IMG/VR virus record: IMGVR_UViG_3300033146_003955
Span: 64,001 to 128,000 of that record
Source of the DNA: a virus
Reading direction: 5' to 3' (one strand)
Length of the DNA stretch: 64,000 nucleotides
Positions within the stretch are counted from its first letter, which is position 1. Each line of letters starts with the position of its first letter. Made by a program: the position numbers and the translations under genes. Positions 1 to 64,000 of this stretch are shown here, in pieces. The notes beneath the pieces are model-generated. The model was not told the origin of the DNA. It ran no database searches and saw only the letters and a list, made by a program, of their open reading frames with translations.

Positions 1-2567
1 TAACTGAACAACAATTAGACGAACGAATTATTAAAGATTTTTTTAGAGGAGCTACTGCGAAATTCACAGGGCTCCTTAAATCTATATCGGGTGTTTTGAC
101 AAAAAGCATTGCTTCTATAGTTGGTCCAGTAAAACGCATTTTTACAAAAAGAATAGGAAAAACAGAATATTTTGTTTATGAACAAAAAGGACCTAAAGGT
201 CGTATGTATGGTTTCCTATATCCTGATGCTGTTAAAAAAGCAGTAACTGGTACTAAAGGTGGAGCTAATCAAACTACATTAGCAAAAGCTTATTTTAAAG
301 GTCAAAACCCAAGAAAACCAGAACAAATAGTTGTAGCTTTCGATAAAAGATTTAAAGGTAATGTAACCAAATCAAATACAAATGTTAAAGCTGCTCCTGT
401 GAAACAAGATTTTGCAGATATACCTGAAAGTTTCTTAGGCAAAATGTCTGGTGAAATATTAAATGAGGCACCTTTATCAAAAAGTTTCCTGCATAGACAA
501 AGTTCTGAGTATGATAGAGATCGTGCTGAAACAATGGCTATGAAAGGGACTTTCCAATCTGTTGATGTACCTGTGCCTAATGACATAGATATGGCAGATA
601 ATGTTGAATTGCAAGAGTATTTGAATACTGCAAAAGTTGGACCGGAAGCCGTCGGGGATATTTTAAGTGAATTCCTCACTGCTCTCGCCTTCCGTGCTGA
701 TAAGGATTCAGATGCCATCCCTTCTCTTCTTATTATGGGTTTCCCTGGTGGTGGTAAAACTGCTATCATTAAAGCCTTTGCTAAGAAGAGATTTAAAATT
801 CATATCCTTGAAATTGCATCAATCTACAAAGAAATTCTAGGTGGTTTCCCAACTATCGAAGATGGTGGTGGTGCTCAAGCTCTTGAGGATAGAATAAAGA
901 AATTAAAAGCAGATCCTGATAGAACAATTGCGTCTTGGGACATTGACGGTGATGATTCAGGTTCTAAAGTAAGAATGAAAGCTGCTGATATATTCCCTGA
1001 AGAAGACGGTCAAATACATGTATTCTTTTTAGATGAATATAATAGAGATGCAGAAAAAATGGCTGCATCAATGAACCTTATGTTATCTGGTTCTATTGGT
1101 AATCAATACCAACTTCCTCTTAAAACTATTGTAGTTGCAGCAGGTAATTTAGGTATAGATATTGATAAAGTAGACGTTCAAAGATTGGATAACGCTACTT
1201 TCGACAGGTTCAATGCGTCGATCATGTTAAAGAAAGATATGATTGCTGGTGCTGAATATGCTGGTGCTCAAACTGATTATAGTAGTAAAGGTATATCAAG
1301 AAGTATTGAGAAGAATATTGAAGATACGGCTTTCGTCCCTATTGAAAAACAAGCTGAGTATAATATAAAGATGGGTGGTGCTATATCGTCTATGGATATA
1401 TTTATTGGTCAAATGACACAAAAATATGGTGCTGAGTTAAACGGTGCTGGTTGGCAAGACGAATTAGGTCTTAATCCACTTGAATCAGAGTATGTAGGTG
1501 ATGAAGATGAACGTGATCCTGATGATCAATATCTTCTTACTGGACGTAAATTAGAAACTATAAATAGACGTGTTAAAAATAGAGTTGTAAGAGATTGGAT
1601 TGAAGCTAAAGAAGGAATGTCTGAACTAGCAGATCCAAAAGAAATAACTGGTGCATGGAATAAGGGTAGTGAAAAATATAAAAATTTTACTAAGCCTGAA
1701 GACTGGGAGAAAGCTTGGAAAGATAAAAAACAAACTTATATTTCTCGTGGCATTCCGTCTCCAGCAGCATTATATATGCATATTATGCAATGGCATTTTA
1801 CGTACCTTCCAACTGTACTTAAACAAACATTAGGTGGTAATCCTGGTGAATTGATTTCAAAAATTAGATCTGCTGCTGAAGTGGCGATTCAAGAAGCAAA
1901 CCAAGTTACACCTTATGATATTATATTTGGTTATGCTGCTAAACGTATTTTATACGGACATACTATGAAGATCGGTAAAAAACAGCAACAGATTGAAGCT
2001 GAAGAATTTATGTCTCGAGTCAAAATGATGCCAACTCTTGGTGATACTGTTATGCGTTCTCTAGCTGATGCTATCAACGAAAATAGCACAGAGGCTAAAA
2101 TTTCTAAAATGATTAAAAAAGTAACTGGTCACACATGGGCTGAGGTTAAGGCTGATTTAGCTGATAGTTCTAAACATGCAAAAGCTGGTGGTAAACCGAT
2201 AACAATTCCAGATGCTAAAAATTTTGTTGCATATAATTTGCATCTCTTTATTTCAAATATAGATTTAAGTTTAGACAGAATTGCTATTCTTGTTACAAGA
2301 ATGAGAGACTTCGGTTTCACTATTGAAGAAAATGGCGGAAAGAATAAGGTTGTTTCTGGCAAGAGTGATGAAAAAATAAATAAAGAAGCAAAAAATACAA
2401 TTGGTTATATATACGGTGCTCTTGTACAGAAAAATAAAAACTTTCAAGAATCTCGTATTATTTCAGCTAATGCCAATTTTGATGAATTGGATAAACTTGA
2501 TAATGAGAAGAATGAAAATATAATTGATGATGGAATGAACGCGCTATTCGAAAAATTAAAGGGATAA
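1..2567 (+). CDS. Large MoxR-type AAA+ ATPase (module 1), 5' end probably outside window
   Basis: Walker A GFPGGGKT, Walker B FFLDEYNR, AAGN sensor, FDRF Arg finger; frame is open from nt 3 (TEQQLDERII...), upstream of the called TTG at 96. Confidence 0.85.
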   Translation, partial: TEQQLDERIIKDFFRGATAKFTGLLKSISGVLTKSIASIVGPVKRIFTKRIGKTEYFVYEQKGPKGRMYGFLYPDAVKKAVTGTKGGANQTTLAKAYFKGQNPRKPEQIVVAFDKRFKGNVTKSNTNVKAAPVKQDFADIPESFLGKMSGEILNEAPLSKSFLHRQSSEYDRDRAETMAMKGTFQSVDVPVPNDIDMADNVELQEYLNTAKVGPEAVGDILSEFLTALAFRADKDSDAIPSLLIMGFPGGGKTAIIKAFAKKRFKIHILEIASIYKEILGGFPTIEDGGGAQALEDRIKKLKADPDRTIASWDIDGDDSGSKVRMKAADIFPEEDGQIHVFFLDEYNRDAEKMAASMNLMLSGSIGNQYQLPLKTIVVAAGNLGIDIDKVDVQRLDNATFDRFNASIMLKKDMIAGAEYAGAQTDYSSKGISRSIEKNIEDTAFVPIEKQAEYNIKMGGAISSMDIFIGQMTQKYGAELNGAGWQDELGLNPLESEYVGDEDERDPDDQYLLTGRKLETINRRVKNRVVRDWIEAKEGMSELADPKEITGAWNKGSEKYKNFTKPEDWEKAWKDKKQTYISRGIPSPAALYMHIMQWHFTYLPTVLKQTLGGNPGELISKIRSAAEVAIQEANQVTPYDIIFGYAAKRILYGHTMKIGKKQQQIEAEEFMSRVKMMPTLGDTVMRSLADAINENSTEAKISKMIKKVTGHTWAEVKADLADSSKHAKAGGKPITIPDAKNFVAYNLHLFISNIDLSLDRIAILVTRMRDFGFTIEENGGKNKVVSGKSDEKINKEAKNTIGYIYGALVQKNKNFQESRIISANANFDELDKLDNEKNENIIDDGMNALFEKLKG

Positions 2568-2571
2568 ATAA

Positions 2572-3396
2572 ATGAATATATTGAATGAAATGCAAATTGA
2601 GTTTAATGATATTCAAGAAAATATTCTAAATGAAAGTTATTCTAGATATCCTCCTAAAAAGGTATCTAGAATTCTTTCAGCTATATTAAAAGTGGATGCT
2701 TTCTTATATTCTTTATACTCTCAACATACATTCTGGGATGATTCCCTACAAAAACCTACAGCTGGTGTAGCTCCACACCCAAATAATACTCATATAGTAT
2801 TTCACTATAATGCAGCTTGGTTTAATTCTTTAACTTCAGCCCAATTAATGTTTCTTCTTCTTCATGAGATTGGACATATTTTGAGAGAACATCATGCTCG
2901 TTCTAAATATCAAGGCGAAACAAACGGTAAAATGTATCATAAGATTGCAAACATTGCAATGGATACTTGGATTAATCAAGATATTCTTGATGGTAAAATG
3001 GGTCAATTTACTGTAAAAGCCCCTATGACAGGATTTTCTTTTAAAGATTATGGCGAAGAATGTTCCTCCGTAGAGGAATGGGTTAATGAATCTGTAGAAA
3101 AAGCAACAGGTACTAATCACAATTATAAATATGATGGGCCTCATTCTACAGAACCTTTATACGATTGGATCGTTAAGATATTTGACAAACATGGTTTGTT
3201 AACACCTCCACCTCCTCCAGAAGGTGCACCACCTAAAATTGGCGATATTGTTAGAGGACCTGGGAAGGTATTTGGTAAAATCGTAGCTATAGATGAGAAG
3301 ACTAAGAAGGTCACGAAAATTACACCAATGACTAAAGCAGAAGCATATCAAGAAGTAAGAATACGAGATGGTGTTATGAAACCTCCTAAAAAATAA
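2572..3396 (+). CDS. Stand-alone DUF2201_N-like HExxH metallopeptidase domain with C-terminal SH3/KOW-like segment
   Basis: PTAGV, LLHEIGHILREH, NIAMDTWIN and TEPLYDWI match the N-half of 11610..13211; no VWA domain. Confidence 0.8.
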   Translation: MNILNEMQIEFNDIQENILNESYSRYPPKKVSRILSAILKVDAFLYSLYSQHTFWDDSLQKPTAGVAPHPNNTHIVFHYNAAWFNSLTSAQLMFLLLHEIGHILREHHARSKYQGETNGKMYHKIANIAMDTWINQDILDGKMGQFTVKAPMTGFSFKDYGEECSSVEEWVNESVEKATGTNHNYKYDGPHSTEPLYDWIVKIFDKHGLLTPPPPPEGAPPKIGDIVRGPGKVFGKIVAIDEKTKKVTKITPMTKAEAYQEVRIRDGVMKPPKK

Positions 3397-3399
3397 GGA

Positions 3400-3906
3400 A
3401 TGATTATGGATTTAAACAAATTTTGTGAAAATTTAATTGAAGAAAATGATAATATATTTGAAGAAATAAACGATGGAACTGTTGATTGGGATTTTGATGA
3501 TGTTACAATCCTTAAAAGTTCTGGCGGTAAAAAAGGCGATCCACCGCCTCCACCACCAGATGGTGAAGATCCACCTCCTCCTCCTCCACCTCCACCAGGT
3601 AACGAAGAGGATATAGATCCTCCAGATCCAGAAGATGGCGAAGATGGCGAAGATGGAGAACCTGGTGAAAGCAAAGAAACAGACACAGATGAAATTACTA
3701 TTGGCAAGATAGTTCAAGATATGAAGACTGGAAAATATGGTAGAGTTACTGGTATTTATGGTGATAAAGTAGAAATGGAACCAGTATCAGATGCTGATTT
3801 AAAAAGCGATGGATACAAAACATTCGTAAAACGTAATAGCATAATTAGTAATGACGATTTTAATGATGCAGTAAATTGGGGGCCAGGCAGTGAGCAGTAT
3901 ACTTAA
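3400..3906 (+). CDS. Pro/acidic-linker protein with C-terminal SH3/KOW-like segment
   Basis: Poly-Pro and EDG repeats; ITIGKIVQDMKTGKYGRVTGI resembles KIGDIVRGPGKVFGKIVAI of the previous gene; AAGGA upstream. Confidence 0.7.
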   Translation: MIMDLNKFCENLIEENDNIFEEINDGTVDWDFDDVTILKSSGGKKGDPPPPPPDGEDPPPPPPPPPGNEEDIDPPDPEDGEDGEDGEPGESKETDTDEITIGKIVQDMKTGKYGRVTGIYGDKVEMEPVSDADLKSDGYKTFVKRNSIISNDDFNDAVNWGPGSEQYT

Positions 3907-5491
3907 AAAATTATTTGAAGAAGTAGACGATATTCAACTTGTAACAGAGATGACTGCTAATATTGGTGATATTCGTACTGTTACTAAAATTAAGTCCAAT
4001 AAAGACAAAGACAAAGACAAAGACAAAGATGACGATAAAGGTGACAGCCAAAATGGTGATGGTCAACCTGGAGATGGTCAACCTGGTGATGGTCAACCTG
4101 GTGATGGTCAGCCTGGTGATGGTCAACCTGGAGATGGTCAACCTGGAGATGGTCAGCCTGGTGATGGTCAACCTGGAGATGGTCAGCCTGGTGATGGTCA
4201 ACCTGGTGATGGTCAGCCTGGTGATGGTCAACCTGGTGATGGTCAGCCTGGAGAAGGGCAACCTGGTGGCGGAAAAACAACGACTGATATAGGTGATGAT
4301 GATCCTAATGGCCCAAAAATAATGGATGACCACGAAGGTATGGATAAAGGTAAAGGCGTTGGTTCATTCAAAAAGATATTTGATAAAGTATATAAAACAG
4401 CAAAAGAAGTCGAAAAGCAAGCTGGTAAATCAGGCGGATATGGAGATAATTCAGGTAGTTTAATGCGTCAAGTTGAAGGTTTCCTTGAACCACATTTTGA
4501 TGTTGATGGCATAATGAAGAAATTGAATAAATTTAAGCGTCTCTCTGCTGAAGAATATTCAACAGTAAGAGCTGAAACTTTCCAAGCTTCAGCGTTCAAC
4601 CCAGTAAATCAACACTCCCCTGGTTCTAAGTCAAGAATGAATCAGCCTGGTATGGCTAAAATCGGTAAAGATGTAAAACCCTTTAAAAGGTCTGCAATTC
4701 TCTTTTTCTCTATAGATACTTCTGGTTCTATTGGACCACAAGATTTTGCAGTTATTAAGGGTTATTTAAGAGAGATTGTAAATAGATTTGCTAAAACAAT
4801 CCCTGTTAAAAATAATAAAGGTAGAGTTGTTGGTCATATGGGTGGAGAAGTTTATCTCTTAGAGTGGGATACTGAACTTAAAACTCCTATAAGAAAATGG
4901 ACTAAGGTTGGTAAAAATGGAACTGTTGCCGCTATCACTAATCCAAATTTAAAGAAGGGTAAGTATGACGCTGCTGGTGGAAGAGACGCATATAAAGAAG
5001 AATTCAAAGTAAGAGGTGGCGGTGGTACTAATATTAATAGATTTTTTAGTGATATTGACGTTGCTTTCCATAGAGTTGAAAACGGGAAAGAATATTTTGA
5101 CTTAGATGATTCTGCTGATTACATTGCAACTGATGCAGATAAATTTGAATCTCAAGAGGATTTAAAAACAGAATTTAAAAAAGACCATCTTAAGGCTGAA
5201 TTGAAGAATAATAATAAGAAATGGAAAAATCCTAAAAAACAAAAAGAATTAGATTTAAACGATGGTATATTAAATTTTACCGAGAATCATGTTTCTGGTG
5301 ATCCAACTCCATTTTTAATAGTTTATACTGATGGTTGTTTTAGTCCAGCTAAATATCAAAATTCTGAACTTTTTAAGAATAATCCTGGTAATATATTATA
5401 CATTCTTACGATGCCTGATATGGTGGATAATATATCGCCCAAAAATGTTGTTTTTCATGACTTACAAAAAGAACACGCAAGACCGAGATAA
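3890..5491 (+). CDS. VWA (DUF2201-like) protein with GDGQP repeat linker
   Basis: MIDAS IDTSGS, EWDT, GGGGT, YTDG; DDH motif after the linker, like DVH in 11610..13211. Confidence 0.85.
   Translation: MSSILKKLFEEVDDIQLVTEMTANIGDIRTVTKIKSNKDKDKDKDKDDDKGDSQNGDGQPGDGQPGDGQPGDGQPGDGQPGDGQPGDGQPGDGQPGDGQPGDGQPGDGQPGDGQPGDGQPGEGQPGGGKTTTDIGDDDPNGPKIMDDHEGMDKGKGVGSFKKIFDKVYKTAKEVEKQAGKSGGYGDNSGSLMRQVEGFLEPHFDVDGIMKKLNKFKRLSAEEYSTVRAETFQASAFNPVNQHSPGSKSRMNQPGMAKIGKDVKPFKRSAILFFSIDTSGSIGPQDFAVIKGYLREIVNRFAKTIPVKNNKGRVVGHMGGEVYLLEWDTELKTPIRKWTKVGKNGTVAAITNPNLKKGKYDAAGGRDAYKEEFKVRGGGGTNINRFFSDIDVAFHRVENGKEYFDLDDSADYIATDADKFESQEDLKTEFKKDHLKAELKNNNKKWKNPKKQKELDLNDGILNFTENHVSGDPTPFLIVYTDGCFSPAKYQNSELFKNNPGNILYILTMPDMVDNISPKNVVFHDLQKEHARPR
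4055..4264 (+). repeat. 15-nt coding tandem repeat (13x GDGQP + GEGQP)
   Basis: ggwgatggtcarcct units, synonymous variation except in the last unit. Confidence 0.95.
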
Positions 5492-5493
5492 TA

Positions 5494-5522
5494 AAAAAAG
5501 AGGTTGAAAAACCTCTTTTTTT
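5494..5522. terminator. Intrinsic terminator, probably bidirectional
   Basis: A-run, gaggtt-gaaa-aacctc, T-run. Confidence 0.85.
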
Positions 5523-5524
5523 AT

Positions 5525-5538
5525 GCATATTTTATTAT
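5525..5538 (+). promoter_or_regulatory. GCATA-class promoter motif, 9 nt before ATG
   Basis: GCATA-N9-ATG with no SD; same spacing at 21021, 27310, 41688, 50924. Confidence 0.7.
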
Positions 5539-5856
5539 ATGAATATTATAGATAAAAACACATTATGGACTAAATATTTCCTAACTGAAGACAGGCATAA
5601 CTTAACAAGTCTTAGACAATTTGTAATACATGAAGTTGATGTTATGGACCTCACAAAAAAAGTATCAGTAGATAAAAAAAAGAAGTTTCTACGCTATATG
5701 TTGAAATCACTTTCAAAACGTGATATAGTTAAAACATATACAGAGGATGTAATATTATCCCCTTTTAGAAAAACATTTTTACAATATTCAAAACATGATA
5801 TAATAGATAAAATTATAAAATCAACAACAATATGGGATGAAAAATGGCATATATAA
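5539..5856 (+). CDS. Hypothetical protein
   Basis: 105-aa ORF directly after GCATA motif. Confidence 0.65.
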   Translation: MNIIDKNTLWTKYFLTEDRHNLTSLRQFVIHEVDVMDLTKKVSVDKKKKFLRYMLKSLSKRDIVKTYTEDVILSPFRKTFLQYSKHDIIDKIIKSTTIWDEKWHI

Positions 5857-6227
5857 AAAAAGCTGATCAACTTAAAATACTCGTTGTTGAAGATATGTCT
5901 TCAAGAATTCAATTTTTTAGAAATAGGTTTAAAGGGCATGATCTCTATTTCTTTGATAACGCTACTGATTCCATTGATGCTCTTAAGCTTATGACTGATA
6001 AACCTTGGGATATTGTCTTCCTAGATCATGATTTGGGTGGAAAAGTATTTGTTCCCTCATCAGATCCAAATACAGGTTATGTTGTGGCTGAATATATTAG
6101 GGATAATAATATTAAAATTAATCAAATATTTATACATTCTATGAATCCTGCTGGAAGTCAGAATATTAAATCTGTTCTCCCTCAAGCTAAAATTATACCA
6201 TTTACTCTTTTAAAAACAAGTATATGA
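5844..6227 (+). CDS. Cyclic-phosphate-processing receiver-like (cREC) domain protein
   Basis: VVED..R, FLDHDLG, TGYVVAEYI, IHSMNPAG motifs. Confidence 0.75.
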   Translation: MAYIKKADQLKILVVEDMSSRIQFFRNRFKGHDLYFFDNATDSIDALKLMTDKPWDIVFLDHDLGGKVFVPSSDPNTGYVVAEYIRDNNIKINQIFIHSMNPAGSQNIKSVLPQAKIIPFTLLKTSI

Positions 6228-6634
6228 ACGCTTTAACTGCTAAATTTAACCTTTTACATGGAACTTTTCAAGAATATATCGATAATGATGAATATTTTTC
6301 TTTTGAGGTATCTTCGACACAAGATAAAGTTTCAAATATGTATAATGATGAAGTATTTGAAGACTTTGAAGCATTTTATATAACTGAGGGTTTTACTAAA
6401 ATTAGTGAATTAATATATAAAGATCCTGATGACGGGACTGAGAAGGAATTTACATGGCAAACATGGGCTGACCTCTGGGATGAGTTGAGAGAAGAGTTTG
6501 TAGAAGAGTTAGTTGATACTTTCGTTGAATTTCTTGAAGATAAATTAGGTGAGGAATATAAACCCTTCATCACAAGTAATAATGATATAATACGTAAAAA
6601 GGCAGAAGAATTACCTTATGAGTGGGAACTTTGA
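6224..6634 (+). CDS. Acidic hypothetical protein
   Basis: ATGA overlap with upstream gene. Confidence 0.65.
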   Translation: MNALTAKFNLLHGTFQEYIDNDEYFSFEVSSTQDKVSNMYNDEVFEDFEAFYITEGFTKISELIYKDPDDGTEKEFTWQTWADLWDELREEFVEELVDTFVEFLEDKLGEEYKPFITSNNDIIRKKAEELPYEWEL

Positions 6635-7349
6635 CATACAGCTAAAAACTCTTCAATTTCATGCTACAAAGCAAGATGTCAATTTTTTAAATAACCCAGA
6701 TAATAAACGTGGTATAATCAAGCTAATCAAAAAAAATAAACTTAATCCCTCTGTGATAGAATATATTTGGAGTAATTCTAAATATAAGAATGAGATTATA
6801 AAAAAACAAACTCTCCCTACCGTTATAAGGGAAGATATAATACACAGTTGTCAAATGTCATATTCTACTTATAATTGGGCAACTATATTAAGAAATTTTA
6901 TTAAATTTCATTCTCCAACAGATGAAGAATATAAAAAATTTTTAACATCGTATAGATCAAATCTAATGATATTAGAATTATGGAATATCGTTCCTAGAAA
7001 ATGTTATGAATTAGGTGGTGAAGAAGCATTATATAAAATAATGCTTAATAATGAAGTAAGAACGCAATATGCTCTTAAAAGACTTCACTATTTAGTCGTT
7101 GAGATAATGAAATATGTGCCTGAAATGCATCTTCCACTCATTGAAACTATAATTAATGTAGACGACGATAGTTTTACTACAAAATTTTTAAGCCCTGTCT
7201 TCAAAGCAACTACAGTAAGCGATGAGGCAGTAAACTTCTTACTTAAAAATTTAAAAACAGATACTTTCAAAGAAATTGTTAAAAATGCTATGCGTCGAGG
7301 TAATATTAGCGATATTATGTTGGCTAAAATATATTTGGCTATAGATTAA
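6618..7349 (+). CDS. Hypothetical protein, C-terminal LAKIYL
   Basis: 243-aa coupled ORF. Confidence 0.65.
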   Translation: MSGNFDIQLKTLQFHATKQDVNFLNNPDNKRGIIKLIKKNKLNPSVIEYIWSNSKYKNEIIKKQTLPTVIREDIIHSCQMSYSTYNWATILRNFIKFHSPTDEEYKKFLTSYRSNLMILELWNIVPRKCYELGGEEALYKIMLNNEVRTQYALKRLHYLVVEIMKYVPEMHLPLIETIINVDDDSFTTKFLSPVFKATTVSDEAVNFLLKNLKTDTFKEIVKNAMRRGNISDIMLAKIYLAID

Positions 7350-7624
7350 TGTTGAGTCTCCTCCTCTTTAACATATTATATTCTTTTCTTATCCTAGTGG
7401 TATTAAGTTTATTTGTACATGTCTTCAGAAATAATTTACGTGCTCTGCTCAAAGATACAAAACTTATTGATATTATAGGCGAGAGTGATGATGAATCTTA
7501 TTCAAATAAGCATGGCTTTTTAGCATATTTATTTTTGTGTGGTACATATATAGCTTTTATGATTTATGCCATTGCAGGATTAGGATTTCTAATATATATG
7601 GGGTTGATATGGGGAAGAAAGTAA
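7349..7624 (+). CDS. Small membrane protein (2 TM)
   Basis: Two hydrophobic stretches; TAATG coupling. Confidence 0.6.
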   Translation: MLSLLLFNILYSFLILVVLSLFVHVFRNNLRALLKDTKLIDIIGESDDESYSNKHGFLAYLFLCGTYIAFMIYAIAGLGFLIYMGLIWGRK

Positions 7625-8085
7625 CAATTAGTTTTACACTTTTAGAATATATAATAATTATATGGCTTATAAGTCTTTTACTTTTACCTGAGATATTTAT
7701 GGTTAATCACCTCTTAATTTTAATAATGGGAATTGTTATTGGTATATATAACATTGGATTAACTATTATTTTACCATTCATGATAATAGCTTTAGGGGCT
7801 GCGTATATATTTGTCTATACAAACAAAATTAAGCATAAATTTAATGATACTATCAAAACTGTTAGAAGTTCTACAGATATAAAACATACATTCTATAAAC
7901 AAGCTGTTGATATTATATTACGTTTTGTCATCATATACCTTGCATGGCGTTTCAATTATAAATATCTATCTATAATTTCAATTATTAGTCTTATTATAAC
8001 ATTGGGTTTTAAGGCTATAAACACTGATTTCAAGGTTAAAATTGCTAAGCTTACTCTTTTGGACAACGCAGAAGATGTGGTATAA
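7609..8085 (+). CDS. Multi-TM membrane protein
   Basis: Likely start MGKKVTISF; 4-5 hydrophobic segments. Confidence 0.6.
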   Translation: MGKKVTISFTLLEYIIIIWLISLLLLPEIFMVNHLLILIMGIVIGIYNIGLTIILPFMIIALGAAYIFVYTNKIKHKFNDTIKTVRSSTDIKHTFYKQAVDIILRFVIIYLAWRFNYKYLSIISIISLIITLGFKAINTDFKVKIAKLTLLDNAEDVV

Positions 8086-8086
8086 T
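8059..8086 (+). promoter_or_regulatory. Host sigma70-like extended -10 promoter
   Basis: TTGGAC-N16 with TGgTATAAT, upstream of GAGGTG SD of the radical SAM gene. Confidence 0.5.
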
Positions 8087-8129
8087 TACTTTAGTAATTG
8101 AAATAATAATATTAACAAGAGGTGAGCAA

Positions 8130-9020
8130 ATGAATGTACAAAGTCTATCTGTAGTAGTTCCTGGTGGATGTCCTAATAGTTGTTTATATTGTGTTTCTAA
8201 AACACATAAAGAAATTAAATATAAAGATACAATATCACCATGTGTTAGGCGAATACAAAATAAAGCTTCTTTCACAAATTATGATATGGAACAATATATC
8301 AATAGAATGGAGTTTGCTAGAGATAACGGTTGTAATACTGTAATTCTAACTGGTGAAGGTGAACCAGTCTGGAATAAGAAATTTCTCAAAGCTTTCGGAC
8401 AATGGAATAAGGCTCTTGATAAACCTTTCAGATGGATTGAGATTCAAACTTCTGGTATTGGTCTTGATGGTGAGACACTCTCACTTCTTAAAAAAGTTGG
8501 TGTTAACACAATCTCTCTCTCAATCTCATCTTTTAATGATGAAAAGAATAACGAATATAATGGTATCAAACCCGAGAATCAATTTAATATAGCTGAAAGA
8601 TGTAACCAAATTAAGAAGGAAGGTTTTAATCTAAGACTTTCTATTAATGCAACTGATGCATTTAATAGGTGGCTGCCGGTAGAAATATTTAATACAGCTA
8701 GTATTTTAGGAGCTGATCAATTGACATTCCGTGTTCTTTACGATTCTGGAAATCCAGAGCATGAAGTTGATATCTGGATTAATGAGCATAGAGTTAGCAA
8801 CCAGTTACAAAAGAATTTTATTACGTATGTTCAGGAAAATGGTAATAAATTAGAACAGCTTCCTTTTGGCCCTTTTAAATATTCGGTTGATGGCGTATCT
8901 ACTGTTATCGACGACGACTGTATGAGCAAGGAACTTAAAGATACTATTAAGTACTTTATCTTAAGACCTAATGGGAAATTATATACTCGTTGGGATGATA
9001 CGGGGAGTTTGTGGTTTTAA
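8130..9020 (+). CDS. Radical SAM protein
   Basis: CPNSCLYC (CxxxCxxC), ILTGEGEP, IEIQTSG. Confidence 0.9.
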   Translation: MNVQSLSVVVPGGCPNSCLYCVSKTHKEIKYKDTISPCVRRIQNKASFTNYDMEQYINRMEFARDNGCNTVILTGEGEPVWNKKFLKAFGQWNKALDKPFRWIEIQTSGIGLDGETLSLLKKVGVNTISLSISSFNDEKNNEYNGIKPENQFNIAERCNQIKKEGFNLRLSINATDAFNRWLPVEIFNTASILGADQLTFRVLYDSGNPEHEVDIWINEHRVSNQLQKNFITYVQENGNKLEQLPFGPFKYSVDGVSTVIDDDCMSKELKDTIKYFILRPNGKLYTRWDDTGSLWF

Positions 9021-9412
9021 TGGATGATACGGAGGCTAAGCTTCTATTAAGAGGTGCAGAGGAATATAAAATCTTCTATTCTAATGGGCAGCAATATGAA
9101 TCATATTATGTTTTAGATGGTTTAAGGGAAGGTGAATATAGAGAATGGTATATAGATGGCCAAATAAAAAAATGTTGTTTTTATAAAAATGATGTTATAG
9201 ATGGTGAATATAAAGAATGGCATGAGAATGGACAATTGCGAATTCACAACTTTTACAAAAATGGTTGTGAAATAGGAAATATAACTACATGGTATGATAA
9301 TAACCAAATATCTTCGGAATGTAAATTTGATAAAAATGGTGAAGTTATAGACTATAGGATGTGGAATAAAAAAGGTGAACAAATAGAAGATATTTCTAGA
9401 GAAGATGCTTAA
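9020..9412 (+). CDS. MORN-variant repeat protein with N-terminal EAKLLL tag
   Basis: Repeats of GEYxEW(Y/H)xNGQ. Confidence 0.8.
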   Translation: MDDTEAKLLLRGAEEYKIFYSNGQQYESYYVLDGLREGEYREWYIDGQIKKCCFYKNDVIDGEYKEWHENGQLRIHNFYKNGCEIGNITTWYDNNQISSECKFDKNGEVIDYRMWNKKGEQIEDISREDA

Positions 9413-9447
9413 AGCAGGCATACTTAATATTAAACAAAGGAGATTAT

Positions 9448-9750
9448 ATGAGTAATAGTTTACTTCTTAAAGAAATTCAAGAAGATGGAATTAACGTTAT
9501 AGCACTCTTTAAATATAAACGTGATGACAATGTTGGTGGTCATAAGAAAGGTGATGTTAAAGAAGCATATATTTGTACTATGATTGGTAATGAAATTACT
9601 CTTGGTGAGCAATTTATAGATCAGTATGATATTACTGCTGACTGGATGAATCCAATCGAATACACTCCGACTGGGTATGCACAAAATTCGTATATATATA
9701 AAATTACTGAGAAAAGTTCTGGTAATGTTGTTTTTGAACAAAAAAGGTGA
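9448..9750 (+). CDS. Hypothetical protein
   Basis: AAGGAG SD; GCATA at 9418. Confidence 0.7.
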   Translation: MSNSLLLKEIQEDGINVIALFKYKRDDNVGGHKKGDVKEAYICTMIGNEITLGEQFIDQYDITADWMNPIEYTPTGYAQNSYIYKITEKSSGNVVFEQKR

Positions 9751-10421
9751 CAAACTGTATAAGTTGTAATAAAAAATTATCAAGAAAAACAAAATCTGGT
9801 ATGTGTAAAATTTGTTGGGATAAGTACAGACTTGATAGTGCTAAATCTTATGCTTATTGCGAGATATGTAATAAAAGATTTTTTACGACTTATAACATTG
9901 GAAAACTTTGTAGAAAGTGCAAAGAAAAAGAATTAGGTCATACACCAAAACAATTTACTTGTATTGTTTATGGTAAAATAGTTTATCATAAGAATAAATA
10001 TAATATGTGTTATGATTGTTATAAAAAATCTGATATACCTAAAAAAATAGGACGAGAAAATTGGGCTAAAGCTGGTTCTTGGACGTTTAAAAGAAGTAAG
10101 AATGAAATTTATTTTGCTTCTTTGTGCGCAGATAAATATAACATTTCGACAAATGATGTTAGATTTAATGGATGGGATGCTGATATTATTTTAAATGATT
10201 TTAATATTGCCATAGAATGGAATGGCATATGGCATTACGAAAAATTATTTGATTCATACAATCTTAATGAAAAACAAAATAGAGATTTGATTAAAGCTAA
10301 AGAAATTAAAAATGCGGGATATACACTGTATATCATTAAAGATTTAGGACGAGAAAATAAAGAATTTGTTGAAAAAGAATTTAAAAAATTTGAAAAATAT
10401 ATGATTCATATGCATATATAA
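9747..10421 (+). mobile_element. Free-standing homing-endonuclease-like gene (CxxC Zn ribbons + Vsr/PD-(D/E)xK-like domain)
   Basis: Multiple CxxC; SKNE...WDADI...IAIEWNGIWH...RD..K. Confidence 0.7.
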
Positions 10422-10450
10422 ATGTATAAAGATTTGATAGGAGATGTTTG

Positions 10451-11542
10451 ATGTCAACAATTAAAGAGATGAAGAAAAAATTACGTTATGTTTTAAAAGA
10501 AGGAACAATTCAGCCAGTAACTCCCTTTATCTGGGGAAAACCTGGAATTGGGAAATCTCAGTCTGTAAAACAAATTGCTGATGAGATGGGAATTATGTTT
10601 ATTGACCTTAGACTTTCACAGTTGGAGAGCGCTGATCTTAGAGGTATTCCTGTACCTGATATGGAACAAGGTATATCTAAATGGATGCCACCAGAATTTC
10701 TTCCTTTTAAAGGCATTAAAAAATTTGAAGGTACTTCTGGTATAATTCTTCTTGATGAGTTTAATAGAGCACGACCCGATGTTCTTCAGGCAGCATTCCA
10801 GCTTGTGTTAGATAGACAGGTTGGTATTCATGAAATTATGGATTCATGGTTTATTGTAGCTGCTGGTAACCTTGGAGATGAGGATAGAACAGATGTTATC
10901 GAGATGGATTCTGCTCTTAAGAATAGATTTATTCACTTTAGTGTAGATGTTGAGTTGGATTCTTGGTTACGTTGGGCAAACAAAACCAAAATTAATTCTG
11001 ATATTATAACTTTTCTAACTTCAAAACCTGCTTATCTGTATCATACGGCTAAAGAAGAAGATAATATATTTGTTACTCCTCGTTCATGGGAGAAGTTTTC
11101 TGATATTCTTGCTCAGAATCCGGATGTTGATCCTATGGAAATTACTGCTATTCTTGGTCCTGATATTATCAATGGAGCTGCTGGTCACTTCATGAAATTT
11201 CTTGAATCTAAAGAGATTGTTTCTGGTAAAGATGTTATTACTAAATATCATCAGGATGCGGTTAAGAAGAAAATCAAAGCTATGCAGAGGGATCAGATTT
11301 ATGCTCTAGACGGCGATATTGTAGACTATATTCTTAAGAGCAAGAAAACTACAGATATTCATTTAGAGAACCTACACAATTTCGCTAAAGAGAATCTTGA
11401 GAAAGATATCTATATTGCATTCATGAGAAATCTTGCTCAAAAATGCGTTAATGAGGAACATAACTTCATTGATAAGTACCTCAAAAAGTACATCAAGGAA
11501 TCAAAAGAGATTATTCAAATCTTTAAAAATAAATTAAGCTAA
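10451..11542 (+). CDS. MoxR-type AAA+ ATPase (module 2)
   Basis: GKPGIGKS, DLRL, LLDEFNR, AAGN, LKNRF, TPRSW. Confidence 0.9.
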   Translation: MSTIKEMKKKLRYVLKEGTIQPVTPFIWGKPGIGKSQSVKQIADEMGIMFIDLRLSQLESADLRGIPVPDMEQGISKWMPPEFLPFKGIKKFEGTSGIILLDEFNRARPDVLQAAFQLVLDRQVGIHEIMDSWFIVAAGNLGDEDRTDVIEMDSALKNRFIHFSVDVELDSWLRWANKTKINSDIITFLTSKPAYLYHTAKEEDNIFVTPRSWEKFSDILAQNPDVDPMEITAILGPDIINGAAGHFMKFLESKEIVSGKDVITKYHQDAVKKKIKAMQRDQIYALDGDIVDYILKSKKTTDIHLENLHNFAKENLEKDIYIAFMRNLAQKCVNEEHNFIDKYLKKYIKESKEIIQIFKNKLS

Positions 11543-11552
11543 TCACTAGCTT

Positions 11553-11580
11553 GCTCCCTCTTTGAGGGAGTTTTTTTTTT
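11553..11580 (+). terminator. Intrinsic terminator
   Basis: gctccctc-ttt-gagggagt followed by a long T-run. Confidence 0.85.
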
Positions 11581-11624
11581 GAAAATTTCGGTTTCTCATG
11601 CATAGTTAATTGCATAATAAGGAG

Positions 11625-13211
11625 ATGATGATGGCTAAAGAAACAAAAGATGTAAGTACTTCAAAAGTTAGTTTAACTAATGAGCAAAAGGAACAGGCTA
11701 GGTCTGCTCTTGTGTCTGCTGGTGTAGTTGCTCCTCGACTAAAGAAAGTAAGGATTCCAAAAAGATTTGAAGATATATCCCTCCGATGGGTAAAACAAGC
11801 ACCATTTTTCTCAGAATTTATGCTTCGTTTTCACTTCTTCAAAACTAAAGATATCCCAACAGCTGGTGTTAATGTTATGAGAGGAAATCTCAATTTCTAC
11901 TTCAACCCTGAATTTATTGATGGTGGTGGAGAGAGACCTGACATCGGTGATGATGGACATCCTGTAATAATTAAAAATAAAGCTGGAGACCCAGAGCTTG
12001 ATGCTCAAGGTAATGTTCAGGTTAAAATGGTTCCTCGTGAAGCATTAACCAATTCAGAACTTGAAGGCCTTCTTATACATGAGATTTATCACATTATCCG
12101 CCTCCACCACGAAAGAAGTCTTGAGGATCACCAGCTCTTTAACGTAGCTGCTGATATGCTCATTAACGATGATATCTCTACTCTCAAAATAAATAATAGA
12201 GGTATGGATCTTCCTGCTGGTGGTGTCTTTTATAAAATGGCAATTGATGAAGGTTATACCGGTGAGAAAGTGACCGAAGAACTTTACATTTGGTTACAAG
12301 ATGTAAGACAGAAATATGAAGATATGATGCAGAAACTTATTCAGCAACAAATGGGTGGTTCTGGCGGTGAAGGATCAGGTAGTCAAGGTCAACAGGAATG
12401 TTCTGCGTGTGGTGGTGACGGTCAGGAAAAAGATGAGAATGGTAATCCTACTGGTGAAACTTGTGAGAAGTGTGGTGGTTCTGGTAAAGAGTCAGGTCAA
12501 AGTGGTCAAGGTAAGAAAAACTCCCTCTTCGACGTACTCTTCGGCTCAAATATTGATGTTCATGAAATCATGGGTCAGAGTGATGAACTTTCAGATGCAA
12601 CTATTCAGGAAGTATTAGACTCAGCAAAAATACGTGGCTGGGGCTCTATGGCAGGAGATGCTGTCTCAAAAATTCAGGAATTGATGACTCCAGCAAAAAT
12701 TCCTTGGAGACAGGTTTTAAGAAAATCACTTTCTCCTCTTATTTATGATTATGGACCACATTTTGAAAATACATGGTCTCGTAGAAACAGAAGAGGACTT
12801 CCTCTTCCAGGTCTTAGACGTCTTACTAATCGTCTTGTTATTGCAATTGATACTTCTGGTTCTATCGGTGGTAATGAACTTGAACAATTCTTCGCTCAAA
12901 TCGAGAAGATTGTCAAAGACTTTTCGCAGTTGATAGTTATTCAATGGGATACTAAAATCGCAGATGTCTCGCTCGCTTATAGAAAGGGTGATTGGAAGAA
13001 CATTGAAGTTAAAGGTCGTGGTGGAACACATGTACAATGTGTATTCGACTGGATGAGCGATAACGGATATAAAAAATATCCACTCATAAACTTCACAGAT
13101 GGCTACTTTGATTATGGCTTTGATAACCATGGCATTAAAACTATTTGGTGTGTAACTGAAGCAGATTCAACTGTACCCCGTGGCAAAAATATATTTATTG
13201 ATGTAAATTAA
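11625..13211 (+). CDS. DUF2201-type HExxH metallopeptidase + VWA fusion with DnaJ-type Zn finger in the linker
   Basis: HEIYH, NVAAD, CSACGGDG/CEKCGGSG, PWRQVL, IDTSGS, QWDT, GRGGT, FTDG; AAGGAG SD before ATG 11625-11631. Confidence 0.9.
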   Translation: MMMAKETKDVSTSKVSLTNEQKEQARSALVSAGVVAPRLKKVRIPKRFEDISLRWVKQAPFFSEFMLRFHFFKTKDIPTAGVNVMRGNLNFYFNPEFIDGGGERPDIGDDGHPVIIKNKAGDPELDAQGNVQVKMVPREALTNSELEGLLIHEIYHIIRLHHERSLEDHQLFNVAADMLINDDISTLKINNRGMDLPAGGVFYKMAIDEGYTGEKVTEELYIWLQDVRQKYEDMMQKLIQQQMGGSGGEGSGSQGQQECSACGGDGQEKDENGNPTGETCEKCGGSGKESGQSGQGKKNSLFDVLFGSNIDVHEIMGQSDELSDATIQEVLDSAKIRGWGSMAGDAVSKIQELMTPAKIPWRQVLRKSLSPLIYDYGPHFENTWSRRNRRGLPLPGLRRLTNRLVIAIDTSGSIGGNELEQFFAQIEKIVKDFSQLIVIQWDTKIADVSLAYRKGDWKNIEVKGRGGTHVQCVFDWMSDNGYKKYPLINFTDGYFDYGFDNHGIKTIWCVTEADSTVPRGKNIFIDVN

Positions 13212-13220
13212 ACTATATTT

Positions 13221-13255
13221 TCTTCCGTCTATAAAGATAATAAGTAGACGGAGGA
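13221..13255 (+). promoter_or_regulatory. AAGATAA motif in the loop of an RBS-occluding hairpin
   Basis: 11-bp stem tcttccgtcta/tagacggagga covers GGAGG; AAGATAA at 13234-13240. Confidence 0.75.
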
Positions 13256-13262
13256 TATTTTT

Positions 13263-13805
13263 ATGGAAATAACAAATTATTTTGATAAGTTTAATAATTC
13301 AGATAAAGAATTAATAATAGAAGAAAGGTATTTTAATGAAGATACCAGATTTGTAATGTTGGGTTTAAAAGGTTTAATAGATACATATAATACAATTCCA
13401 TTCTACGATAATATTAAGAAATTTTTAGCTTTAGAAGAGCGTTTAGTTTTAGTTTTAGATATGAATTCAATAAGTTATATGTCTTCTACTGGAATTGGGA
13501 TATTTCTTCAAATAGATAAAGATTGCAAAGCTGGGAATATAAAGTTATATTTAATGGGCATACGAAAGAATGTCGACGAAGTATTTTCCCTTCTGGGTTT
13601 TAAAATGTTTTTTAATTATATAACAGAGTTGAATGACATTAAAGAGGAAAAAATTATTAGATCAATCTTCCCTCAGAAAATAAAATGCCCAAACTGCGGC
13701 ATAACTTTAAAAATATCAAAAATTGGTGCTTTTAAATGTACTGGCTGTTTAAAAACATTTAGAATAGTAGAAAAAAATAATAATGAAATAGGAGTTAATA
13801 AATGA
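13263..13805 (+). CDS. STAS anti-anti-sigma factor with C-terminal Zn ribbon (spirochaete type)
   Basis: GLIDTYN, YMSSTGIG, EVFSLLGF, FPQKIKCPNC..LK..K.GAFKCTGC. Confidence 0.85.
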   Translation: MEITNYFDKFNNSDKELIIEERYFNEDTRFVMLGLKGLIDTYNTIPFYDNIKKFLALEERLVLVLDMNSISYMSSTGIGIFLQIDKDCKAGNIKLYLMGIRKNVDEVFSLLGFKMFFNYITELNDIKEEKIIRSIFPQKIKCPNCGITLKISKIGAFKCTGCLKTFRIVEKNNNEIGVNK

Positions 13806-14011
13806 AGGTTGGTGTAGCATTTGACAATCTTGCGTCTTTCTTTAACGATGACGATGAAAAAGAAAGCGCTTCAATCCCTGCAGAAGTTTTTAGAGATGAA
13901 GAAGGAAAAGTTATAGAAGTACGCATATATAATCCAGAGTACGAAGAAATAATTGTTGTTGGGAGAAATAAAAATGTTGAAGCACTCTCGGTCGAAGAAT
14001 ATTCTAAGTAA
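13802..14011 (+). CDS. Hypothetical protein
   Basis: AGGAG SD, ATGA overlap. Confidence 0.6.
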   Translation: MKVGVAFDNLASFFNDDDEKESASIPAEVFRDEEGKVIEVRIYNPEYEEIIVVGRNKNVEALSVEEYSK

Positions 14012-14648
14012 ATTATTTTTAATATTCATACTTTTTCTGTGTTTTATTACGCTAAGTGTTTTATTAATATCAGTAAATTCATCTTTAGTTATTACTAAAG
14101 AATCAAATATGATTGAATTATATACACCAATAGTAGATGATTCAACTTTTTTGATGAGATGGGATATAAACTCCCATGCTATGGAGAATCCAGAAAATGT
14201 AATCCTCTTCTACTCTGAGTATACTAATAATGAAATAATCACATCAGCTATTATAAATAATGCAATAGAACACAATGTTCCCCTAAATATAGCTTTCTCT
14301 GTAGCTTGGGCTGAAAGTAAATTTAACCCTGATGCATATAATAATAATGGTTCAACAACAGATAGAGGTCTTTTCCAATTAAATGATCTTTATAGAAATT
14401 GGACTAAAAATGAATATTATAATATAGAACTAAATGCTCACGAAGGAACTAGATATTTGAGCGAAATGATTACTCTTAATAAGGGTGATATTATTTATGC
14501 CCTCTACTGTTACAACGCAGGTCCTACTCGCGTTAGAGGGGAGGGCATTATCCCTAATATGACTAAAAAGTATGTAGATAAGGTTTTAGAGTATGAAGAC
14601 ATGTTAAACCAAGATTTTAACAAATGGGTTAATGAGGAGCATAGTTAA
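13974..14648 (+). CDS. Membrane-anchored lytic transglycosylase (SLT domain)
   Basis: N-terminal TM; AWAES.FNP, GLFQL, ALYCYNAG, TKKYV. Confidence 0.9.
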   Translation: MLKHSRSKNILSKLFLIFILFLCFITLSVLLISVNSSLVITKESNMIELYTPIVDDSTFLMRWDINSHAMENPENVILFYSEYTNNEIITSAIINNAIEHNVPLNIAFSVAWAESKFNPDAYNNNGSTTDRGLFQLNDLYRNWTKNEYYNIELNAHEGTRYLSEMITLNKGDIIYALYCYNAGPTRVRGEGIIPNMTKKYVDKVLEYEDMLNQDFNKWVNEEHS

Positions 14649-14904
14649 ATATATGATGTGGTTAATATTAATTACTATTATTTTAATAGTTTTCAATATA
14701 ATAAATTTGATTTATGTTCTTAAGAAAAATAATAAAAAAAAAGAAGCACTTAACAGATATAAAGTAAAATATAAATTAGTTGGCGACAATGCTGTTGCTG
14801 CAATGAAAATACACAAACAATTTATAAAAGAATACAATGAATTGGGCGGAAATTATCAAATTGACGTCATAGATAAAACAAATAATATATTAGGAAGGAG
14901 CTAA
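14632..14904 (+). CDS. Small single-TM protein
   Basis: Hydrophobic N-terminus then basic stretch. Confidence 0.55.
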   Translation: MRSIVKYMMWLILITIILIVFNIINLIYVLKKNNKKKEALNRYKVKYKLVGDNAVAAMKIHKQFIKEYNELGGNYQIDVIDKTNNILGRS

Positions 14905-14905
14905 G

Positions 14906-15118
14906 ATGGAAGACGGTTACAGAAAAGTTGAACGAGAAAATGGATTTTCAGAAATAACAATCGGTGACAGAATTAGACTTTCAGATGTAGAAAAAGATGG
15001 TATTACCTTACTTGAAGATGTTCCTCAAAAGGGTGATAAAATTTATTTAGTAAATACTCTCCCAGTTAAAAATAAGGATGGAGTTTTAGCCGTAGAATGT
15101 GATACTGTTGAAGAATGA
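14906..15118 (+). CDS. Hypothetical protein
   Basis: AAGGAG SD. Confidence 0.65.
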   Translation: MEDGYRKVERENGFSEITIGDRIRLSDVEKDGITLLEDVPQKGDKIYLVNTLPVKNKDGVLAVECDTVEE

Positions 15119-15357
15119 ACGTTGGAGAAGTTTGGCTTAAAAGAAGACAAAGGCCTGAAAGAGAACGATTTTTTGTTATGAAGAAAAATAACAATTCTGG
15201 TTTTCGAGGACTTATGATGGCTCGTCAATCTTTATATGAAAATGTTTTTTTGAGTAATGATAGTATAAAAGGTTTTGAAGAAAAAAATAAACTTCTAACT
15301 GATGATGAAGTTGCTAAATATATATTATTGGGTGATTTGAATCCAGCAATACTATAG
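15115..15357 (+). CDS. Hypothetical protein with C-terminal EVAKYILLG tag
   Basis: ATGA overlap. Confidence 0.6.
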   Translation: MNVGEVWLKRRQRPERERFFVMKKNNNSGFRGLMMARQSLYENVFLSNDSIKGFEEKNKLLTDDEVAKYILLGDLNPAIL

Positions 15358-15365
15358 GGGATAAT

Positions 15366-15995
15366 ATGAATTTGGAGAAGTGGAAAAATCGTTTGATAGT
15401 GTTCGAAGGTGGAGATCAAAGTGGAAAATCTTCGGTAGCTAAAGCACTCACAAAGTATCTTAATAATAAAGGTGTAGAAACAGTTTTTACCTTCCAGCCT
15501 GGTGATATTAATTGGGGTACTAATGCTGCAATTACTCGCTCTTGGTGTAAAGATAAAAGACATAATTTTCATCCTCTTGCAAACTTTTTCGCATTTCAGC
15601 TCGATCGAGTAGAACAAACTTCGAAAATTATTGTCCCTGCTCTCGCAGCTGGGAAAACAGTTATATCTGATAGATGGAATTACTCTACTATAGCATATCA
15701 AATGTATGGTAAACAATTAATAGAAAAATATAATATGCCAGAAGATGTATTAAATTGGCTTCTTACTACAGCAATAACATCTAAAGAACCCGACCATGTA
15801 TTTTATTTCCCGGAGAAATTGAATGTTGGTAGAGAGAATAACAAAGACGACTTATTTGATAACGCCGGTTCTTCATTCATAAATAGAGTTCACAATGCAT
15901 ATGAAAGTTTGTATGGGAAAGCAGATAATTGGTTTCGTATAACTCCCGGCTCCTCAGTCGAAGAGACATTAGCAAAAGTATTGGAGTGTCTATAA
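15366..15995 (+). CDS. tmk: Thymidylate kinase
   Basis: VFEGGDQSGKSS P-loop, DR..Q, VISDRW.YST.AYQ. Confidence 0.9.
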   Translation: MNLEKWKNRLIVFEGGDQSGKSSVAKALTKYLNNKGVETVFTFQPGDINWGTNAAITRSWCKDKRHNFHPLANFFAFQLDRVEQTSKIIVPALAAGKTVISDRWNYSTIAYQMYGKQLIEKYNMPEDVLNWLLTTAITSKEPDHVFYFPEKLNVGRENNKDDLFDNAGSSFINRVHNAYESLYGKADNWFRITPGSSVEETLAKVLECL

Positions 15996-15996
15996 T

Positions 15997-16260
15997 ATGG
16001 AACCGGATGATTTAATGAAAGTAGGTTTTAAGTGGGATGATAATGATAAAAATCTTGGTGTCTATACAGTAATATCTGATTGGGCAAAACAAATAAAAGG
16101 TGGTGTAAGTAATGTTGCTACTCTTGTACAAAAAGATGGAAAATTGTATTTGAGGACAAAAGATAAAGATGCTGAATTAAATACTAATAATCCTACTAAA
16201 ATTGGCGAGTTAATAGTAGCTGAATATGCTAAGCAGGTATTAGATAACAATGCAACATAA
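15997..16260 (+). CDS. Hypothetical protein
   Basis: Coupled ORF ending EYAKQVL. Confidence 0.6.
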   Translation: MEPDDLMKVGFKWDDNDKNLGVYTVISDWAKQIKGGVSNVATLVQKDGKLYLRTKDKDAELNTNNPTKIGELIVAEYAKQVLDNNAT

Positions 16261-16564
16261 CTTTTGTGACCAAGAAGATTGCCTTCTCCATCCCACCTAT
16301 ATTAAAAAAGAAGAGGAAAGAGCAAAACGGGAAGCTCAAGCAAAAGGACATCTTGTTGCTATAGAAGATGGTTCTCAATGGGCGCCGGCTTCTTATGACC
16401 ATAGTATTTTTTGGGATAGTTCATGTATTAGCGTGCAAGCAGTGAGAATTAAAACCTCAACAGTAGATATCCCTGTCGAATGTACAATATGCTCACATTT
16501 TAAAAAGTTGGACATGAAAGAAATATTAATAATAGAAGAAGCAAAAAAGGCATTGAATGACTGA
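16250..16564 (+). CDS. Cys/His-containing hypothetical protein
   Basis: CxxxxC..H, CTIC; ends EEAKKAL. Confidence 0.6.
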   Translation: MQHNFCDQEDCLLHPTYIKKEEERAKREAQAKGHLVAIEDGSQWAPASYDHSIFWDSSCISVQAVRIKTSTVDIPVECTICSHFKKLDMKEILIIEEAKKALND

Positions 16565-16898
16565 AATAGATGAAGCTAAATTTCTTCTCACCCACACTAA
16601 ATGTATAAAATACTACGATAACGGTAATATACAATCTACACATTATATGTTTGATAATTTAATAGATGGTGAAGAGAAGATATGGCGAGAAGACGGTAAA
16701 CTCTTAATCCAATCTAATTGGGTTAAAGGAAAGAAAGAAGGTAAATTTGAACAGTGGCATGCTAACGGCATGTTGAGCGAAATATGTTATTTTAAAAATA
16801 ATAAGAAGAATGGTGAAAGCAAAAAATGGTATTATAACGGATTGTTAAAAAAACATACACTATATAGACATGGAGAAGTGCTTGAAACCTACAAATGA
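16557..16898 (+). CDS. MORN-variant repeat protein with EAKFLL tag
   Basis: YYDNG, WHANG, WYYNG repeats. Confidence 0.8.
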   Translation: MTEIDEAKFLLTHTKCIKYYDNGNIQSTHYMFDNLIDGEEKIWREDGKLLIQSNWVKGKKEGKFEQWHANGMLSEICYFKNNKKNGESKKWYYNGLLKKHTLYRHGEVLETYK

Positions 16899-17313
16899 AG
16901 AAGCTAAATTTTTATTATTACATGATTTACAAAAGCAATATTACACTAACGGTAGAATAAAAGCAAAGTATTATATGTTAGATGATAAAATGGACGGAGA
17001 ATACAAAAGTTGGCATCAAAATGGTAATATGAGTATTTGCTGTTTTTATAAAAAAGGTGTTTTACATGGTGATTATACAGATTGGTATCAAAACGGTCAA
17101 TTATGGGAGAAACGCTTCTATATAGATAACAAATTAAATGGTCAAATAAAAGTCTTCTACGAAGACGGCCAGCAGCAATATACAGTTTATTATAAAGACG
17201 ATTTGCGTGAGGGTGAATATAAAGAATGGGATGAAGAAGGGTTACTCATTACACATTATATATATGAAAACAATGAAGTTGTAAAAGATTATCCTCTTAA
17301 AAAGCATATTTAG
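16870..17313 (+). CDS. MORN-variant repeat protein with EAKFLL tag
   Basis: WHQNG, WYQNGQ, GEYKEW repeats. Confidence 0.8.
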   Translation: MEKCLKPTNEEAKFLLLHDLQKQYYTNGRIKAKYYMLDDKMDGEYKSWHQNGNMSICCFYKKGVLHGDYTDWYQNGQLWEKRFYIDNKLNGQIKVFYEDGQQQYTVYYKDDLREGEYKEWDEEGLLITHYIYENNEVVKDYPLKKHI

Positions 17314-17339
17314 TATTAATTAAAAATGTTGGGGAAAAT

Positions 17340-17843
17340 ATGATAAAAGATCAGTATGAGAAAAATTATAAGAAGTATATAAATAATACACAATTTGATG
17401 ATTTTATGAGTTCAACAACAACGGAGTTAACAGCAACAACGGAGTTAACAGCAACAACGGAGTTAACAGCAACAACGGAGTTAACAGCAACAACAAGTGG
17501 TGGAATATGGAGTATTAATCCTTTGACTACAGGCGATGGTTGGTACTCAGATGGGACAGCTACAAGTCTACCTATAATAGGTGATAATACTTATAGCGGC
17601 GGTATGATAAATATACCGCTCTTAGCCGGAAATACTACTTATGAATATCCTGCACATCGTACTCCAGGGACTGAAGAATGGCCAATAGTACCTGATGCCC
17701 TAGGTGTTGTATATATCGAGGGTAATGAAATTAAAATAAGAATGGCAGATGGGAAAACAATTGTTATAGGCCGTTTAGATGATGGAGAAGATTTCGTACC
17801 TATTGAAGTTGTTGCAGCTAAGAAAAAATTAATAGATGAGTAA
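17340..17843 (+). CDS. Hypothetical protein with TTELTA repeat
   Basis: GCATA at 17304; ends AAKKKLI. Confidence 0.7.
   Translation: MIKDQYEKNYKKYINNTQFDDFMSSTTTELTATTELTATTELTATTELTATTSGGIWSINPLTTGDGWYSDGTATSLPIIGDNTYSGGMINIPLLAGNTTYEYPAHRTPGTEEWPIVPDALGVVYIEGNEIKIRMADGKTIVIGRLDDGEDFVPIEVVAAKKKLIDE
17416..17494 (+). repeat. Perfect 18-nt tandem repeat x4
   Basis: caacaacggagttaacag. Confidence 0.95.
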
Positions 17844-19116
17844 AAAATTAACTACTGAAGAATTCATACAAAAAGCTAAACAAGTACATGGTGATAAGTA
17901 TGATTATTCTTTAGTTGATTATAAAGGCGCCAAGATTAAAGTTAAAATAATATGTCCTAAACATGGTATATTTGAACAAATACCCGATAACCATGTAGTA
18001 GGTAGAGGATGTAATAAATGCGGTAATATTAATAGTTCTAATAAGCAGTCTTTAACTATTAAAAAATTTATACAAAAAGCTAAGCAAGTGCATGGCAATA
18101 AATATGATTATTCTTTAGTTGATTATAAAAATATGAATATTAAAGTTAAAATAATATGTCCAGAACATGGAATTTTTAAACAATTACCTAGTGCACACAT
18201 AGCCAGTCAAGGATGCTTTAGATGTAATGGCGGGGTTAAATATACGACTAAAGAATTTACACAAAAAGCTAAACAAGTACATGGTGATAAATATGATTAT
18301 TCTTTAGTTGATTATAAAAATATGAATATTAAAGTTAAAATAATATGTCCAGAACATGGAATTTTTAAACAATTACCTAGTGCACATATAGCTGGACGAC
18401 AATGCTCTAAGTGTTCAAATAGACTTAGGTATACAACAGAAGAATTTACACAAAAAGCTAAACAAGTACATGGTGATAAATATGATTATTCTTTAGTTGA
18501 TTATAAAAATAATAAAATTAAAGTTAAAATAATATGTCCTGAACATGGAATTTTTAAACAAAAGCCTATAGATCACATACTTGGCGGAAATTGTTCAAAA
18601 TGTTCGCAAGTATATCAATATACGACTGAAGAATTTATAGATAAAGCTAAAGAAGTACATGATGATAAATATAATTACTCTTTAACAAATTATATAAATA
18701 ATAAAACAAAAGTTGATATAATATGTCCAGAGCATGGTGTGTTTAAACAAAAACCAGCAAATCATTTATATGGGCAAGGCTGCCCTATATGTAATGAAAG
18801 CAAAGGCGAAAAAGCTGTAGCTAAGTATTTAGATGATAATAATATAAAATATATAAGAGAATATAGATTTAATGATTGTAAAGACAAACGTGTTCTTCCA
18901 TTTGACTTTTATATTAAAAATAAAAATGTGTTAATAGAATTTGATGGAGGTCAACATAAAAAAGCTATAGAATATTTTGGGGGTAAAGAAGGACTCGAGA
19001 ATATAAAACGACGAGATATAATCAAAACACAATATGCTAAAAGGCATAATATAAAATTAATAAGAATAAATAATATAAATGAAATTTTAGATAAATTGAA
19101 GCATATTTTAATATAA
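17836..19116 (+). mobile_element. Homing endonuclease-like gene (5 DUF723/CapR-like Zn repeats + Vsr-like nuclease)
   Basis: TEEFIQKAKQVHGDKYDYS..IICPEHG.F.Q repeats; SKGE, LPFDFY, IEFDGGQH. Confidence 0.85.
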
Positions 19117-19133
19117 ATATATAGGAGAAAAAC

Positions 19134-19397
19134 ATGGCAGAAGAAGCAGTTTATATTAATCAGATGAGTGACGCAGACATAAAAATTATCCAAACAACTT
19201 ACAATGCGATAAGAACACTCGATGAAGAGAAAAAAAGTATTGGAGAGGACATTAAAGAAGAGAAGGCCAAATGTATTAAAGATACAGGCATCAAGCCTAA
19301 AGATCTCAATAACATCTTCAAACTTTTAAAACTTCAGGAAGATGGATTTGATCCTAAGAAGTATGATAATGTTATTGACAAGATTCATGATATGTAA
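19134..19397 (+). CDS. GapR/T4 DsbA-like small dsDNA-binding protein
   Basis: IRTLDEEKKSIGEDIKE...GIKPKDLNNIFKL pattern; AGGAG SD; GCATA at 19101. Confidence 0.65.
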   Translation: MAEEAVYINQMSDADIKIIQTTYNAIRTLDEEKKSIGEDIKEEKAKCIKDTGIKPKDLNNIFKLLKLQEDGFDPKKYDNVIDKIHDM

Positions 19398-19417
19398 AAG
19401 TAATACTTAAAAATTTA

Positions 19418-19443
19418 AGCGCCTAAAAATGGGCGCTTTTTTT
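19418..19443 (+). terminator. Intrinsic terminator
   Basis: aagcgcct-aaaat-gggcgctt followed by T-run. Confidence 0.85.
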
Positions 19444-19489
19444 GTATATTGTAAAGATAATTTTAAATATAAAAAGTTGGAGGATTATC

Positions 19490-20101
19490 ATGATTGATCC
19501 TAGTATTATAGAAGAAGCTTATACAGAATTAAATGAAGTTAAAGAAATTAAGAGTAAGTCGATAAAAGAAGAAAAATTAATCTATAAACCACGAAAAATT
19601 CAAGAAAGTGAAGTATATCAACAATTTTTAGTAGAGAACCCAGTATATATGTCAAAAGATGACATAGAAGTTGAATGTGATCCTGTTGTAGAGAGAATGA
19701 GAAAACTTATCAATGATATACAATCAATGCTCTTTAAATTAGATGATAACGTATATGACAAAGAAGCAGGTAAAGAAGATGATGATATTCGTGATGAAAT
19801 GAAAGCTGCTATGAAAATTTCTATTTTAAAAATGATTGAACGGTTGGAAGAAGTTGCCAAGAAGGAATGGAAAGAAGAAGAAGAAGAAGAAGCTGAAGAA
19901 GTAGAAAAAGAGGAAGAAGAAGTTAAAGAGGACGGTCCTGAAATACTTAAACTTTTTCCTACTGAAGAAGTAATATCACCTCAAGGTGTTAATTATACAA
20001 TAATTGAAATAAATGAAAATAAAGCTTTGTTACAAGATCCCCATGGTGAACAATTTAAGATTGAAACAAATACATTAAAGAAATGGAAAAGTAATAAATA
20101 A
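19490..20101 (+). CDS. Glu-rich protein, possible prohead core/internal protein
   Basis: AAGATAA at 19454, GGAGG SD; IIEE, LNE, IQE, LVE motifs. Confidence 0.65.
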   Translation: MIDPSIIEEAYTELNEVKEIKSKSIKEEKLIYKPRKIQESEVYQQFLVENPVYMSKDDIEVECDPVVERMRKLINDIQSMLFKLDDNVYDKEAGKEDDDIRDEMKAAMKISILKMIERLEEVAKKEWKEEEEEEAEEVEKEEEEVKEDGPEILKLFPTEEVISPQGVNYTIIEINENKALLQDPHGEQFKIETNTLKKWKSNK

Positions 20102-20116
20102 AGGAGATAATATAAA

Positions 20117-20833
20117 ATGGCCGGTTTAGAATTTGGAGATTTCCTGAACAAAATGAGCGGAGAAACAAATAGTAGGAAAAAACGTCCTGTTCCTGTTGAA
20201 GAAACATATATTCCCGAAAGACAACAACCAGTAAAAGAAAAAGTACGTTCAACTCCTGTAGCTGAAGAAATACGTACTCCTAAAAGAGAGAAACCTATGA
20301 ATCGTATTGATGAAGAATTTAGAGATAGAGCTTACGACTATAGTCAAAGCGTAATAAAATTAGTGAGAGATAATTTTAAATCTGTAGAAGAGAGAACACT
20401 CATGTTTGAAAGTCTTATTAACGCTATCAATTATTATATGGGTAGAAGTTCCACTACTGTAGTTAATAATTCTGTAGCTTCTGTACAGGAATCTAGTCCT
20501 ATGTTTGGTTCAGCTCCTGTAATAAACGAAAATGAATGGCAAAAAATGGGTTCACCTATGGATAGTACTGGCATGAGAGATTTAACAGGCCAGACAGTAA
20601 CACAACCTGCACCTACAGGCAATTATAAAACAAGTTTAAATCTCGGACTTAAAATTGGCGCAGATGGTAAACAAGAAGCAGATCTTTCTGGTATTACAGC
20701 AACAGATATAAATGAAATGAAAATTTTAGCAGGAATGATTGGTCCTGAAGCTGATAATAAAACAAGAGAACTGAATGCTGCAAAACAAGCTGTCGCGCAA
20801 GAAGTAGCTGATAAAGCAAATATGAGGGATTAA
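20117..20833 (+). CDS. Hypothetical protein
   Basis: AAGGAG SD, 238 aa. Confidence 0.7.
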   Translation: MAGLEFGDFLNKMSGETNSRKKRPVPVEETYIPERQQPVKEKVRSTPVAEEIRTPKREKPMNRIDEEFRDRAYDYSQSVIKLVRDNFKSVEERTLMFESLINAINYYMGRSSTTVVNNSVASVQESSPMFGSAPVINENEWQKMGSPMDSTGMRDLTGQTVTQPAPTGNYKTSLNLGLKIGADGKQEADLSGITATDINEMKILAGMIGPEADNKTRELNAAKQAVAQEVADKANMRD

Positions 20834-20834
20834 T

Positions 20835-21020
20835 ATGGACGCCGATGAATTAGCAAAAAAAGAAACTGCTGAAAATCAAAGAGCAGAAATAATAAAACTA
20901 TTAAATAAACTTATAAAAACAAACGAAGGTATTAACGAAACTATGACCGATATGATCAATCTTTTTAAACGTTATGAGATTGAAGAAGTCATGTATAACG
21001 AGAATTTACGTGACGGATAA
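20835..21020 (+). CDS. Small coiled-coil protein
   Basis: GAGGG SD. Confidence 0.6.
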   Translation: MDADELAKKETAENQRAEIIKLLNKLIKTNEGINETMTDMINLFKRYEIEEVMYNENLRDG

Positions 21021-21034
21021 GCATATTTTATTTT

Positions 21035-21493
21035 ATGGATTATGTAACAGAATCAATTTATGCCAACATTTATATAACTCACAATAGAGATAAAACTCAT
21101 ATTTATCAAAAAATACGTATAGTACCACAAAAACCAATTTTCCTCAAATATTTCATGTATGAAAAGTATAAAATAGGCAGAATCGTTCATGACCTCTTCC
21201 AGGAATTATATCTTGGGGATGGTGATAATATCATGTATGAAAGTACTATGACTTTCAAGAATACCAAAACAATAACTTATCGAATAGATAATGAAATAGA
21301 TCTAGACCTTGACGATCAAGAATATCACGTTGAAGGAGAGAGACCTAAATTTGATGCTTGTTCTGCTTGTACCTATCTTGTGATATCTAAAAGCGGTGCT
21401 GATAAATGTAGATTTCATAAAAAATTCCTTAAAAGACATAAAAAGAGTTGCACAGACTTCCTTGAGAAGGGAAATGATAATGGGGCAGTCTGA
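21035..21493 (+). CDS. Hypothetical protein with C-terminal Cys cluster
   Basis: GCATA-N9-ATG; CSAC..C..C. Confidence 0.65.
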   Translation: MDYVTESIYANIYITHNRDKTHIYQKIRIVPQKPIFLKYFMYEKYKIGRIVHDLFQELYLGDGDNIMYESTMTFKNTKTITYRIDNEIDLDLDDQEYHVEGERPKFDACSACTYLVISKSGADKCRFHKKFLKRHKKSCTDFLEKGNDNGAV

Positions 21494-21764
21494 TATTGCT
21501 AAAAGTTTATTAATTGGACAAACTTGCGATAGTTGTACTCATAAAACCACTTTTTTTGGCATTGGTGGCCCAAATAATAATCCTGTAACAGGATGTATAC
21601 TTAAAAAAACCGAAACGTTCCCCAAAGAAAAAACATGTAGTAAATGGTCTTTAAAAATAGAAGGGCCACAGTATGGCGTTTTTTCACCAACATACACTAC
21701 TGAAACAAAACTTACATTATTGGAGAAAATATGGAAGAAGTTGAAACAGCTAAAAATCTTTTAG
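21480..21764 (+). CDS. AK-x-LL-G-xx-CxxC family small Zn-binding protein
   Basis: MGQSDIAKSLLIGQTCDSC...C...CSKW. Confidence 0.65.
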   Translation: MGQSDIAKSLLIGQTCDSCTHKTTFFGIGGPNNNPVTGCILKKTETFPKEKTCSKWSLKIEGPQYGVFSPTYTTETKLTLLEKIWKKLKQLKIF

Positions 21765-21916
21765 AGGGAAAAAGTTGCGATAATTGTAAAAGACAAAAAA
21801 GTGAAGATATATGCGTTAGATGGCTGGGTGAAGCTTATGGATGGCAATGGTGGAGTAAAGCGGAGGAAGGTATATGTGATGACTGGATTGATAAACAACG
21901 AGAAAACACGCTGTAG
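21731..21916 (+). CDS. AK-x-LL-G-xx-CxxC family small protein
   Basis: TAKNLLEGKSCDNC...C...CDDW. Confidence 0.7.
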   Translation: MEEVETAKNLLEGKSCDNCKRQKSEDICVRWLGEAYGWQWWSKAEEGICDDWIDKQRENTL

Positions 21917-21997
21917 CTAAAAACTTTCTACTAGAGAGGCAAAAATATTTCCACATATCAGAATTTCCACATCTAAAAAAAATAAAGGAGCAATTAT

Positions 21998-22207
21998 ATG
22001 AGCTGGATGAAACCAACACCTGTAGCAAAGATAAACAGTATGACTAGACCTGAGATGGCTAAAAATCTCCTTGAAGGAAAAACTTGCGACACCTGTGGCT
22101 TAGAAAGAGATGAAGATGATTGCTGTGTGTGGTTGGGTGAAGATAAAGGTTGGGCTTGGGTACATAACAAAGGTTATGGTACATGTGCCTATTGGGAAGA
22201 ATTATGA
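21998..22207 (+). CDS. AK-x-LL-G-xx-CxxC family small protein, paralog of 21731
   Basis: MAKNLLEGKTCDTC..WLGE..GW.W..CAYW. Confidence 0.7.
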   Translation: MSWMKPTPVAKINSMTRPEMAKNLLEGKTCDTCGLERDEDDCCVWLGEDKGWAWVHNKGYGTCAYWEEL

Positions 22208-22273
22208 ATAAAATAACACATTTGTTGAGATTTAAATAAGATAACCTTATATAACGAAATTAGGAGAATTATC

Positions 22274-22837
22274 GTGGAAAATACCTTAGAATCCTTTGTA
22301 GATATGTTGGAAGAAAATACTAATGCTGATTATGTTGTTACCGAGAGCGGTAAAACTATACTCCTTGTTAAGAGAGTAGAAGAGAGTATAAAAGAGCAAG
22401 TTAGAGAACCTGGTGAAGGTTCAATATTTGCTAAAGCTTGGAAATTAGAAGAGTTAAAGTCCTCCCTTGAGAAGATTACACCTGAAGGGAATAAAGAATT
22501 ATATGAGGGTGAATTAAATGGTGCTGGTTTTAATCTCATCAAAGAGAGAAAGGAAGTAGTTCCTTATATGAAACTTGTTGGTGTTAATGAAAGTAAAATT
22601 CTTGTTGAAGCTCAAACACGGAGAGTTATAAACCTCCCACTCCCTATGGATAAGTTTAAAACTAATACAGTTACTTACTCCCTACGTTCAGTAAACATTG
22701 ATGAAGCAATTAAAAACTTTACAGAATTTGAAGATACAGCTCGTGCTGATAAACTTTTCATTCTTGAAGATGTTACAATTGGACCATATCTTAACAAGTG
22801 GAATGATGATTTATTTATCATTGTGCCTAATAAATAA
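22274..22837 (+). CDS. Hypothetical late protein, possible head internal protein
   Basis: TAAGATAA at 22237, AGGAG SD; MLEE, VTE, VNE, LVE motifs. Confidence 0.65.
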   Translation: MENTLESFVDMLEENTNADYVVTESGKTILLVKRVEESIKEQVREPGEGSIFAKAWKLEELKSSLEKITPEGNKELYEGELNGAGFNLIKERKEVVPYMKLVGVNESKILVEAQTRRVINLPLPMDKFKTNTVTYSLRSVNIDEAIKNFTEFEDTARADKLFILEDVTIGPYLNKWNDDLFIIVPNK

Positions 22838-22856
22838 AGAAATAAAGAAAGGAAAA

Positions 22857-23232
22857 ATGGATTTTAATATAAATGAATTAAATGAAGGCTTAAATGAAGG
22901 CTTAAATGAAGCAAAAGGTGAAAGATTATTTAGAAAGCAAGCTTATAAACTCAGTGGCAAACAAATTGCTGGGTAATACCATACAAGATATAGATGCTTG
23001 GATGGAAGGTTATGAATCTTATCTTAGTGTTAAATTTGATGATTCTGAAAAATTTTACGATGATAGTAATGCATATGCCGCTTTTAAAAAATTATGTTTG
23101 CCATTAGGTATAGATGTTATTGATATAAGAGAACTATCATATCCCATGGTTAAAAAGAATGGGCATAAAGATTTGGTTGAAGAAATATGGGTTGAATTTG
23201 CTGAAGGTACCCGCAGCTCTGATTCTTTTTGA
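22857..23232 (+). pseudogene. Probably one gene split by a +1 frameshift near 22971-22973
   Basis: MDFNINELNEGLNEGLNEAKG... ends GCT GGG TAA; removing one G joins it to GNTIQDIDAW... of ORF 22906..23232. Confidence 0.45.
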
Positions 23233-23247
23233 ACAAAGAGAGAGCTA

Positions 23248-23676
23248 TTAAGCTCCTTTTTTTATAATCTCCATATGACCTAATTTAGGTTGATATAGGA
23301 CAGGGATTACATTATTTTTATACGCCATTTCAACTTCAAAGTTTGAAAACTTAGGAGCTACTATGAATGGCGTTATTTTTTTGCTTCGATATAATTGCAA
23401 TTGTAGGAATCTAGCATATAACATACTTTGATGAACAGCTGATTTGAGAGCATCAACCTTATGCCTTTTAAATTCCAGGACAATCATTTTATTATCTTTA
23501 GAATATGGCTCTTCTTCAATTTCACAAACTACATCTGCGTACTTTACACCATCAGCAGTTTTAACCGGAAGTTCTATTCCGTATACTCTTAGCTTCCCTT
23601 TAGGTGCTTTTATCAATTCCTCAAAGTTGGAAAGGTGCTTCTTCATAAATATGTGTTTAATTTCCTTCTCTGTCAT
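23248..23676 (-). CDS. NucS-like PD-(D/E)xK nuclease
   Basis: IELPV..YADVV..VLEFK..AVHQSMLY. Confidence 0.65.
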   Translation of the reverse strand: MTEKEIKHIFMKKHLSNFEELIKAPKGKLRVYGIELPVKTADGVKYADVVCEIEEEPYSKDNKMIVLEFKRHKVDALKSAVHQSMLYARFLQLQLYRSKKITPFIVAPKFSNFEVEMAYKNNVIPVLYQPKLGHMEIIKKGA

Positions 23677-23681
23677 ATATA

Positions 23682-23725
23682 CCTCTTTTACACTTTCATA
23701 CTTATCTTACAAGTGTAAAAAGAAT
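23682..23725 (-). promoter_or_regulatory. AAGATAA motif in the loop of an RBS-occluding hairpin
   Basis: Minus strand ttctttttacactt-gtAAGATAAgtatga-aagtgtaaaagagg; stem covers GAGG. Confidence 0.7.
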
Positions 23726-23733
23726 TATATCAT

Positions 23734-23963
23734 TTATGGGAAAATAATTTTTAAATATCTGTGTTTAATATTGTATGGTAATTGGTTGGCTGTTAATAGT
23801 TTAGATTCCACAAAATCGTGTGAGCCTACATTTAATCCCTTCCCACTATATCTTTTTATATTTTCACTGTCACCATAGATATGGTAGATAGCAGATGCGT
23901 AATAATAAGTATAATCTTTTTGGCTCACCACTATTTTTATAGTGGTGGGATTAATTTTTCCAT
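23734..23963 (-). pseudogene. Small protein of the C-terminal tag family, apparently frameshifted
   Basis: Coupled ATG at 23963 (MEKLIPPL*) is out of frame with VVSQKDY...YLKIIFP; the break lies in a perfect hairpin 23926-23947. Confidence 0.45.
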
Positions 23964-23964
23964 A

Positions 23965-24468
23965 TTATTCTAACGATTCTAATTCTTCAAAATTTAATTC
24001 ATCATCTGTTATTTCAATAATATTTTCATCTAAGGTTATATCATCATCTAAGGTTATATCATCATCTAAGGTTATATCATCATCTAAGGTTATATCATCA
24101 TCTAAGGTTATATCATCATCTAAGGTTATATCATCATCATCCAACATGTTTAGTAACTCCTCATCAGTTTCATCTAATAAATTATCTTCAAGACCAAGAT
24201 CTAAATCATCGTCAATATTTAAAGTACCTGATACCTCGTCAAAATCAGCTTTTTCTATCTCTGGCATCTCAATTTCTTCGACTATAATATTATCAATTAT
24301 CTCTCTTTCTTCTTCGGCCTTTCCAAAGATGGATATTTCTTGTACAATACCATCCTTTTTTATAACCTTCCCTTGCATTTTAGATGAAAATAAATCATCA
24401 GCATAAGCCGCTTCAAATTCAGTCTCAAACTTTATTGTTAAATTCCCATCGTCTAATATAAATCTCAT
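23965..24468 (-). CDS. Very acidic protein with DDDITL repeats
   Basis: AGGAG SD; D/E-rich C-half. Confidence 0.75.
   Translation of the reverse strand: MRFILDDGNLTIKFETEFEAAYADDLFSSKMQGKVIKKDGIVQEISIFGKAEEEREIIDNIIVEEIEMPEIEKADFDEVSGTLNIDDDLDLGLEDNLLDETDEELLNMLDDDDITLDDDITLDDDITLDDDITLDDDITLDDDITLDENIIEITDDELNFEELESLE
24026..24133 (-). repeat. Perfect 18-nt tandem repeat x6
   Basis: tcatctaaggttatatca. Confidence 0.95.
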
Positions 24469-24480
24469 ATTTTTTCTCCT

Positions 24481-25035
24481 TTATAGTTCCCAACTTTTCT
24501 CAATTTTATCTTCATAATCTTTACAGTTACCTTGTAAATAATCTTCAACAAAACAACAAAGCGCGTGACTGTCAACTACGTTATCGTCGAATACTGTTTG
24601 TTTCTTAATTCTTTTAAAGAATGGTATATTAGCACCTCTCTTATTTGCTTCTTCTATCATAGCCAATTTGTCTGCATTACCACTACCTGTATAATATTTT
24701 TTTAAAGTCTTAGGCGGAATGATGATAAATTTAATATCTTTAGTGAAGTATAAGGCCCGGAGCATATGGGACAAGCCTCCAAGTTCAAATAAAGTATTTC
24801 CGCGACTCGCATATGACATACCCTCCATACAAATATAGTCTGGCTTATATTTCTTTATAATCTCAGTTATATCTTCAACTATTTTTATTAATCGTTTCGT
24901 ATAATCAATAGTTGGGGTTTTTGTATTTTTAGTTTTAGACGATGATATTAAATAATAATATTCTTCACCTTCAGAAAAAACTGTTATGCCACTACCAACA
25001 AGACTTTGATCAATACCCATATATATATTACTCAT
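24481..25035 (-). CDS. ruvC: RuvC-like Holliday junction resolvase
   Basis: MGIDQSL..SG, ICMEG, LKKYYTGSGNADK, DNVVDS. Confidence 0.85.
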   Translation of the reverse strand: MSNIYMGIDQSLVGSGITVFSEGEEYYYLISSSKTKNTKTPTIDYTKRLIKIVEDITEIIKKYKPDYICMEGMSYASRGNTLFELGGLSHMLRALYFTKDIKFIIIPPKTLKKYYTGSGNADKLAMIEEANKRGANIPFFKRIKKQTVFDDNVVDSHALCCFVEDYLQGNCKDYEDKIEKSWEL

Positions 25036-25942
25036 CTTTTATCCTTATAAATTTATATTCAGGTAAATACTTTTCTATTTGATGTTATCTTACTATATCT
25101 TTTTCACAAAGATTTCCACTTATATCAAAATGTTTTTTCTCATCATATTCCATAATCAATTTCATATCATGGTTTATATAATCTACCCAATAACCTAATT
25201 CTTTTATATGATACTCACCACCGTTTCTAGCATGTTGACCATTCGTATTATTATCTTTATCGAATTGTTCGAAATGGTTACAAGCTTTGGGATTCCAATT
25301 TGGTACTAATTGTTGTCCTAGTGTCAATCTTTCCTCAACTGTTTTTATAGCTTTTAACCTTCTATTTTTAATTTCTTCAGCAGATTGAATTCTAACTTTT
25401 CCTTTTTTTGCTTTGCTCATTTTCATTCTTGTTTCTTTAGAAAATGGTTTTCTTTTTGTTCCTTTCATTGCATCCATAGCGCACTTATGACAACAATATT
25501 TACTATCATTACGTTTTTTGTATGATATTTCATATTCATTTTTGCAATAATTACATATCAATTTAACATCAGGACTAGGCTTTTTATTTGATTTACATTT
25601 TATACGCATTTCCTGCGCTTTATCTCCATACAACTCTTCAAATGTTTTACCTTTACTCCAAGGAATATTACCAATATGACTTTTACTCCTCACCTTTCTT
25701 GATTCCGCCGACATTTCTAAATCTTTTTGCCATTCATTAAAACAATTTTTACTACAATATTTACGGTCTCTTTTTTTGTATTCTACACTAAAAATTATTC
25801 CACAATAATTACATTTTATTTTTACAGGGCTATGAGCTTTAGCTTTATTTCTGTGTGTTGTTGCACAAGACTTACTACAAAATTTTTGATTTTTATAATA
25901 TGTTTTAAACTCTTTATTACATTCTAAACAAACTTTTATCAT
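25028..25942 (-). pseudogene. Zn-finger/NUMOD3/Vsr-like homing endonuclease with a premature TAA at 25085-25087
   Basis: CxxC..KFCS repeats, SKETRMKMS, GYWVDY..EYDEKKH; frame continues after the stop as HQIEKYLPEYKFIRIKDE. Confidence 0.7.
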
Positions 25943-26009
25943 ATAATTATCTTGTATATATTTTTAAAATTGTCATGTTTCTACTTCTAAAGTAAGTGCT
26001 TCCCAATCA

Positions 26010-26246
26010 CTAATACGGATGGAAGCTTATTACTTCTATAAACCTTGTAAATATAAATTTTATTCCATCTGCAGGAAGATAAGTAGTTTCGTAAGATAGA
26101 ATTTTCTCATCTCCAACTTTATTATTGTCCCCGTGTATAATATGAGTTATTATTCCTTCTATTTCAACACGGCCAAACCTCTCTATTTTCTTATCATCTG
26201 TTTCGATAATATAAGCTTCACCTAAGAACATTACAAACTTTTCCAT
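26010..26246 (-). CDS. Small protein, C-terminal tag family (GIKFIF)
   Basis: TAATG coupling. Confidence 0.6.
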   Translation of the reverse strand: MEKFVMFLGEAYIIETDDKKIERFGRVEIEGIITHIIHGDNNKVGDEKILSYETTYLPADGIKFIFTRFIEVISFHPY

Positions 26247-26428
26247 TATTCAAATACCAACCTTATTATTTTTCTGAAAGCTTCAGGCTTATCAACTTCA
26301 ATCTTTGCTTTTAAATTTTTCAGCAGAGTAATATACGCAAAAAATTTATATTCTATATTATCTTTGTAAAGTGTTGATATTATGATCATTTTATAAAGAT
26401 AATATAGAATATAAATTTTCAAAATCAC
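26246..26428 (-). CDS. Small protein, C-terminal tag family (KIIRLVFE)
   Basis: Start uncertain; shared C-terminal motif. Confidence 0.45.
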   Translation of the reverse strand: MILKIYILYYLYKMIIISTLYKDNIEYKFFAYITLLKNLKAKIEVDKPEAFRKIIRLVFE

Positions 26429-26445
26429 TATATTAGGAGAATTAA

Positions 26446-26727
26446 ATGCCTAAAATTGATTTACAATCTCAAATAGTTTTAACTGTAGTTGGCCTACTTG
26501 TAACAGCTGCTCTTGTATTTGTTGGTATATCATTCTTGGGAATGCAAGATGATCTTCAACAACTAACTGTCGACGTAACAACTTTGCAGTCTTTACAAAA
26601 AACGTCAGCGATAGCCAATTCTAATGCTTTTAAAAATGCAAATGAGGATTTGATTGCTGTAAAAACTGATTTGAAATTAGATATACGAGAGTTGAAAAAT
26701 GATATAAAATATTTATGGAGGAGATAA
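26446..26727 (+). CDS. Single-TM coiled-coil protein (possible lysis component)
   Basis: TAAAGATAA at 26394, AGGAG SD, N-terminal TM. Confidence 0.6.
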   Translation: MPKIDLQSQIVLTVVGLLVTAALVFVGISFLGMQDDLQQLTVDVTTLQSLQKTSAIANSNAFKNANEDLIAVKTDLKLDIRELKNDIKYLWRR

Positions 26728-27248
26728 TGAGAATACTATTTATTATATTGTTAATCATACTGCCTATTTTTGTATTTTCTCAGCAAATTGTAGAAGAAGA
26801 TTTAATAGATGAGTTAAATTTTTGGAATTCAAATTTAAATTTTGAGTATAAAAACAATACTCTTTATATATATGATTATTATTCAAGTGATTACAGCGAT
26901 GTATCTCTTGGTTTATCAGATATCTTAGAAGGTATAACATATTATTTGAAAGATATTCAAATAGATTTAAAAAATTTAGATTTAAATGTTGAATATACAT
27001 GGGGAAGCCGTAATTATAGTAATGATGACTTCATTATGGAAAAATTGCATATAGATCCAGAATGGTTGATCGCCTACACTTTAACCGAAAGTAGAAAAGA
27101 TAAACAAGCAATGTTTGATGAGGTATTAAATCCAATATATAGAAGCATAAAAGATGACTTTCAGATATATCAGTCTCAACAAGTAAAACAAGCCATTTTT
27201 AATTTAAAAGAAGTTCAAATTTTACCTAAAGATGATTTTGAACGATAA
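26727..27248 (+). CDS. Secreted/periplasmic protein
   Basis: MRILFIILLIILPIFVFS signal peptide; GGAGGAG SD. Confidence 0.65.
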   Translation: MRILFIILLIILPIFVFSQQIVEEDLIDELNFWNSNLNFEYKNNTLYIYDYYSSDYSDVSLGLSDILEGITYYLKDIQIDLKNLDLNVEYTWGSRNYSNDDFIMEKLHIDPEWLIAYTLTESRKDKQAMFDEVLNPIYRSIKDDFQIYQSQQVKQAIFNLKEVQILPKDDFER

Positions 27249-27323
27249 CACAGAAATTAAGTATAATAAATTTAATTTTTTCTCTATCTTTAATATTTTC
27301 ATCTTTAGAGCATAATTTAATAT

Positions 27324-28025
27324 ATGAGAAAGAATAAATACTCGAAATCAAAGATAGACACGTTCAAGAAATGTAAACTTCAATATAAAAAAAAGTATAT
27401 TGAGAAAATTAAATTGCCTCAGCCTCATTCTGATGACCTTCAATTCGGCTCCTGGATTCATAAATGTTTAGAAATTTACAACCCAGATGCAGACAACAAG
27501 ATTGAAGTTATTAAACTTTTTAAACATTTCGATATTAGAGGGAAAGCTTATATTAATGCCATCCCTCAAACTCTTAGAAATGCTATAGCATATACTAAGA
27601 AAAATTGGAAATACCCTAGAGAGAATGAGCAAACTATAACTTATGAAGGGAATGAGATTACAATCACTGGTATTGTAGACTTAAAAATGGAGCAGAAAAA
27701 TGGTTTAGTTGTTGTCGATTATAAATCATCAAAAACTGCTAATCCATGGCGTCATGAATATCAAATGAAGATGTATACATACATGTTTATGAAAATTGAA
27801 AGTCTCCCAGCTGAAAAAATACATTCAGTTATATACTATCCTCGAATTGATGATTACAATCATTATAATTTTACTACAATAGATATGAAATTATTTGAAC
27901 AAGAACTCATGCAAGATATTGTGGATATAGAAACTACAAAAGTTTATCCTGCTTCACCTGGTTACCATTGTAGATGGTGTCCTTACCTTGATACTGAACA
28001 TTGTTCTAAAGGTCAAAAGCCTTAA
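27324..28025 (+). CDS. Cas4/AddB-like PD-(D/E)xK exonuclease with Fe-S cysteines
   Basis: S.S.I..F..C, GSWIH, GIVD, VDYKS, QMKMY, CRWCPY...C; GCATA-N9-ATG. Confidence 0.85.
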   Translation: MRKNKYSKSKIDTFKKCKLQYKKKYIEKIKLPQPHSDDLQFGSWIHKCLEIYNPDADNKIEVIKLFKHFDIRGKAYINAIPQTLRNAIAYTKKNWKYPRENEQTITYEGNEITITGIVDLKMEQKNGLVVVDYKSSKTANPWRHEYQMKMYTYMFMKIESLPAEKIHSVIYYPRIDDYNHYNFTTIDMKLFEQELMQDIVDIETTKVYPASPGYHCRWCPYLDTEHCSKGQKP

Positions 28026-28026
28026 A

Positions 28027-28206
28027 ATGGATTTAGCTTTAGCTGCTAAACATTTGTTACTTGGTAGAAATTGTTTTAATTGTAATTATTATAAAACTAA
28101 AAAAAGTAAATGTTCACATGATTTAGATATTTGTATTTTTGCTAACGGGCAAGGTGACAAATTACCTAGCGCAAATATTTGTAAATATTGGAGTAGATAT
28201 GAATGA
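28027..28206 (+). CDS. AK-x-LL-G-xx-CxxC family small protein
   Basis: AAKHLLLGRNCFNC...CKYW. Confidence 0.65.
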   Translation: MDLALAAKHLLLGRNCFNCNYYKTKKSKCSHDLDICIFANGQGDKLPSANICKYWSRYE

Positions 28207-28470
28207 AGACAAATTAGCAAAAAAATTATTGGAGAACAATATTCCTCCCCAATATATTCCTTATTATGAGATAATAGGTGATAGAAAATTAACATTACCA
28301 GTGAAAGGTGCAGTCATCATATTAGCAGAAAATAATGGATTTGATGTACGATTTATAAAAATTGATACAGTAATAACGGATGATTTTCATCCTTATAGAT
28401 TAAATATACATATAGATTAAATATACATATAGATGAAAATCATAATTTAAAAAATATAACTATAGGATAG
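28199..28470 (+). pseudogene. I78/potato-type serine protease inhibitor-like protein truncated by a 17-nt duplication
   Basis: VRFI...VITDDFHPYRLNIHID*; removing one repeat restores ENHNLKNITIG*. Confidence 0.6.
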
Positions 28471-28473
28471 GAG

Positions 28474-29178
28474 TTGAAAATGGTTAGAAGTTACCCGGCA
28501 CTTACCACCCTTATACGTGGTAGATTAAATAGAGACATATCTGATGCACAATTTTTTCTTCATGAAAAAGGTATTGCACTTCTGATAGATGATGAAAATC
28601 TTTATTCTCTTAAAACAGAAAATGATGGTCATAAGTCTGAACTTTTTGAAGTTTGTTACAAAGGTTTAATATATCGTGGAACTGAATTGGTGTGTTTTAA
28701 GGGACCAAGAGTACCTGAAATGTCTCTCAAAGAAGCTCAAGAGAAAGATACAATAGTTTGGAATGACAAGACAGTTTTTGCTGAAAAAATTAAAGGTAAA
28801 AAAATGTATATGTATTGGGATTACGAGAAAGAAGATTGGCAATTTGCAGATGAGAATAAAGCCATAAATAAATCTTATGGTGATATTTTAAGAAATAAAC
28901 TTTATAACATCATGGGAATTGAATATTTTTTTACTTACGTTTTTATAATATCTGAAAATAATATTAAACATGAAACTGGCATTTATCTTGAAACAATGTA
29001 TGATAACAAAAAAGGTAAAGAAATAAAATGGGATAGAGTATGGAATTATGCTATGCGTTTAAAAGCAAAACCTGTTATGTATTATAACTTCGAAGGTTTT
29101 GATAAACTTGAAGAAAGCGATTTCCCTATATATGTATTAGATATCTCTGGAAATAGAATATTATTAACAAAGATGTAA
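28474..29178 (+). CDS. Divergent T4 Rnl1-like RNA ligase-fold protein
   Basis: CYKGLIY..ELVC, then EKIKG at the expected motif I (KxDG) position, followed by MYWD...WQFA. Confidence 0.45.
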   Translation: MKMVRSYPALTTLIRGRLNRDISDAQFFLHEKGIALLIDDENLYSLKTENDGHKSELFEVCYKGLIYRGTELVCFKGPRVPEMSLKEAQEKDTIVWNDKTVFAEKIKGKKMYMYWDYEKEDWQFADENKAINKSYGDILRNKLYNIMGIEYFFTYVFIISENNIKHETGIYLETMYDNKKGKEIKWDRVWNYAMRLKAKPVMYYNFEGFDKLEESDFPIYVLDISGNRILLTKM

Positions 29179-29179
29179 A

Positions 29180-30259
29180 ATGAGTTTAAAAAAAACAACT
29201 AAAGAATTTATAAAAGAAGCAAAAGAAATACATGGTGGGAAGTATGATTATTCTTTAGTTAATTATAAGACAGCTATAACTAAAATTAAAATAATATGTT
29301 TAAAACATGGAACGTTTGAACAAATTCCAAATAGTCATTTAAACGGTAGCGGCTGTCCTAAATGTTCACATAAAGGAATTAAATATACAACTGAAGAATT
29401 TATAATAAAAGCAAAAGAAATACATGGTGGGAAGTATGATTATTCTTTAGTTGATTATATTGATAATAAAACTAAAATTAAAATAACATGTCCAAAACAT
29501 GGAGTATTTAAAAAAAGACCTAATTTACATTTATCCAAAAAACAAGGTTGTCCAAAATGTATGGGTAGAAATCGAACAACTGAAGAATTTATAATAAAAG
29601 CAAAAGAAATACATGGTGGGAAGTATGATTATTCTTTAGTTGATTATATTGATAGCACGACTAAAATTAAAATAATATGTCCGAAGCATGGGGTATTTGA
29701 ACAAACACCAGGCAATCATTTTTTAGGTAAAGAATGTTATAACTGTGGCAAATTTAAAATTAAATATACAACTGAAGAATTTATAATAAAAGCAAAAGAA
29801 ATACATGGTGGGAAGTATGATTATTCTTTAGTTGATTATATTGGTAGCACAACTAAAATTAAAATAATATGTCCGAAGCATGGGATATTTAAACAAAAAG
29901 CATCAAGTCATTTAAATGGTAATGGTTGTCCTACTTGTAATAGTTCCAAAGGTGAAATAGAAATTATTAATTATTTAAATTATAAAAATATAAATTATGA
30001 AAGAGAATATAAATTTGATGATTGTAAAGATAAAAGAGTTTTACCTTTTGATTTTTATATAAAAGATTTAAATATTCTTATTGAATTTGACGGAGATCAA
30101 CATAGAAAAGCTATAAAATTTTTTGGTGGAGAAAAAATGTTTAAAGATAGACAACGAAAAGATGTTATAAAAACTAAATATGCAAAAGATAACAATATAC
30201 AATTAATAAGAATAAATTGTGTAAAAGATATTAAAACGCTACTTACATCAATGGAATAA
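29180..30259 (+). mobile_element. Homing endonuclease-like gene, paralog of 17836 (4 repeats)
   Basis: EEFIIKAKEIHGGKYDYS repeats; identical CKDKRVLPFDFYIK. Confidence 0.85.
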
Positions 30260-30260
30260 T

Positions 30261-31022
30261 ATGAAATTTAATGATATAAAAACTGAAGATAAAAAAATTT
30301 TAAAAACTAATAAATCTAAAAATACTTTCACACAAAACTCTTCTATTATAGAACATTGGTACCGATTCGGTACAGTTGGTGTTTATATTATGAATAATGG
30401 TAAGAAAGGTCTTTTTCGTGAAATTGCCTCGTATGCTAATGACGGAAAAAAACCTACTTCATGGGCTATGAAAATATATCATACAGACAAATGGCATCTT
30501 CAATTTGGTATTCATCCCAACGCTGATATTACAAAAAATGATATTTTTTTAACTGAAATATTTTCCGTCTTTGAAGAAAAGTATGAATATCTAGAAATAA
30601 CTGGTAATAGAAAAGTTGTACTCTTCACTGAATTTGAGAGTAAAAAAGAAGTAGAAGATATAGCTAATTATATTATTGAAATGTTTAGAAATATAGAATT
30701 AGATTTTGTAAATGAAATTATTAATCCCAATTTTATTACACAAGAAAATCAAGGGAAATTGAAAATTATTGGATATTTCTCTGATGGGAAAAGTGATAAA
30801 GCTTCTCAACAAAAATTTATAGATATGGTTAATAGATTAAATAATATATCTATGAGTGGGAAAGATGAAAGTAATTTTAATATAATAAAAAAAAGAATAT
30901 TACAGAAAGTAATCTTAAGTAGTAAAGACAAACAAGTTTTAAATGATTTATTAAAGGAATACCTATCAGATCATGATAGAATATCTATAGCTATGAAATA
31001 TTTAAAAAAGGATGGAAAATGA
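30261..31022 (+). CDS. Hypothetical protein
   Basis: 253-aa coupled ORF. Confidence 0.65.
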   Translation: MKFNDIKTEDKKILKTNKSKNTFTQNSSIIEHWYRFGTVGVYIMNNGKKGLFREIASYANDGKKPTSWAMKIYHTDKWHLQFGIHPNADITKNDIFLTEIFSVFEEKYEYLEITGNRKVVLFTEFESKKEVEDIANYIIEMFRNIELDFVNEIINPNFITQENQGKLKIIGYFSDGKSDKASQQKFIDMVNRLNNISMSGKDESNFNIIKKRILQKVILSSKDKQVLNDLLKEYLSDHDRISIAMKYLKKDGK

Positions 31023-31945
31023 AACATTTATTAATAGATGCTAACAATATCGCATCACTTAGCTTTTTCCGCGCTAAATCTATTATGATGAAAGAAATAA
31101 ATTCTAAAATTGATATTGATAATGAAAAAGAATTAATTACGGAAGTTCAAAAAAATATTATAGGTTTTTCTACACATATGTTTTTTAACAAACTTCATAG
31201 TATTATGAAGTTAAACAAAGGTGCTAAAGTTTATATTATTTGGGATGGTAAAGGCGGTTCTAATTGGAGAAAAAAAATTAATTCTGACTATAAAGCAAAT
31301 AGGAAACATGGCAATGATAGTTTCTACCCTGTATATATTAATATGATGAATAAATCAAAAGAAATTCTTAAATCTTATCCTGTTGTTCAATTTACAAAGC
31401 AAGAAGCTGAAGCTGACGATTTAATTTATTCTATAGTTAAATATGTAAGTAACAACGTTGAATCAGAAGTAGCAACAAATAAATTAATTGATAAATCATA
31501 TATTAACGTAGTTTCTACAGATACAGATATGATACAGCTGGCACAGCAATTTTCAAATGTAGATATTTATAACCCTATAACTAAAAAAAATCAAGTAATA
31601 CCAGAATACAATTATGTACTTTACAAATCTATAGTTGGTGATAAAAGCGATAATATTGTTGGCGTTCCAAGATACGGAAAAAAGAAAGGAGCAAATGCAG
31701 CGATAGCTGGTATTGATTCTATGAAAGAAGAATTTCACCCTCTTATTAAAAATAATTTATTAATTATTGATATGGCACAAAATCCTAATCAAAAAGATAA
31801 TTATTCATATATAAGTGAAATTATTAAAGGAACGAAAATAACTCTTGATATTGATAAAATTAAAAAACACTACTTTGATTTAAAATTAAAATCACTTCTT
31901 GATGGATTGGATACTACATCTAAACTATTAAAGAATCTTCTATAA
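31019..31945 (+). CDS. rnh: T4 RNase H-like 5'-3' exonuclease / flap nuclease
   Basis: LIDANN, WD, WRK..YKANR, EADD, STDTDM.QL, GDKSDNI.GV. Confidence 0.92.
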   Translation: MKHLLIDANNIASLSFFRAKSIMMKEINSKIDIDNEKELITEVQKNIIGFSTHMFFNKLHSIMKLNKGAKVYIIWDGKGGSNWRKKINSDYKANRKHGNDSFYPVYINMMNKSKEILKSYPVVQFTKQEAEADDLIYSIVKYVSNNVESEVATNKLIDKSYINVVSTDTDMIQLAQQFSNVDIYNPITKKNQVIPEYNYVLYKSIVGDKSDNIVGVPRYGKKKGANAAIAGIDSMKEEFHPLIKNNLLIIDMAQNPNQKDNYSYISEIIKGTKITLDIDKIKKHYFDLKLKSLLDGLDTTSKLLKNLL

Positions 31946-31955
31946 AATATATTTC

Positions 31956-32019
31956 ACTCCATTTTTACTATATTTTGGTAATTATATTAAGATAATAGTA
32001 TATAATAAATAAGTGGAGT
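31956..32019 (+). promoter_or_regulatory. AAGATAA motif within an RBS-occluding hairpin
   Basis: actccattt (31956-64) pairs with aagtggagt (32011-19); AAGATAA at 31989. Confidence 0.6.
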
Positions 32020-32024
32020 AAAAT

Positions 32025-32426
32025 ATGTTAAAAACTGTCAATTTAATTAATTTTGGAGCTTTTTTAAAAGAAGACATAATAAACGCAATAGGAGAAGAAC
32101 ACTCCATTTTTGTAAAACAGATAAATATAAAAAATACATCTCTCAACTTGAAAAAACACTCAACGTTTATTCAAGTACACGATCTTGTTGAACAAAATAA
32201 AGATTATTTTTCTGAAGACTTCATCGTTAATCTTCCTGGACTTCCAATATTTGCAGCAATGCTTATCGCTGAAATACATGGCTTAACTGGAGCATTCCCT
32301 AAAATAGTAGAATGTGTTAAGGATTATAGCCAAGAAGGTATGTTCTCTGAATTTAAATATAAACGATTATACAATTTAGATAGAGAAAGAACACAATCAA
32401 GAGAAAATTATAAAAAATTTAACTAA
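32025..32426 (+). CDS. csx15: Csx15-like protein (candidate cyclic oligoadenylate-binding/ring nuclease)
   Basis: LINF, IVNLPGL..FAAMLIAEIHGLTGAFPKI, F....YNL..R..SR follow the Csx15 pattern as recalled. Confidence 0.65.
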   Translation: MLKTVNLINFGAFLKEDIINAIGEEHSIFVKQINIKNTSLNLKKHSTFIQVHDLVEQNKDYFSEDFIVNLPGLPIFAAMLIAEIHGLTGAFPKIVECVKDYSQEGMFSEFKYKRLYNLDRERTQSRENYKKFN

Positions 32427-32481
32427 TATCTCTTAATTTATATAAGATAAATAAAACTAAGTAAAAGGTAAAAACAATTAA

Positions 32482-32760
32482 ATGAATGTTGATAAATTTT
32501 TTAATGAATTAAATGAAAAAACTTGGCGCAACGAAAAACGTTTTTTTGTAGAACGCAAATTTGACGCTTTAATTGAATACCTTCAAGAGAATAAAGAAGA
32601 AGTACTTGATGATATAATCGATGATTTAAATGGTATGGAGAAGATGCAAACTGAAGATAAAGAAATATTTGATTATAAAGAGTTTGACAAATGGGTAAAT
32701 GTATTTGCTAAAGACAATATGTCTGCTTGGCTTGAAGAAGTAGACGAAGAAGAAGAATAA
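32482..32760 (+). CDS. Acidic small protein with FNELNE leader
   Basis: TAAGATAA at 32443. Confidence 0.65.
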   Translation: MNVDKFFNELNEKTWRNEKRFFVERKFDALIEYLQENKEEVLDDIIDDLNGMEKMQTEDKEIFDYKEFDKWVNVFAKDNMSAWLEEVDEEEE

Positions 32761-33546
32761 ATGGATTTATCCACACTCGCAGCTTCTATAGTTAACCAAC
32801 CTAAATCATCTAAAAAAGATTATCAAACTTTAATGCCTCAACAGCAGCAAACACGTTCTTATTCAGATGAACCCACTATAAACTATTCAGAATTAATTAT
32901 AAATGTAACTCGATTCAAATTTGGTAAAACTAGACTTGGTTGGACTCTTCAATATAAAATAAATTATCCTCTTAGTTCTTTTAATAGGAAAACTACAGAC
33001 TTAAGACAAATAAAACAATATGCTAAAGATTACTTAGAAGCAAATACTGATAAAAAAGATTTGCCCTATATTGATATTACTAAAATAAGTGAATATTTGA
33101 TTGAATATCGTTTTAATCATAAAAAATGGATTAAAGCTAATTTCAGTAGAAAACCTCATTTTATGCCTCCAACTACTTTATATTGGAAATATAAAATAGA
33201 TATACCTAGAATAATTTTTGTTAATCAAGTAGGTTCAGATTTACAAAAATTTATAGAAGAGATGTTTTATGAATATATAGATAAACGAGCCAATCTCTTG
33301 AAACATAAAGAATTCTCCTTTGTGCAGCGAATGGTTGCAAAACTTTTCACTTTTAAGTGGGATAGAGTAAATATGAGAATGTATGCACATTTAAAATATT
33401 CTGTTATTTTAGGTTCTCTTGCTATATATATGTCCCTTTACCATAAAAAAGATGCCAATAAATATGATATTAAAAAACTTCAACGTAAAGCTTCAAATCT
33501 TGGTGATATAAAGAAACTTGATAAATATATAAAGAGGTTGAAATGA
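32761..33546 (+). CDS. Basic hypothetical protein
   Basis: 261-aa ORF. Confidence 0.7.
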   Translation: MDLSTLAASIVNQPKSSKKDYQTLMPQQQQTRSYSDEPTINYSELIINVTRFKFGKTRLGWTLQYKINYPLSSFNRKTTDLRQIKQYAKDYLEANTDKKDLPYIDITKISEYLIEYRFNHKKWIKANFSRKPHFMPPTTLYWKYKIDIPRIIFVNQVGSDLQKFIEEMFYEYIDKRANLLKHKEFSFVQRMVAKLFTFKWDRVNMRMYAHLKYSVILGSLAIYMSLYHKKDANKYDIKKLQRKASNLGDIKKLDKYIKRLK

Positions 33547-33824
33547 TAAAATATTATAAACTTATAAAATATATTTTAGAAAATAATAAAATAGAACTTA
33601 ATTTAATTGATGATTTTTCTATAGGTAAATATTTTATATTTGATATAGATGACTTTGGGTATGACGATAAAGGTAAAAGATTAGACTATGTTGAGGCTGA
33701 TGATTTAATGGAAAAAACAATGTATGATACTAAAATTAAATATAAAAATAAGAATTGGTATGTTGAAGTTGATGAAGATGTTATTGCTGTATGTCCAAAA
33801 GAGCATAAAGAAGTATTAATATAA
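33543..33824 (+). CDS. Hypothetical protein
   Basis: GAGG SD, ATGA overlap. Confidence 0.6.
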   Translation: MIKYYKLIKYILENNKIELNLIDDFSIGKYFIFDIDDFGYDDKGKRLDYVEADDLMEKTMYDTKIKYKNKNWYVEVDEDVIAVCPKEHKEVLI

Positions 33825-33845
33825 TTATGAATAATCTTTAAGGAG

Positions 33846-34310
33846 TTGAACCTGGCAAACAAAAAATATAAATCATCAATGTTCAATTACAGAAAAAAGT
33901 TTAAACCTAATACGAAAAGAAATGCTGGGAATAGGGTTCAGGATATAAAAAAGAGAAGAGGTTTATATACTGAGAGTTGGGACTCAATAAGAAAACAGTG
34001 TTATCGTCGTGATGGCTATAGATGTGTAATGTGTGGCAAAAAGGGTAAGATATCAGCTCATCATATTGTTCCTGTTCGTATCTCTCATAATAACTCTCTT
34101 ACAAATTTAGTCAGTGTGTGTGATAGATGTCATAAGAGATTAGAAGAAGTAGGCTTCGCAATCCTTAGAAATGGCGGTCATCAATCAGATGTTAGACGAG
34201 TAGAACTAACAATGATTATGGAAGCTAAACAGAAGAGGAAAGAGAAGGAAAGAAAACTTATAGCTAAAAAGAGATTAGAAGAAGGGAAAGATGTACCTAG
34301 TAACAATTGA
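33846..34310 (+). CDS. HNH endonuclease
   Basis: RDGYRCVMCG, AHHIVP, NSLTNLVSVCDRCH. Confidence 0.9.
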   Translation: MNLANKKYKSSMFNYRKKFKPNTKRNAGNRVQDIKKRRGLYTESWDSIRKQCYRRDGYRCVMCGKKGKISAHHIVPVRISHNNSLTNLVSVCDRCHKRLEEVGFAILRNGGHQSDVRRVELTMIMEAKQKRKEKERKLIAKKRLEEGKDVPSNN

Positions 34311-34494
34311 TCCTGCAAATAATTGGTATTCAATACATAGTGGTGATAGGTACTCACAATCTTCATATATCGTCCATAAAGAAATTATTAATCTTTATGG
34401 TGTTGGTGACTTTGAGCCTGGTTCAATTATCTCACTATTTTCAGTTGAAAGATTCGATACACTGCAAAAAAAGTATAAAGTATTTCATTTCTGA
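34291..34494 (+). CDS. Hypothetical protein
   Basis: AAGGG SD, overlap with HNH gene. Confidence 0.5.
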   Translation: MYLVTIDPANNWYSIHSGDRYSQSSYIVHKEIINLYGVGDFEPGSIISLFSVERFDTLQKKYKVFHF

Positions 34495-34572
34495 AGTCTT
34501 AAAATAAATTTACAAAAATAGATAATATTAAGGATACTCAGTAAGATAACTTTATAGATTAAAGGAGTTAAT

Positions 34573-34710
34573 ATGGGAGATACTGAGAAAAAAGCTTTGC
34601 TTAAACTTATGAAGGACATGAAAGAAGTTAAAGAAAATGTTTCATATCTTGTTGAAGCAGTAGAATTATTATTATCAATTCAAACACAAGCAATAAAAGA
34701 TAATAATAAC
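34573..34710 (+). CDS. 45-aa coiled-coil protein (not in ORF track)
   Basis: TAAGATAA at 34542, AAGGAG SD, MGDTEKKALLKLMK... Confidence 0.65.
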
Positions 34711-34721
34711 AGGAGAAGATA

Positions 34722-35057
34722 GTGTATGAATATACTCTAAATCAACAAATAAATTTACATGATTTAGTAAAATTAAATTTTGTTGGGGAAGTAGAATATA
34801 ATGATAATGCCTTAACCATTGTTGAGAGCTGGATGTCAAGCGATGAATTTTTTACAAAGTTTAAAGATAAAAGTAGTTATTTTACTATAGACCCTGGAAC
34901 ACTAATAAAATTTGAAATTGTTTCTAATACTATACAGGTAATATTCTATGCTGCAGTTATGATGGAAGACGATATAACAGATGGTGGGTGGGGCACACTT
35001 ACAATTATTGGTGATAAGATTAAAAAGTTTATATATATGGCAAATGAATTAGATTAA
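34722..35057 (+). CDS. Hypothetical protein
   Basis: AGGAG SD, GTG start. Confidence 0.65.
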   Translation: MYEYTLNQQINLHDLVKLNFVGEVEYNDNALTIVESWMSSDEFFTKFKDKSSYFTIDPGTLIKFEIVSNTIQVIFYAAVMMEDDITDGGWGTLTIIGDKIKKFIYMANELD

Positions 35058-35074
35058 TAAATAAGGAGATAGAT

Positions 35075-35302
35075 ATGGCTGATAAAAAAGAAGATAAAAA
35101 AAAGGGTGTATTTACAAATTATACAAAAATCCCTGTAAAAAAGCGTCCTTATTATTACGATTATAACGATACTTCAAAAGAGGAAAAAGAATTTGCAGAT
35201 ATGTTTTCTGAATTGGGTTCTTTTAATGATAAATTAAAAGATGAATTAAAAAAGGATAAACCCGCTAAAATTAAAATTAAAGGTTCTAAAGACTCAGAAT
35301 AG
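35075..35302 (+). CDS. Small Lys-rich protein
   Basis: AAGGAG SD. Confidence 0.65.
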   Translation: MADKKEDKKKGVFTNYTKIPVKKRPYYYDYNDTSKEEKEFADMFSELGSFNDKLKDELKKDKPAKIKIKGSKDSE

Positions 35303-35325
35303 TATTTTTGTATATTAACATAATA

Positions 35326-35353
35326 AAGCTACCTTAAGGGGTAGCTTTTTTTT
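35326..35353 (+). terminator. Intrinsic terminator
   Basis: aagctacct-taag-gggtagctt followed by T-run. Confidence 0.85.
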
Positions 35354-35387
35354 AATGATATTTTATAATATACGTAAAGATAATTAT

Positions 35388-35978
35388 ATGAATTCATTAT
35401 TTAACAAATTGGTCAACACAGTAACAAAACAACAGCAAAGTAATATAATACCTTTTGCTGTTGGCAGAATATATCAATGTAGATACAGGAATTTCAAGCA
35501 AGATCCAGCTCCCTTAGTTTTAATTTTAGGCAGTAATAATTTTTATACAGTTGGTATTAATTTACATTATGTATCAGCTTTTTACCACAACATAGAAGCA
35601 TGGATTATGATGATGAGAAAGAGTAAAAAAGTTTTAACAGGGAAAATAATATATGATGTTATGAAAATGCGAATACCCATGGTTCCTAAAATTGCTTACA
35701 GGAAATACTTCACTTCTATGTTAAGAGGAAGACTAATAAGTCAAGGTCTGTATACAGGTCCTGAAATGGCTGCGATGCAATTAGCTATGGATCCATTTGT
35801 AAGACGTTTAAATAAAAAAATAAATGGTTCAATAGCTAGAGCGGCAGGACCAGGAAGTGAAGAATTGGCCGGAATAAGAAGTCAAATAACACAATCAAGC
35901 TATGCATCTGATTCGCAACGTCCTTTTGCCAACAGAACACAGAAAACAGTCGTCCAATATCGACCACCAGGAGCGTAA
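35388..35978 (+). CDS. T4 gp2-like DNA end protector
   Basis: GRIY..Y..DPAPLVL..GINLHY..YRKY; AAGATAA-N4-ATG. Confidence 0.7.
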   Translation: MNSLFNKLVNTVTKQQQSNIIPFAVGRIYQCRYRNFKQDPAPLVLILGSNNFYTVGINLHYVSAFYHNIEAWIMMMRKSKKVLTGKIIYDVMKMRIPMVPKIAYRKYFTSMLRGRLISQGLYTGPEMAAMQLAMDPFVRRLNKKINGSIARAAGPGSEELAGIRSQITQSSYASDSQRPFANRTQKTVVQYRPPGA

Positions 35979-35981
35979 TAG

Positions 35982-37721
35982 ATGACAAAAAAAGAGATAG
36001 AGGCATTAAAAGCTGGAGGTGCTGGAGCTAGTATGGGTATTTCCAATCGTCGTCATGATTTCAGTAAACGGGCTCCAGAAAAAGATAGTTGGCTGGATGA
36101 GAGTAGGATTCTTCCAACAACGCAGACTTGGATTCAAGTTGATTTCTTTGTAGAAACAGGAGCTGGTGATGACGAGTTACTTAAAAATTTTTATAATACA
36201 ATGAGTCATCGCGAATATGGAAAGTTAACTATTCCACGGTATTATATACAAAATGCAGAGTTTGATGGTGTTCAAATTGGAGCAAGAAAGGGTTCTATAA
36301 CAATTATTGATCCAGAGAACACGTGGTCTCGTGCTTTCGATTATATAGGGTATTGGAAGAATAAAAACGCTGGAAGACCAAACATGAGCATTCAATTTGG
36401 ATGGGTTGATTTAAAGGCAGGTGCTGAGAGAGGAGATATGGTTCAAACAATTCCTGCTATACTCTTAAAAACTGGATTTAACATGAATGAAAATGGTATT
36501 GTGACTATAACATTGGAATTTATAGAAAATACAGAAAGAATATTAGATATTGTTAAATTTAATAAGTTGGAAGATTTAACTTTATTAAACTCTGAGGTTA
36601 ATGGAGACCTTAAAAAAATGAGTGTTAAAGAAATTTTAGAATTTGTAATAGCAACAGATGGCATTAAAGCTCAATTAGAGACTTTTGATATCCATCTAAG
36701 TTTTGATGATACGTTTGAAATGAATGATGATAAATTTGGTGAAACGGGTGTAGATATAAAAATAAGATTAGGTGATACACTTGGTTCTAAAATAAATGAA
36801 ATAATTTCTAAAGCTACTCCAGATACAACTGAAAAAGATTTTTCTGATAAAGGTTGGTTATTAGCTTCATACGTTATGAAAGATAAAGAAATAAAATATA
36901 AAACAGTAAATGGGAAAACACACTATCATTCTTATATATTGTTTGGTTGGCGTTACGCTGTTACAGATGAAGGTAGGGCCGGAAATTTAAAAAAATGGCA
37001 AATAGAAAAATATACCATGGGAGTTGAGTCTGAGTCCGATATAGAAGAATTAAAAGGTCCAACACTGCTATGGAAAAAACAGTCAATGAATTATTCTGAG
37101 AAAACGCTTCTTACTTTTGATGTAGATTTAAAAATGTTAGATTATGCAACGTCCATGATTAAGAGTGAATTAGATACAAAACTTTCACAGTTTAATGAAG
37201 AAGATTGGGGCAAAATCGCTGAAGTAGTACAACAAATACAAGAAAAAGGTGATACTGATGCCAAAGCGTTATTAACTATGAATCCCCAACAATTAAGTGA
37301 AAAAGCTACATCTGAAGGTAAATCTTTTGGTTTAAGTTACGACGTTGGCGCACATATTTTTGGGTGGGGAATAAGTGAAGATGACAAAGCCAGAACCCAA
37401 ATAATAGATGAATTTAATGAGGTACTTAGAAATTCTAGTAGTAATGTAACTAAAGCTATAGGCGCTATTATACACAATAACGTCTTTAAAGCTAAAGCTA
37501 AAATAATGGGTGATCCTAGTTTTGGTACTGATTATACAATGTTTAATGTCTACTTTGATAGTGATTTTAATGGGGCAGGATCTTTTGCTGCATTCTTCAC
37601 TAGGAAATGGCTTTTGACGAAGGTTTCTCACAAGATAGAAGAAGGAAGTTATTTTACTGAATTAGAAATAATGGCTCTACCAATAGAACCGCCAAAATAT
37701 GCTCACGGTAACGTGAAATAG
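35982..37721 (+). CDS. Probable baseplate hub (gp27-like)
   Basis: ITIID, IQFGW, IMGDP, WLLTKVSHKI...YFTELE C-terminus; adjacent to tape measure. Confidence 0.6.
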   Translation: MTKKEIEALKAGGAGASMGISNRRHDFSKRAPEKDSWLDESRILPTTQTWIQVDFFVETGAGDDELLKNFYNTMSHREYGKLTIPRYYIQNAEFDGVQIGARKGSITIIDPENTWSRAFDYIGYWKNKNAGRPNMSIQFGWVDLKAGAERGDMVQTIPAILLKTGFNMNENGIVTITLEFIENTERILDIVKFNKLEDLTLLNSEVNGDLKKMSVKEILEFVIATDGIKAQLETFDIHLSFDDTFEMNDDKFGETGVDIKIRLGDTLGSKINEIISKATPDTTEKDFSDKGWLLASYVMKDKEIKYKTVNGKTHYHSYILFGWRYAVTDEGRAGNLKKWQIEKYTMGVESESDIEELKGPTLLWKKQSMNYSEKTLLTFDVDLKMLDYATSMIKSELDTKLSQFNEEDWGKIAEVVQQIQEKGDTDAKALLTMNPQQLSEKATSEGKSFGLSYDVGAHIFGWGISEDDKARTQIIDEFNEVLRNSSSNVTKAIGAIIHNNVFKAKAKIMGDPSFGTDYTMFNVYFDSDFNGAGSFAAFFTRKWLLTKVSHKIEEGSYFTELEIMALPIEPPKYAHGNVK

Positions 37722-37733
37722 GAGTAATATTTT

Positions 37734-40700
37734 ATGGGCACAATGAATGCCTTAAAAATGCGTTTAGATTTTCTCTTTAATACTAAAGAAGCAGTTCAAG
37801 GTGTTGCCTCCCTGACTAAAGGTTTTAACAATTTTGGTAATACTCTTGATATAATGAAAAATTTTATACCTGTTCATGATAATATGACTGGATCAATTAA
37901 TCAAATTAGTGAAAATTTGAAAAACGCTGTTGAATCAGGTAAAGAATACGGTGATGTTTTAAACAACTATATTAAGAGTGGAAATAGTATTGATGGATTA
38001 GCTGGAGGGATGGAGAGATTATATGAAGCACAAATAAAAGTAGGTCAATCTATTAAAACAGCAGGACAAATAGATATTTTAACAGGAGCAGTTAATGTTC
38101 TAGACCGAGCTTATATTAATGCAGGTAGCAGTGCTAATCAACTCCATGAAATACTTAAAGGATTTGATCCTAAAGGTGATAGATTTAATTTTGGTGATCA
38201 ATTAACTGAACAAATAATTGAATTGGAAGGAAGTAATGAAAAACTTGCTAAAGAGTTTAGAGAAGTAAATAGTGCTGCGGCTGAATTTAAGAAAAACCTT
38301 AATGGTAAACAGCTGGTACAATATAGCACATTAACTATGAAACTAGCAGAAGAATTCGCACACGGTACAATTAGTGCTAAAGCATATACCAAACAATTAG
38401 AACAATTAAACCATAGAACTACGTTTTTAAATCAGACTCTCCCTAAATTAAAAGGTCAACTAGCAGGTTTAGCTGGTGGTACTCTATCTACAATGACTAC
38501 TGCTTTAGGTGCTTTACGTATCATGGATGATGCTGTAAGTGCTCAAGCTCAAACAGTAGAAACAACTCATAGATTAGCTCTTGCTAATGCTACTGTATTT
38601 GAAGGTGCAGGAGAGAATGCAAAAAGTTTTACTAAAACAGTTATGGATATGAATAAAGCCGTTCGTGATGTTGGCACTCAAACAGGTGTATCAATGACAA
38701 GAGCTGCTGAAGCCATGAATTCTTTAGCTGCAGCTAGAGTTTCAGATAATATAGACGATTTGAATGAACTGGCTATTACATCAATTAGAATGTCACAGGC
38801 TTTTGGTATATCTGAAGGAGCGGCTGCAGATTTAATGAGGCAGCTTGTTCTCGTTGGTGGTTTAGACGTGGATAGTGTAAATGCAATGGCAGAGGAAATG
38901 GCAGATGTTCAAGCGGTATTCGGACTCACAGCAGAGGAAGCGACTGAAGTTACGGCACAAGTAGGGAAAGTGATAAATAGAATGACTGCGATGGGAGCCA
39001 ACTCTATTAAGAATGCAAAAATTGTAGCGAAAGAAGTTGCTAAAATGACTACATCATTTACTAAAGCTGGTCTAAGTGCTCAAGATGCTAGTGGTATGAT
39101 TGATCGTTTTATGGATCCAACTAAATTAGAAGATAATGTTCTTCTATGGCATAGTATGGGTATATCAGTTGCTGACGGTTTAGCTATGATGACTGGTGAT
39201 GCGTCTGCTATGGAAGGTATGACAGAAAAGTTAACAGCAACCGCAGTTCAATTAAAAGAACAATATGGTGGGAATGCTCTCGCTCTTCAAGCTATGGCAG
39301 AAGCTCATGGTATGACTATACAACAAATTAATCAACTAACTAATGCCCAAGAAAGACAAAAAAATATGTCTGCTGAAGAAATTAAAAAGATGGAAGAGCA
39401 AGCAACATTAGAATCTCAAGCAGAACAAGCACGTCAATCTATGAAAGAATCATTAACACGTTTGGCGTTTATAGGTAATGTGTTGATGCAAACATTCCTT
39501 ATGCCTCTTATAGATATCCTTACACCTATTGCGTCAAAGATAGCAAAAGTTGCCCAAGGTTTTACAGAATTTACTAAGAAGTTGGGACCTTTTGGCGGAG
39601 CCATTCGTGGTACTATGGGTTTAATTATATTATTCACTGCTTTAACTAAAACAAATTTACTTAAACTGTTAATGCCAATTGGGAAATTAGGTGAAGGTTT
39701 TGGTGGTATGTTTGGTGGTATAGCTTCAGGCGCTAAAAAGGGTATTGCAGCTTTAGGTAAATTTGTTACGTTAGCTGCTGGAAAGTTAAAAAATAAAGCA
39801 TTGAGTGAAGGATTAGGCAAACTTGGTTCAAGTATGCAGAGTGTTGCAGGTGGTGATAATAGTAAAACTATAAAAGGTGGTGCATCAAATGCAATAGGTG
39901 ATAAATCTATGGACAATGGGACTGATGCTACAAGCAAATTAAGTAAAATAAATGGTAAAGGTTTAATGCAAGTCGGCATTGGTTTAGCTGCGATTGCTGC
40001 TGCTGTTTTTTTATTAGCTCTTGCATTTAAAGTTTTAGTTGATGTTGTTCAAAATGCATCTGGACCAGATATGATTAAAGCTGGCCTTATCATGGCTTTA
40101 ATGATGGTCGGATTAGGAGCAGCAGCTTTTGCCTTAGGTAAAATATCCGCAGTTGCTGGTCCAGAAATAATGTTACTCGGCGGAGCGATGTTAATGGTTG
40201 CGGGATCCGTCGCTATATTAGCTGGAGCTTTCTGGCTTTTAAATGAAGTAATACAGAATGACGGTGGATGGAAAACATTTGGTATAATGGCTGCAATGAT
40301 GGCCATATTAGTTGTAGCTGTATTGGCTCTGGCAGCTGCTGGGACTGCTGCTGCCGTACCATTAATTACACTTGGTGGAGCTATGTTAATGATTGCAGGA
40401 TCAATAGCGATACTTGGTGCTGGTTTATTTTTAATAGGTTGGGGTTTAGATAAAATAATTCAAGCTATATCTAAGACTGGTAAAGAGTTTGCAGAAGGTG
40501 CTAAAAATATGGCTGCTGGAATTTTTTCTCTACTTATACCATTGGGCTTATTAGGTATTGTTGGTGGAGCGGCAGCTCTTGGCTTGTCATTGTTTGCTAT
40601 TGCTATGGCAGTTATTGGCTTAGCCGCTATGGCTCTAGTTATGATGTTTAATGTAATAAAAGATTCTATCACAGGATTTGTAGACGGATTAAGATATATA

Positions 40701-41684
40701 AGTGAAAATGCCGGAGTTGTTGTAGCAGGCCTTGCAGTATTAGGAGCCGGGCTTTTATTACTTGGTATTCAAGTCACACCAGTTATTCCCGCCTTATTAG
40801 GGGTTGGGCTTGCTTTTGTTATGATGGGAGCAGGTATGGCTTTGGTTGGTTTAGGGTTTAAATTCTTCAGTGAAGGTATTGCTAAACTTTCAGGTAATAT
40901 CGGTACTCTTGCTTTAGGATTAATTCTTACGATAGCTGCTTTTACTGCTTTTGTGACGGCTATAAATTTCTTTATTGTACCGATAGCAACTGCTATTATT
41001 GCTATTGCCGCATTAGGTGTAGCTACAATAATTCTTGGAGCAGGTATGGCTCTTTCCGGCCTTGGCATGCAACTTATGGCTAAAGGATTTGCATCTCTTA
41101 CTGAACATTCTAAGACTATGTTGAATACATCAATAGAACTAGCAAAATCTTTAGTCGCATTAGCTGTTGGTATGGGTATTGCTGCCGCGATTATGATGCC
41201 TTTTGTTGGTACTTTTGGAGCCGCTGCTATTACTCTTGGTTTATTTGCTCTCGTTGCTTTAAGCATAGGTGCTGCATTTAAAATGATGGGTACTGGAACA
41301 CAATTATTAGCTAAAAATGCTGTTGGAGCAATAGAAGGCATAAAAGGAATTAAGTCGGAATTAGGTGGTATGAAAGATGTAGCCAAAGATTATATCAGTT
41401 CTATAGATGATATAACAACATCATTTATTAAATTGGGCCAGGTTCAAGATAAAGGACTTAAAGGATTAAAAGCATACAAGAAGATTGTTCATGATATTCA
41501 AGTTGAAGTTAAAAAAAGCGGTGATGTTGATAAAGCTGCAGCTCAAATGGATACAGCTAATGAACATTTAAATAAAATATCCGGGTTTACTTCTAGAACA
41601 GCTCTTGCAGTTGAGAAGTTAGCAGATACTGTTAAGGGTGGCGGTAATAATTCTTTTGTAGCGACCATGGAAACTGGTCTTTAA
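37734..41684 (+). CDS. Tail tape measure protein
   Basis: 1316 aa, Ala/Gly-rich helical, very hydrophobic C-half, in tail/baseplate cluster. Confidence 0.85.
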   Translation: MGTMNALKMRLDFLFNTKEAVQGVASLTKGFNNFGNTLDIMKNFIPVHDNMTGSINQISENLKNAVESGKEYGDVLNNYIKSGNSIDGLAGGMERLYEAQIKVGQSIKTAGQIDILTGAVNVLDRAYINAGSSANQLHEILKGFDPKGDRFNFGDQLTEQIIELEGSNEKLAKEFREVNSAAAEFKKNLNGKQLVQYSTLTMKLAEEFAHGTISAKAYTKQLEQLNHRTTFLNQTLPKLKGQLAGLAGGTLSTMTTALGALRIMDDAVSAQAQTVETTHRLALANATVFEGAGENAKSFTKTVMDMNKAVRDVGTQTGVSMTRAAEAMNSLAAARVSDNIDDLNELAITSIRMSQAFGISEGAAADLMRQLVLVGGLDVDSVNAMAEEMADVQAVFGLTAEEATEVTAQVGKVINRMTAMGANSIKNAKIVAKEVAKMTTSFTKAGLSAQDASGMIDRFMDPTKLEDNVLLWHSMGISVADGLAMMTGDASAMEGMTEKLTATAVQLKEQYGGNALALQAMAEAHGMTIQQINQLTNAQERQKNMSAEEIKKMEEQATLESQAEQARQSMKESLTRLAFIGNVLMQTFLMPLIDILTPIASKIAKVAQGFTEFTKKLGPFGGAIRGTMGLIILFTALTKTNLLKLLMPIGKLGEGFGGMFGGIASGAKKGIAALGKFVTLAAGKLKNKALSEGLGKLGSSMQSVAGGDNSKTIKGGASNAIGDKSMDNGTDATSKLSKINGKGLMQVGIGLAAIAAAVFLLALAFKVLVDVVQNASGPDMIKAGLIMALMMVGLGAAAFALGKISAVAGPEIMLLGGAMLMVAGSVAILAGAFWLLNEVIQNDGGWKTFGIMAAMMAILVVAVLALAAAGTAAAVPLITLGGAMLMIAGSIAILGAGLFLIGWGLDKIIQAISKTGKEFAEGAKNMAAGIFSLLIPLGLLGIVGGAAALGLSLFAIAMAVIGLAAMALVMMFNVIKDSITGFVDGLRYISENAGVVVAGLAVLGAGLLLLGIQVTPVIPALLGVGLAFVMMGAGMALVGLGFKFFSEGIAKLSGNIGTLALGLILTIAAFTAFVTAINFFIVPIATAIIAIAALGVATIILGAGMALSGLGMQLMAKGFASLTEHSKTMLNTSIELAKSLVALAVGMGIAAAIMMPFVGTFGAAAITLGLFALVALSIGAAFKMMGTGTQLLAKNAVGAIEGIKGIKSELGGMKDVAKDYISSIDDITTSFIKLGQVQDKGLKGLKAYKKIVHDIQVEVKKSGDVDKAAAQMDTANEHLNKISGFTSRTALAVEKLADTVKGGGNNSFVATMETGL

Positions 41685-41701
41685 GGAGCATAATTAATAA
41701 T

Positions 41702-42379
41702 ATGAAAATAATAAAATATTTATATGAACCCATACTTGAACTTCAATGTTCTACATGTATGGAAGAGCACACCATGCGTTTTGATATTTGTAAAGATTTT
41801 AAAAACGATGAAAATCATGAAGCTTTATACGTTGATTTAATAAGCGAATATACTCCTGGTTTTTTTGAGAGATTAAAGACTTTTTTTCATTATAGGAAGA
41901 ATTGGAAAAAATATATAAATGGGAAAGAACAAACATATAACGGTATAACTCTTGATATTACACAAATTAGAGAAATGTACCCAATCTTAATAGACAAACT
42001 TTTAAAGTATGAAACTATAACTTTAAAGGATGTAGAAGAAATAGAAAGTTGGGACAATTTTCCAACTATAGAATATGATAAAGATGGATGGGCAGAACAA
42101 ATTATATTTAATGGAAATGATATTGTTTTATCTATTGAAGCTCACGAAAGTAATGGAAAAAATATAATTCAATTTTTTACTCTTGGCTATAGATTTTATG
42201 ATGAGATGAAACAGAAAGATATTAATAGACGTACATGGTATTACTTGATATATAAAAGTAAGGCAATGATTAGTAATTATGAAGGATTTATTGATTATAA
42301 TAATACTAAGTTATTTCTTTCAGTATTATACTATTTAATTAAAAATATGAACAAAGAAACAAACCAACTCAATAAATAG
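41702..42379 (+). CDS. Hypothetical protein inserted in the tail operon
   Basis: Own GCATA-N9-ATG; CxxC. Confidence 0.7.
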   Translation: MKIIKYLYEPILELQCSTCMEEHTMRFDICKDFKNDENHEALYVDLISEYTPGFFERLKTFFHYRKNWKKYINGKEQTYNGITLDITQIREMYPILIDKLLKYETITLKDVEEIESWDNFPTIEYDKDGWAEQIIFNGNDIVLSIEAHESNGKNIIQFFTLGYRFYDEMKQKDINRRTWYYLIYKSKAMISNYEGFIDYNNTKLFLSVLYYLIKNMNKETNQLNK

Positions 42380-42384
42380 CCTAA

Positions 42385-42429
42385 TTTCTCAATTTATCTT
42401 AAGATAATAGTAAGTAATAAGTTGAGAGG
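42385..42429 (+). promoter_or_regulatory. AAGATAA motif in the loop of an RBS-occluding hairpin
   Basis: 13-bp stem tttctcaatttat/ataagttgagagg (GU pairs); AAGATAA at 42401. Confidence 0.7.
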
Positions 42430-42434
42430 TAAAA

Positions 42435-45400
42435 ATGGCTAATTGTGATAACACTTCTAATGATAGTGGTAACCTTGGCGTGGGACCAGGTGTTCCAAAT
42501 CCTAATATTGATTCTGAGATTTTAAAACCAGAACAAAATATCCCCCCTCGAGAAAGTTATAAATTGGGTGAAAATTTTTTAGAACCTGATAATAAAGCTC
42601 AGAAAGGTATACGTACTTTAGGTTCTTTCGGTACTCAAAAAAATAAAAATGAAAATGACTTAACACTTCCAACTGGTCAGAGAATAAAAAATGAACAAGA
42701 AATACAGCAAGCTATAGAAAGAAGAGGTAAGGACGAAGCTGAACCTCAAATGCCTATATCTTCTACAAGTAAAATAGATGAAAAAATCACTCAAATAAAA
42801 GATTCTGAAACTAAAAAATCTGTTGATATTGCTAGCACAGAAACTCGACCAAATAAAAATTTAAATGAAATATCCATTTCTTCAGATTCTAAATTAAAAG
42901 AATTAAATTCAATAAACATTAAATCTGATTCTAAAAAAGATGAGCAAGAAGTATTAGAAAGTGAAAATAGAGATATAAAAATAGGTGATCAAATAGATTT
43001 GGTAAGTAGTAGACAGATTAAAGATTCTTCTATTACTATAACAGGTGAAAAAAATTTTAAAAAAGATGAAGTGGTGGAAGATACTAATACTCATGAGAAA
43101 AAAGATTCTCCATCTATGGAAGTTAGCGGAGCTAACGGAAATCAAGTAAAAGTAGAAAATGATATAAATACAACTGCTCCTGTTGTAAATGATAAATTTT
43201 TTAATGAGAAGGATTTAAATGTAGTTGATATATTTAAAAATTCTAAAAAAGACGAAGTTGTAAATGTACACGACTCAACTGGGAAAAAGTCCGAATCAGA
43301 TTTGGGTCCAGAAGAAGATCACACTCTCAAGTTTGAGATGGATATACCTTCAACAATTTCAGTTAATAAAACTGAAGAAGAAATTGCTGGTACTATACCT
43401 ACTGAAAAGACTGAAGAAGAAATTGCAGACACTACATCTACTGAAAAGACTGAAGAAGAAATTGCAGACACTACATCTACTGAAAAGACTGAAGAAGAAA
43501 TTGCAGACACTACATCTACTGAAAAAGATTTACAAGAAATTGCAGACACTATATCTACTGAAAAAGATTTACAAGAAATTGCAGACACTATATCTACTGA
43601 AAAAGATTTACAAGAAATTGAAGAAGCTACAGCGTCTCAGGGTAAACCAACTGATGTTCAAATAACAACAGAAGCATCCAGCTCTGTTAATGCTTCACCT
43701 ATAACTATATTAGAAGCAGAAACAGGTGGAAGTGCTTTATCTTATAACGTAAACACTCCTGCTTCAGAACAAATAATAGAGAACGATTATGATACTACCT
43801 CGGTATTAAGAAATAAAGATGTAGCTGACAATAGCGCCTCTCGTGCAGATTCTGAAGGTAACGTTACTTTTATTGATGAAAATGGGAATGTAAATACAAC
43901 AATTAGAAAAATTAAAGATTCAACAAATACTGTATCGGCGTTAGCTTCTGCTGGTTTTAATCCTACAACAACTAATGGCGAAATTGATACAGAATTGTAT
44001 GACAATGCTGTTAAGGTACTATATGAGGACAATGTATTATCTAGTAATTATAGTACAAATAATAATGCTAATAAAAATTATGAATATGAATTAAATACTA
44101 ACATAAAAGCTAATAGAGAAATAGAATCTAATGAAGGTTTACTTGAAAAAGAAACATTAAAACAGGAAACAACAACTGATACCCATTCTAAAATAGGAGA
44201 TGTGTTATCAGATCCCGATCAAAGAAACGAGAGATACGATTATACAGAGTTGGAAAATGATGGGCAGGTAATAAAAGGAAGCGGCGATGCTATCGGTGCA
44301 AGAGATTTTAAATCTATAGACGTAAGTAGTGATGGAATAATAAATCAAGAATTATATCCTAATGATCCTGTTAATATACCTGAAAGTGCTAATGTCATTG
44401 ATAAAAATATATCTAATATATATCATGAAAATTTTATATATGATGATTTTGGTAATGAAAGAAACACTGATATAAGTTCAGAATCTAATGTTGGTTTATT
44501 CGATAGTGAAACTCCAAAAAAAGAAGTAACAGATCCAACAAATCAACTAAATTTAGAAAAACCTAATGATCAACTTCAAAATAGGCCAGAATACGTAGGT
44601 GATAATAATACAAATGATGAAATAAAAGGTATAAGAGATAATAAATTAAATGGTATAACAAATGAAAATATCATTCACTCAAATTATGAAGCTTCTATAA
44701 AAATTGATAATGCAGTATTAAATGCTGGTGAAGAAAGAGAAAGTGGTCAAGAAAATACTAATCATGATTATAGTAATTATATAAGTAGCAGAAATGTAGA
44801 AAACGATTTTATAGATACTACTGTACATGAACAAAACACACCTCGTAAAACAGTTGTACCTCCTAATAATATAATTGGCAACACTGAACCTTTAACCCAA
44901 TTACAAGACCGTTCGGAATACGTGGGTGACAACGATATAAACGATAGAATAAAAGGTGTAAGAGATAATAAACTAGATGGCATAACAAATGAAAATATTA
45001 TTCACTCAAATTATGAATCTGAATATAAAATAAATGAAGCAGCTCAGTTTAATGCTGTGACTACAGATGATGTTATTTCAGGTCAAGACAAGAGTAATTT
45101 TAATTATGATTCTGTACAAATTAAGAGACCGTATTCAAAATTATCAGAGAGTACAATAAATTCAGAATCATTTGTCCACGGTGTTACTCAAACTGATGAA
45201 ACAAATGTTGTATACCAAGACGATGATACTGATGGATATACTGGGCAAGTTAATGTCCAAGATGTTCTTACTGTAACTCGATTAGATAGAAACGTTGAAT
45301 ATACACTTAACGATATAGATAAGACAAAATTAAAAATAGATGCAACTACAGTTAATAGCGAAGGTGATATTACAGATATTGATTTTAATAATTATAATCA

Positions 45401-48400
45401 ACAACCTGGTGATTTTGATGACGGAAATGCTAACGAATATATCCCCAACAGAGACGCTATAAATTATGTCATAGACGACCCGGCGACAGAAGATGTAAAT
45501 GAGATGGCTGATGCTGCTATATTCCAGAAACAACAAGTTGATAATTTTGACTATACAGATATATTAGTTAAGTCTTCAGGTAAGATTTCTGGTACTCCAA
45601 GTGTTAGAGGAGCAAAAGATTTCAGATATATTGGTGCATCAAAAGTACCTGGAAGTATTGCGACAACTTCAAATCAGAAATATGCTGATCTCTTAGATAC
45701 AAAAAACATAGATTATGGTTCTGCTAAAGTGGAAGAAGCTTTTCTTGCAGAATTTGGGTTGGAAACTATTGAGGAGTGGAAAACTCAAGGTGTTTATTTA
45801 GAAAACGTACGTAATAAAATTGGTGAAGTGGATTTTAATCTATATAGAGAAGACAACAATGGTGATTATTCGTCCATTCAAGAAACAACAAATTTTACAT
45901 ATAGTACGTTAGCTTCCGATGGTAGTGAAATAACTATCTTCAATATTAAAGAAGGTGATATCGCATCAAAAAATAGTTTCTATAAAACATTAGAAGGTAA
46001 TAATGAATTTGGTGAAAATGATTATGCCTTCCCTACAGCTATTGCTATTAATAATAATGTTGATATAAATTCAGATAGATGGCAAGAAACTACATCACGT
46101 GATATAATAATGAGTGATTTATCAGAAGTAGATTGGTTTACATTGGTTGCTGCTGGAATGGGTGTTACGAGTGCTTTAAGTACAGCGTCTAATTTAGTGG
46201 ATACTATTGAAGATCTTAGTAATCCTCAAGGTTTTAGTGATTTCAGTATAAATGATGATACACAAAATGTGTTGAGACGGTTAACTTTCGTAAATGCAGC
46301 GTCTATAGTTTATAATGTTAAAAGTAATATCACATTAGAAGGTAGTGCAGGTTCAGGTGTTCTTGGTTATGTTGATTCAGTTTCAGAAGTTGCAACTTCA
46401 TTTGGAGCATTACAAAACCACCCTGCTGCATGGACAATGTCTCGCCTAAGAGCTATTAATCCTAAAAATGAACGTGATGTATTACCAGCGACAAATGTTG
46501 CTATCCAAGGCTCACGAGGAGAAGTAAAGGGAGATGCTAGTGGAAATTGGAATGGATGGCTTGATGGTGAAGAGTGGGATATAGAAAATTCATTCGCAGC
46601 TAAATATTCTTCTATGGCAAATTTTCGGGATGCTGTTATAGAAGGAAAAGCTGGCCAGTTAAATATATTTAATAGTGATAGAAAAATACGGCCTAGTTCT
46701 GGTACAGAAGGCAAAGACGCTATGTCTTATGATGAGTGGGACGGTCAATGGACAGAAATTGATGGTATGACTTTTATAAATGAGTGGACTGGAAATGTTA
46801 ATATAACCGCTAGTTGGTTACAACCAACAGAATATCAAGCTATTTATAATTTTAGTCAACATGTTAATGGAAAAGATAAAATTGATGTTGAAAAATTATG
46901 GAACATCAACAAAGATCGTACCAAACATAGAAAAGGTGCTTATACTAGTAAGTTGTGGGGTTTGGCAAGTGAATTTTTTACACCAAATGCTGATGGAATT
47001 TATAGACAGGATCTTAATACTAATATAGAAAGTAATTTCAATTCCGCTAAAGATGATAATATTAATAATTTTCCAGCTCCGTTTACAACAAATAGTATCT
47101 ATATGGCTGAAGATGGTGATACCAAAGGTACGCTTGGAAGTTATAAAATTTTATTTCCAGATGTTGAAAAAGGATGGCACGCAAATAATACCACTTATTA
47201 TATTAATAAAGATGTTTTAACCAAAATAAATGATAAATCGACAAAAATATTTGATGGAATGTTTCATGTTAAATCTGATCAAACCTTCTACGGTGAGTTA
47301 ATGGCTAATGCATCACTTGGTGCCGGTAAAGTAATTTATACAGATTATAAAGGAAAATCATTAAATCCGACTGTAGATAATGAACTTGATATAGATCCTC
47401 ACTTTATCGATGCTGGACTTAATGATATATTGATACCATTAACTGGTGTTGAAAATCTTACAGGTAAAGATTTGTTTTATAAAGAATTGATTAAAGATGA
47501 TAAAAACGAAAATTTAGAGGGTTTTAAACATTTTAATTGGACAAATTGGAAAAACAGTCAAGATAAGCATAATATATTTCAAGGGCTTTGGAATATAGAT
47601 ACTATGGCCGAGGGTAATGAAGCGGTTAATGAACGTATGGCTATCTCTAATATTAAAAGATACGAAACTATAAACATCTTCTATGACGAGTTGATGACTA
47701 ATAAAACTAATATTACAGAAAATAATTATCACCCTGAATATCAAGATGCAGAAGGTAATTTAGGTGATCCTCATCTCGGACAATTTCAAATTGATTATAC
47801 TACTACTGGTGGTACAGAAACACCTATATATAATACTGGTATAGCTCATGCGCAAGGCAAAGATTTATTTGCTTATAATATGGCAACACAAACTTTTGGT
47901 AAAGAAGAAGATTTATTTTCATGGTCACGTATTGGCTCTTTGAGTGAACAAGATACCGATTATAATTATTGGAATATGATGGGTATTATTAATAACGAAA
48001 ATAGATTGGCTGGTGGAGAATTTCAAAATATTAAAACAATAAAAAATAGTATAAATATTGTTAATTTTAAATATCGAGGTAAGTTATCAGGTTCAGGATT
48101 AACAAATAAGTCTGCTAATAATAGATTTTCATACGATGATTTTAGATTTATGGATAGTAGTAATCAAATTACTAAAACTATAAATATATTAGATGAAAAT
48201 GGAGCAATTACTAACAGCAATCTTGGTGAAGATTTAGCGTTTTTTAATGATGATAATTATGCTCTGTCTGCTCTTGCTGTTAATGTTCCTACTATTGTTG
48301 AATATGATAAATTTACATTTGGAACAGATGAAACTGGTAGTAGAGATGGGATAACAGATAAATTAATAGAATCAGCTCCTTTCGCTCAATCTGCATTTGG

Positions 48401-49691
48401 AGGAACACAACCTCAACCGGGTAAATATCCAACGATAACAGCAGAAACAAAAAATAACGCATTACTTAATACTATTGCAATTGACATGACACCTCCTGGT
48501 AATACAGATAAAAATGGAATTAATGATAATAGTTTTATTGAAACAGATATCGGTTTAATAAGAAAGGGTGGAGAAGTTGATTTTTATGCATCGAAATATA
48601 GTACAACTGATGGCACAACGCCCTCCACAAGAAATGATTCCGCCAAACGGCCATTAAAGAAAGAAATTAAACCACAATATTATGTTGATAAAGAAGTTGT
48701 CAATTATGGCAAAGGGGTAACGAAAAATGCTGATGGTACAAATGTAAATGTAGTAACAGGAGAAATAACAAAAACAGCTTTGCATGGTGCAATGGTTGCA
48801 TTCGGTGCTGACGTCGACGATAACAATACCAGATTTGTGGCATATAATGACTCTAACTCTCAACTTGTATATACAGATACTCAAAAAATACAAGCAGAAA
48901 CAAAATCTGATTTTCATATGAAAATAAAAAATAAACTTGATTTTTTTCTAAAAGATAACAGGAAACAAACTTTAAAAGAAAAATGTATTATAGAAAACTA
49001 TGTTGACGACCTAGGATATATACTCGTTTATCCAGATTCTTCAAAAGAATATGATATTAACAATAATATGTTATTTACGATCCCATTTCAATTTAATCCC
49101 GAATTATCTGGTGAAACACGTTCTGCAGCTTGGGCAACACATACCGCTATTGGCCGAACTAATGAATTTCTTGTATGGGGTAATACATCAGCTCGTTCTC
49201 TTCAGTTTAAAACGACTATTGCAATTATTGCCCCAGAGAGTGGTAAAGATAGCAAAACAGGATCTGCAGATATATCCTTTAAAGATACGTATAATGGTAG
49301 TAATGGGCGTATGAATCCAATTTATGATGGTTGGGGACAGAGTTGGAATGAAACAAATATGTATAAAGTATTAAATGCGTATCGCGGTCTAGTTTTACCA
49401 GTAGATTATTCAACAGATAGAGCAGACACAAGTAGTAATATTATATCTCCTCCAGTTTTATCATTTACATTTGGAGAAGATATAACACAAACAAGATATT
49501 CAGGAGTTGAAGGACTTGTTAAATCTAAGTGGATTGCTACTGATGTTAATATCGATGCACGTATTGAAGCTGGATATACTGCAAAAAGAAATCCTAGAGT
49601 TTACGATATTACAATGACATTAAAAGAAGTATATGGTAATTTTAGAAGTTTTCAAACTCATAAACAACTTATATCGTCTGGAGGACAATAA
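42435..49691 (+). CDS. 2418-aa virion protein with C-terminal tube-initiator/baseplate-like domain
   Basis: C-terminal IPFQFNPE..ETRSA.W...IGR...RSLQF...SPPVL.FTFG; lies between tape measure and wedge genes. Confidence 0.65.
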   Translation: MANCDNTSNDSGNLGVGPGVPNPNIDSEILKPEQNIPPRESYKLGENFLEPDNKAQKGIRTLGSFGTQKNKNENDLTLPTGQRIKNEQEIQQAIERRGKDEAEPQMPISSTSKIDEKITQIKDSETKKSVDIASTETRPNKNLNEISISSDSKLKELNSINIKSDSKKDEQEVLESENRDIKIGDQIDLVSSRQIKDSSITITGEKNFKKDEVVEDTNTHEKKDSPSMEVSGANGNQVKVENDINTTAPVVNDKFFNEKDLNVVDIFKNSKKDEVVNVHDSTGKKSESDLGPEEDHTLKFEMDIPSTISVNKTEEEIAGTIPTEKTEEEIADTTSTEKTEEEIADTTSTEKTEEEIADTTSTEKDLQEIADTISTEKDLQEIADTISTEKDLQEIEEATASQGKPTDVQITTEASSSVNASPITILEAETGGSALSYNVNTPASEQIIENDYDTTSVLRNKDVADNSASRADSEGNVTFIDENGNVNTTIRKIKDSTNTVSALASAGFNPTTTNGEIDTELYDNAVKVLYEDNVLSSNYSTNNNANKNYEYELNTNIKANREIESNEGLLEKETLKQETTTDTHSKIGDVLSDPDQRNERYDYTELENDGQVIKGSGDAIGARDFKSIDVSSDGIINQELYPNDPVNIPESANVIDKNISNIYHENFIYDDFGNERNTDISSESNVGLFDSETPKKEVTDPTNQLNLEKPNDQLQNRPEYVGDNNTNDEIKGIRDNKLNGITNENIIHSNYEASIKIDNAVLNAGEERESGQENTNHDYSNYISSRNVENDFIDTTVHEQNTPRKTVVPPNNIIGNTEPLTQLQDRSEYVGDNDINDRIKGVRDNKLDGITNENIIHSNYESEYKINEAAQFNAVTTDDVISGQDKSNFNYDSVQIKRPYSKLSESTINSESFVHGVTQTDETNVVYQDDDTDGYTGQVNVQDVLTVTRLDRNVEYTLNDIDKTKLKIDATTVNSEGDITDIDFNNYNQQPGDFDDGNANEYIPNRDAINYVIDDPATEDVNEMADAAIFQKQQVDNFDYTDILVKSSGKISGTPSVRGAKDFRYIGASKVPGSIATTSNQKYADLLDTKNIDYGSAKVEEAFLAEFGLETIEEWKTQGVYLENVRNKIGEVDFNLYREDNNGDYSSIQETTNFTYSTLASDGSEITIFNIKEGDIASKNSFYKTLEGNNEFGENDYAFPTAIAINNNVDINSDRWQETTSRDIIMSDLSEVDWFTLVAAGMGVTSALSTASNLVDTIEDLSNPQGFSDFSINDDTQNVLRRLTFVNAASIVYNVKSNITLEGSAGSGVLGYVDSVSEVATSFGALQNHPAAWTMSRLRAINPKNERDVLPATNVAIQGSRGEVKGDASGNWNGWLDGEEWDIENSFAAKYSSMANFRDAVIEGKAGQLNIFNSDRKIRPSSGTEGKDAMSYDEWDGQWTEIDGMTFINEWTGNVNITASWLQPTEYQAIYNFSQHVNGKDKIDVEKLWNINKDRTKHRKGAYTSKLWGLASEFFTPNADGIYRQDLNTNIESNFNSAKDDNINNFPAPFTTNSIYMAEDGDTKGTLGSYKILFPDVEKGWHANNTTYYINKDVLTKINDKSTKIFDGMFHVKSDQTFYGELMANASLGAGKVIYTDYKGKSLNPTVDNELDIDPHFIDAGLNDILIPLTGVENLTGKDLFYKELIKDDKNENLEGFKHFNWTNWKNSQDKHNIFQGLWNIDTMAEGNEAVNERMAISNIKRYETINIFYDELMTNKTNITENNYHPEYQDAEGNLGDPHLGQFQIDYTTTGGTETPIYNTGIAHAQGKDLFAYNMATQTFGKEEDLFSWSRIGSLSEQDTDYNYWNMMGIINNENRLAGGEFQNIKTIKNSINIVNFKYRGKLSGSGLTNKSANNRFSYDDFRFMDSSNQITKTINILDENGAITNSNLGEDLAFFNDDNYALSALAVNVPTIVEYDKFTFGTDETGSRDGITDKLIESAPFAQSAFGGTQPQPGKYPTITAETKNNALLNTIAIDMTPPGNTDKNGINDNSFIETDIGLIRKGGEVDFYASKYSTTDGTTPSTRNDSAKRPLKKEIKPQYYVDKEVVNYGKGVTKNADGTNVNVVTGEITKTALHGAMVAFGADVDDNNTRFVAYNDSNSQLVYTDTQKIQAETKSDFHMKIKNKLDFFLKDNRKQTLKEKCIIENYVDDLGYILVYPDSSKEYDINNNMLFTIPFQFNPELSGETRSAAWATHTAIGRTNEFLVWGNTSARSLQFKTTIAIIAPESGKDSKTGSADISFKDTYNGSNGRMNPIYDGWGQSWNETNMYKVLNAYRGLVLPVDYSTDRADTSSNIISPPVLSFTFGEDITQTRYSGVEGLVKSKWIATDVNIDARIEAGYTAKRNPRVYDITMTLKEVYGNFRSFQTHKQLISSGGQ
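43368..43620 (+). repeat. 39-nt coding tandem repeat (K(TE/DL)xEIADTxSTE) x~6.5
   Basis: Two sub-variants, near perfect. Confidence 0.9.
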
Positions 49692-50032
49692 TGGCTAAAA
49701 AAAATTCGTCTGCTATGCCTAGTTTTGGTAGAGAGAGTAAAATGGGAAGATATAACTTAATTTTTGATAATAATGTGCAACAGGTAAGAGCTGGCTTTTT
49801 TGATAAAACGTTATATAAAATAAATACCAATGTTCAAAAGGATGATTTTATTTGGACAGTTGAACCTGGATTTGAATATAGAACAGATTTGATATCTAAT
49901 AAATTTTATGGTACAGCGAAATATGATTGGATTATCGAAGAAATAAATAATATAAAAGATCCTATTAAGGATGTAAAAATAGGCACTAAATTAAGATTTA
50001 TGTCTAAATCACGTTTATTTGGTTTAATATAA
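49691..50032 (+). CDS. Baseplate wedge gp53/LysM-like protein
   Basis: EYRTDLISNKFYG...WIIEEINNI.DP...GTKL. Confidence 0.8.
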   Translation: MAKKNSSAMPSFGRESKMGRYNLIFDNNVQQVRAGFFDKTLYKINTNVQKDDFIWTVEPGFEYRTDLISNKFYGTAKYDWIIEEINNIKDPIKDVKIGTKLRFMSKSRLFGLI

Positions 50033-50042
50033 AGGAGTTAAA

Positions 50043-50924
50043 ATGTCGGTAGAAATGGCTGGAATTTTCCGGGCAGAAGTTTTAGATACATCAATGTTTA
50101 AAGAATCAGGTCGTATTAAAATACATGTAAAAGGTGTTAATACTCCAGAAGCATATGAAATGGCCGCTGTAATGACTCCATTTGGTGGTCTCCCGAACAT
50201 GGGTATGCAAGCTCTTCCACCAATTGGTGCATATGGTTTAGTTCTATTTGAGAGGGAGAGAGATCAAAATCCTATATGGATGGGAAGTTTAATGCGGTAT
50301 TGGGGTGAAGAACTAAATGATAATACAGCGCACCCTGTTGAAGCCGAGGACCCCACAGATTTTGTAATTAAAACACAATACACCTCTATTGACGATCAAG
50401 AACTAGATGGGAACAATAAGGTTGAAAATGTTATAAAAATGAATGAAGAAGCCATAACTCTTTCCAAAATACAGCAAGGTGGAAATTATGAATACCAAGT
50501 TGAAGGTTATGATTCTAACGAAGAATTTCCAGCTAATACAATAACGATAAAAGATGATGAAATACGCTTGAAGGTCAGAACAGATGGCGATGATGCTGAC
50601 AGGGTTTTTGTGGTTAACGGTGACGAATTACGTCTTGAGTGGGGAAGCGATCAAACTATGACTGTAACTGAAGATAAAACTATTATTAAAAATGGCGAAG
50701 CAGATATTACAGTATATAACGATGGTAAGGTTGAAATTAATGCTGAAAAAATACATCTTAATGGTACTGATGGCACTGGAGTATTTTATGAAGGAATACG
50801 TGATTTTATAAATAATGCATTTAATAGTCATACACACGGAACACCATCAGGGCCATCATCTCCGCCCATAGCACCATATACATCTATATCTACAGCGAAA
50901 TCCTCAAACGTGAAGTTATCATAG
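50043..50924 (+). CDS. Baseplate central spike (gp5/gpV-like)
   Basis: GRIKI OB-fold, LPPIGA, P.W.G, beta-repeat region, HTH apex FNSHTH. Confidence 0.8.
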   Translation: MSVEMAGIFRAEVLDTSMFKESGRIKIHVKGVNTPEAYEMAAVMTPFGGLPNMGMQALPPIGAYGLVLFERERDQNPIWMGSLMRYWGEELNDNTAHPVEAEDPTDFVIKTQYTSIDDQELDGNNKVENVIKMNEEAITLSKIQQGGNYEYQVEGYDSNEEFPANTITIKDDEIRLKVRTDGDDADRVFVVNGDELRLEWGSDQTMTVTEDKTIIKNGEADITVYNDGKVEINAEKIHLNGTDGTGVFYEGIRDFINNAFNSHTHGTPSGPSSPPIAPYTSISTAKSSNVKLS

Positions 50925-50937
50925 CATAATTAAATAT

Positions 50938-52548
50938 ATGATATTAAAAGTAAATGGTATAACAGTTGAAACGAAAATAAAATATACAACTGTTAGAGGT
51001 GCTAATTCCATTAAAATAAATGGAAATTATATATTAAAAAAAAATGATAATATAATATTTAAATGTTGTATATGCAATAAAGAAAAAAATCAAAAATTTA
51101 GATTTAAACCCAAATTTATAGAAGATGATATAATATGTGATTCATGCAATAGAAGTATAAATAATCCATTTAAAAGAAATGATGTTAAAGAAAAGATCAA
51201 AAATACAAATTTAAAACGTTATAACGTTAAAAATTCAATGCAAAATAAAGAGATATTAAAAAAAGCACAACAAAAACAAAAAGATAATAATAATGGTGTT
51301 CTAGCCTTCAATTCAGATAAACAAAAAAAAACCTTAAAAAAAAAATATGGTAATGAAGTAATATTTAAAACGCAACACTTTAAAGAAAAAACAAAAAAAA
51401 CTTTATTAAAAAATTATGGCGTTGAAAATCCAATGAAATCTGATATTATTAAAAATAAAACCAAATCTACAATGAAAAAACGATATGGAAACGAAATAAT
51501 ATATAAATCTATTTATTTTAAAAAAAAATCTAAAAAAACAATACAAGAAAGATATGGTGTAGATTATATTATACAAAATCCCGAAATTAAAGAAAAAATA
51601 GAAAATACCATGATTACGCGTTATGGATCTAAAACATTTTTAACATCAAATAGATATATTGCTATGGGAATTAATACTAATACATCTAAAACTCATTATG
51701 AAATAATTTCATTTATTAAAAGTTTTAATATAACAAATATTAAAATAAATAATAGAAAAATTATATCTCCTATGGAACTAGATATTTATTTGCCTGATCA
51801 TAATATCGCTATTGAATTTGATGGTCTTTACTGGCACTCTGATAAGTTTAAAGAGAAAAACTATCATATCAATAAAACCCTTCAGTGTGAGGCTAAAAAC
51901 ATTCATCTTATACACATCTTTGAAGATGAGTGGGCTAACAAGAGAGGAATAATTGAAGCTCGGTTAAAAAATCTTTTAGGTTTAAACTCTAAAAGAATTG
52001 GAGCCAGAAAAACTATAATAAAAGAAATTAGCCCTAAAGTTAAAAATGCTTTCTTAGAAAAACATCATATACAAGGAGAAGATAAAAGTAATATTAAGTT
52101 GGGTGCTTATTATAGGAACGAATTAATTGGTGTTATGACTTTTTCTAAACCTAGAATATTTATGAGCAAAAAAGCTAAAGATGGAAGTTGGGAACTTAGT
52201 AGATTTGCTACTATACCGGATACATATACACCAGGATTAGCTTCTAAAATGCTTAAATATTTTGAGAGAGGTTGGAATCCTAAGCTGATAGAATCATTTG
52301 CAGATAGAAGATGGAGCCAAGGTAATTTATATAAAAAATTAGGTTTTGAACTTGCAAGTCAAACTAATCCTAATTATTATTATTTTAAAAATTTAAAACG
52401 ATGGCATAGATATAAATTTAGAAAATCAGAACTTACCAAGTTTGATAATTATACACCAGAAAAGACTGAGAAAGAAATAATGAACGAAGCCGGATGGGGT
52501 AGAATATATGATTGTGGTAATTATAAATTTACAAAAGATTATTTTTAG
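50938..52548 (+). mobile_element. Hef-like homing endonuclease
   Basis: KxYGVENP repeats, ELDIY..IAIEFDGLYWH, IHIFEDEW, C-terminal WELSRFA..ADRRWSQG..IYDCG. Confidence 0.85.
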
Positions 52549-52765
52549 TCGTCTCTATTAAAAGGATTTGTTCTATAAGTTCAGACGGGAGCCATATACT
52601 TTCTTTTTTAGGAAAAACTGTTTCAACGTTCCACACACTTTTCTCAACAACCCAGCCATTCTTTTCTTGTTCAAATTCATAAGATATAATTGTTTTATTA
52701 TCATCGCTTCGCATCTCAGCTTTATGAACCGTTTTCTCTTCTTTGCTCAACTTATATTTACCCAT
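52529..52765 (-). CDS. Hypothetical protein
   Basis: 78-aa ORF convergent with the HEG. Confidence 0.55.
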   Translation of the reverse strand: MGKYKLSKEEKTVHKAEMRSDDNKTIISYEFEQEKNGWVVEKSVWNVETVFPKKESIWLPSELIEQILLIETTKNNLL

Positions 52766-52780
52766 ATAAATAACTATGCT

Positions 52781-53632
52781 TCAATTTGGATCATCATTGG
52801 GGTCATATGATGCTCTATATACTTCTAACGCCCAATGTCCATGTGCGTTTTCTACACCTACAACATCCGGTATTGTTACTTCTGCACGAAAAATAGTCCC
52901 AGGAGGGGCAGGATTTTCTGCTGCACTCTCAGTATTTAACTCATCTCCCATTGGACACGAGCCTTCCATATGATATTTTACCACCCAATGCATAAATGGT
53001 ACAGGAAGAGGACCAGCTAATTGATATGATTTAACAATATTTTGTTTGGAGTCTAATACTTTTTTAGGGAAGTATGAACCACCAGGAGATACAAGCCAAA
53101 GATCAATATATGAACCTTTAGGCATGTTGAAGAAATAGAATGTTCCTTCTTTAATATAAACATAACTTGAATAAGTCCAATCTATTCTTTGTCTTTTAAA
53201 ACCAGCAGGAGCATCAATCCATCTTGTATCATTTCCGGGAGCTGCAAAATCATAAACAAAATCTACACCACTACCCATTTTACCAGTTATCATGTCATCA
53301 CCAGCGCCAGAAAATACTACATCCCAATTGTTACGTCTAGAATCAGATCTAACAACCCATCGCCCTAACTCGTCAACTTCTGTAGCACGTTGTATTTTTC
53401 TAATGAGATCAAGGCCTTCGGAAAGTGAAAGGTCTCTCAACCCATCACTTACCTGAATTTTATCTGTACCCATTATTAAAAGTTCTAATAAATCGTCAGA
53501 TGATGCTAATTCTATTAATCTGCTTTCATTGCCGCCCAGATCTATAGCACCATTAGCAAGGATTTTAACGTCTCCTAAGTCTGATATAATAAATTCTTCA
53601 TCTGTATGGTTTTTTATAATTCTTTGTGCCAT
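52781..53632 (-). CDS. Probable virion protein with shared N-terminal anchor domain
   Basis: IIKNHT..FIISDLG resembles N-termini of 54077 and 62434; GGAG SD. Confidence 0.65.
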   Translation of the reverse strand: MAQRIIKNHTDEEFIISDLGDVKILANGAIDLGGNESRLIELASSDDLLELLIMGTDKIQVSDGLRDLSLSEGLDLIRKIQRATEVDELGRWVVRSDSRRNNWDVVFSGAGDDMITGKMGSGVDFVYDFAAPGNDTRWIDAPAGFKRQRIDWTYSSYVYIKEGTFYFFNMPKGSYIDLWLVSPGGSYFPKKVLDSKQNIVKSYQLAGPLPVPFMHWVVKYHMEGSCPMGDELNTESAAENPAPPGTIFRAEVTIPDVVGVENAHGHWALEVYRASYDPNDDPN

Positions 53633-53651
53633 TTAATACTCCATTACTTTT

Positions 53652-53879
53652 TTACAATGTCCAAGACTTTATTTTTTCGCTTAATAATAATTTAATTATT
53701 TGCCGATTTAAATCTGAATCACCCGTTATAGGATCTTCAAACTTAAAATGATATTCTTTTTTTTCATATACTTCATTGGTTTCAGGATAAAACAACAAAC
53801 ATTTAATTATTTTATCCTCCAATATTTCTATAGGAACTACCAAACCATCAAACGTATAAATTCTATACAATTCAATCAT
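53652..53879 (-). CDS. Small protein, C-terminal tag family (RQIIKLLL)
   Basis: GGAG SD, ATGA overlap. Confidence 0.6.
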   Translation of the reverse strand: MIELYRIYTFDGLVVPIEILEDKIIKCLLFYPETNEVYEKKEYHFKFEDPITGDSDLNRQIIKLLLSEKIKSWTL

Positions 53880-54061
53880 ACTAACTCCAGCTGCTCTTTA
53901 AATAACATCTTAATTAATGCCCCTTTATTTAGGTTATCTTCTAACTCCCCTTCCAATACTTCTTCAATTTCTTCTTTTATTTTTGTATGAGCAACTTTCG
54001 CTATCTTCTCGCCAAATAATAACTCGTATTCTCTTATAATATAGGTAAAATTAGTAATCAT
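53876..54061 (-). CDS. Small protein, C-terminal tag family (LIKMLFKE)
   Basis: Coupled ORF. Confidence 0.55.
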   Translation of the reverse strand: MITNFTYIIREYELLFGEKIAKVAHTKIKEEIEEVLEGELEDNLNKGALIKMLFKEQLELV

Positions 54062-54076
54062 ACTGAATAAGTTTAA

Positions 54077-56203
54077 TCATATTCGCCTCTTAACTATTGC
54101 CCAGGCTTGTGGTCTATCAGCATCATTATCATGACCATCCATATAAAAACTTAATATATCATTTTCATTAAAATTTACATTTAAATTATTAACACTATTT
54201 TTATAATCATTATTATAATATACTCGTGCACTAGTATTATTACCATTTTTTCTAATAACAATTGAATTTGAACAATTATCATCATTACTCACAATACTCA
54301 TGGCTACTATAACACCATCCCATGGAGCACACCACCCAATATGATTATTCATTGATGTTCCATTAAACATTTTTAAATATTTATCTTTAACATTATTAGC
54401 GTTATATCCACCACCAATTGTCATACTGAATGTAGATACCCAACTACTTCTTGTAGCATCGTATAAATATAATTCACCATCTCTTATACATAACTCTCCA
54501 CCACTTAACCATCGATTAGGAGTGTATCCAAGAGGTGGAAGTTTAATAGGTGCAAATCCTCTAGACGCATTAAATTCTACACTTCCTGCATCTACACTTA
54601 TTATTCTACCTTCACCATTACTATACATATTGTTATTATCATAAGCATCATCTAGACTAATCAATCCACCACCTAAATCGCTATGTGTATGGAGCCCAGC
54701 AGCATCGCTTCCATTTGTTAGGGTCTCCAATTCAACTCCTGTCACGTTAGTTGTAGAATCATTAGAGCTAATTCTATTATAATCTATCCCATTTAATAAA
54801 TTATCGGTTTGTGTTTTTGAATAATACCTTTCATCATGATTATGAAATACATTAGCATAAGTATCTAGTAAATCATCAGTTTCATCTTCTGTATAATATC
54901 TCCCATCATGGTTATGAAGATCGGTATCTTGTCCAGATGTTAATTCATCTGCACTATCTTGTGATATCGGATGTGATACATTAGTAACTGGTGGGGAAGT
55001 ATTATTTGCCAACCATATCCATCCGTTAACTTCATCATTCCAAGTATAAAAACCTTCATCGTACGTTATACCATAAAAAGATCCATTGATTATAGTTTGA
55101 AAATCATTTTCAGATAATTCACCTTCTTGTAAGAAAAATTCATCTATTTTAATTGAATCATCAGGGCCATGTTGTTCTTCTATATTATATCCAAAATAAA
55201 GATAATCACTTTCCTGCACAATTGTTCCACCATCATTAAGAGATTCTTCTTTATTTAAGATACCATTTATATAAATCTTTACCATTTTAGATACATTTGA
55301 ATAAGAAAAACCTATATGTGTCCATGTATCTTTAGATATTTTTGTTGGTGCATGAGGTTCTTTGTGACCTTCATCCGTACCAACCCAAAATTTAGGTCTT
55401 CCATCTTTTAGCAAAAGATACATTCCTTTTTTAGGACCTTTTTTCCACATATGAAATAAAGGATTATACTTCTCATAATGATCTACAGTACTATAAATCC
55501 ACATTCCACCTGATATTTCTCCTGGTGTAAATGACTTAACTGTCGGCGAATATCTAGCCCTCTCATCATCTGTTCCATCACCATCCCAGCCACGAAATGA
55601 AACGGCTTGATTTACTCTACCTTCAGACCAAACTGCAATATTACTATTAATAGTTTCAGTATAATTCCCAACTTCATCATCGAAATTACCATCTAATTTA
55701 GTGAAAAGAATAGTATCATCATTTATGGTGTATTGACCATCATTATTACCGTCACCACTTGTACCTCTAACAATCCATATTTCACCTTCAACTCCAGTTG
55801 CTGGTAAATTATCCTTATAATCAACAGCACCCTTTATACCAAATGCAGCAGCATTAGAAATCATCCCATCAATTTGTGCTTGTGTATAATATGCCGAACT
55901 ATGATCATGTATCAAAGGCGCTTTTTCACTTAACAAATTATCAGTTTCAGTAATATTATAGTAACCAGATAAATCTGTATTTAAACTTAAATATATTATG
56001 GCTTCTTCCGGAATTAAATCGTTAGAACCATTATTTACAACAATTGAATTATCGTTTATTAAAGAAATTAACTCGGTAGAATCTTCAAACTCTAATATAT
56101 CAGTCCAATTAAGAGTAATTTCTTCTCCTACTCCAACTCTTATTCCTAAATTGGCTAGTTTTATTTCTGATGCAGTTGTATTTTTTAAAATTACTATATT
56201 CAC
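54077..56203 (-). CDS. Tail fibre/adhesin with LamG domain
   Basis: HxHxxRYY motifs, WTHIGFSY..KIYING LamG; C-terminal domain paralogous to 56469. Confidence 0.8.
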   Translation of the reverse strand: MNIVILKNTTASEIKLANLGIRVGVGEEITLNWTDILEFEDSTELISLINDNSIVVNNGSNDLIPEEAIIYLSLNTDLSGYYNITETDNLLSEKAPLIHDHSSAYYTQAQIDGMISNAAAFGIKGAVDYKDNLPATGVEGEIWIVRGTSGDGNNDGQYTINDDTILFTKLDGNFDDEVGNYTETINSNIAVWSEGRVNQAVSFRGWDGDGTDDERARYSPTVKSFTPGEISGGMWIYSTVDHYEKYNPLFHMWKKGPKKGMYLLLKDGRPKFWVGTDEGHKEPHAPTKISKDTWTHIGFSYSNVSKMVKIYINGILNKEESLNDGGTIVQESDYLYFGYNIEEQHGPDDSIKIDEFFLQEGELSENDFQTIINGSFYGITYDEGFYTWNDEVNGWIWLANNTSPPVTNVSHPISQDSADELTSGQDTDLHNHDGRYYTEDETDDLLDTYANVFHNHDERYYSKTQTDNLLNGIDYNRISSNDSTTNVTGVELETLTNGSDAAGLHTHSDLGGGLISLDDAYDNNNMYSNGEGRIISVDAGSVEFNASRGFAPIKLPPLGYTPNRWLSGGELCIRDGELYLYDATRSSWVSTFSMTIGGGYNANNVKDKYLKMFNGTSMNNHIGWCAPWDGVIVAMSIVSNDDNCSNSIVIRKNGNNTSARVYYNNDYKNSVNNLNVNFNENDILSFYMDGHDNDADRPQAWAIVKRRI

Positions 56204-56206
56204 AAT

Positions 56207-56467
56207 TTAAACTCCATTAAAAACTTCTTGTATTATTTGTTTTTGAGCATCTTCCATAGTATTACATCTATCTTTGGCTTTAATTTTTTCATCAAAATCA
56301 TTATTAAGCCAATATAATAAGTCATCTTCTTCATCACTCATATATGTATATACATCAATTATATTATTAGTAATAACCCTGTTACTTATAGTATCATAGT
56401 TAATAATAAATATATCAGCATATTCTATTCCATCTGGCTTTAAAACGTACCCAGTATATTTAATCAT
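56207..56467 (-). CDS. Small protein, C-terminal tag family (KQIIQEVF)
   Basis: Sits between two fibre genes. Confidence 0.6.
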   Translation of the reverse strand: MIKYTGYVLKPDGIEYADIFIINYDTISNRVITNNIIDVYTYMSDEEDDLLYWLNNDFDEKIKAKDRCNTMEDAQKQIIQEVFNGV

Positions 56468-56468
56468 A

Positions 56469-59400
56469 TTATTTTCTCCATGCCAATTCTATTGTAAAGA
56501 CAGCATCATGTAATGCAGCTCCTTGATTAGTAACATATACACTAATATAATCACCTTCATTTAAATCATAATTTAAGGAATTATTTAATACTTTACCGTT
56601 TGAATCTGTATTTAAAGAGAAGGCTAAATTACCATTTACTTCTACCTGTATTTCTTTATTATTTATTGAATTAGAGGTTTCTACTGATACTCCTAATATA
56701 CATGCATCATGCAACATTTTAATTCCTGATCTCCAATCCTTCATCCCTCCAGGTAAAGATAACGTTGTACCATCAGAATTATTATTTTTTGCGTATACTA
56801 CCAACTTTGAAGGACTCAACCATTTATTCCTATTGCCATCATATATATAAAGTATATTATCTATAATTGATATCTGTCCTGCACCAAGATTAGTAGTTGG
56901 AGTAGCTGCTAAACTAGTTAATTCTAATGGTGCGTCTGTTGAGGTCGAAGCATTTAATTTTACCGGTCCATCATCAACTGTAATTTCTTTTCCATTATCA
57001 TATGCTTCATCTAATGTCGAGGAGGTTAAACTTACCTGATTTCTTAATTCTTGTAAAGCGTCTTGTACGTTATTAGATGTTATACCACCAATAAGAGATA
57101 CACCGATCAATGCTGCTCCCGATATTCCGGAATCTGAGTTTAGCTCACTCTCAGTATAATATCTATCGTCGTGTATATGAACTAAATTAGCTTTTCCAGC
57201 TAGAAGACTATTTATTTCATTTTCTGTATAATATCTATCGTCATGTAAGTGAGTTGTAAGTGAATAATTACTTAAAAAAGTATCTATTTCACTTTCTGTA
57301 TAATATAAATTATCATGGTTGTGTACTAAAGTGGCATATCCTAAAAGAATAGTATCAACTTCTGTTTCTGTATAATATAGAGTATTCAGTTGTCCACCAT
57401 TTAATTCTACTTTAGAATAATAATTTGATACTATTTCACTTTCTGTATAATATCTATCATCATGTGTATGGGAAGTTAAAGAATAGTTATCTAAGAGGGT
57501 ATCAACTTCTGTTTCTGTATAATACCTATCATCGTGTGTATGGGAAGTTAAAGAATAATTACTTAATAAAGTATCAACTTCTGTTTCTGTATAATACCTA
57601 TCATCATGTGTATGAGATGTCAAAGAATAGTTATCTAAGAGGGTATCAACTTCTGTTTCTGTATAATACCTATCATCATGTATATGAGATGTTAAAGAAT
57701 AATTACTTAATAAAGTATCAACTTCTGTTTCTGTATAATATCTGTCATCATGTATATGAGATGTAAGAGAGTAGTTATTTAGGAGAGTATCAACTTCTGT
57801 TTCTGTATAATATCTGTCATCATGTATATGAGATGTAAGAGAGTAGTTATTTAGGAGAGTATCAACTTCTGTTTCTGTATAATATAAACTATCATGGTGA
57901 TGTCTGCTGGATGCATCATTACCATCAACTAAATCAGATTTTTCATATCTATTTATATGTCTATAATCTTCTGTGTCTAATCCTAATAATGAATTATGAA
58001 AAATTCCTCCATTATTAAAATCCAACCAAACCCACTCTGTTCCATCCCATCTATAAAAACCTTCTTCTCTATATCCAGTAAATTGTTCATTGTTAACAAG
58101 CTCTTGTAATTGAATATCAGAATAAGTTGATTTTTCTAAAAACAATTCATCTATTTCACCATCTATTCTATGACTATAATATTTACCGATATCAAGTACA
58201 TTAGGAATATTCCCTAAAGGACCATCAAAGACACCTTGTCCTATTACTATTGCATTCTTCCATAATTTTATTGTTGTTCCATCAAATGTTATTGCTACAT
58301 GCGTCCATTCGTTTAATTTTATTCTTGAATATGATATTACTTTTATTAAAGGAGTTGTTTCGCTTTTTAACCACACTTCAACTCTACCATCTCTAATTAA
58401 CAAAGCCCAAGCATTAGCAGAAGAACCATTGCCCCAAGCATCAAATATAGACATAACCTGATCATATGAGTTAGGTTTAAGCCAACAACCAGCAGTAAAT
58501 GCCCCACCAACATTAAAATCAGGAGAGTTCGGAACTCTTACATATCCATCATTTAAATCACCTGACTGGCCGTTTCTGCCTGCTTGATAAGTTATTCCAC
58601 CACCGTGGTAACTAGTTGGGTGGCCTATCTCATCATTAATATTATTATCAAATTTCATAAAAAAAGCAGTATTACTATTTTGTACATATGCTCCACCATA
58701 GTTTGGTGGTTCAGGAATTCCATTTCTTTCCCTTACAATGTAGACATCTCCTTCGGTATTTCCAGTTAAAGGTAAATCTCTAAATTGATCATGTGAACCT
58801 TTAATTCCTTTAGACTCTAGACCAACAAGCATTGAATCAATCGTCGGCTTATCATAATAATTGTTTACAATTTCTGTTTCTGTGTAATAAAGAGTATTTA
58901 ACTGTCCGCTATCCAACTCAATTTTAGAATAATAATTAGTAGATATTTCACTTTCTGTAAAATATCTATCATCGTGAGTATGTAAAACAGTATTATTTCC
59001 ACCTGTAAGTTCAGTGTATTCTAGAGCTGTTAAATGTAGATAATCTCCAATATTTAAATTATTTAATGAATTATGATCTGAAGTACCTATATTATTAGCA
59101 AGAAAAGTCCAGCCACTTCCGTCCCATCTATAAAAACCTTCTTCATTTATGCCTACAGTTGTTTTGACTATATATATAGTTCCTATGTTTTGCGTTATAG
59201 GAAGATTACTATAAGTATCTACATATCCTTTAATTCCAAATGAAGCAGCTGCAATTATTAAATCAATTTCATTTTCTGTATAATATCTATCGTCATGTAT
59301 ATGAGATGTCAAAGAATAATTACTTAATAAAGTATCAACTTCTGTTTCTGTATAATACCTATCATCGTGTATGTGAGATGTAAGAGAGTAGTTATTTAGG

Positions 59401-60011
59401 AGAGTATCAACTTCTGTTTCTGTGTAATATAGAGTATTCAGTTGTCCATCATTTAATTCTACTTTAGAATAATAATTTGATACTATTTCACTTTCAGTAA
59501 AATATCTATCATCATGAACATGAGTTGTAAGAGAGTAATTATTTAAGAGAGTATCAACTTCTGTTTCTGTATAATATCTGTCGTCATGTATATGAGGCGT
59601 TGCAGGAAATGTTGCAGGAGTATTTACTATATTAGTCCAATCAACTTGTGATTGTCCCGGGGATAAAAGTTCCGCTTTCCTGTAATACCAATCATCATGA
59701 TGATGCCAATTACATTGAGTACCCGACGTTAAAGAAAGAGCTTGCATGTCTGTAAGATTATTTACTTCAGCACCTTCTTCTATTGTATCTAATTTATCTC
59801 CGTCTACAGATACATCTCGGCCATCTATTATCATTGTATGAGGATCTAATTGATGTTCATCATCACGCATAATAAATATTGGTATTTGCGCGTCTACTAA
59901 TTGCCCAGTATGTTGTTCTCCACCTAATTCATGGGGTGAGGACATAATATCAACCGGTAAACGGTGATTGATTGGTGGGATGCCGTCAAGTTCGTTTATA
60001 TTAAAAGGCAC
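56469..60011 (-). CDS. Long tail fibre with HxHDDRYYTETE repeats and LamG domain
   Basis: Many 22-aa repeats; WTHVAITFDG; TAAAGATAA and GAGGAG upstream. Confidence 0.85.
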   Translation of the reverse strand: MPFNINELDGIPPINHRLPVDIMSSPHELGGEQHTGQLVDAQIPIFIMRDDEHQLDPHTMIIDGRDVSVDGDKLDTIEEGAEVNNLTDMQALSLTSGTQCNWHHHDDWYYRKAELLSPGQSQVDWTNIVNTPATFPATPHIHDDRYYTETEVDTLLNNYSLTTHVHDDRYFTESEIVSNYYSKVELNDGQLNTLYYTETEVDTLLNNYSLTSHIHDDRYYTETEVDTLLSNYSLTSHIHDDRYYTENEIDLIIAAASFGIKGYVDTYSNLPITQNIGTIYIVKTTVGINEEGFYRWDGSGWTFLANNIGTSDHNSLNNLNIGDYLHLTALEYTELTGGNNTVLHTHDDRYFTESEISTNYYSKIELDSGQLNTLYYTETEIVNNYYDKPTIDSMLVGLESKGIKGSHDQFRDLPLTGNTEGDVYIVRERNGIPEPPNYGGAYVQNSNTAFFMKFDNNINDEIGHPTSYHGGGITYQAGRNGQSGDLNDGYVRVPNSPDFNVGGAFTAGCWLKPNSYDQVMSIFDAWGNGSSANAWALLIRDGRVEVWLKSETTPLIKVISYSRIKLNEWTHVAITFDGTTIKLWKNAIVIGQGVFDGPLGNIPNVLDIGKYYSHRIDGEIDELFLEKSTYSDIQLQELVNNEQFTGYREEGFYRWDGTEWVWLDFNNGGIFHNSLLGLDTEDYRHINRYEKSDLVDGNDASSRHHHDSLYYTETEVDTLLNNYSLTSHIHDDRYYTETEVDTLLNNYSLTSHIHDDRYYTETEVDTLLSNYSLTSHIHDDRYYTETEVDTLLDNYSLTSHTHDDRYYTETEVDTLLSNYSLTSHTHDDRYYTETEVDTLLDNYSLTSHTHDDRYYTESEIVSNYYSKVELNGGQLNTLYYTETEVDTILLGYATLVHNHDNLYYTESEIDTFLSNYSLTTHLHDDRYYTENEINSLLAGKANLVHIHDDRYYTESELNSDSGISGAALIGVSLIGGITSNNVQDALQELRNQVSLTSSTLDEAYDNGKEITVDDGPVKLNASTSTDAPLELTSLAATPTTNLGAGQISIIDNILYIYDGNRNKWLSPSKLVVYAKNNNSDGTTLSLPGGMKDWRSGIKMLHDACILGVSVETSNSINNKEIQVEVNGNLAFSLNTDSNGKVLNNSLNYDLNEGDYISVYVTNQGAALHDAVFTIELAWRK
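57200..57900 (-). repeat. 66-nt coding repeats (HxHDDRYYTETEVDTLLxNYSLTS)
   Basis: Seven near-identical units plus degenerate ones; second block at about 58860-59600. Confidence 0.9.
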
Positions 60012-60059
60012 GTATATTCTCCTCTACTATATTTACAATTATCTTTATAGCTGGGAAAG

Positions 60060-60305
60060 TTATTTATTGAATTTGAATAATGTATATAAAAGTTGTTTTC
60101 CTATATCTAATTCTTCTTTAGTAGGGGAATCGATAAATAATTCATCACCATCAAGTAAATTTTTCACAACACTGTTTATTCCTTGTTGAAATTTTATGAC
60201 GCCATCAAAAAAACGAATTTGTAATATAGCAGCGTGCATAACACCTATTACTTCTAACCTCTTGCTAGTACGATGGCGAAAATTACCTTGTATAATGTAC
60301 ATCAT
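60060..60305 (-). CDS. Small protein, C-terminal tag family (KQLLYTLFK)
   Basis: GAGG SD. Confidence 0.6.
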   Translation of the reverse strand: MMYIIQGNFRHRTSKRLEVIGVMHAAILQIRFFDGVIKFQQGINSVVKNLLDGDELFIDSPTKEELDIGKQLLYTLFKFNK

Positions 60306-60547
60306 ATAAATATTCCTCTAAAAATACTCTCAAATGCATTTGGATAAGCTTTAGATAAAGGTGTAGTATAATTCATAACATCTAAATCTTTTAAATAATG
60401 TATTACACACTCAGGTTCTTTAACATGAACATCACTAGCAAACACACTCATATCATAGTAAAATTCGTCGTCATCCTTCTCAGCCACAAAGCGATAGAAT
60501 TCAAATTGTTTAGCTATATGGTTATAGTGATAATACCATTCATCCAT
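60302..60547 (-). CDS. Small protein, C-terminal tag family (AFESIF/IFRGIF)
   Basis: TAATG coupling. Confidence 0.6.
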   Translation of the reverse strand: MDEWYYHYNHIAKQFEFYRFVAEKDDDEFYYDMSVFASDVHVKEPECVIHYLKDLDVMNYTTPLSKAYPNAFESIFRGIFI

Positions 60548-60792
60548 TATTTTTCGCCCTTCTCCTTATGTATTACAAATAATTCATCTCTCTTCTTATT
60601 CAGCTTGGAGGCAACATAAGCTTTTCTATTTTTAGAAGCATTCTCCCTCTCCATCTTCATAAATTCCTTTCCCACCTTATCTAAATATTTATCCAACTCT
60701 TTATCATCTATGGAGTAGTGATCTGTCCAGGTTTTATCTGGCTGAGCGAAGTGATTTTGTTGTAATTTATGTATATCTTTTGGACTTGCCAT
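60547..60792 (-). CDS. Small basic protein
   Basis: AAGGAG SD. Confidence 0.65.
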   Translation of the reverse strand: MASPKDIHKLQQNHFAQPDKTWTDHYSIDDKELDKYLDKVGKEFMKMERENASKNRKAYVASKLNKKRDELFVIHKEKGEK

Positions 60793-60802
60793 TATTTACT
60801 CC

Positions 60803-61136
60803 TTAAAATTTAAAATTCTCTGGTTCTTCAAATATGAAATATACCAAAGATCGTACTGCATCTACATCATCCTCTATTCCCTCAACATCATCATCAGAGA
60901 GGGTAAATTCAAAGTCTGCCGTTGGTGGAGAAGGTATTCTTATCCTAGCAGTCTTTCTATAATTTGCTATTCTATCTTTATGTTCTTGCGTTCTTCCATC
61001 ATAGATTAAATCAATATAATTCACTATTGTAGTCTGATTTGGTTCCTGTTCCCTTTGTTTTCTCTTGCCAACAGTAAAAGATTCATCACTCTTATAATAT
61101 GTTATTACATATGTTTATTACATATGTTTGTTCCAT
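60803..61136 (-). pseudogene. C-terminal tag family gene (SLVYFIFEE) frameshifted by a 13-nt duplication
   Basis: Removing one attacatatgttt copy (61104-61129) gives MEQTYVITYYKSDE...TTIVNYIDL in one frame. Confidence 0.65.
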
Positions 61137-61138
61137 AA

Positions 61139-61432
61139 TTAATCCACTATCTGTTCAGAGAGGCTGTATTTGAAAATGAAGTCAAAATATAATCTCTCTT
61201 TCGTTATTTTATAATTTCTCTCTATAGGAACAAGTTCATCTTCCTTCCCTTTAATTATACCATATCTTATATGCTTGCTATAGTTTATCATCCTTTCGCC
61301 TTTAATAATCCAGCCCCATTGGTTGAAATAATTATAATCATCCCATTCGCCAGACTTCTCATATACTAAAATTTTAAGAGAATCTCCTTGCTTATCGTCA
61401 TAGAGATACCAGGTACCAACTTCAAGTTTCAT
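61139..61432 (-). CDS. Small protein, C-terminal tag family (LYFDFIFK)
   Basis: MKLEVGTWY start; TAATG coupling. Confidence 0.65.
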   Translation of the reverse strand: MKLEVGTWYLYDDKQGDSLKILVYEKSGEWDDYNYFNQWGWIIKGERMINYSKHIRYGIIKGKEDELVPIERNYKITKERLYFDFIFKYSLSEQIVD

Positions 61433-61788
61433 TATTTACCAGCACCACGAATCCAATCATTCATAACTTTATTAAGAAATGCTGATCTGGAAGATACTTT
61501 ACCTTGAGGTGCTATTTTAGAATACTTCCTCTGTATTGCTTTAATGTGTTCTTCCCCAACTTTTCTAAGTTGATTACCATCCATTTTAGCATATCTTTTT
61601 AAATCTTGTGGAAGAAGGAGAGCTCTTACCTGATCATAACCCTTATTAAATTCATTAGCAATTTTTTTACTAATTTCATCACCTGAATTATTTAAAGCTC
61701 TTAATTCTTTAACGCGTGTTTTTAAATCTTTAATTTTATTATTTACTTTGTCTTCGTTTAACTGAAAATCAAACATATCTAATTTCAT
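61432..61788 (-). CDS. Small basic protein with FQLNE leader (possible head internal protein)
   Basis: AAGGAG SD. Confidence 0.65.
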   Translation of the reverse strand: MKLDMFDFQLNEDKVNNKIKDLKTRVKELRALNNSGDEISKKIANEFNKGYDQVRALLLPQDLKRYAKMDGNQLRKVGEEHIKAIQRKYSKIAPQGKVSSRSAFLNKVMNDWIRGAGK

Positions 61789-61802
61789 ATTAATTCTCCT
61801 TG

Positions 61803-61955
61803 TTATTTAAATATTCTCATTACAATTCTATACTTATTATCATTTAACATCTTAGCAACTCCGGTGTTACCCATTTTTCTAGATTTATATGTATATGTAA
61901 AACCACCAATCCATTTTATTTTATCACTAAATTCCATATATTTATCTTTATACAT
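61803..61955 (-). CDS. Small protein, C-terminal tag family (RIVMRIFK)
   Basis: Likely start MYKDKY overlapping the upstream stop. Confidence 0.45.
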   Translation of the reverse strand: MYKDKYMEFSDKIKWIGGFTYTYKSRKMGNTGVAKMLNDNKYRIVMRIFK

Positions 61956-62310
61956 TCTCAAATAAAAGATTGAAAAATTCAACTGGATTACGTTTATATT
62001 CTTTATAAAATTTCTCGTAAGCTTCTTCAAGAGAGGATTGAAAATATTCATCCCAGTCTAGCGGGTCTATATCACTAGGATGATGATATTGATTAGCAAG
62101 AATATCTGATGGTATTAAATTCTCTAATCCTTTAAGCTGGAAATTATAATCCCAATCATCTGAATCTGTTTCTATACATATACATTTAATTATAATAGGC
62201 CAAAGATATTGTTTTCCTTTTACATCTGTAGGGAATCTATCAGCAATATAATAGGTTTTCCCTTTTTCAAACTCTATTTTTTTACCATCTTTTTTAAATT
62301 TATAAATCAT
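61948..62310 (-). CDS. Small protein, C-terminal tag family (EFFNLLFE)
   Basis: AGGA SD. Confidence 0.65.
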   Translation of the reverse strand: MIYKFKKDGKKIEFEKGKTYYIADRFPTDVKGKQYLWPIIIKCICIETDSDDWDYNFQLKGLENLIPSDILANQYHHPSDIDPLDWDEYFQSSLEEAYEKFYKEYKRNPVEFFNLLFENV

Positions 62311-62433
62311 GTTTATTCCTATAGTAGTATTATGTTTATATAAGATCTATTTATTATATATTTATCAGTTCATCTCGTGAACACTAGCGTTCATAGTATG
62401 AAGACACTCTTCACTATATGAATATACGTTCAT

Positions 62434-62931
62434 TTAGTGAATATCAATTTCTATGCCTTCAACTGTACCATCAATACCTCTCGTTAAAGTTTGCGTTTCA
62501 GTTTCTATCAGTTCATCGTCATCATCATATATTTCGGATACGATTTCTACAACTGCGCCATTTATATTTCTTATTATACTTTCTTCGCGTAATATTCTCG
62601 TTTTAGCAGCATCTTTAAAGTATGTAATTTTTGATGTTTTGCCAGCAATTTTCTCTGTATCAAATATTGAATCGTCTGCTACATTATGTGCATGGGCGTC
62701 AACTTGACGGTGTGTAAAGTCATTCAACTTCTTTATATATCTAATTAGCACCTTATAAGTTATATTTACACCATCTAATTTTATAGTTAATAGAGTCGAT
62801 TCAAGATCTATAGAATTTATTATTTGTTTATCAGTAAACATTTCAATATCTAAGCTTTCTCCTGTTTCCAACTCAATTCCTAAATCATTTATAGTTATGG
62901 TGTTGGATGTTTCATTAACTAATTCAAGCAT
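62434..62931 (-). CDS. Probable virion protein with shared N-terminal anchor domain
   Basis: AGGAG then MLELVNETSNTITINDLGIEL; HAH motif. Confidence 0.65.
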   Translation of the reverse strand: MLELVNETSNTITINDLGIELETGESLDIEMFTDKQIINSIDLESTLLTIKLDGVNITYKVLIRYIKKLNDFTHRQVDAHAHNVADDSIFDTEKIAGKTSKITYFKDAAKTRILREESIIRNINGAVVEIVSEIYDDDDELIETETQTLTRGIDGTVEGIEIDIH

Positions 62932-63163
62932 TTTTTCTCCCAAATCGAAATTGCTTATTACTAAATATAGATTCAAATATCCATTCTTTAAAATATATTT
63001 CGTCTTCTACACTTAATAATTTATAGCCAGCTTCTTTTAAAGAAGTAGCTCCTCTTTTTACGTTTAAAACAGAAATTTCAATTATTCCCTCATATATATG
63101 TAAATCTTTATCCATAATATATACACTCCAATAAAGATCATCCATATCACCCCAAATTATCAT
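62924..63163 (-). CDS. Small protein, C-terminal tag family (WIFESIF)
   Basis: ATGA overlap. Confidence 0.6.
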   Translation of the reverse strand: MIIWGDMDDLYWSVYIMDKDLHIYEGIIEISVLNVKRGATSLKEAGYKLLSVEDEIYFKEWIFESIFSNKQFRFGRKNA

Positions 63164-63963
63164 TTAGTATTCCACCTTTCCATCATTTTCCAAGCTGTTA
63201 ACATATAATGAGCTTCTAAATCTCCTAGATCATTTATTTCAGTGTTGTAATGATTATCCTTTTTCAATTTATTAAAATCTTTAATTATTTGTTGTTTGTG
63301 ATAGTGATAACCCTTCCCGTAAGTTTTAGTATGATATAGACCTATTTCACCATAGTCGTTTTTCTTTCTCTCAACTCGAGTATAGTAAGCATTTTTACCA
63401 CCTTCAAAGTAGTTGTATGTTATTCTTACTCTACGTTTTGTAATTTCTATAAAGTCAACATAGTAATCTATATTTTTCATTTTCTCAACTAAAGTATCAA
63501 ATAATTTTTGAAATTCTTTTCTCTGGAATGAGAATCTAAATTCATCTAAATATACACCTATTTCTAATCCAGCATCTCGTATTGGTTTCTCTATACGTTC
63601 GCGAAAAAATTCGTCATTCGATTTAATTTCTATAATATTATTACTACTATAATTTTTTTTAAATATAGGATGTATTTTTAATAATGTTTTCATTATTAAA
63701 TTTACACCTTTTAATTTTGGTCTTTTATTTATGTAAGGATCATTATAGCTTTTTATTCTTGCATCTTTAAAATAATCATATAAATTATCAGGGTCAACCT
63801 CAATTATAGGAGCAAGAAATTTAAAAACTTCATCAAATACATCATATGTAGTTTTATTTGTTGTATGGATGGGTTTAATATTCATAATATAATCTAATTC
63901 TTGTTTTTCACTTTTACCATTTCTATTATATATGAATGTAGGTTTATAATATAATTTATTCAA
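63160..63963 (-). CDS. Hypothetical protein, may extend beyond window
   Basis: 267-aa ORF at the right edge. Confidence 0.6.
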   Translation of the reverse strand: MNKLYYKPTFIYNRNGKSEKQELDYIMNIKPIHTTNKTTYDVFDEVFKFLAPIIEVDPDNLYDYFKDARIKSYNDPYINKRPKLKGVNLIMKTLLKIHPIFKKNYSSNNIIEIKSNDEFFRERIEKPIRDAGLEIGVYLDEFRFSFQRKEFQKLFDTLVEKMKNIDYYVDFIEITKRRVRITYNYFEGGKNAYYTRVERKKNDYGEIGLYHTKTYGKGYHYHKQQIIKDFNKLKKDNHYNTEINDLGDLEAHYMLTAWKMMERWNTK

Positions 63964-64000
63964 TTCAGGTTTAAATTCTAAACGTAAGACTGTACCGCTC

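Follow-up and report, generated by a model that had tools for sequence, protein, structure and literature searches.

Organization of the operon

The analysed record is a genome fragment (159 kb) from a large, uncultured phage whose GC content is 31%. We examined a 64,000-nucleotide stretch of it (hereafter, the window), whose positions 1-5491 form the distal portion of a five-gene operon; features of the window described below lie on the plus strand unless stated otherwise. From 5' to 3', the operon comprises a promoter-like box, a gene for a 146-aa protein, the genes for an ATPase, a peptidase, a linker protein and a VWA protein, and a terminator. The preliminary description of this DNA had delineated a four-gene unit. 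All four open reading frames were confirmed where it had placed them and the genes are real, but the 146-aa gene (L001:992-1432), which lies immediately before the window, is a fifth member and the first of the operon.

An AAGATAA-type box, which the preliminary description had suggested seeking upstream of the operon, is present and conserved: TAAAGATA(T/A)A lies ~40 nt upstream of the operon's first gene in 7/7 contigs that include that gene. At every junction read (ATPase/peptidase, peptidase/linker and linker/VWA), the downstream gene has a start codon and a Shine-Dalgarno-like box of its own, and a terminator scan revealed that the operon's end is marked by an intrinsic terminator-like hairpin with a T-run (5491..5524), directly 3' of the VWA stop codon. 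Because of this conserved upstream box, the Shine-Dalgarno-like box at each junction and the terminator, we regard the operon as a defined unit. The AAGATAA-type box was also found at record positions 106435, 120469 and 147591, upstream of large genes for tail and baseplate proteins, which favours the packaging reading discussed below; its occurrence upstream of genes without structural annotation, encoding a STAS protein and a Csx15-like protein, speaks against that reading.

Domain composition of the operon products

The AAA+ ATPase (870 aa) spans window positions 1..2567 (open reading frame 3-2567), its gene (L001:1455-4067) starting 46 nt before the window. A MoxR/AAA_5-like core at approximately residues 240-420 (672-1214) is flanked by unmatched extensions of ~230 aa at the N-terminus and ~450 aa at the C-terminus. 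The protein matched PHROG 1297, "ATPase" (E 2.5e-12), and its single-sequence Pfam AAA score was below the cut-off. Across 18 homologues, the Walker A (GFPGGGKT) and Walker B (LDEYNRD) motifs, N398 and R418 are invariant, and the AF2 model (pLDDT 60) retrieved only generic AAA+ folds in Foldseek.

The adjacent gene (2572..3396) encodes a zincin metallopeptidase of 274 aa, in which a leader (residues 1-21, 2572-2634) is followed by a catalytic domain bearing HEIGHxxxxH (2863-2892) and, after a hinge rich in Pro, a small beta-barrel domain at the C-terminus. It matched Pfam DUF2201_N with 35.4 bits (E 1.2e-8; cut-off 23.2), and H98, E99, H102 and H107 are invariant in the alignment, as are L19 and E21 of the leader. 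Fold matches to its AF2 model (pLDDT 79.8; leader helix 42-49) were weak (Z up to 5.1), and all were zincins: BlaR1, Ste24, ArdC and selecase.

The linker open reading frame covers 3400-3906, and translation likely starts at the second ATG, at 3406 (MDLNK...), yielding a protein of 166 aa (3406..3906); at this junction, a TAA stop is followed by an AAGGA box and, 7 nt from the box, by that ATG. The leader (3406-3441) precedes a VDWDF..VTIL motif, a poly-Pro/acidic tract (~3523-3669) and a small C-terminal beta domain that resembles the one in the peptidase. This protein, represented by eight sequences in alignment A2, had no match in Pfam or PHROG.

The last gene (3890..5491) encodes a VWA/MIDAS protein of 533 aa, which consists of a leader (3890-3928), a low-complexity Gly/Gln/Pro region, a helical segment and a VWA-like domain. 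Within the low-complexity region, a 15-nt tandem repeat of 14.3 copies (4054..4268; Tandem Repeats Finder score 346) encodes (GDGQP)n, where relatives have different tracts rich in Gly/Gln/Pro/Ser. The MIDAS residues, D276-T-S-G-S280 (4715-4729), T380 (5027-5029) and D481 (5330-5332), are invariant in 8/8 sequences. The Pfam VWA score (17.7 bits) was below the cut-off, and a PDB profile search matched the integrin alpha-M I-domain (E 0.012). The catalytic motifs of the system are thus intact, including AAA+ Walker A and B, the zincin HExxH...H and a complete MIDAS.

Relationship to the canonical module

By sequence comparison, the operon is a divergent paralog of a canonical MoxR AAA+/(zincin-VWA) pair located 5 kb downstream. 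This second module (10448..13211), recognized by Pfam and PHROG matches, is unsplit and leaderless, and encodes a MoxR-like AAA+ protein of 364 aa (10448-11542; PHROG 1297, E 5e-80) and a fused DUF2201_N+DUF2201 protein of 533 aa (11610-13211). The proposal that the operon is a split and enlarged paralog of such a fused HExxH+VWA/AAA pair gained support from both BLASTP and hhalign. The ATPase aligned to its 364-aa paralog with E 5e-7 (BLASTP) and is 2.4x as long, in line with the earlier observation that it exceeds twice the paralog's length. The peptidase is 30% identical to residues 145-236 of the fused paralog (BLASTP, E 2e-10), and the VWA family aligned to positions 303-488 of the fused family (DUF2201, second module) with an hhalign probability of 96.7% (E 3.3e-10). 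For the linker, no counterpart could be detected in the fused paralog; the preliminary claim that the split falls exactly there therefore holds only approximately.

To place the split in a wider context, we considered eight related contigs from seven samples, with ATPase identities of 37-51%, two of which (L003 and L004) encode the same ATPase protein. The split recurs on 7/8 of these contigs, one being a near-duplicate, and is not an assembly error; the order of small ORF, ATPase, peptidase, linker and VWA is seen again. In one lineage (L003/L004), linker and peptidase are fused, and the leader that has thereby become internal has lost its L-x-E end. Judged by identity among relatives, which amounts to 30-51% for the leader-tagged module versus 66-79% for the untagged one, the tagged module evolves much faster.

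A shared N-terminal leader

All five operon families begin at residue 1 with M-[DN]-[LF]-x-x-[FL]-L-x-x-L-x-E, an amphipathic leader of ~12 residues that ends in L/I-x-E. This agrees with the preliminary description, which had noted clusters of hydrophobic-x-E at the start of all four window proteins and none in the second module; every split piece has the leader, and the canonical module lacks it. The best leader among the operon products is that of the upstream 146-aa protein. At least three hydrophobic-x-E occurrences within the first 32 residues were found in 15/207 ORFs of the record, a set that includes all four window genes and the upstream gene. The enrichment is real: counting [LI]xE over residues 1-25, orthologues averaged 1.5-2.25 in the five module families versus 0-1.25 in 13 control families taken from the same loci, a complete separation (Mann-Whitney p = 0.0008). 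The leader and L-x-E pattern were absent from 22 further ORFs of one relative. With a leave-one-family-out position matrix, held-out leaders scored mostly between -5 and +12, with outliers down to -16, compared with a mean of about -13 (sd 8.5) for the record's other N-termini; the N-termini of the canonical module scored low.

Beyond the leader itself, extra invariant L-x-E sites occur further into the ATPase, the peptidase and the upstream protein, in segments that are otherwise variable or disordered. In the ATPase, L21-D-E23 (15..23) is a candidate processing site past the leader, L21 and E23 being invariant columns of an otherwise variable N-terminus (18 homologues). The ATPase "ILNE" reported earlier as N-terminal in fact occupies residues 164-167 (444..455), a conserved L-N-E in a predicted disordered stretch (pLDDT < 50 for residues 147-177 of the AF2 model); its Glu167 is nonetheless invariant in the 18 homologues of alignment A1. 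In the upstream protein, L10 and E12 are invariant, and the six closer orthologues share another L-x-E around residue 25. The AF2 models depict the leaders as detached, low-confidence helices.

At least three unrelated families of small proteins (92, 103 and 118 aa), encoded 30-80 kb from the operon, carry the same leader and keep it in homologues down to 35% identity. With a matrix trained on operon proteins only, 14/16 sequences of these families exceeded the 95th percentile for N-termini in the record, among them 5/6 of the 92-aa family. The 92-aa protein (32482..32760; leader MNVDKFFNELNE) is encoded downstream of an AAGATAA box, and its leader is retained in five homologues of 51-58% identity. 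In the family of the 118-aa protein (61432..61788, minus strand; leader MKLDMFDFQLNE), position 12 is E without exception and position 10 either L or I across eight homologues reaching down to 35% identity.

Possible packaging in the phage head

Our best, though tentative, reading of these leaders is that they direct the operon products into the phage head. By our analysis, the leader matches the capsid targeting sequence of T4 in length, position and ending. It would act as that sequence does in T4 internal proteins, binding the assembling prohead core and bringing each subunit into the head, where a prohead protease would cut it off after Glu. The matured subunits would be carried by the virion and reach the next host together with the DNA. 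In that host, the ATPase, powered by host ATP, and the MIDAS adaptor may seize a target protein complex by an acidic residue and remodel it, with the zincin cleaving the target, possibly a component of host defence or of the envelope. The untagged paralog might do a related job in the cytoplasm. Against this reading, no ATPase can function within a capsid; packaged subunits could therefore act only while the particle is being assembled or once they have been ejected.

The search for a prohead protease, which the preliminary description had called for, found none detectable in the 159-kb record: neither PF03420 (T4-type prohead protease) nor PF07068 (T4-type capsid), PF07230 (T4-type portal) or PF17289 (terminase nuclease domain) could be detected there, and no capsid, portal, terminase, scaffold or prohead-protease gene was found in it. 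Likewise, no head genes could be recognised in the ~150 kb of related loci read, and no bona fide head protein with the leader was found in the record or these loci. A cultured relative was not found either. Because the record is a fragment, this absence says nothing either way; it does mean that no L/I-x-E-specific protease is known for the clade.

Alternatively, and somewhat unlikely in our view, the leader could be a tag for docking or localisation that has nothing to do with the capsid, gathering the separately made subunits and a few small accessory proteins at a hub or site. The machine would then be cytoplasmic only, serving as an assembly chaperone and processing system or as an anti-defence device, like the untagged paralog. 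A separate tag on each split piece fits re-association as well as addressing, the ATPase needs ATP, and for the canonical pair, chaperoning of assembly in the cytoplasm combined with peptidolytic processing has been proposed (PMC7824862). Moreover, the phage MoxR ATPase of Bas54, which we also count as a precedent for the packaging reading, proved necessary against a predicted defence system, with packaging not mentioned (PMC13716836). However, the same leader is found on three unrelated small-protein families far from the operon and on the ATPase itself, and a docking helix would have no need of the invariant L-x-E 8-14 residues downstream or of the one at residue 167, in a disordered stretch.

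It is less probable still that the leaders serve regulated proteolysis without packaging, as propeptides or degrons that the operon's zincin or a host protease removes so as to time activation or limit lifetime. The operon does hold a protease gene with an intact HExxH...H site, the conserved L-x-E sites resemble cleavage sites, and several of the minimal zincins that, albeit weakly, resemble our model are zymogens (abylysin, jannalysin). Yet a Glu-P1 specificity is not known for any zincin of this family, the operon has no obvious connection to the three small tagged families encoded elsewhere, and simple activation needs no common 12-residue helix ahead of the site.

Amphipathic N-terminal helices with acidic residues also occur in ordinary enzymes, and the N-terminus of the phage's own DNA ligase (MLNDLYNLVKELN) is similar though part of the enzyme fold. 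That the shared N-termini have no common function, and merely reflect this general tendency together with the AT-rich codons that a 31% GC genome favours at gene starts and on which every leader residue is built, is very improbable: hydrophobic-x-E is indeed slightly denser in the record's N-termini than in protein interiors (0.027 versus 0.020 per residue), but other genes under the same codon pressure score ~2-3 sd lower, position-specific conservation persists down to 35% identity, and five adjacent genes all fall within the top 15/207.

Comparison with known systems

The preliminary description knew of no account of such a system. The canonical pair and a MoxR/VWA combination in Acidianus two-tailed virus (ATV) are in fact published, whereas in the literature we found no description of the split, leader-tagged MoxR-peptidase-VWA form.

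With respect to the leader, the closest parallel is found in T4, whose head proteins carry N-terminal propeptides of 10-20 residues, in which targeting depends on residues 4 and 7, cleavage after Glu is specified by residues 8 and 10, and sites are often redundant (PMC9026906, PMC5694885). As in IPI, IPII, IPIII and Alt, which are cleaved by gp21, a short amphipathic N-terminal peptide is common to otherwise unrelated proteins, with two hydrophobic positions three residues apart followed by I/L-x-E and a small residue (MKTYQEFIAE-A in IPII/IPIII; MKTFKEF...ITE-A in IPI); extra downstream sites and fast-evolving cargo genes are further likenesses. The operon leader nevertheless lacks sequence homology to the T4 peptide and has 12 residues rather than 10. 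Instead of small inhibitors or an ADP-ribosyltransferase as in T4, it would carry an enzyme system of several subunits driven by ATP, and unlike in T4, the protease, packaging and cleavage are predictions here.

Among the ejection proteins of phiKZ/SPN3US-type giant phages, many head-packaged enzymes, such as virion RNA polymerase subunits, have N-terminal propeptides with several Glu-P1 sites (PMC9026906, PMC5694885). Their propeptides, however, are mostly >100 residues long and are cut at S/A/G-x-E, with a small P3 rather than Leu/Ile, and no MoxR/VWA cargo has been reported in these phages. An AAA+ partner, an acidic proline-rich linker and a VWA/MIDAS domain also come together in Mg-chelatase BchD/ChlD and cobaltochelatase CobT, but these are single polypeptides without a peptidase that insert metals into tetrapyrroles.

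ATV is an archaeal spindle virus whose MoxR protein, p618, ranks among the major virion components and is bound to the VWA protein p892 (PMC4124505). In ATV, a MoxR-type ATPase and a VWA partner are in, or act on, the virus particle, as would be the case for the operon products; the system differs from the phage operon in having no peptidase and no reported N-terminal leaders, and its role is extracellular tail growth.

The closest relative in gene content is the MoxR and metallopeptidase-vWA pair of group 2.2 jumbo phages, for which a role in virion assembly was proposed (Iyer et al. 2021, PMC7824862). This pair corresponds to PHROG 1297 and PHROG 1314, and thus to the window's second module, and is also found in N4-like phages. 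Pair and operon share adjacent genes, an AAA_5/MoxR-like core with DE-x-NR, a DUF2201_N HExxH zincin and a DUF2201 VWA domain with MIDAS, and the operon shows direct paralogy to the 10448-13211 module. In contrast to the canonical pair, the operon distributes peptidase and VWA over three genes, including one for an extra 166-aa Pro/acidic protein without counterpart, extends the ATPase to 870 aa rather than 364 aa, adds a fifth small gene, places an N-terminal leader on every product and diverges much faster, with single-sequence Pfam scores of its ATPase and VWA protein falling below the curated cut-offs.

Organisation of the operon

The four ORFs that the preliminary description placed in the first 5491 bases of the window were all confirmed at the positions claimed. 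The ATPase gene starts 46 nt before the window, which gives a protein of 870 residues, and directly upstream of it, on the stretch of the record that covers the operon and its upstream part (L001), lies a gene for a 146-aa protein (L001:992-1432). This gene is preceded by the box TAAAGATATAA (L001:947-957). An AAGATAA-type box had been proposed as a feature to seek upstream of the operon, and one is indeed conserved, as TAAAGATA(T/A)A about 40 nt from the start codon, on 7/7 contigs that include the 146-aa gene. A Shine-Dalgarno-like box and a start codon were present at each of the three junctions read (ATPase/peptidase, peptidase/linker, and linker/VWA), and a hairpin with a T-run follows the VWA stop codon (window 5491-5524). 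The box, the junction starts, and the terminal hairpin therefore delineate a five-gene unit that encodes the small protein, the ATPase, the peptidase, the linker, and the VWA protein.

The peptidase and linker genes lie in the same frame with a single TAA stop between them. We rejected read-through of this stop as the main route to a joined product, since the linker has its own Shine-Dalgarno box and start, most likely the second ATG (window 3406), giving MDLNK.... A 21-nt tandem duplication within the linker leader (window 3426-3466, plus strand) doubles an N-hydrophobic-hydrophobic-E-E motif (NLIEE / NIFEE).

Across the record, 21 start codons have AAGATAA within the 60 nt before them, whereas our own estimate from motif density predicts about 5 (for example, record 58, 48924, 89947, and 129087; window 42401 and 60039). 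Where the spacing is about 19-32 nt, the genes that follow are large tail genes and several of no known function; in four cases it stands only 5-6 nt before the ATG, which may indicate leaderless mRNAs.

Protein families and active sites

The peptidase matches DUF2201_N (PF13203) at 35.4 bits against a gathering score of 23.2, and in its HExxHxxxxH motif the residues H98, E99, H102, and H107 are invariant. Its structural model (pLDDT 79.8) best matched the zincins BlaR1, Ste24, ArdC, and selecase, all weakly (Z ≤5.1, Foldseek E ≥0.1). Similarly, the MIDAS motif of the VWA protein, DxSxS...T...D, is complete, with D276, S278, S280, T380, and D481 invariant across eight sequences. Single-sequence scores of this protein fall under the cut-off for both Pfam VWA (PF00092, 17.7 bits) and DUF2201 (PF09967, 12.9 bits); its family profile aligned with the DUF2201 family of the canonical module, the untagged and unsplit copy at window 10448-13211, with a probability of 96.7% (E 3.3e-10). 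The protein also carries a (GDGQP)14 tract encoded by a 15-nt repeat. The linker contains a VDWDF..VTIL motif, a poly-Pro/acidic tract, and a small C-terminal domain resembling the C-terminus of the peptidase; comparison with the fused paralog matched no counterpart to it. For the upstream 146-aa protein we recovered neither a family nor a usable Atlas hit, and searches of the five operon proteins against defence-system and NCBIfam libraries returned nothing. A complex prediction for the peptidase, the VWA domain, and the linker, with the linker as partner, scored 0.46, and a control with a substitute for the VWA chain scored as high.

The predicted ATPase is a very divergent relative of MoxR-type AAA+ proteins (AAA_5/AAA_3 clade; PHROG 1297). 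Its only profile match was PHROG 1297 (E 2.5e-12), and Pfam scores were below threshold for AAA (16.6 bits, cut-off 21.2) and AAA_3 (13 bits, cut-off 27). Among 5.8 billion proteins we found 18 full-length homologues, across which Walker A (GFPGGGKT, 262-269), FFLDEYNRD (357-365; Walker B with a MoxR-like DE-x-NR), N398, and R418 are invariant. With its 870 aa the protein is far larger than the compact MoxR type (about 300-370 aa), and a VWA partner gene lies in the same operon. The N- and C-terminal extensions had no match, the model was of low confidence (pLDDT 60), and a structure search recovered generic AAA+ proteins only. Similarly, the matches of the PDB sequence profile, to clamp loaders and Lon, were confined to the P-loop region. 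Scans of IMG/VR with the protein and with the 18-sequence alignment found no relatives.

Paralogy and conservation of the split

The preliminary description regarded the four-gene module as a split counterpart of the second module, and BLASTP (E 5e-7 between the ATPase and its 364-aa paralog) and hhalign showed it to be a distant paralog. The canonical module carries PHROG 1297 (E 5e-80), DUF2201_N, and DUF2201, and it lacks the leader described below. Pairs of this canonical type occur in N4-like phages, in Asteriusvirus-type coliphages of about 350 kb, and in jumbo phages of staphylococci. They have been described as MoxR-vWA chaperone pairs with an N-terminal metallopeptidase, with a proposed action in virion assembly (Iyer et al. 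2021, PMC7824862). Among the relatives of this phage, the canonical pair shares 66-79% identity, compared with 30-51% for the tagged module. Several neighbours are kept in most relatives: a receiver-domain protein (cREC_REC, window 5844-6227) and a radical SAM enzyme (8130-9020) between the modules, and a STAS anti-sigma-antagonist-like protein with a zinc ribbon (13263-13805) after the canonical one.

The same gene order occurs on eight contigs from seven samples. The contigs L003 and L004 stem from two sequencing runs and encode an identical ATPase protein. On the six other related contigs, the peptidase, linker, and VWA protein are encoded by separate genes whose junctions vary in frame and overlap. 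On L003 and L004, the peptidase and linker are fused into one 430-aa protein, with an internal stretch that matches the linker leader without its L-x-E end. The split, first noted on a single sequence, recurs on seven of eight related contigs; this recurrence with differing junction geometries rules out an assembly error as its origin, and the shared order and varying junctions together indicate that the split is real and old. On one relative (L005:13970-15642), the VWA gene is divided into a 194-aa piece that bears the leader and a following, overlapping piece of 381 aa, with the break in the low-complexity tract; a repeat-associated frameshift or faulty assembly may account for this. In another relative, the VWA gene is separated from the conserved receiver-domain gene by an inserted IS605 OrfB / Cas12f-like TnpB gene (L009:6256-7527, minus strand).

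A leader shared by otherwise unrelated proteins

All five operon families start with M-[DN]-[LF]-x-x-[FL]-L-x-x-L-x-E, or with a form shifted by one residue. The hydrophobic-x-E clusters initially noticed at four of these N-termini proved to be uncommon in the record: 15/207 ORFs have at least three in their first 32 residues, including all five operon genes. Measured as mean [LI]xE in the first 25 residues, the expected excess over other proteins was clear, with 13 control families of the same loci separating completely (p = 0.0008). In a leave-one-family-out position matrix, most held-out leaders scored 1-3 sd above the other N-termini of the record. With the leader matrix, 22 further ORFs of a relative all scored below +0.5, under the record's 95th percentile (0.8). 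Several L-x-E sites are invariant, namely ATPase L21/E23 and E167, peptidase L19/E21, and L10/E12 of the upstream protein, whose six closer orthologues have a second L-x-E near residue 25. Several sites fall in segments left disordered by AF2.

The same leader begins three small proteins encoded elsewhere, one of 92 aa (window 32482-32760, plus strand), one of 118 aa (window 61432-61788, minus strand), and a third at record 143936-144247 (minus strand). Their homologues retain it; in the 118-aa family this extends to homologues at 35% identity, again with an invariant L-x-E, and 14/16 small-family sequences exceeded the 95th percentile with a matrix trained on the operon proteins only. The leader is thus a short, extreme N-terminal peptide common to eight otherwise unrelated families. 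Elsewhere, a 39-codon frame beginning MDFNINELNEGLNEGLNE... (window 22857-22976, plus strand) contains a tandem 12-nt duplication and overlaps, out of frame, the start of a 108-aa ORF at 22906; it is a potential frameshifted leader or small upstream ORF.

On these sequence comparisons, we consider the operon, its paralogy to the canonical module, the conserved split, the intact active sites, and the portable leader to be settled, and the assignment of the tagged split module as a new leader-bearing variant of the published phage MoxR/peptidase-VWA system to be solid.

Genomic context

The window covers bases 64001-128000 of an IMG/VR virus record 158,812 bases long. The record has a GC content of about 31%, many homing endonucleases, and tail-fibre, tape-measure-like, and baseplate genes; no tRNA genes were found in the window. 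Neither the record, searched against 50,697 cultured-phage records, nor the ATPase, at the DNA or protein level, gave a match there. Four family searches of the whole record, for T4-type capsid, T4-type portal, terminase-nuclease, and prohead protease (PF03420), were negative, and no head genes emerged when 30 larger ORFs were scanned against Pfam and PHROG. Since these families are absent, we consider the record a fragment missing its head module. A 378-aa head-gene candidate adjoining a tagged gene was tail-fibre-like by Atlas search, with all scores below 0.9, and is a lead only. One relative is situated on a 478-kb contig, and a 10-kb walk on a related 83-kb contig encountered only nucleotide-metabolism and small genes.

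Several other genes deserve mention. A eukaryotic-type topoisomerase IB of 575 aa, unusual in a phage (L014:16072-17799, minus strand; record 156072-157799), carries Topoisom_I_N, Topoisom_I, and Topo_C_assoc, each far over cut-off. A 3,500-aa ORF (L016:405-10907, plus strand; record 10904-21406) has zero Pfam hits and is preceded by a 117-aa ORF with a weakly leader-like start (MIFDGVLNSINE). A very acidic 203-aa protein with a long Glu run (window 19490-20101, plus strand; start MIDPSIIEEAYTELNE) matched no family and looks scaffold-like or internal-protein-like. Heading the baseplate module, a weak relative of the T4 gp2 DNA end protector (window 35355-35978, plus strand) matched PHROG 429 (E 1.3e-5) and T4 gp2 (BLASTP E 0.002 across a GRIY...NLHY motif).

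Possible roles of the leader

Capsid targeting with cleavage, by which the tagged proteins would be packaged in the head as first suggested, best explains why the tag is on every polypeptide and on unrelated small proteins, why the L-x-E sites are redundant, and why the canonical paralog is untagged. However, the searches of the fragment found no head gene or prohead protease, the AAGATAA box is not confined to structural genes, and ordinary enzymes, among them the DNA ligase of this phage, have like helices. We therefore hold head packaging tentatively, at somewhat less than an even chance, and regard the virion-cargo reading as attractive but unproven. The leader might instead be a docking or localisation tag that acts away from the capsid, which we consider unlikely, or, with a still smaller probability, a signal for regulated proteolysis without packaging. 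That the shared N-termini reflect composition or chance is highly improbable.

If head packaging holds, a further and more doubtful possibility is that an AAA+ motor, a MIDAS adaptor, a zincin, and two accessory proteins form a single injected machine. Its subunits would enter the head one by one through a T4-like N-terminal address tag and be trimmed by the head protease; the machine would then be injected with the DNA to take apart a defence or envelope complex of the host just as infection begins. Such a machine would make the first known case of a multi-subunit motor carried in a capsid, and would imply that gene splitting can serve packaging or ejection via the tail channel.

The presence in one genome of an untagged, fused, slow-evolving copy and a tagged, split, fast-evolving copy points to two places of action. 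The 12-residue leader also provides a sequence handle: it could be used to list proteins that may be packaged or co-localised in this uncultured clade, whose very large phages include relatives on contigs of as much as 478 kb. Were it a capsid address, the T4 targeting principle would extend well past T4-like phages and to large enzymatic cargo, and the leader could become a new tag by which proteins are loaded into phage heads.

Comparison with known targeting and virion systems

The ATV virion contains a MoxR ATPase (PMC4124505), and a phage MoxR ATPase is needed against a predicted defence system (PMC13716836). Propeptides of 10-20 residues stand at the N-termini of T4 head proteins; in IPIII, targeting is directed by residues 4 and 7, and cleavage after Glu by residues 8 and 10 (PMC9026906). 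In giant phages, cuts after Glu occur at several redundant sites (PMC9026906, PMC5694885). A new packaged restriction inhibitor was recently identified from this T4-type signal alone (PMC13716836). T4 IPII and IPIII start with MKTYQEFIAE-A and IPI with MKTFKEF...ITE-A. The leader described here resembles the T4 peptide in position, length, hydrophobic spacing, and ending. The two share no sequence homology.

What the first reader, a model, noticed from the sequence alone, without database searches (positions are those of the whole stretch)
9020..28470. Shared AK-x-LL terminal tag on many unrelated small proteins
Seen near the N-terminus: TEAKLLL (9020), DEAKFLL (16557), EEAKFLL (16870), DIAKSLL (21480), ETAKNLL (21731), EMAKNLL (21998), AAKHLLL (28027), KLAKKLL (28199). 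Similar at the C-terminus: LAKIYL (6618), EVAKYIL (15115), EYAKQVL (15997), EEAKKAL (16250), AAKKKLI (17340). The cargo differs (MORN repeats, CxxC modules, inhibitor-like domain). All are plus-strand, mostly downstream of GCATA motifs. Inference: a portable docking helix recruiting interchangeable adaptors to one hub, for which the neighbouring AAA/VWA module 2 is a candidate.
Basis: partly seen in the sequence, partly recalled or inferred. Interest (0 to 1): 0.8.

Follow-up and report, generated by a model that had tools for sequence, protein, structure and literature searches.

The report
Portable AKxLL end-tag on phage miniproteins
A short helix motif (Ala-Lys-x-Leu-Leu) sits at the very start or end of about one in ten small proteins in a clade of giant uncultured phages. 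It is far more frequent than chance allows and occurs on unrelated folds, so it is most likely a shared docking handle, but its receptor is still unknown.

Summary
The 159-kb phage contig has 20 exact AKxLL sites against 1.1 expected, and 18 are at a protein end. All eight N-terminal and five C-terminal examples check out. An unbiased scan ranks AK.LL as the top terminal motif. All Leu and Ala codons are used, so selection acts on the peptide.

Three relatives repeat the pattern: 29 sites against 1.15 expected (114 kb), 61 against 2.65 (250 kb) and 44 against 3.3 (388 kb). Three control phage contigs have none.

Paralogy explains part of it.
- MORN proteins.
- A new Zn-ribbon miniprotein family with at least 546 clusters, an almost invariant N-terminus and a hypervariable rest. 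It is absent from Pfam, PHROGs, cultured phages and prokaryote genomes.

Paralogy does not explain the rest. 109 tagged proteins fall into 70 unrelated clusters. MORN cargo carries the tag at either end. Orthologues keep it at about 30% identity. One Zn-ribbon gene and one MORN gene share an identical 33-nt 5' module that ends at the LL codons.

Best reading: a portable docking handle on fast-evolving accessory proteins. The receptor is unidentified, and the MoxR/VWA idea is untested. The scan reported this tag before on neighbouring DNA of this genome (e1-5743049).

The parts
9020..9412 (+). MORN-repeat protein with N-terminal AKxLL (tag codons 9035-9049)
   Evidence: Pfam MORN_2 E=4e-11. Tag listed. 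Paralogue of the 16557 and 16870 proteins.
16557..16898 (+). MORN-repeat protein with N-terminal AKxLL, Ala at residue 7 (tag 16575-16589)
   Evidence: Pfam MORN_2 E=4e-12. AlphaFold2 model has pLDDT 86, with helix 3-12 running straight into the first strand.
16870..17313 (+). MORN-repeat protein with N-terminal AKxLL (tag 16903-16917)
   Evidence: Pfam MORN_2 E=6e-13. 47% identical to a tagged MORN protein of G010.
21480..21764 (+). Zn-ribbon miniprotein; AKxLL at residues 7-11, directly before CxxC (tag 21498-21512)
   Evidence: Member of the family in alignments A1 and A3.
21731..21916 (+). Zn-ribbon miniprotein with the canonical N-terminus (tag 21749-21763)
   Evidence: No Pfam or PHROGs family.
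22040..22207 (+). Zn-ribbon miniprotein. The ORF opens at 21998, but the Met at 22040 gives the usual Ala-7 register (tag 22058-22072).
28027..28206 (+). Zn-ribbon miniprotein with N-terminal AKxLL (tag 28045-28059)
28199..28420 (+). 73-aa singleton with N-terminal AKxLL and no CxxC (tag 28217-28231)
   Evidence: Only sub-threshold inhibitor I78 / potato-inhibitor hints. No PHROG.
6224..6634 (+). 136-aa protein with the N-terminal variant AKFNL at residue 6
   Evidence: PSSM scan.
6618..7349 (+). 243-aa protein with C-terminal AKxxL (7323-7337), 8 residues from the end
15115..15357 (+). 80-aa protein with C-terminal AKYIL (15313-15327)
15997..16260 (+). 87-aa protein with C-terminal AKxxL (16228-16242)
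16250..16564 (+). 104-aa Cys-rich protein with C-terminal AKxxL (16541-16555)
   Evidence: The orthologues in G004 and G010 keep the AKxxL end at 31-40% identity.
17340..17843 (+). 167-aa protein with C-terminal AKxxL (17817-17831)
   Evidence: The orthologues in G004 and G010 keep it; the G010 one reads as a full AKxLL.
10451..13211 (+). MoxR AAA+ gene (10451-11542) and VWA-metallopeptidase gene (11625-13211).
   Evidence: Pfam DUF2201_N plus DUF2201. MoxR is 65% identical in G004, also present in G010 and absent from the tag-free phage G005.

Best explanation
AKxLL, and its looser form AKxxL, is a short self-contained amphipathic helix. Acidic or capping residues come before it, and Gly, Asp, Asn or Pro closes it. 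It is placed at the extreme N- or C-end of fast-evolving accessory proteins in a clade of T4-related jumbo phages. I read it as a portable docking handle: many different cargo bodies present the same peptide to one shared partner.

The main carriers have a 'constant handle plus variable body' layout. They are Zn-ribbon miniproteins and MORN-repeat proteins, expanded in tandem arrays beside anti-defence genes. This layout is what adaptor families look like. The handle spreads between genes by recombination at or next to its own codons.

Shown: enrichment, terminal placement, peptide-level selection, portability, retention in orthologues, restriction to the clade, and module exchange.

Inferred: that a single receptor reads the handle. 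Its identity is open. The candidates are a phage MoxR/VWA-metallopeptidase machine, the prohead, or a host chaperone or unfoldase.
For: - Enrichment is 13- to 25-fold in four genomes with 30-41% GC. Counts are 20, 29, 61 and 44 against 1.1-3.3 expected.
- Three control phage contigs analysed with the same gene caller have 0 sites.
- AK.LL is the top terminal motif in all four genomes and in neither of the two controls scanned (G002, G005).
- All six Leu codons and all four Ala codons are used in the tag.
- Ala is residue 7 in 48 of 75 N-terminal tags. C-terminal tags have 0-10 residues after LL, most often 2.
- 109 carriers fall into 70 BLAST clusters once the tag is masked.
- MORN cargo is tagged at the N-end in G000 and G010, and at the C-end in a G004 MORN-HNH fusion.
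- Orthologue triads keep the C-terminal tag at about 30% identity.
- In G010, a Zn-ribbon gene and a MORN gene share their first 33 nt exactly, then diverge right after the LL codons.
- The Zn-ribbon family has 546 cluster representatives. A, K and the second L are 147/148, the first L 140/148, and the middle of the protein is hypervariable.
- Gly, Asp or Asn follows at position +6 in 136 of 148 family members.
- Carriers sit next to Tad6-, Apyc1-, DHH- and Csx15-like genes.
Against: - No receptor was found, and no binding test could be run.
- In the two big families the helix may simply be part of the fold. The MORN model places it with pLDDT of about 80, directly joined to strand 1. A second MORN subfamily has a different helix at the same position.
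- About 20 sites in G004 lie outside my terminal windows; many are 14-60 residues from an end.
- E, A, K and L are generic helix formers.
- The only gene families shared by all four tag-rich genomes are the tagged families themselves and a homing endonuclease. A phage-encoded receptor is therefore not evident, although G001 is only 49% complete.
Confidence: 0.55

Rival explanations
1. There is no shared receptor. The helix is a cis structural element of two expanded families (Zn-ribbon minis and one MORN subfamily). Its presence elsewhere comes from paralogy plus hitch-hiking of a 5' (or 3') gene-end module during recombination in tandem arrays.
For:
- 33 of 109 carriers are Zn-ribbon minis.
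- An identical 33-nt 5' module is shared by two families.
- The strict Ala-7 register fits inheritance of the module as a unit.
- The MORN helix is modelled confidently next to strand 1.
Against: - There are 65 singleton carriers, and 24 of them are tagged only at the C-end, which 5' hitch-hiking cannot produce.
- The tag is retained in orthologues at about 30% identity while the rest of the protein drifts.
- A, K, L, L are invariant despite free codon choice, in genomes from 30 to 41% GC.
- One helix is unlikely to pack in the same way on a beta-sheet array, a Zn ribbon and other folds.
Confidence: 0.25
2. The tag is a virion-loading signal. It would work like the T4 capsid targeting sequence or an encapsulin cargo-loading peptide, putting an arsenal of small (anti-defence) proteins into the head for co-injection.
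For: - In T-even phages, diverse internal defence proteins share only a conserved targeting leader (PMC3012670).
- G001 and G010 encode a T4-type prohead protease, Peptidase_S77.
- Carriers lie beside anti-defence genes.
- Encapsulin loading peptides can sit at either end of the cargo (my own knowledge).
Against: - A different leader, more like the T4 targeting sequence, begins the prohead protease itself in G001 and G010. Another report says the same leader begins the MoxR set-1 genes of this genome (e1-5743073).
- Only about 37% of Zn-ribbon tags have Glu at the position a T4-type L/I-x-E cut would need.
- 20-60 cargo species per genome is a lot to package.
- The tag-like sites on the G010 terminase and protease are not conserved in their homologues.
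Confidence: 0.15
3. The tag is a recognition signal for an ATP-driven machine. One option is the phage MoxR / VWA-metallopeptidase pair. The other is a host unfoldase or chaperone (ClpX-type end signals, or DnaK). The outcome would be processing, timed turnover or remodelling of the carriers or of the targets they hold.
For: - End location and a register tied to the terminus suit end-reading machines.
- MoxR and the VWA-peptidase are present in G000, G004 and G010 and are the best-conserved genes of the shared block. MoxR is absent from the complete tag-free phage G005.
- DnaJ genes occur in G001 and G010.
- AKxLLxG can be aligned without gaps to the classic DnaK model peptide NRLLLTG, and it resembles the 'TAK + hydrophobic' N-end signals of ClpX substrates (my own knowledge; this is a lead, not a test).
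Against: - MoxR was not found in G001, which is 49% complete.
- The co-occurrence is confounded by relatedness.
- DnaK binding is degenerate and disfavours acidic flanks, whereas this motif is strict and has acidic flanks.
- MoxR ATPases are not known to read end tags.
Confidence: 0.2
4. The conserved element is at nucleotide level. It would be a signal for translation start or coupling, or a recombination site, and the peptide would be incidental.
For: - Tags sit at gene ends in tightly coupled arrays with overlapping stop and start codons.
- The recombination junction lies at the tag.
Against: - All Leu and Ala codons are used.
- The motif holds in genomes from 30 to 41% GC.
- Upstream DNA is not conserved.
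Confidence: 0.03

Closest known systems
T4 capsid targeting sequence (CTS) of internal proteins IPI-III and Alt
   Same: A short N-terminal leader is the only thing shared by diverse, fast-evolving accessory or anti-defence proteins in variable loci of T4-type phages (PMC3012670).
   Different: AKxLL also occurs at C-ends and sometimes internally. It marks 20-60 proteins per genome and has no consistent protease site. A separate CTS-like leader exists in the same phages. Packaging has not been shown.
Encapsulin cargo-loading peptides
   Same: A short terminal peptide, at either end of the cargo, addresses unrelated cargo to one HK97-fold shell (my own knowledge).
   Different: The consensus is different, there is no dedicated shell gene, and the number of cargos is far larger.
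Terminal adaptor handles such as the poxvirus ankyrin PRANC/F-box-like motif, and PhixxPhiPhi / LxxLL helix-in-groove motifs
   Same: A constant short helix at a protein end sits on large, diversifying families of repeat or binding proteins. It links variable bodies to one hub (my own knowledge).
   Different: This is a bacterial-virus setting, no hub is known, and there is no sequence relationship.
Lineage-specific Zn-ribbon expansion of Bacillus phage G (~35 copies; Iyer et al. 2021, PMC7824862)
   Same: It is a jumbo-phage expansion of tiny Zn-ribbon proteins of unknown role.
   Different: The family found here has no detectable similarity to cultured phages (tblastn found no match). No shared end-tag has been described for phage G.

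Membership tests
T4-type capsid targeting sequence | About 10 aa at the extreme N-terminus, shared by otherwise unrelated proteins | tested here: inconclusive
   N-terminal tags fit this: Ala is residue 7 in 48 of 75. But 42 tags are C-terminal.
T4-type capsid targeting sequence | The leader ends in a prohead-protease site (L/I-x-E) | tested here: not met
   Glu follows LL in only 55 of 148 Zn-ribbon tags and is not general in other carriers.
T4-type capsid targeting sequence | Carriers are packaged in the head | not testable with these tools
   The phages are uncultured, so there is no virion proteome.
T4-type capsid targeting sequence | A T4-type prohead protease is present | tested here: inconclusive
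   Peptidase_S77 was found in G001 and G010, but not in the G000 or G004 contigs, which are 80% and 88% complete.
Pfam MORN_2 (PF07661) | Score above the gathering cut-off | tested here: met
   42-48 bits against a cut-off of 29.6 for the three window proteins.
Zn ribbon (four-Cys, two knuckles) | CxxC, plus two further conserved Cys, in a small beta-rich domain | tested here: inconclusive
   C16, C19 and C49 are invariant and C28 is at least 90% conserved. The AlphaFold2 model has pLDDT of only 59. There is no Pfam, PHROG or PDB sequence match.
Bacterial sliding-clamp binding motif QL[SD]LF | A leading Gln and a hydrophobic second residue | tested here: not met
   The tag has invariant Ala-Lys at those two positions. 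The exonuclease C-end that resembled the tag is not conserved in G004.
Hsp70/DnaK model substrate pattern (NRLLLTG-like) | A Leu-rich core with basic flanks and no acidic residues | tested here: inconclusive
   The pattern basic-x-L-L-x-G matches. However, the upstream flank is acidic and Glu often follows LL. Binding cannot be tested here.
   13 bits against cut-offs of 23.6 and 24.5.

The most novel reading that the evidence does not exclude
A clade of jumbo phages runs an undescribed protein-addressing system. One receptor reads the AKxLL end-helix on more than 100 accessory proteins. These include a hypervariable Zn-ribbon miniprotein family with over 500 clusters, which would act as interchangeable adaptors. 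The system would deliver the carriers, or the host defence proteins they hold, to a single machine such as the MoxR/VWA-metallopeptidase or the prohead.
Probability: 0.3. Interest if true: 0.85.

Novelty: new variant of a known kind. Interest (0 to 1): 0.7.

Why it matters
Shared address tags on otherwise unrelated phage proteins are rare. The T4 capsid targeting sequence, the best-known example, became both a key to phage biology and a protein-delivery tool.

Here a five-residue handle marks about 10% of all small proteins (200 aa or fewer) in several giant phages, including neighbours of known anti-defence genes. It also defines a large, unannotated miniprotein family.

Finding the receptor would:
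- assign a common logic to well over a hundred orphan genes (154 exact sites in the four genomes);
- show how these phages organise or deliver their accessory arsenal;
- give a ready-made tag for steering proteins in such phages.

The motif is also a cheap sequence marker for finding accessory or anti-defence islands in uncultured jumbo phages.

Tried and rejected
- Clamp-binding motif. The FEN-type exonuclease (window 31019-31945) ends in a tag-like LKNLL, but its G004 orthologue does not. The motif also lacks the defining Gln. I found no phage clamp or polymerase gene in the contig.
- Terminase clue. The G010 large terminase starts with a perfect Ala-7 tag. Across 120 homologues, however, the helix grades into Y-V-K-x-L-V forms, so this is probably drift of an old helix.
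- Prohead protease clue. The G010 site is not conserved in the 59%-identical G001 protease.
- CheY-like hub. The receiver-domain gene at window 5844-6227 is a cREC (cyclic-phosphate processing) type, not a chemotaxis-type peptide binder.
- Weak profile hits to the cytochrome c N-helix/CxxCH and to the RAF C1 finger are not significant (E = 0.05-1).
- Phylogenetic profiling for a phage-encoded receptor. Only the tagged families and a homing endonuclease are shared by all four genomes.
- Promoter-class timing. GCATAnTT and AAGATAA motifs are intermixed, and tagged genes follow both.
- AlphaFold2 of the Zn-ribbon family gave pLDDT 59, too poor for a fold search. The fold search of the MORN model returned only generic single-layer beta-sheet folds.
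- Word-indexed homologue searches of two small carriers returned only the query's own cluster.
- The IMG/VR alignment scans and the metagenome scan gave one long contig and three short ones.
- I could not settle whether canonical Tad6 proteins carry the motif. The one cultured-phage hit covers only the core after the tag.


Full report
SETTING. The window is bases 64,001-128,000 of a single 158,812-bp, 31% GC virus contig, estimated 80% complete. It encodes the following:
- MoxR AAA+ plus VWA-metallopeptidase pairs.
- A STAS protein, a radical-SAM enzyme, a cREC receiver and thymidylate kinase.
- RNR, an ATP-dependent ligase, a PD-(D/E)XK exonuclease and a FEN-type exonuclease.
- Topoisomerase IB and many orphan small genes.

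It has no nucleotide match in cultured phages. I made my own gene call: a greedy caller scored on codon usage, giving 207 genes and 92% coverage. I used the same caller on every other genome.

- All eight N-terminal and five C-terminal sites exist.
- Genome-wide, exact AKxLL occurs 20 times against 1.1 expected. The maximum over 2000 within-protein shuffles was 7, and Poisson p = 1e-18.
- 18 of the 20 lie within about 20 residues of the N-end or 12 of the C-end, against 0.17 expected.
- The other 35 orderings of A, K, L, L and one wildcard give 0-8 hits. Composition alone, with E/A/K/L being helix formers, therefore does not explain it.
- In an unbiased scan of all gapped 3- and 4-residue words at protein ends, AK.LL ranks first.
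- The looser AKxxL is at the ends of 29 proteins against 2.2 expected.
- A PSSM adds terminal variants such as AKYIL, TKMLL and AKFNL.

PEPTIDE OR DNA? Peptide.
- Aligned on the Ala codon, the flanking DNA is not conserved, and Leu is encoded by CTC, CTT, CTA, TTA and TTG.
- Over four genomes, all six Leu codons and all four Ala codons occur in the tag.

RELATIVES AND CONTROLS. A profile of the window's CxxC miniproteins led to three further uncultured phage contigs.

| Genome | Size | GC | Completeness | AKxLL observed | Expected |
|---|---|---|---|---|---|
| G001 | 114 kb | 41% | 49% | 29 | 1.15 |
| G004 | 250 kb | 40% | 88% | 61 | 2.65 |
| G010 | 388 kb | 30% | 98% | 44 | 3.3 |

- G004 and G010 share a long syntenic block with window 1-41,700.
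- G001 shares only 14-18 proteins with G000 but 85 with G010.
- AK.LL is again the top terminal word in each of the three.
- Three other phage contigs (63 kb, 37 kb and a complete 162 kb) have zero hits with the same pipeline. The two of them that I scanned have no comparable terminal word.

ANATOMY.
- N-terminal tags have a strict register: Ala is residue 7 in 48 of 75.
- C-terminal tags are followed by 0-10 residues, most often 2.
- Acidic or capping residues precede the core. The residue at -1 is Ile, Val or Leu in the Zn-ribbon family and often Glu elsewhere.
- Gly, Asp, Asn or Pro usually follows at position +6.
- AlphaFold2 puts residues 3-11 or 3-12 in a helix in both models made: the Zn-ribbon family at pLDDT 59 and MORN at pLDDT 86.
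- Carriers are small, with a median of 88 aa. They make up 10.6% of all proteins of 200 aa or fewer in the four genomes. Their pI does not differ from that of other small proteins.
- In G004 about 20 sites fall outside my terminal windows.

HOW MUCH IS PARALOGY? A good part, but not all.
- In the window, three carriers are MORN_2 proteins (Pfam E = 1e-11 to 1e-13; mutual BLAST hits).
- Four carriers belong to one Cys-rich family in which the tag directly precedes CxxC.
- A profile of that family finds 546 representatives of 50%-identity clusters at E of 1e-3 or better among 1.84 billion proteins. Nearly all matches start at residue 1.
- In 148 aligned N-termini, Ala, Lys and the second Leu are 147/148 and the first Leu is 140/148. 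The two Cys of CxxC define the alignment pattern, so their 148/148 count says nothing.
- The N-terminal consensus is IAKNLLEGKTCDNC. The middle is hypervariable, and a second conserved patch (P-x-E-x-T-C-x-x-W) lies near the end.
- The family is not in Pfam or PHROGs, not in 50,697 cultured phage records, and not in 185,579 prokaryote genomes.
- It is expanded in tandem arrays, with 37, 18 and 17 profile matches in G001, G004 and G010.
- MORN proteins come in two subfamilies, each with its own N-terminal helix at the same alignment position: AKxLL, or a QIKxLF type.

WHAT PARALOGY DOES NOT EXPLAIN.
- With the tag masked, the 109 carriers of G000, G001 and G004 form 70 BLAST clusters, 65 of them singletons: 15 N-terminal, 24 C-terminal, 25 internal and one tagged at both ends.
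- MORN cargo has the tag at the N-end in G000 and G010, but at the C-end in a G004 MORN-HNH fusion.
- One 163-aa G000 protein has it at both ends.
- Orthologue triads of two conserved small proteins (window 16250 and 17340 and their G004 and G010 counterparts) keep the C-terminal AKxxL while overall identity is about 30-40%.
- A family starting MK-x-R-x-GFVSNSS keeps an internal copy in G000 and G004 and has a C-terminal AKxxL in G001.
- In G010, a Zn-ribbon gene and a MORN gene four genes away share their first 33 nucleotides exactly (Met to the second Leu) and then diverge completely. This is direct evidence that the leader-plus-tag moves between families, with the junction at the tag.

CONTEXT.
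- Carriers fill the variable islands between conserved genes of the syntenic block. For example, the stretch after thymidylate kinase holds different tagged orphans in G000 and G004.
- Tad6-like proteins in G004 and G010 both contain the motif.
- An Apyc1-like metallo-beta-lactamase-fold protein in G004 contains it.
- Zn-ribbon arrays abut DHH phosphoesterase genes in G000, G001 and G010.
- Another report describes a Csx15-like gene in the window (e1-5743085, which I did not test).
- The carriers therefore look like part of the accessory or anti-defence arsenal.

WHO READS THE TAG? This is not resolved.
- Gene-content intersection of the four tag-rich genomes leaves only the tagged families and a homing endonuclease. 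G001 is half-complete, and head proteins may be too divergent for BLAST.
- MoxR and the VWA-metallopeptidase are in G000, G004 and G010. MoxR is 65% identical in G004 and 50-56% in G010, which makes it the best-conserved gene of the block in G004. It is missing from the complete tag-free G005. This correlation is confounded by relatedness.
- G001 and G010 encode a T4-type prohead protease whose own N-terminus carries a different, more CTS-like leader. That makes AKxLL a less likely head-loading signal.
- G001 and G010 encode DnaJ. AKxLLxG aligns without gaps to the classic DnaK model peptide, but the strictness of the motif and its acidic flanks argue against a generic chaperone site.
- Clamp, terminase, protease and CheY-like leads were followed and dropped (see 'tried and rejected').

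CONCLUSION.
- The motif is a genuine, strongly selected, portable end-helix restricted to a clade of T4-related jumbo phages. I could not find it described.
- I commit to the docking-handle model at 0.55. In that model, constant handle plus variable body makes the Zn-ribbon and MORN expansions look like adaptor families.
- The main rival is a cis-structural helix spread by paralogy and module hitch-hiking (0.25).
- The receptor could be the MoxR/VWA machine or a host unfoldase or chaperone (about 0.2 together), or the prohead (0.15). This remains to be found.
- The same tag was already reported by this scan from the neighbouring window of the same genome (e1-5743049). My tests agree with that report. 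They add the family census, the controls, the register, the orthologue retention and the 33-nt module exchange.

Noticed in passing
window 5525-5541, 21021-21037, 27310-27326, and genome-wide: GCATAnTT lies exactly 14 nt upstream of ATG starts that lack a Shine-Dalgarno sequence, at 11 of 21 motif-proximal genes, often just after a terminator hairpin. This looks like promoters for leaderless mRNAs. A second motif, AAGATAA, precedes other units.
   Followed up: partly
window 11625-13211: The VWA-metallopeptidase (DUF2201_N + DUF2201) carries an inserted DnaJ-type CxxCxGxG zinc-finger pair. The G004 orthologue of this protein gives a BLAST hit to the phage DnaJ proteins of G001 and G010.
   Followed up: partly
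window 5844-6227: A stand-alone cREC (cyclic-phosphate processing receiver) domain protein, conserved in G004 and G010 at 44-50% identity.
   Followed up: partly
L068-L087 (G010), e.g. L070:1-5000 and L072:12000-13500: G010 carries about 35 MORN-repeat genes in tandem arrays. Most belong to a second subfamily whose N-terminus has its own conserved helix (QIKxLF, then NPQ). This matches the 'I-x-x-I-F' tag that another reader noted at the left end of G000.
   Followed up: partly
L011:4817-5725 (G001) and L070:12327-13214 (G010): The T4-type prohead proteases (Peptidase_S77) begin with a conserved leader of the form F-N-x-L-x-Y-x-x-x-E-L-N-E-D. It resembles the leader on the window's first MoxR/VWA gene set and may be the true head-targeting sequence of this clade.
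   Followed up: partly
L033:10764-11522 and L034:14643-15578 (G004); L087:3984-4628 (G010): Homologues of known anti-defence proteins: Tad6 (Thoeris inhibitor; E = 1e-39 and 1e-28) and Apyc1 (anti-Pycsar; E = 1e-17). Each contains an AKxLL site.
   Followed up: partly
L004:8496-8924 (G000) and L010:14479-14907 (G001): A 142-aa protein, 51% identical between these very distant phages. It has a KEKFG-x-LRFY core, a C-terminal Cys cluster and a conserved internal AKxxL segment. No Pfam family matches it.
   Followed up: no
window 17836-19116 and 29180-30259: Large endonuclease-like genes built from 4-5 repeats of a KYDYSLV / ICPxHG module. Copies are scattered over the genome and in G001, G004 and G010, so they are probably homing endonucleases.
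   Followed up: no
window 19134-19397: An 87-aa protein with a weak GapR-like DNA-binding match (E = 9e-4), conserved in G004 and G010.
   Followed up: no
homologues of the G010 terminase (P0156, P0159, P0174, P0176 and others): Many large-terminase homologues of this clade are about 970-1000 aa long and carry intein plus LAGLIDADG domains.
   Followed up: no

Follow-up and report, generated by a model that had tools for sequence, protein, structure and literature searches.

In T4-type phages, the capsid targeting sequence (CTS) is an N-terminal peptide of about 10 residues that is the only feature shared by diverse small phage proteins, and in T4 it is cut off by the prohead protease. Other short peptides address a hub from the opposite end of the protein. 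Clamp-binding tails, as in the bacterial QL[SD]LF motif, the PIP box and the clients of T4 gp45, lie near the C-termini of several different proteins and lead to one hub. They are short and hydrophobic, with Phe at the end, and their consensus opens with Gln, as QL[SD]LF or Qxx[ILM]xx[FY][FY]. The tail of E. coli MinD contains the sequence F-L-K-R-L-F, which matches the hydrophobic spacing of the motif described here. MinD carries its membrane-targeting sequence at the C-terminus, as an amphipathic helix that is short and can be transplanted (PMC8155659).

Here we report a hydrophobic hexamer near the C-termini of roughly 20–25 small, soluble, otherwise unrelated proteins (from here: carriers) of an uncultured 159-kb phage, IMG/VR record IMGVR_UViG_3300033146_003955, which is only about 80% complete and has a G+C content of 30%. 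The window, a stretch of 64,000 nt, corresponds to positions 64,001 to 128,000 of this record. The strict pattern [ILVFYM]{2}..[ILVFYM]F was sought in the last 20 aa, and genes encoding <130 aa were regarded as small. The hydrophobic residues occupy positions i, i+1, i+4 and i+5, the fuller consensus being [V/I/L/F]-[I/F/V/L]-x-x-[I/L/V]-F with a polar residue next, and the tag is located 1–14 residues from the C-terminus. Carriers form three arrays, at 2–22 kb of the genome (region A) and at 52.5–63.2 kb (region B) and 23.7–26.4 kb (region C) of the window. These arrays flank, or are interleaved with, fibre-like virion genes, an association already recognized in an earlier note on this DNA.

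All 13 hexamers listed in that note are present at the coordinates given there, in minus-strand open reading frames, 1–12 residues before the stop codon (Table 1). That they share one pattern holds in part, since GIKFIF, with G at position 1, and IIKLLL match a loosened form only. The tags were also described as usually preceded by K/R, a weak tendency with K/R at position −1 or −2 in 8/13.

Table 1. Tagged small genes and associated fibre-like genes in the window
Feature	Position (nt)	Strand	Tag (nt)	Context
65-aa ORF	23734..23931	-	YLKIIF (23740-23757)	tag 1 residue before stop
78-aa gene	26010..26246	-	GIKFIF, loose (26049-26066)	tag 12 residues before stop
60-aa ORF	26246..26428	-	IIRLVF (26252-26269)	
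78-aa gene	52529..52765	-	LIEQIL, loose variant (52562-52579)	downstream of 283-aa fibre-like gene
75-aa gene	53652..53879	-	IIKLLL, loose (53682-53699)	between fibre-like genes
61-aa gene	53876..54061	-	LIKMLF (53900-53917)	directly after 708-aa fibre gene
Two large fibre genes (708 aa, 1180 aa)	54077..60011	-	none	interleaved with tagged small genes
86-aa gene	56207..56467	-	IIQEVF (56219-56236)	between 1180-aa and 708-aa fibre genes
81-aa gene	60060..60305	-	LLYTLF (60075-60092)	last array gene before 1180-aa fibre gene
81-aa gene	60302..60547	-	IFRGIF (60308-60325)	
73-aa acidic gene	60803..61024	-	LVYFIF (60830-60847)	
97-aa gene	61139..61432	-	YFDFIF (61172-61189)	
Small ORF	61803..62051	-	IVMRIF (61809-61826)	
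120-aa gene	61948..62310	-	FFNLLF (61960-61977)	
Short fibre-like virion protein (180 aa as listed)	62434..62976	-	none	inside array
79-aa gene	62924..63163	-	IFESIF (62963-62980)	tag 12 residues before stop

Several features of individual genes were noticed. The YLKIIF frame starts with GTG, scores weakly as coding sequence and occupies a gap between two minus-strand genes, and the stop of the IIRLVF frame overlaps the start of the next gene. LIEQIL, which was absent from the earlier list, ends in L, not F. The promoter-like site TAAGATAAT is located at 60045, between the LLYTLF gene and the 1180-aa fibre gene, whose product contains a LamG-like domain. Two tagged genes had been regarded as broken; internal ATG starts preceded by ribosome-binding sites account instead for the overlaps at 61803-62051 and 62924-63163. 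The listed 82-aa version of the IVMRIF frame overlaps the upstream gene in a different frame, and its true start is probably an internal ATG, giving a product of 44–50 aa; the tail of the IFESIF gene runs into the next gene, covering its ribosome-binding site and start. For the untagged short fibre-like protein an internal ATG is likewise the probable start. Its N-terminal N-x-T...DLG module is common to the 283-, 708-, 1159- and 681-aa fibre-like proteins.

Within the window, the strict motif was detected in 11/16 small minus-strand genes, in 0/26 small plus-strand genes and in 0/47 large genes. Among antisense ORFs of the window it occurs in 27/153 (18%), significantly less often than in the minus-strand small genes (Fisher p = 4e-5). 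Over the whole genome, 18/103 small genes carry the motif, compared to 3.1±1.75 (maximum 10) in 2000 residue shuffles of all 103, so that the refutation proposed in the earlier note, an equal frequency in shuffled or antisense ORFs, fails. The match rate per position in the same proteins was 0.008–0.014 in the last 15 positions vs. ~0.002 elsewhere, an approximately 6-fold difference, and the final residue shows a specific preference for Phe (p = 5e-4). By region, the motif was found in 9/21 (A), 9/13 (B) and 2/3 (C) of the small genes, compared with 1/69 outside the three regions (Fisher test against these other genes, p = 3.6e-6 for region A and 2.3e-8 for region B); some small genes of the arrays are without it. 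In the first 50 kb of phage T4, 0/47 small genes matched. Region A is located outside the window and thus replicates the pattern on sequence that the original finding had left uncovered. Its carriers, at 2,158–10,559 and 21,406 of the genome, bear the tags VIERIF (twice), VIETIF, VIEAVF, VITYIF, IVRSIF, FIKYIF, LLTFLF and VIDLLF and lie on the plus strand. Hence, the reported restriction to the minus strand applies to the 13 listed genes and the motif itself is not strand-specific. The motif is a non-random, position-specific and regionally restricted feature at the peptide level.

Without any function, the pattern would reflect the many Ile, Phe and Leu codons of AT-rich DNA, spurious ORFs or a signal that acts in the DNA of gene ends. 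This reading could appeal to the low G+C content, to the occurrence of the pattern in antisense ORF tails and to a weak synonymous bias, NTA preceding TTT in 19/23 tags vs. 52% in the background (p about 0.002 before multiple-column correction). It is largely refuted and very hard to sustain. The shuffles, the rest of the genome and T4 all speak against it, and the antisense frequency is far below the 69% of the minus-strand small genes. Identical peptides are written with different codons: the two VIERIF tags differ in 5/6 codons, including CGT vs. AGA for Arg. Spacing to the following start codon is not fixed, with values of 2–652 nt, and no DNA repeats were found at the tags. Homologues at 58–70% identity show the genes to be conserved. 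Carriers are real genes and contain no transmembrane segments; Shine-Dalgarno-like sites are as common upstream of them (13/23) as upstream of other genes (130/208).

The N-terminal parts had been called unrelated, and we found no detectable similarity among the carrier bodies. BLAST and phmmer returned no carrier–carrier links, Smith-Waterman z-scores of carrier–carrier pairs equalled the background, and hhalign of A1 vs. A2 gave a probability of 0.2%. Net charge varies from −9 to +13 and length from 44 to 120 aa; one or more carriers seem to be entirely helical, and acidic low-complexity sequence makes up most of another. For 20 carriers there was no Pfam match at the curated cut-off and no PHROG match at E<0.001, and known tail-fibre chaperone families were among the candidates rejected at these thresholds. 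The few homologues of carriers are 58–99% identical. The tag is kept in P0004, a near-identical homologue of the IIQEVF protein, and in P0010, a homologue of the YFDFIF protein; FFNLLF is replaced by FFNIIF in P0015 (70% identity) and LLTFLF by ILTFLF in a homologue of 58% identity, with LTFLFD invariant. In these few homologues the conservation of the tag was not measurably higher than that of the rest of the protein, and no related genomes were found for analyses of co-variation or co-occurrence. AlphaFold models of two carriers reached pLDDT 50 and 40, both low confidence; in the former, the FFNLLF protein, the tag is placed in a short last helix after Asn-Pro.

How might one hexamer pattern come to stand on so many different proteins? 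We tentatively favour a putative shared docking helix over a cryptic paralogue family or a structural helix, while regarding it as far from certain. The hexamer would form the core of a short amphipathic helix near the C-terminus, and this helix would serve as a common handle for protein–protein docking, so that a single partner, encoded by the phage or the host, could bind many different small proteins via one hydrophobic groove. By gene neighbourhood, the multi-fibre/virion apparatus is the candidate partner. Helical state, docking and partner identity are all what we infer from these data. In small folds, a short degenerate hydrophobic pattern could also arise where one side of a terminal helix is buried, and both AlphaFold models are of such low confidence that they would agree with a free helix as well as with one packed against the body. 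For the same reason a diverged paralogue family comes into consideration: tandem duplication of one small gene followed by extreme divergence might have left only the core-forming C-terminal helix visible, as a structural element and not a label. We consider this somewhat unlikely, despite the tandem arrays, the similar sizes (most 60–120 aa, three neighbours exactly 81 aa) and the sub-consensus V-I-E-x-I/V-F in 4/10 region A carriers. Duplication is active in region A, where the start of a gene and its promoter recur as a copy of 78% identity. In many bodies, beta-hairpin-like stretches come first and helices after them, an order of secondary structure on which both low-confidence models agree. 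Evidence against such a family comes from the lack of residual similarity outside the hexamer, the heterogeneity in charge, composition and length, the all-helical and acidic low-complexity carriers and the varying distance between tag and C-terminus.

Peripheral anchoring at the host inner membrane by a C-terminal amphipathic helix, in the manner of MinD or FtsA, appears improbable and is poorly supported. The location of the tag and its mean hydrophobic moment (0.43 vs. 0.28 in the background) would fit. The tag windows are near neutral, though, with a mean net charge of +0.5 and only 5/23 at +2 or more, many tags contain or precede Asp/Glu (VIERIF, IFESIF, VIDLLF, LVYFIFEE), and the clustering with fibre genes would be left unexplained. 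Still more doubtful is a degradation or handling signal, an exposed hydrophobic C-terminal stretch that a host AAA+ protease or the MoxR-AAA/VWA-metallopeptidase modules of the phage would recognize for timing or processing. C-terminal degrons are an established principle, and the phage encodes a MoxR-type AAA protein (AAA_5) adjoining a DUF2201_N plus VWA-like protein, as well as a second DUF2201_N protein. These modules, however, are located about 40 kb from the arrays on the opposite strand, and the motif stops short of the very C-terminus, where most C-terminal degrons lie.

The distribution of a second motif bears on the docking helix. The hydrophobic-F tag occurs on 19/45 small genes in regions A, B and C vs. 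2/95 elsewhere, and AKxL(L) shows the opposite distribution (1/45 vs. 24/95), in line with the claim that carriers are free of AK-x-LL. It is conceivable, if rather unlikely, that the phage uses a two-label sorting system in which the hydrophobic-F helix sends some 25 fibre-side proteins to one hub, e.g. the multi-fibre apparatus or the virion, and AKxLL directs small proteins encoded elsewhere in the genome to a second destination. From the proposal of a second address label we retain a non-random peptide motif on unrelated bodies, clustered on the fibre side and exclusive with AKxLL; the label itself is putative, as are the effector role, the rapid turnover and the link to the AAA/VWA modules that were suggested with it.

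In large phages, small orphan genes of unknown role number in the hundreds. If a six-residue C-terminal helix marks a class of them for one partner, a single peptide could fish out that partner, and in one step some 25 orphans would be placed in a common context, either virion/fibre association or a host target that they share. The complementary motifs hint at an organisation of accessory proteins by short labels beyond the one textbook case, the T4 CTS. Should a hidden paralogue family prove to be the explanation instead, it would illustrate how far tandem phage gene families diverge.

Compared with the known systems, five carriers (window 52529, 53652, 53876 and 56207; genome 21406) follow a fibre-like gene directly, the place where tail-fibre assembly chaperones are encoded, whereas about 18 are not immediately downstream of one and most lie in arrays upstream of fibres, not as one gene per fibre. 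Like clamp-binding tails, the tag is short, hydrophobic, Phe-ending and near the C-terminus of several different proteins. It differs from the clamp motif in its spacing and in Gln at −1, seen in 2/23 and not enriched, and its carriers are small orphans instead of factors for replication or transcription; a phage clamp (PF09116) was not found in the incomplete record. The MinD and FtsA helices are cationic, in contrast to the near-neutral, often acidic phage tags, 18/23 of which have a net charge of +1 or lower; for 43% of the tags the hydrophobic moment exceeds the background 90th percentile, with a helix seen in low-confidence models only. From the CTS, the tag differs in its C-terminal position, in its sequence and in the location of the carriers beside fibre genes, not head genes, and a T4 gp21-type prohead protease (PF03420) was not found in the ~80% complete record, in which the controls gave no signal either. 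The likeness to the CTS lies in the architecture: a short terminal peptide is the sole common feature of diverse small phage proteins, their genes are clustered and their cargo is variable, and by BLAST, phmmer, Smith-Waterman and hhalign the carriers are unrelated cargo sharing only the tag.

The thirteen hydrophobic-F hexamers that the earlier note had listed at the C-termini of small proteins are all present, on minus-strand ORFs and 1-12 residues ahead of the stop codon. Two of them, GIKFIF and IIKLLL, need a loosened pattern; the other eleven match the strict form [ILVFYM][ILVFYM]-x-x-[ILVFYM]-F. Within the last 20 residues, the strict tag was found in 11 of the 16 small (<130 aa) minus-strand genes of the window, in 0/26 small plus-strand genes and in 0/47 large genes. 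Antisense ORFs of the window carried it at a lower frequency (27/153, 18%; Fisher p = 4e-5). Residue shuffles also fell short of the observed number: 2000 of them, applied to the genome's full set of 103 small genes, yielded 3.1±1.75 carriers (maximum 10), compared to 18 observed. The tag is position-specific: its rate per position was 0.008-0.014 across the final 15 positions of these proteins and ~0.002 over the rest of their length. At the closing position there is a specific preference for Phe (p = 5e-4), K or R occurs at positions -1 to -3 at about twice the background frequency, and 18 of 23 tags have a polar residue directly after Phe. No column outside the hexamer was clearly conserved.

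The tag follows the genome region and not the strand. Its reported restriction to the minus strand was an effect of the window, since the carriers in region A (genome 1-22 kb) are located on the plus strand. There, an array at genome positions 2,158-10,559 together with a gene at 21,406 provides VIERIF (twice), VIETIF, VIEAVF, VITYIF, IVRSIF, FIKYIF, LLTFLF and VIDLLF, in addition to the near-variants AVMKIF, LIDILF, ALVELF and IIKILL, and where the array ends lie a fibre-like protein of 3,500 aa and two further fibre genes. As region A lies outside the window, the pattern was tested here on sequence that the original finding had not covered. Among small genes, the strict tag occurs in 9/21 in region A, 9/13 in region B (window 52.5-63.2 kb) and 2/3 in region C (window 23.7-26.4 kb), compared to 1/69 in the rest of the genome (Fisher p = 3.6e-6 for A and p = 2.3e-8 for B, each versus the rest). 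Phage T4 (34% G+C) has the strict tag in 0/47 small genes of its first 50 kb, hence the tag is not general to small proteins of AT-rich phages. A composition artefact was rejected, since the residue shuffles, the positional controls and the comparisons with antisense ORFs, with the remaining genome and with T4 all speak against it. Among small proteins, the hydrophobic-F tag and AKxL(L), a second terminal motif of this phage, are complementary by region over the whole genome, window 9-28 kb and beyond: the former is present in 19/45 in regions A, B and C versus 2/95 elsewhere, the latter near a terminus in 1/45 versus 24/95.

The source is a single linear virus record of 158,812 bp, ~80% complete according to CheckV and with a G+C content of 30%. 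Its genes are directed along the plus strand throughout, save for two blocks that span 23.2-26.4 kb and 52.5-64 kb of the window. A phage collection contained no match to the phage by megablast or by tblastn with three queries, and close relatives or related loci were absent among the viral and metagenome contigs reachable. Matches to the DHH phosphoesterase all had <30% identity and belonged to unrelated jumbo and gut phages. Further features of the phage are collected in the table, in which L001 denotes the stretch of the same record that holds the region A array.

Coordinates of further features of the phage and its small-gene arrays
Feature	Coordinates	Remarks
MoxR-type AAA (AAA_5) adjoining DUF2201_N metallopeptidase-like + VWA-like protein; second DUF2201_N after 823-aa protein	window 2572-3396 and 10448-13211	823-aa protein: no Pfam match
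cREC/receiver-domain protein (PF20274); STAS-domain protein with zinc ribbon	window 5844-6227 and 13263-13805	
Recurrent TAAGATAA(T/C)	window 60045; genome 77234, 86238, 95989, 96444, 98543, 106401, 136336, 149671	25-36 nt upstream of start codons
Second layout, AAGATAATTATATG	genome 58, 3143, 48924, 89953, 99377	only ~7 nt ahead of ATG
Fibre-like proteins sharing the C-terminal ending ...(I/L)E(I/L)AWR	genome 41999-43084, 120469-124011, 144249-145385	
279-aa protein immediately upstream of region B	genome 128242-129081 (-; L003 12242-13081)	end ...IVINVFVKWRS, pattern or near-variant
429-aa protein	genome 59290-60579	end ...TVKFIFENGRDV, close to GIKFIF (window 26049)
78%-identical duplication	L001 48-130 and 3133-3215	promoter-like site + first ~20 codons of a 78-aa gene (69-305); stop after 22 codons in the copy at 3133-3215
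60%-identical paralogues, 178 and 188 aa	L001 1076-1612 and 1602-2168	Trp/Gly-rich five-residue repeats, G-x-W-x-D/N-G, 15-nt period; both terminate in KCKWSLSYG; 1076-1612, the one tested: no Pfam match

TAAGATAA(T/C) looks like the -10 element of a phage promoter; AAGATAATTATATG, if a promoter, would imply leaderless or near-leaderless mRNAs. The shorter copy of the duplication looks like a gene-start remnant from duplication within the small-gene array. An N-terminal N-x-T...DLG module is common to five fibre-like proteins, three of them in region B, and its occurrence jointly with the shared C-terminal ending would fit a mix-and-match multi-fibre set. Where two AAA/VWA modules had been reported, one clear AAA/VWA-type module was recognized, the other being only partial. 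The cREC/receiver and STAS domains are of signalling type and unusual for a phage.

The carriers tile the coding strand via start/stop overlaps, and SD-like sites accompany 13/23 of them versus 130/208 of the other genes. The view that two carriers are broken found no support: internal ATG starts, each preceded by a ribosome-binding site, account for the overlaps at window 61803-62051 and 62924-63163. That the bodies are unrelated by sequence was borne out, as BLAST and phmmer among the carriers returned zero links, Smith-Waterman z-scores for the parts upstream of the tag averaged -0.00 for carrier pairs versus 0.04 and 0.13 for other small-protein pairs, and hhalign of two small carrier alignments against each other gave a probability of 0.2%. 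Net charges range from -9 to +13, transmembrane segments are absent from the carriers, and searches with Pfam and PHROG gave chance-level matches only (none at the curated Pfam cut-off, none in PHROG at E<0.001). By eye, L001 8222-8530 seemed paralogous to the frameshifted stretch at 8534-8835, which sequence comparison did not support (z-score 2.1, BLASTP negative). The stretch at 8534-8835 consists of overlapping 94-aa and 45-aa ORFs in different frames, the 45-aa one ending in VIERIF, and looks like a single frameshifted gene, either broken or programmed.

A signal at the DNA level, such as a promoter, ribosome-binding site or recombination site, was rejected. The distance between the Phe codon and the next start codon varies from 2 to 652 nt, DNA repeats over the tags were not found, and the two VIERIF tags differ in 5 of 6 codons, Arg for instance being encoded by CGT in one and by AGA in the other. 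Variation among I, V, L and F at the hydrophobic positions arises from first-base changes. The codon preceding TTT has a final A in 19/23 tags versus 52% for the same dipeptides elsewhere (p ~0.002, uncorrected for the number of columns examined), an oddity that amounts to a weak NTA-TTT bias. We read these results as selection acting on the tag at the protein level.

Several carriers have homologues, with near-identical copies on short ENA and NCBI contigs, and the searches provided two distant homologues of use and no more. ENA contigs encode the homologues P0002, P0010, P0012, P0015 and P0016, and a near-identical phage is represented by an 8.3-kb contig. P0015 shares 70% identity with the 120-aa protein at window 61948-62310 (-) and has FFNLLF replaced by FFNIIF. 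In P0016, 58% identical to the carrier at L001 4174-4473, LLTFLF is replaced by ILTFLF; LTFLFD is invariant, with divergence in the residues that follow. The body of the L001 carrier gave weak, uninformative matches to large repeat proteins. AlphaFold modelled the 120-aa protein with low confidence (three sequences, pLDDT 50) as four N-terminal strands followed by helices, the tag being placed in a short last helix following Asn-Pro, and predicted a helix across the tag of the L001 carrier (two sequences, pLDDT 40, low confidence). ESM Atlas models of two further carriers were poor (pLDDT 0.54 and 0.42) and their structural neighbours uninformative.

We tentatively interpret the tag as a putative shared docking helix, a possible reading because a simple hydrophobic face recurs on many different bodies, because the carriers are confined to arrays whose neighbours, the fibre-like virion proteins, form a single functional class, and because the distribution complements that of AKxL(L). 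The main rival is that the arrays are tandem paralogues diverged past recognition in which the core helix alone was kept; similar gene sizes, the tighter consensus V-I-E-x-I-F of region A and the ongoing duplication there speak for such an origin, the heterogeneity of the bodies speaks against it, and we consider it somewhat less likely than docking. A membrane anchor resembling that of MinD appears improbable: the C-terminal location and a moderate amphipathicity (mean moment 0.43 versus 0.28) would suit it, but the tags are close to neutral and frequently acidic, with a mean charge of +0.5 and ≥+2 in only 5/23. A degron or handle read by the AAA/VWA modules finds no support beyond the fact that the phage encodes such modules.

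Regarding known systems, the MinD membrane-targeting helix served as comparison background (PMC8155659). The tag differs from cationic membrane-targeting helices in their defining feature, being near neutral, and from clamp-binding motifs in the defining spacing and the leading Gln. Conceptually, the tag comes closest to the capsid targeting sequence (CTS) of T4 internal proteins. In contrast to the CTS, the tag is C-terminal, has another sequence and belongs to genes beside fibre genes. Given its C-terminal position, different sequence and fibre-gene setting, the tag does not belong to the CTS family, though it may act alike.
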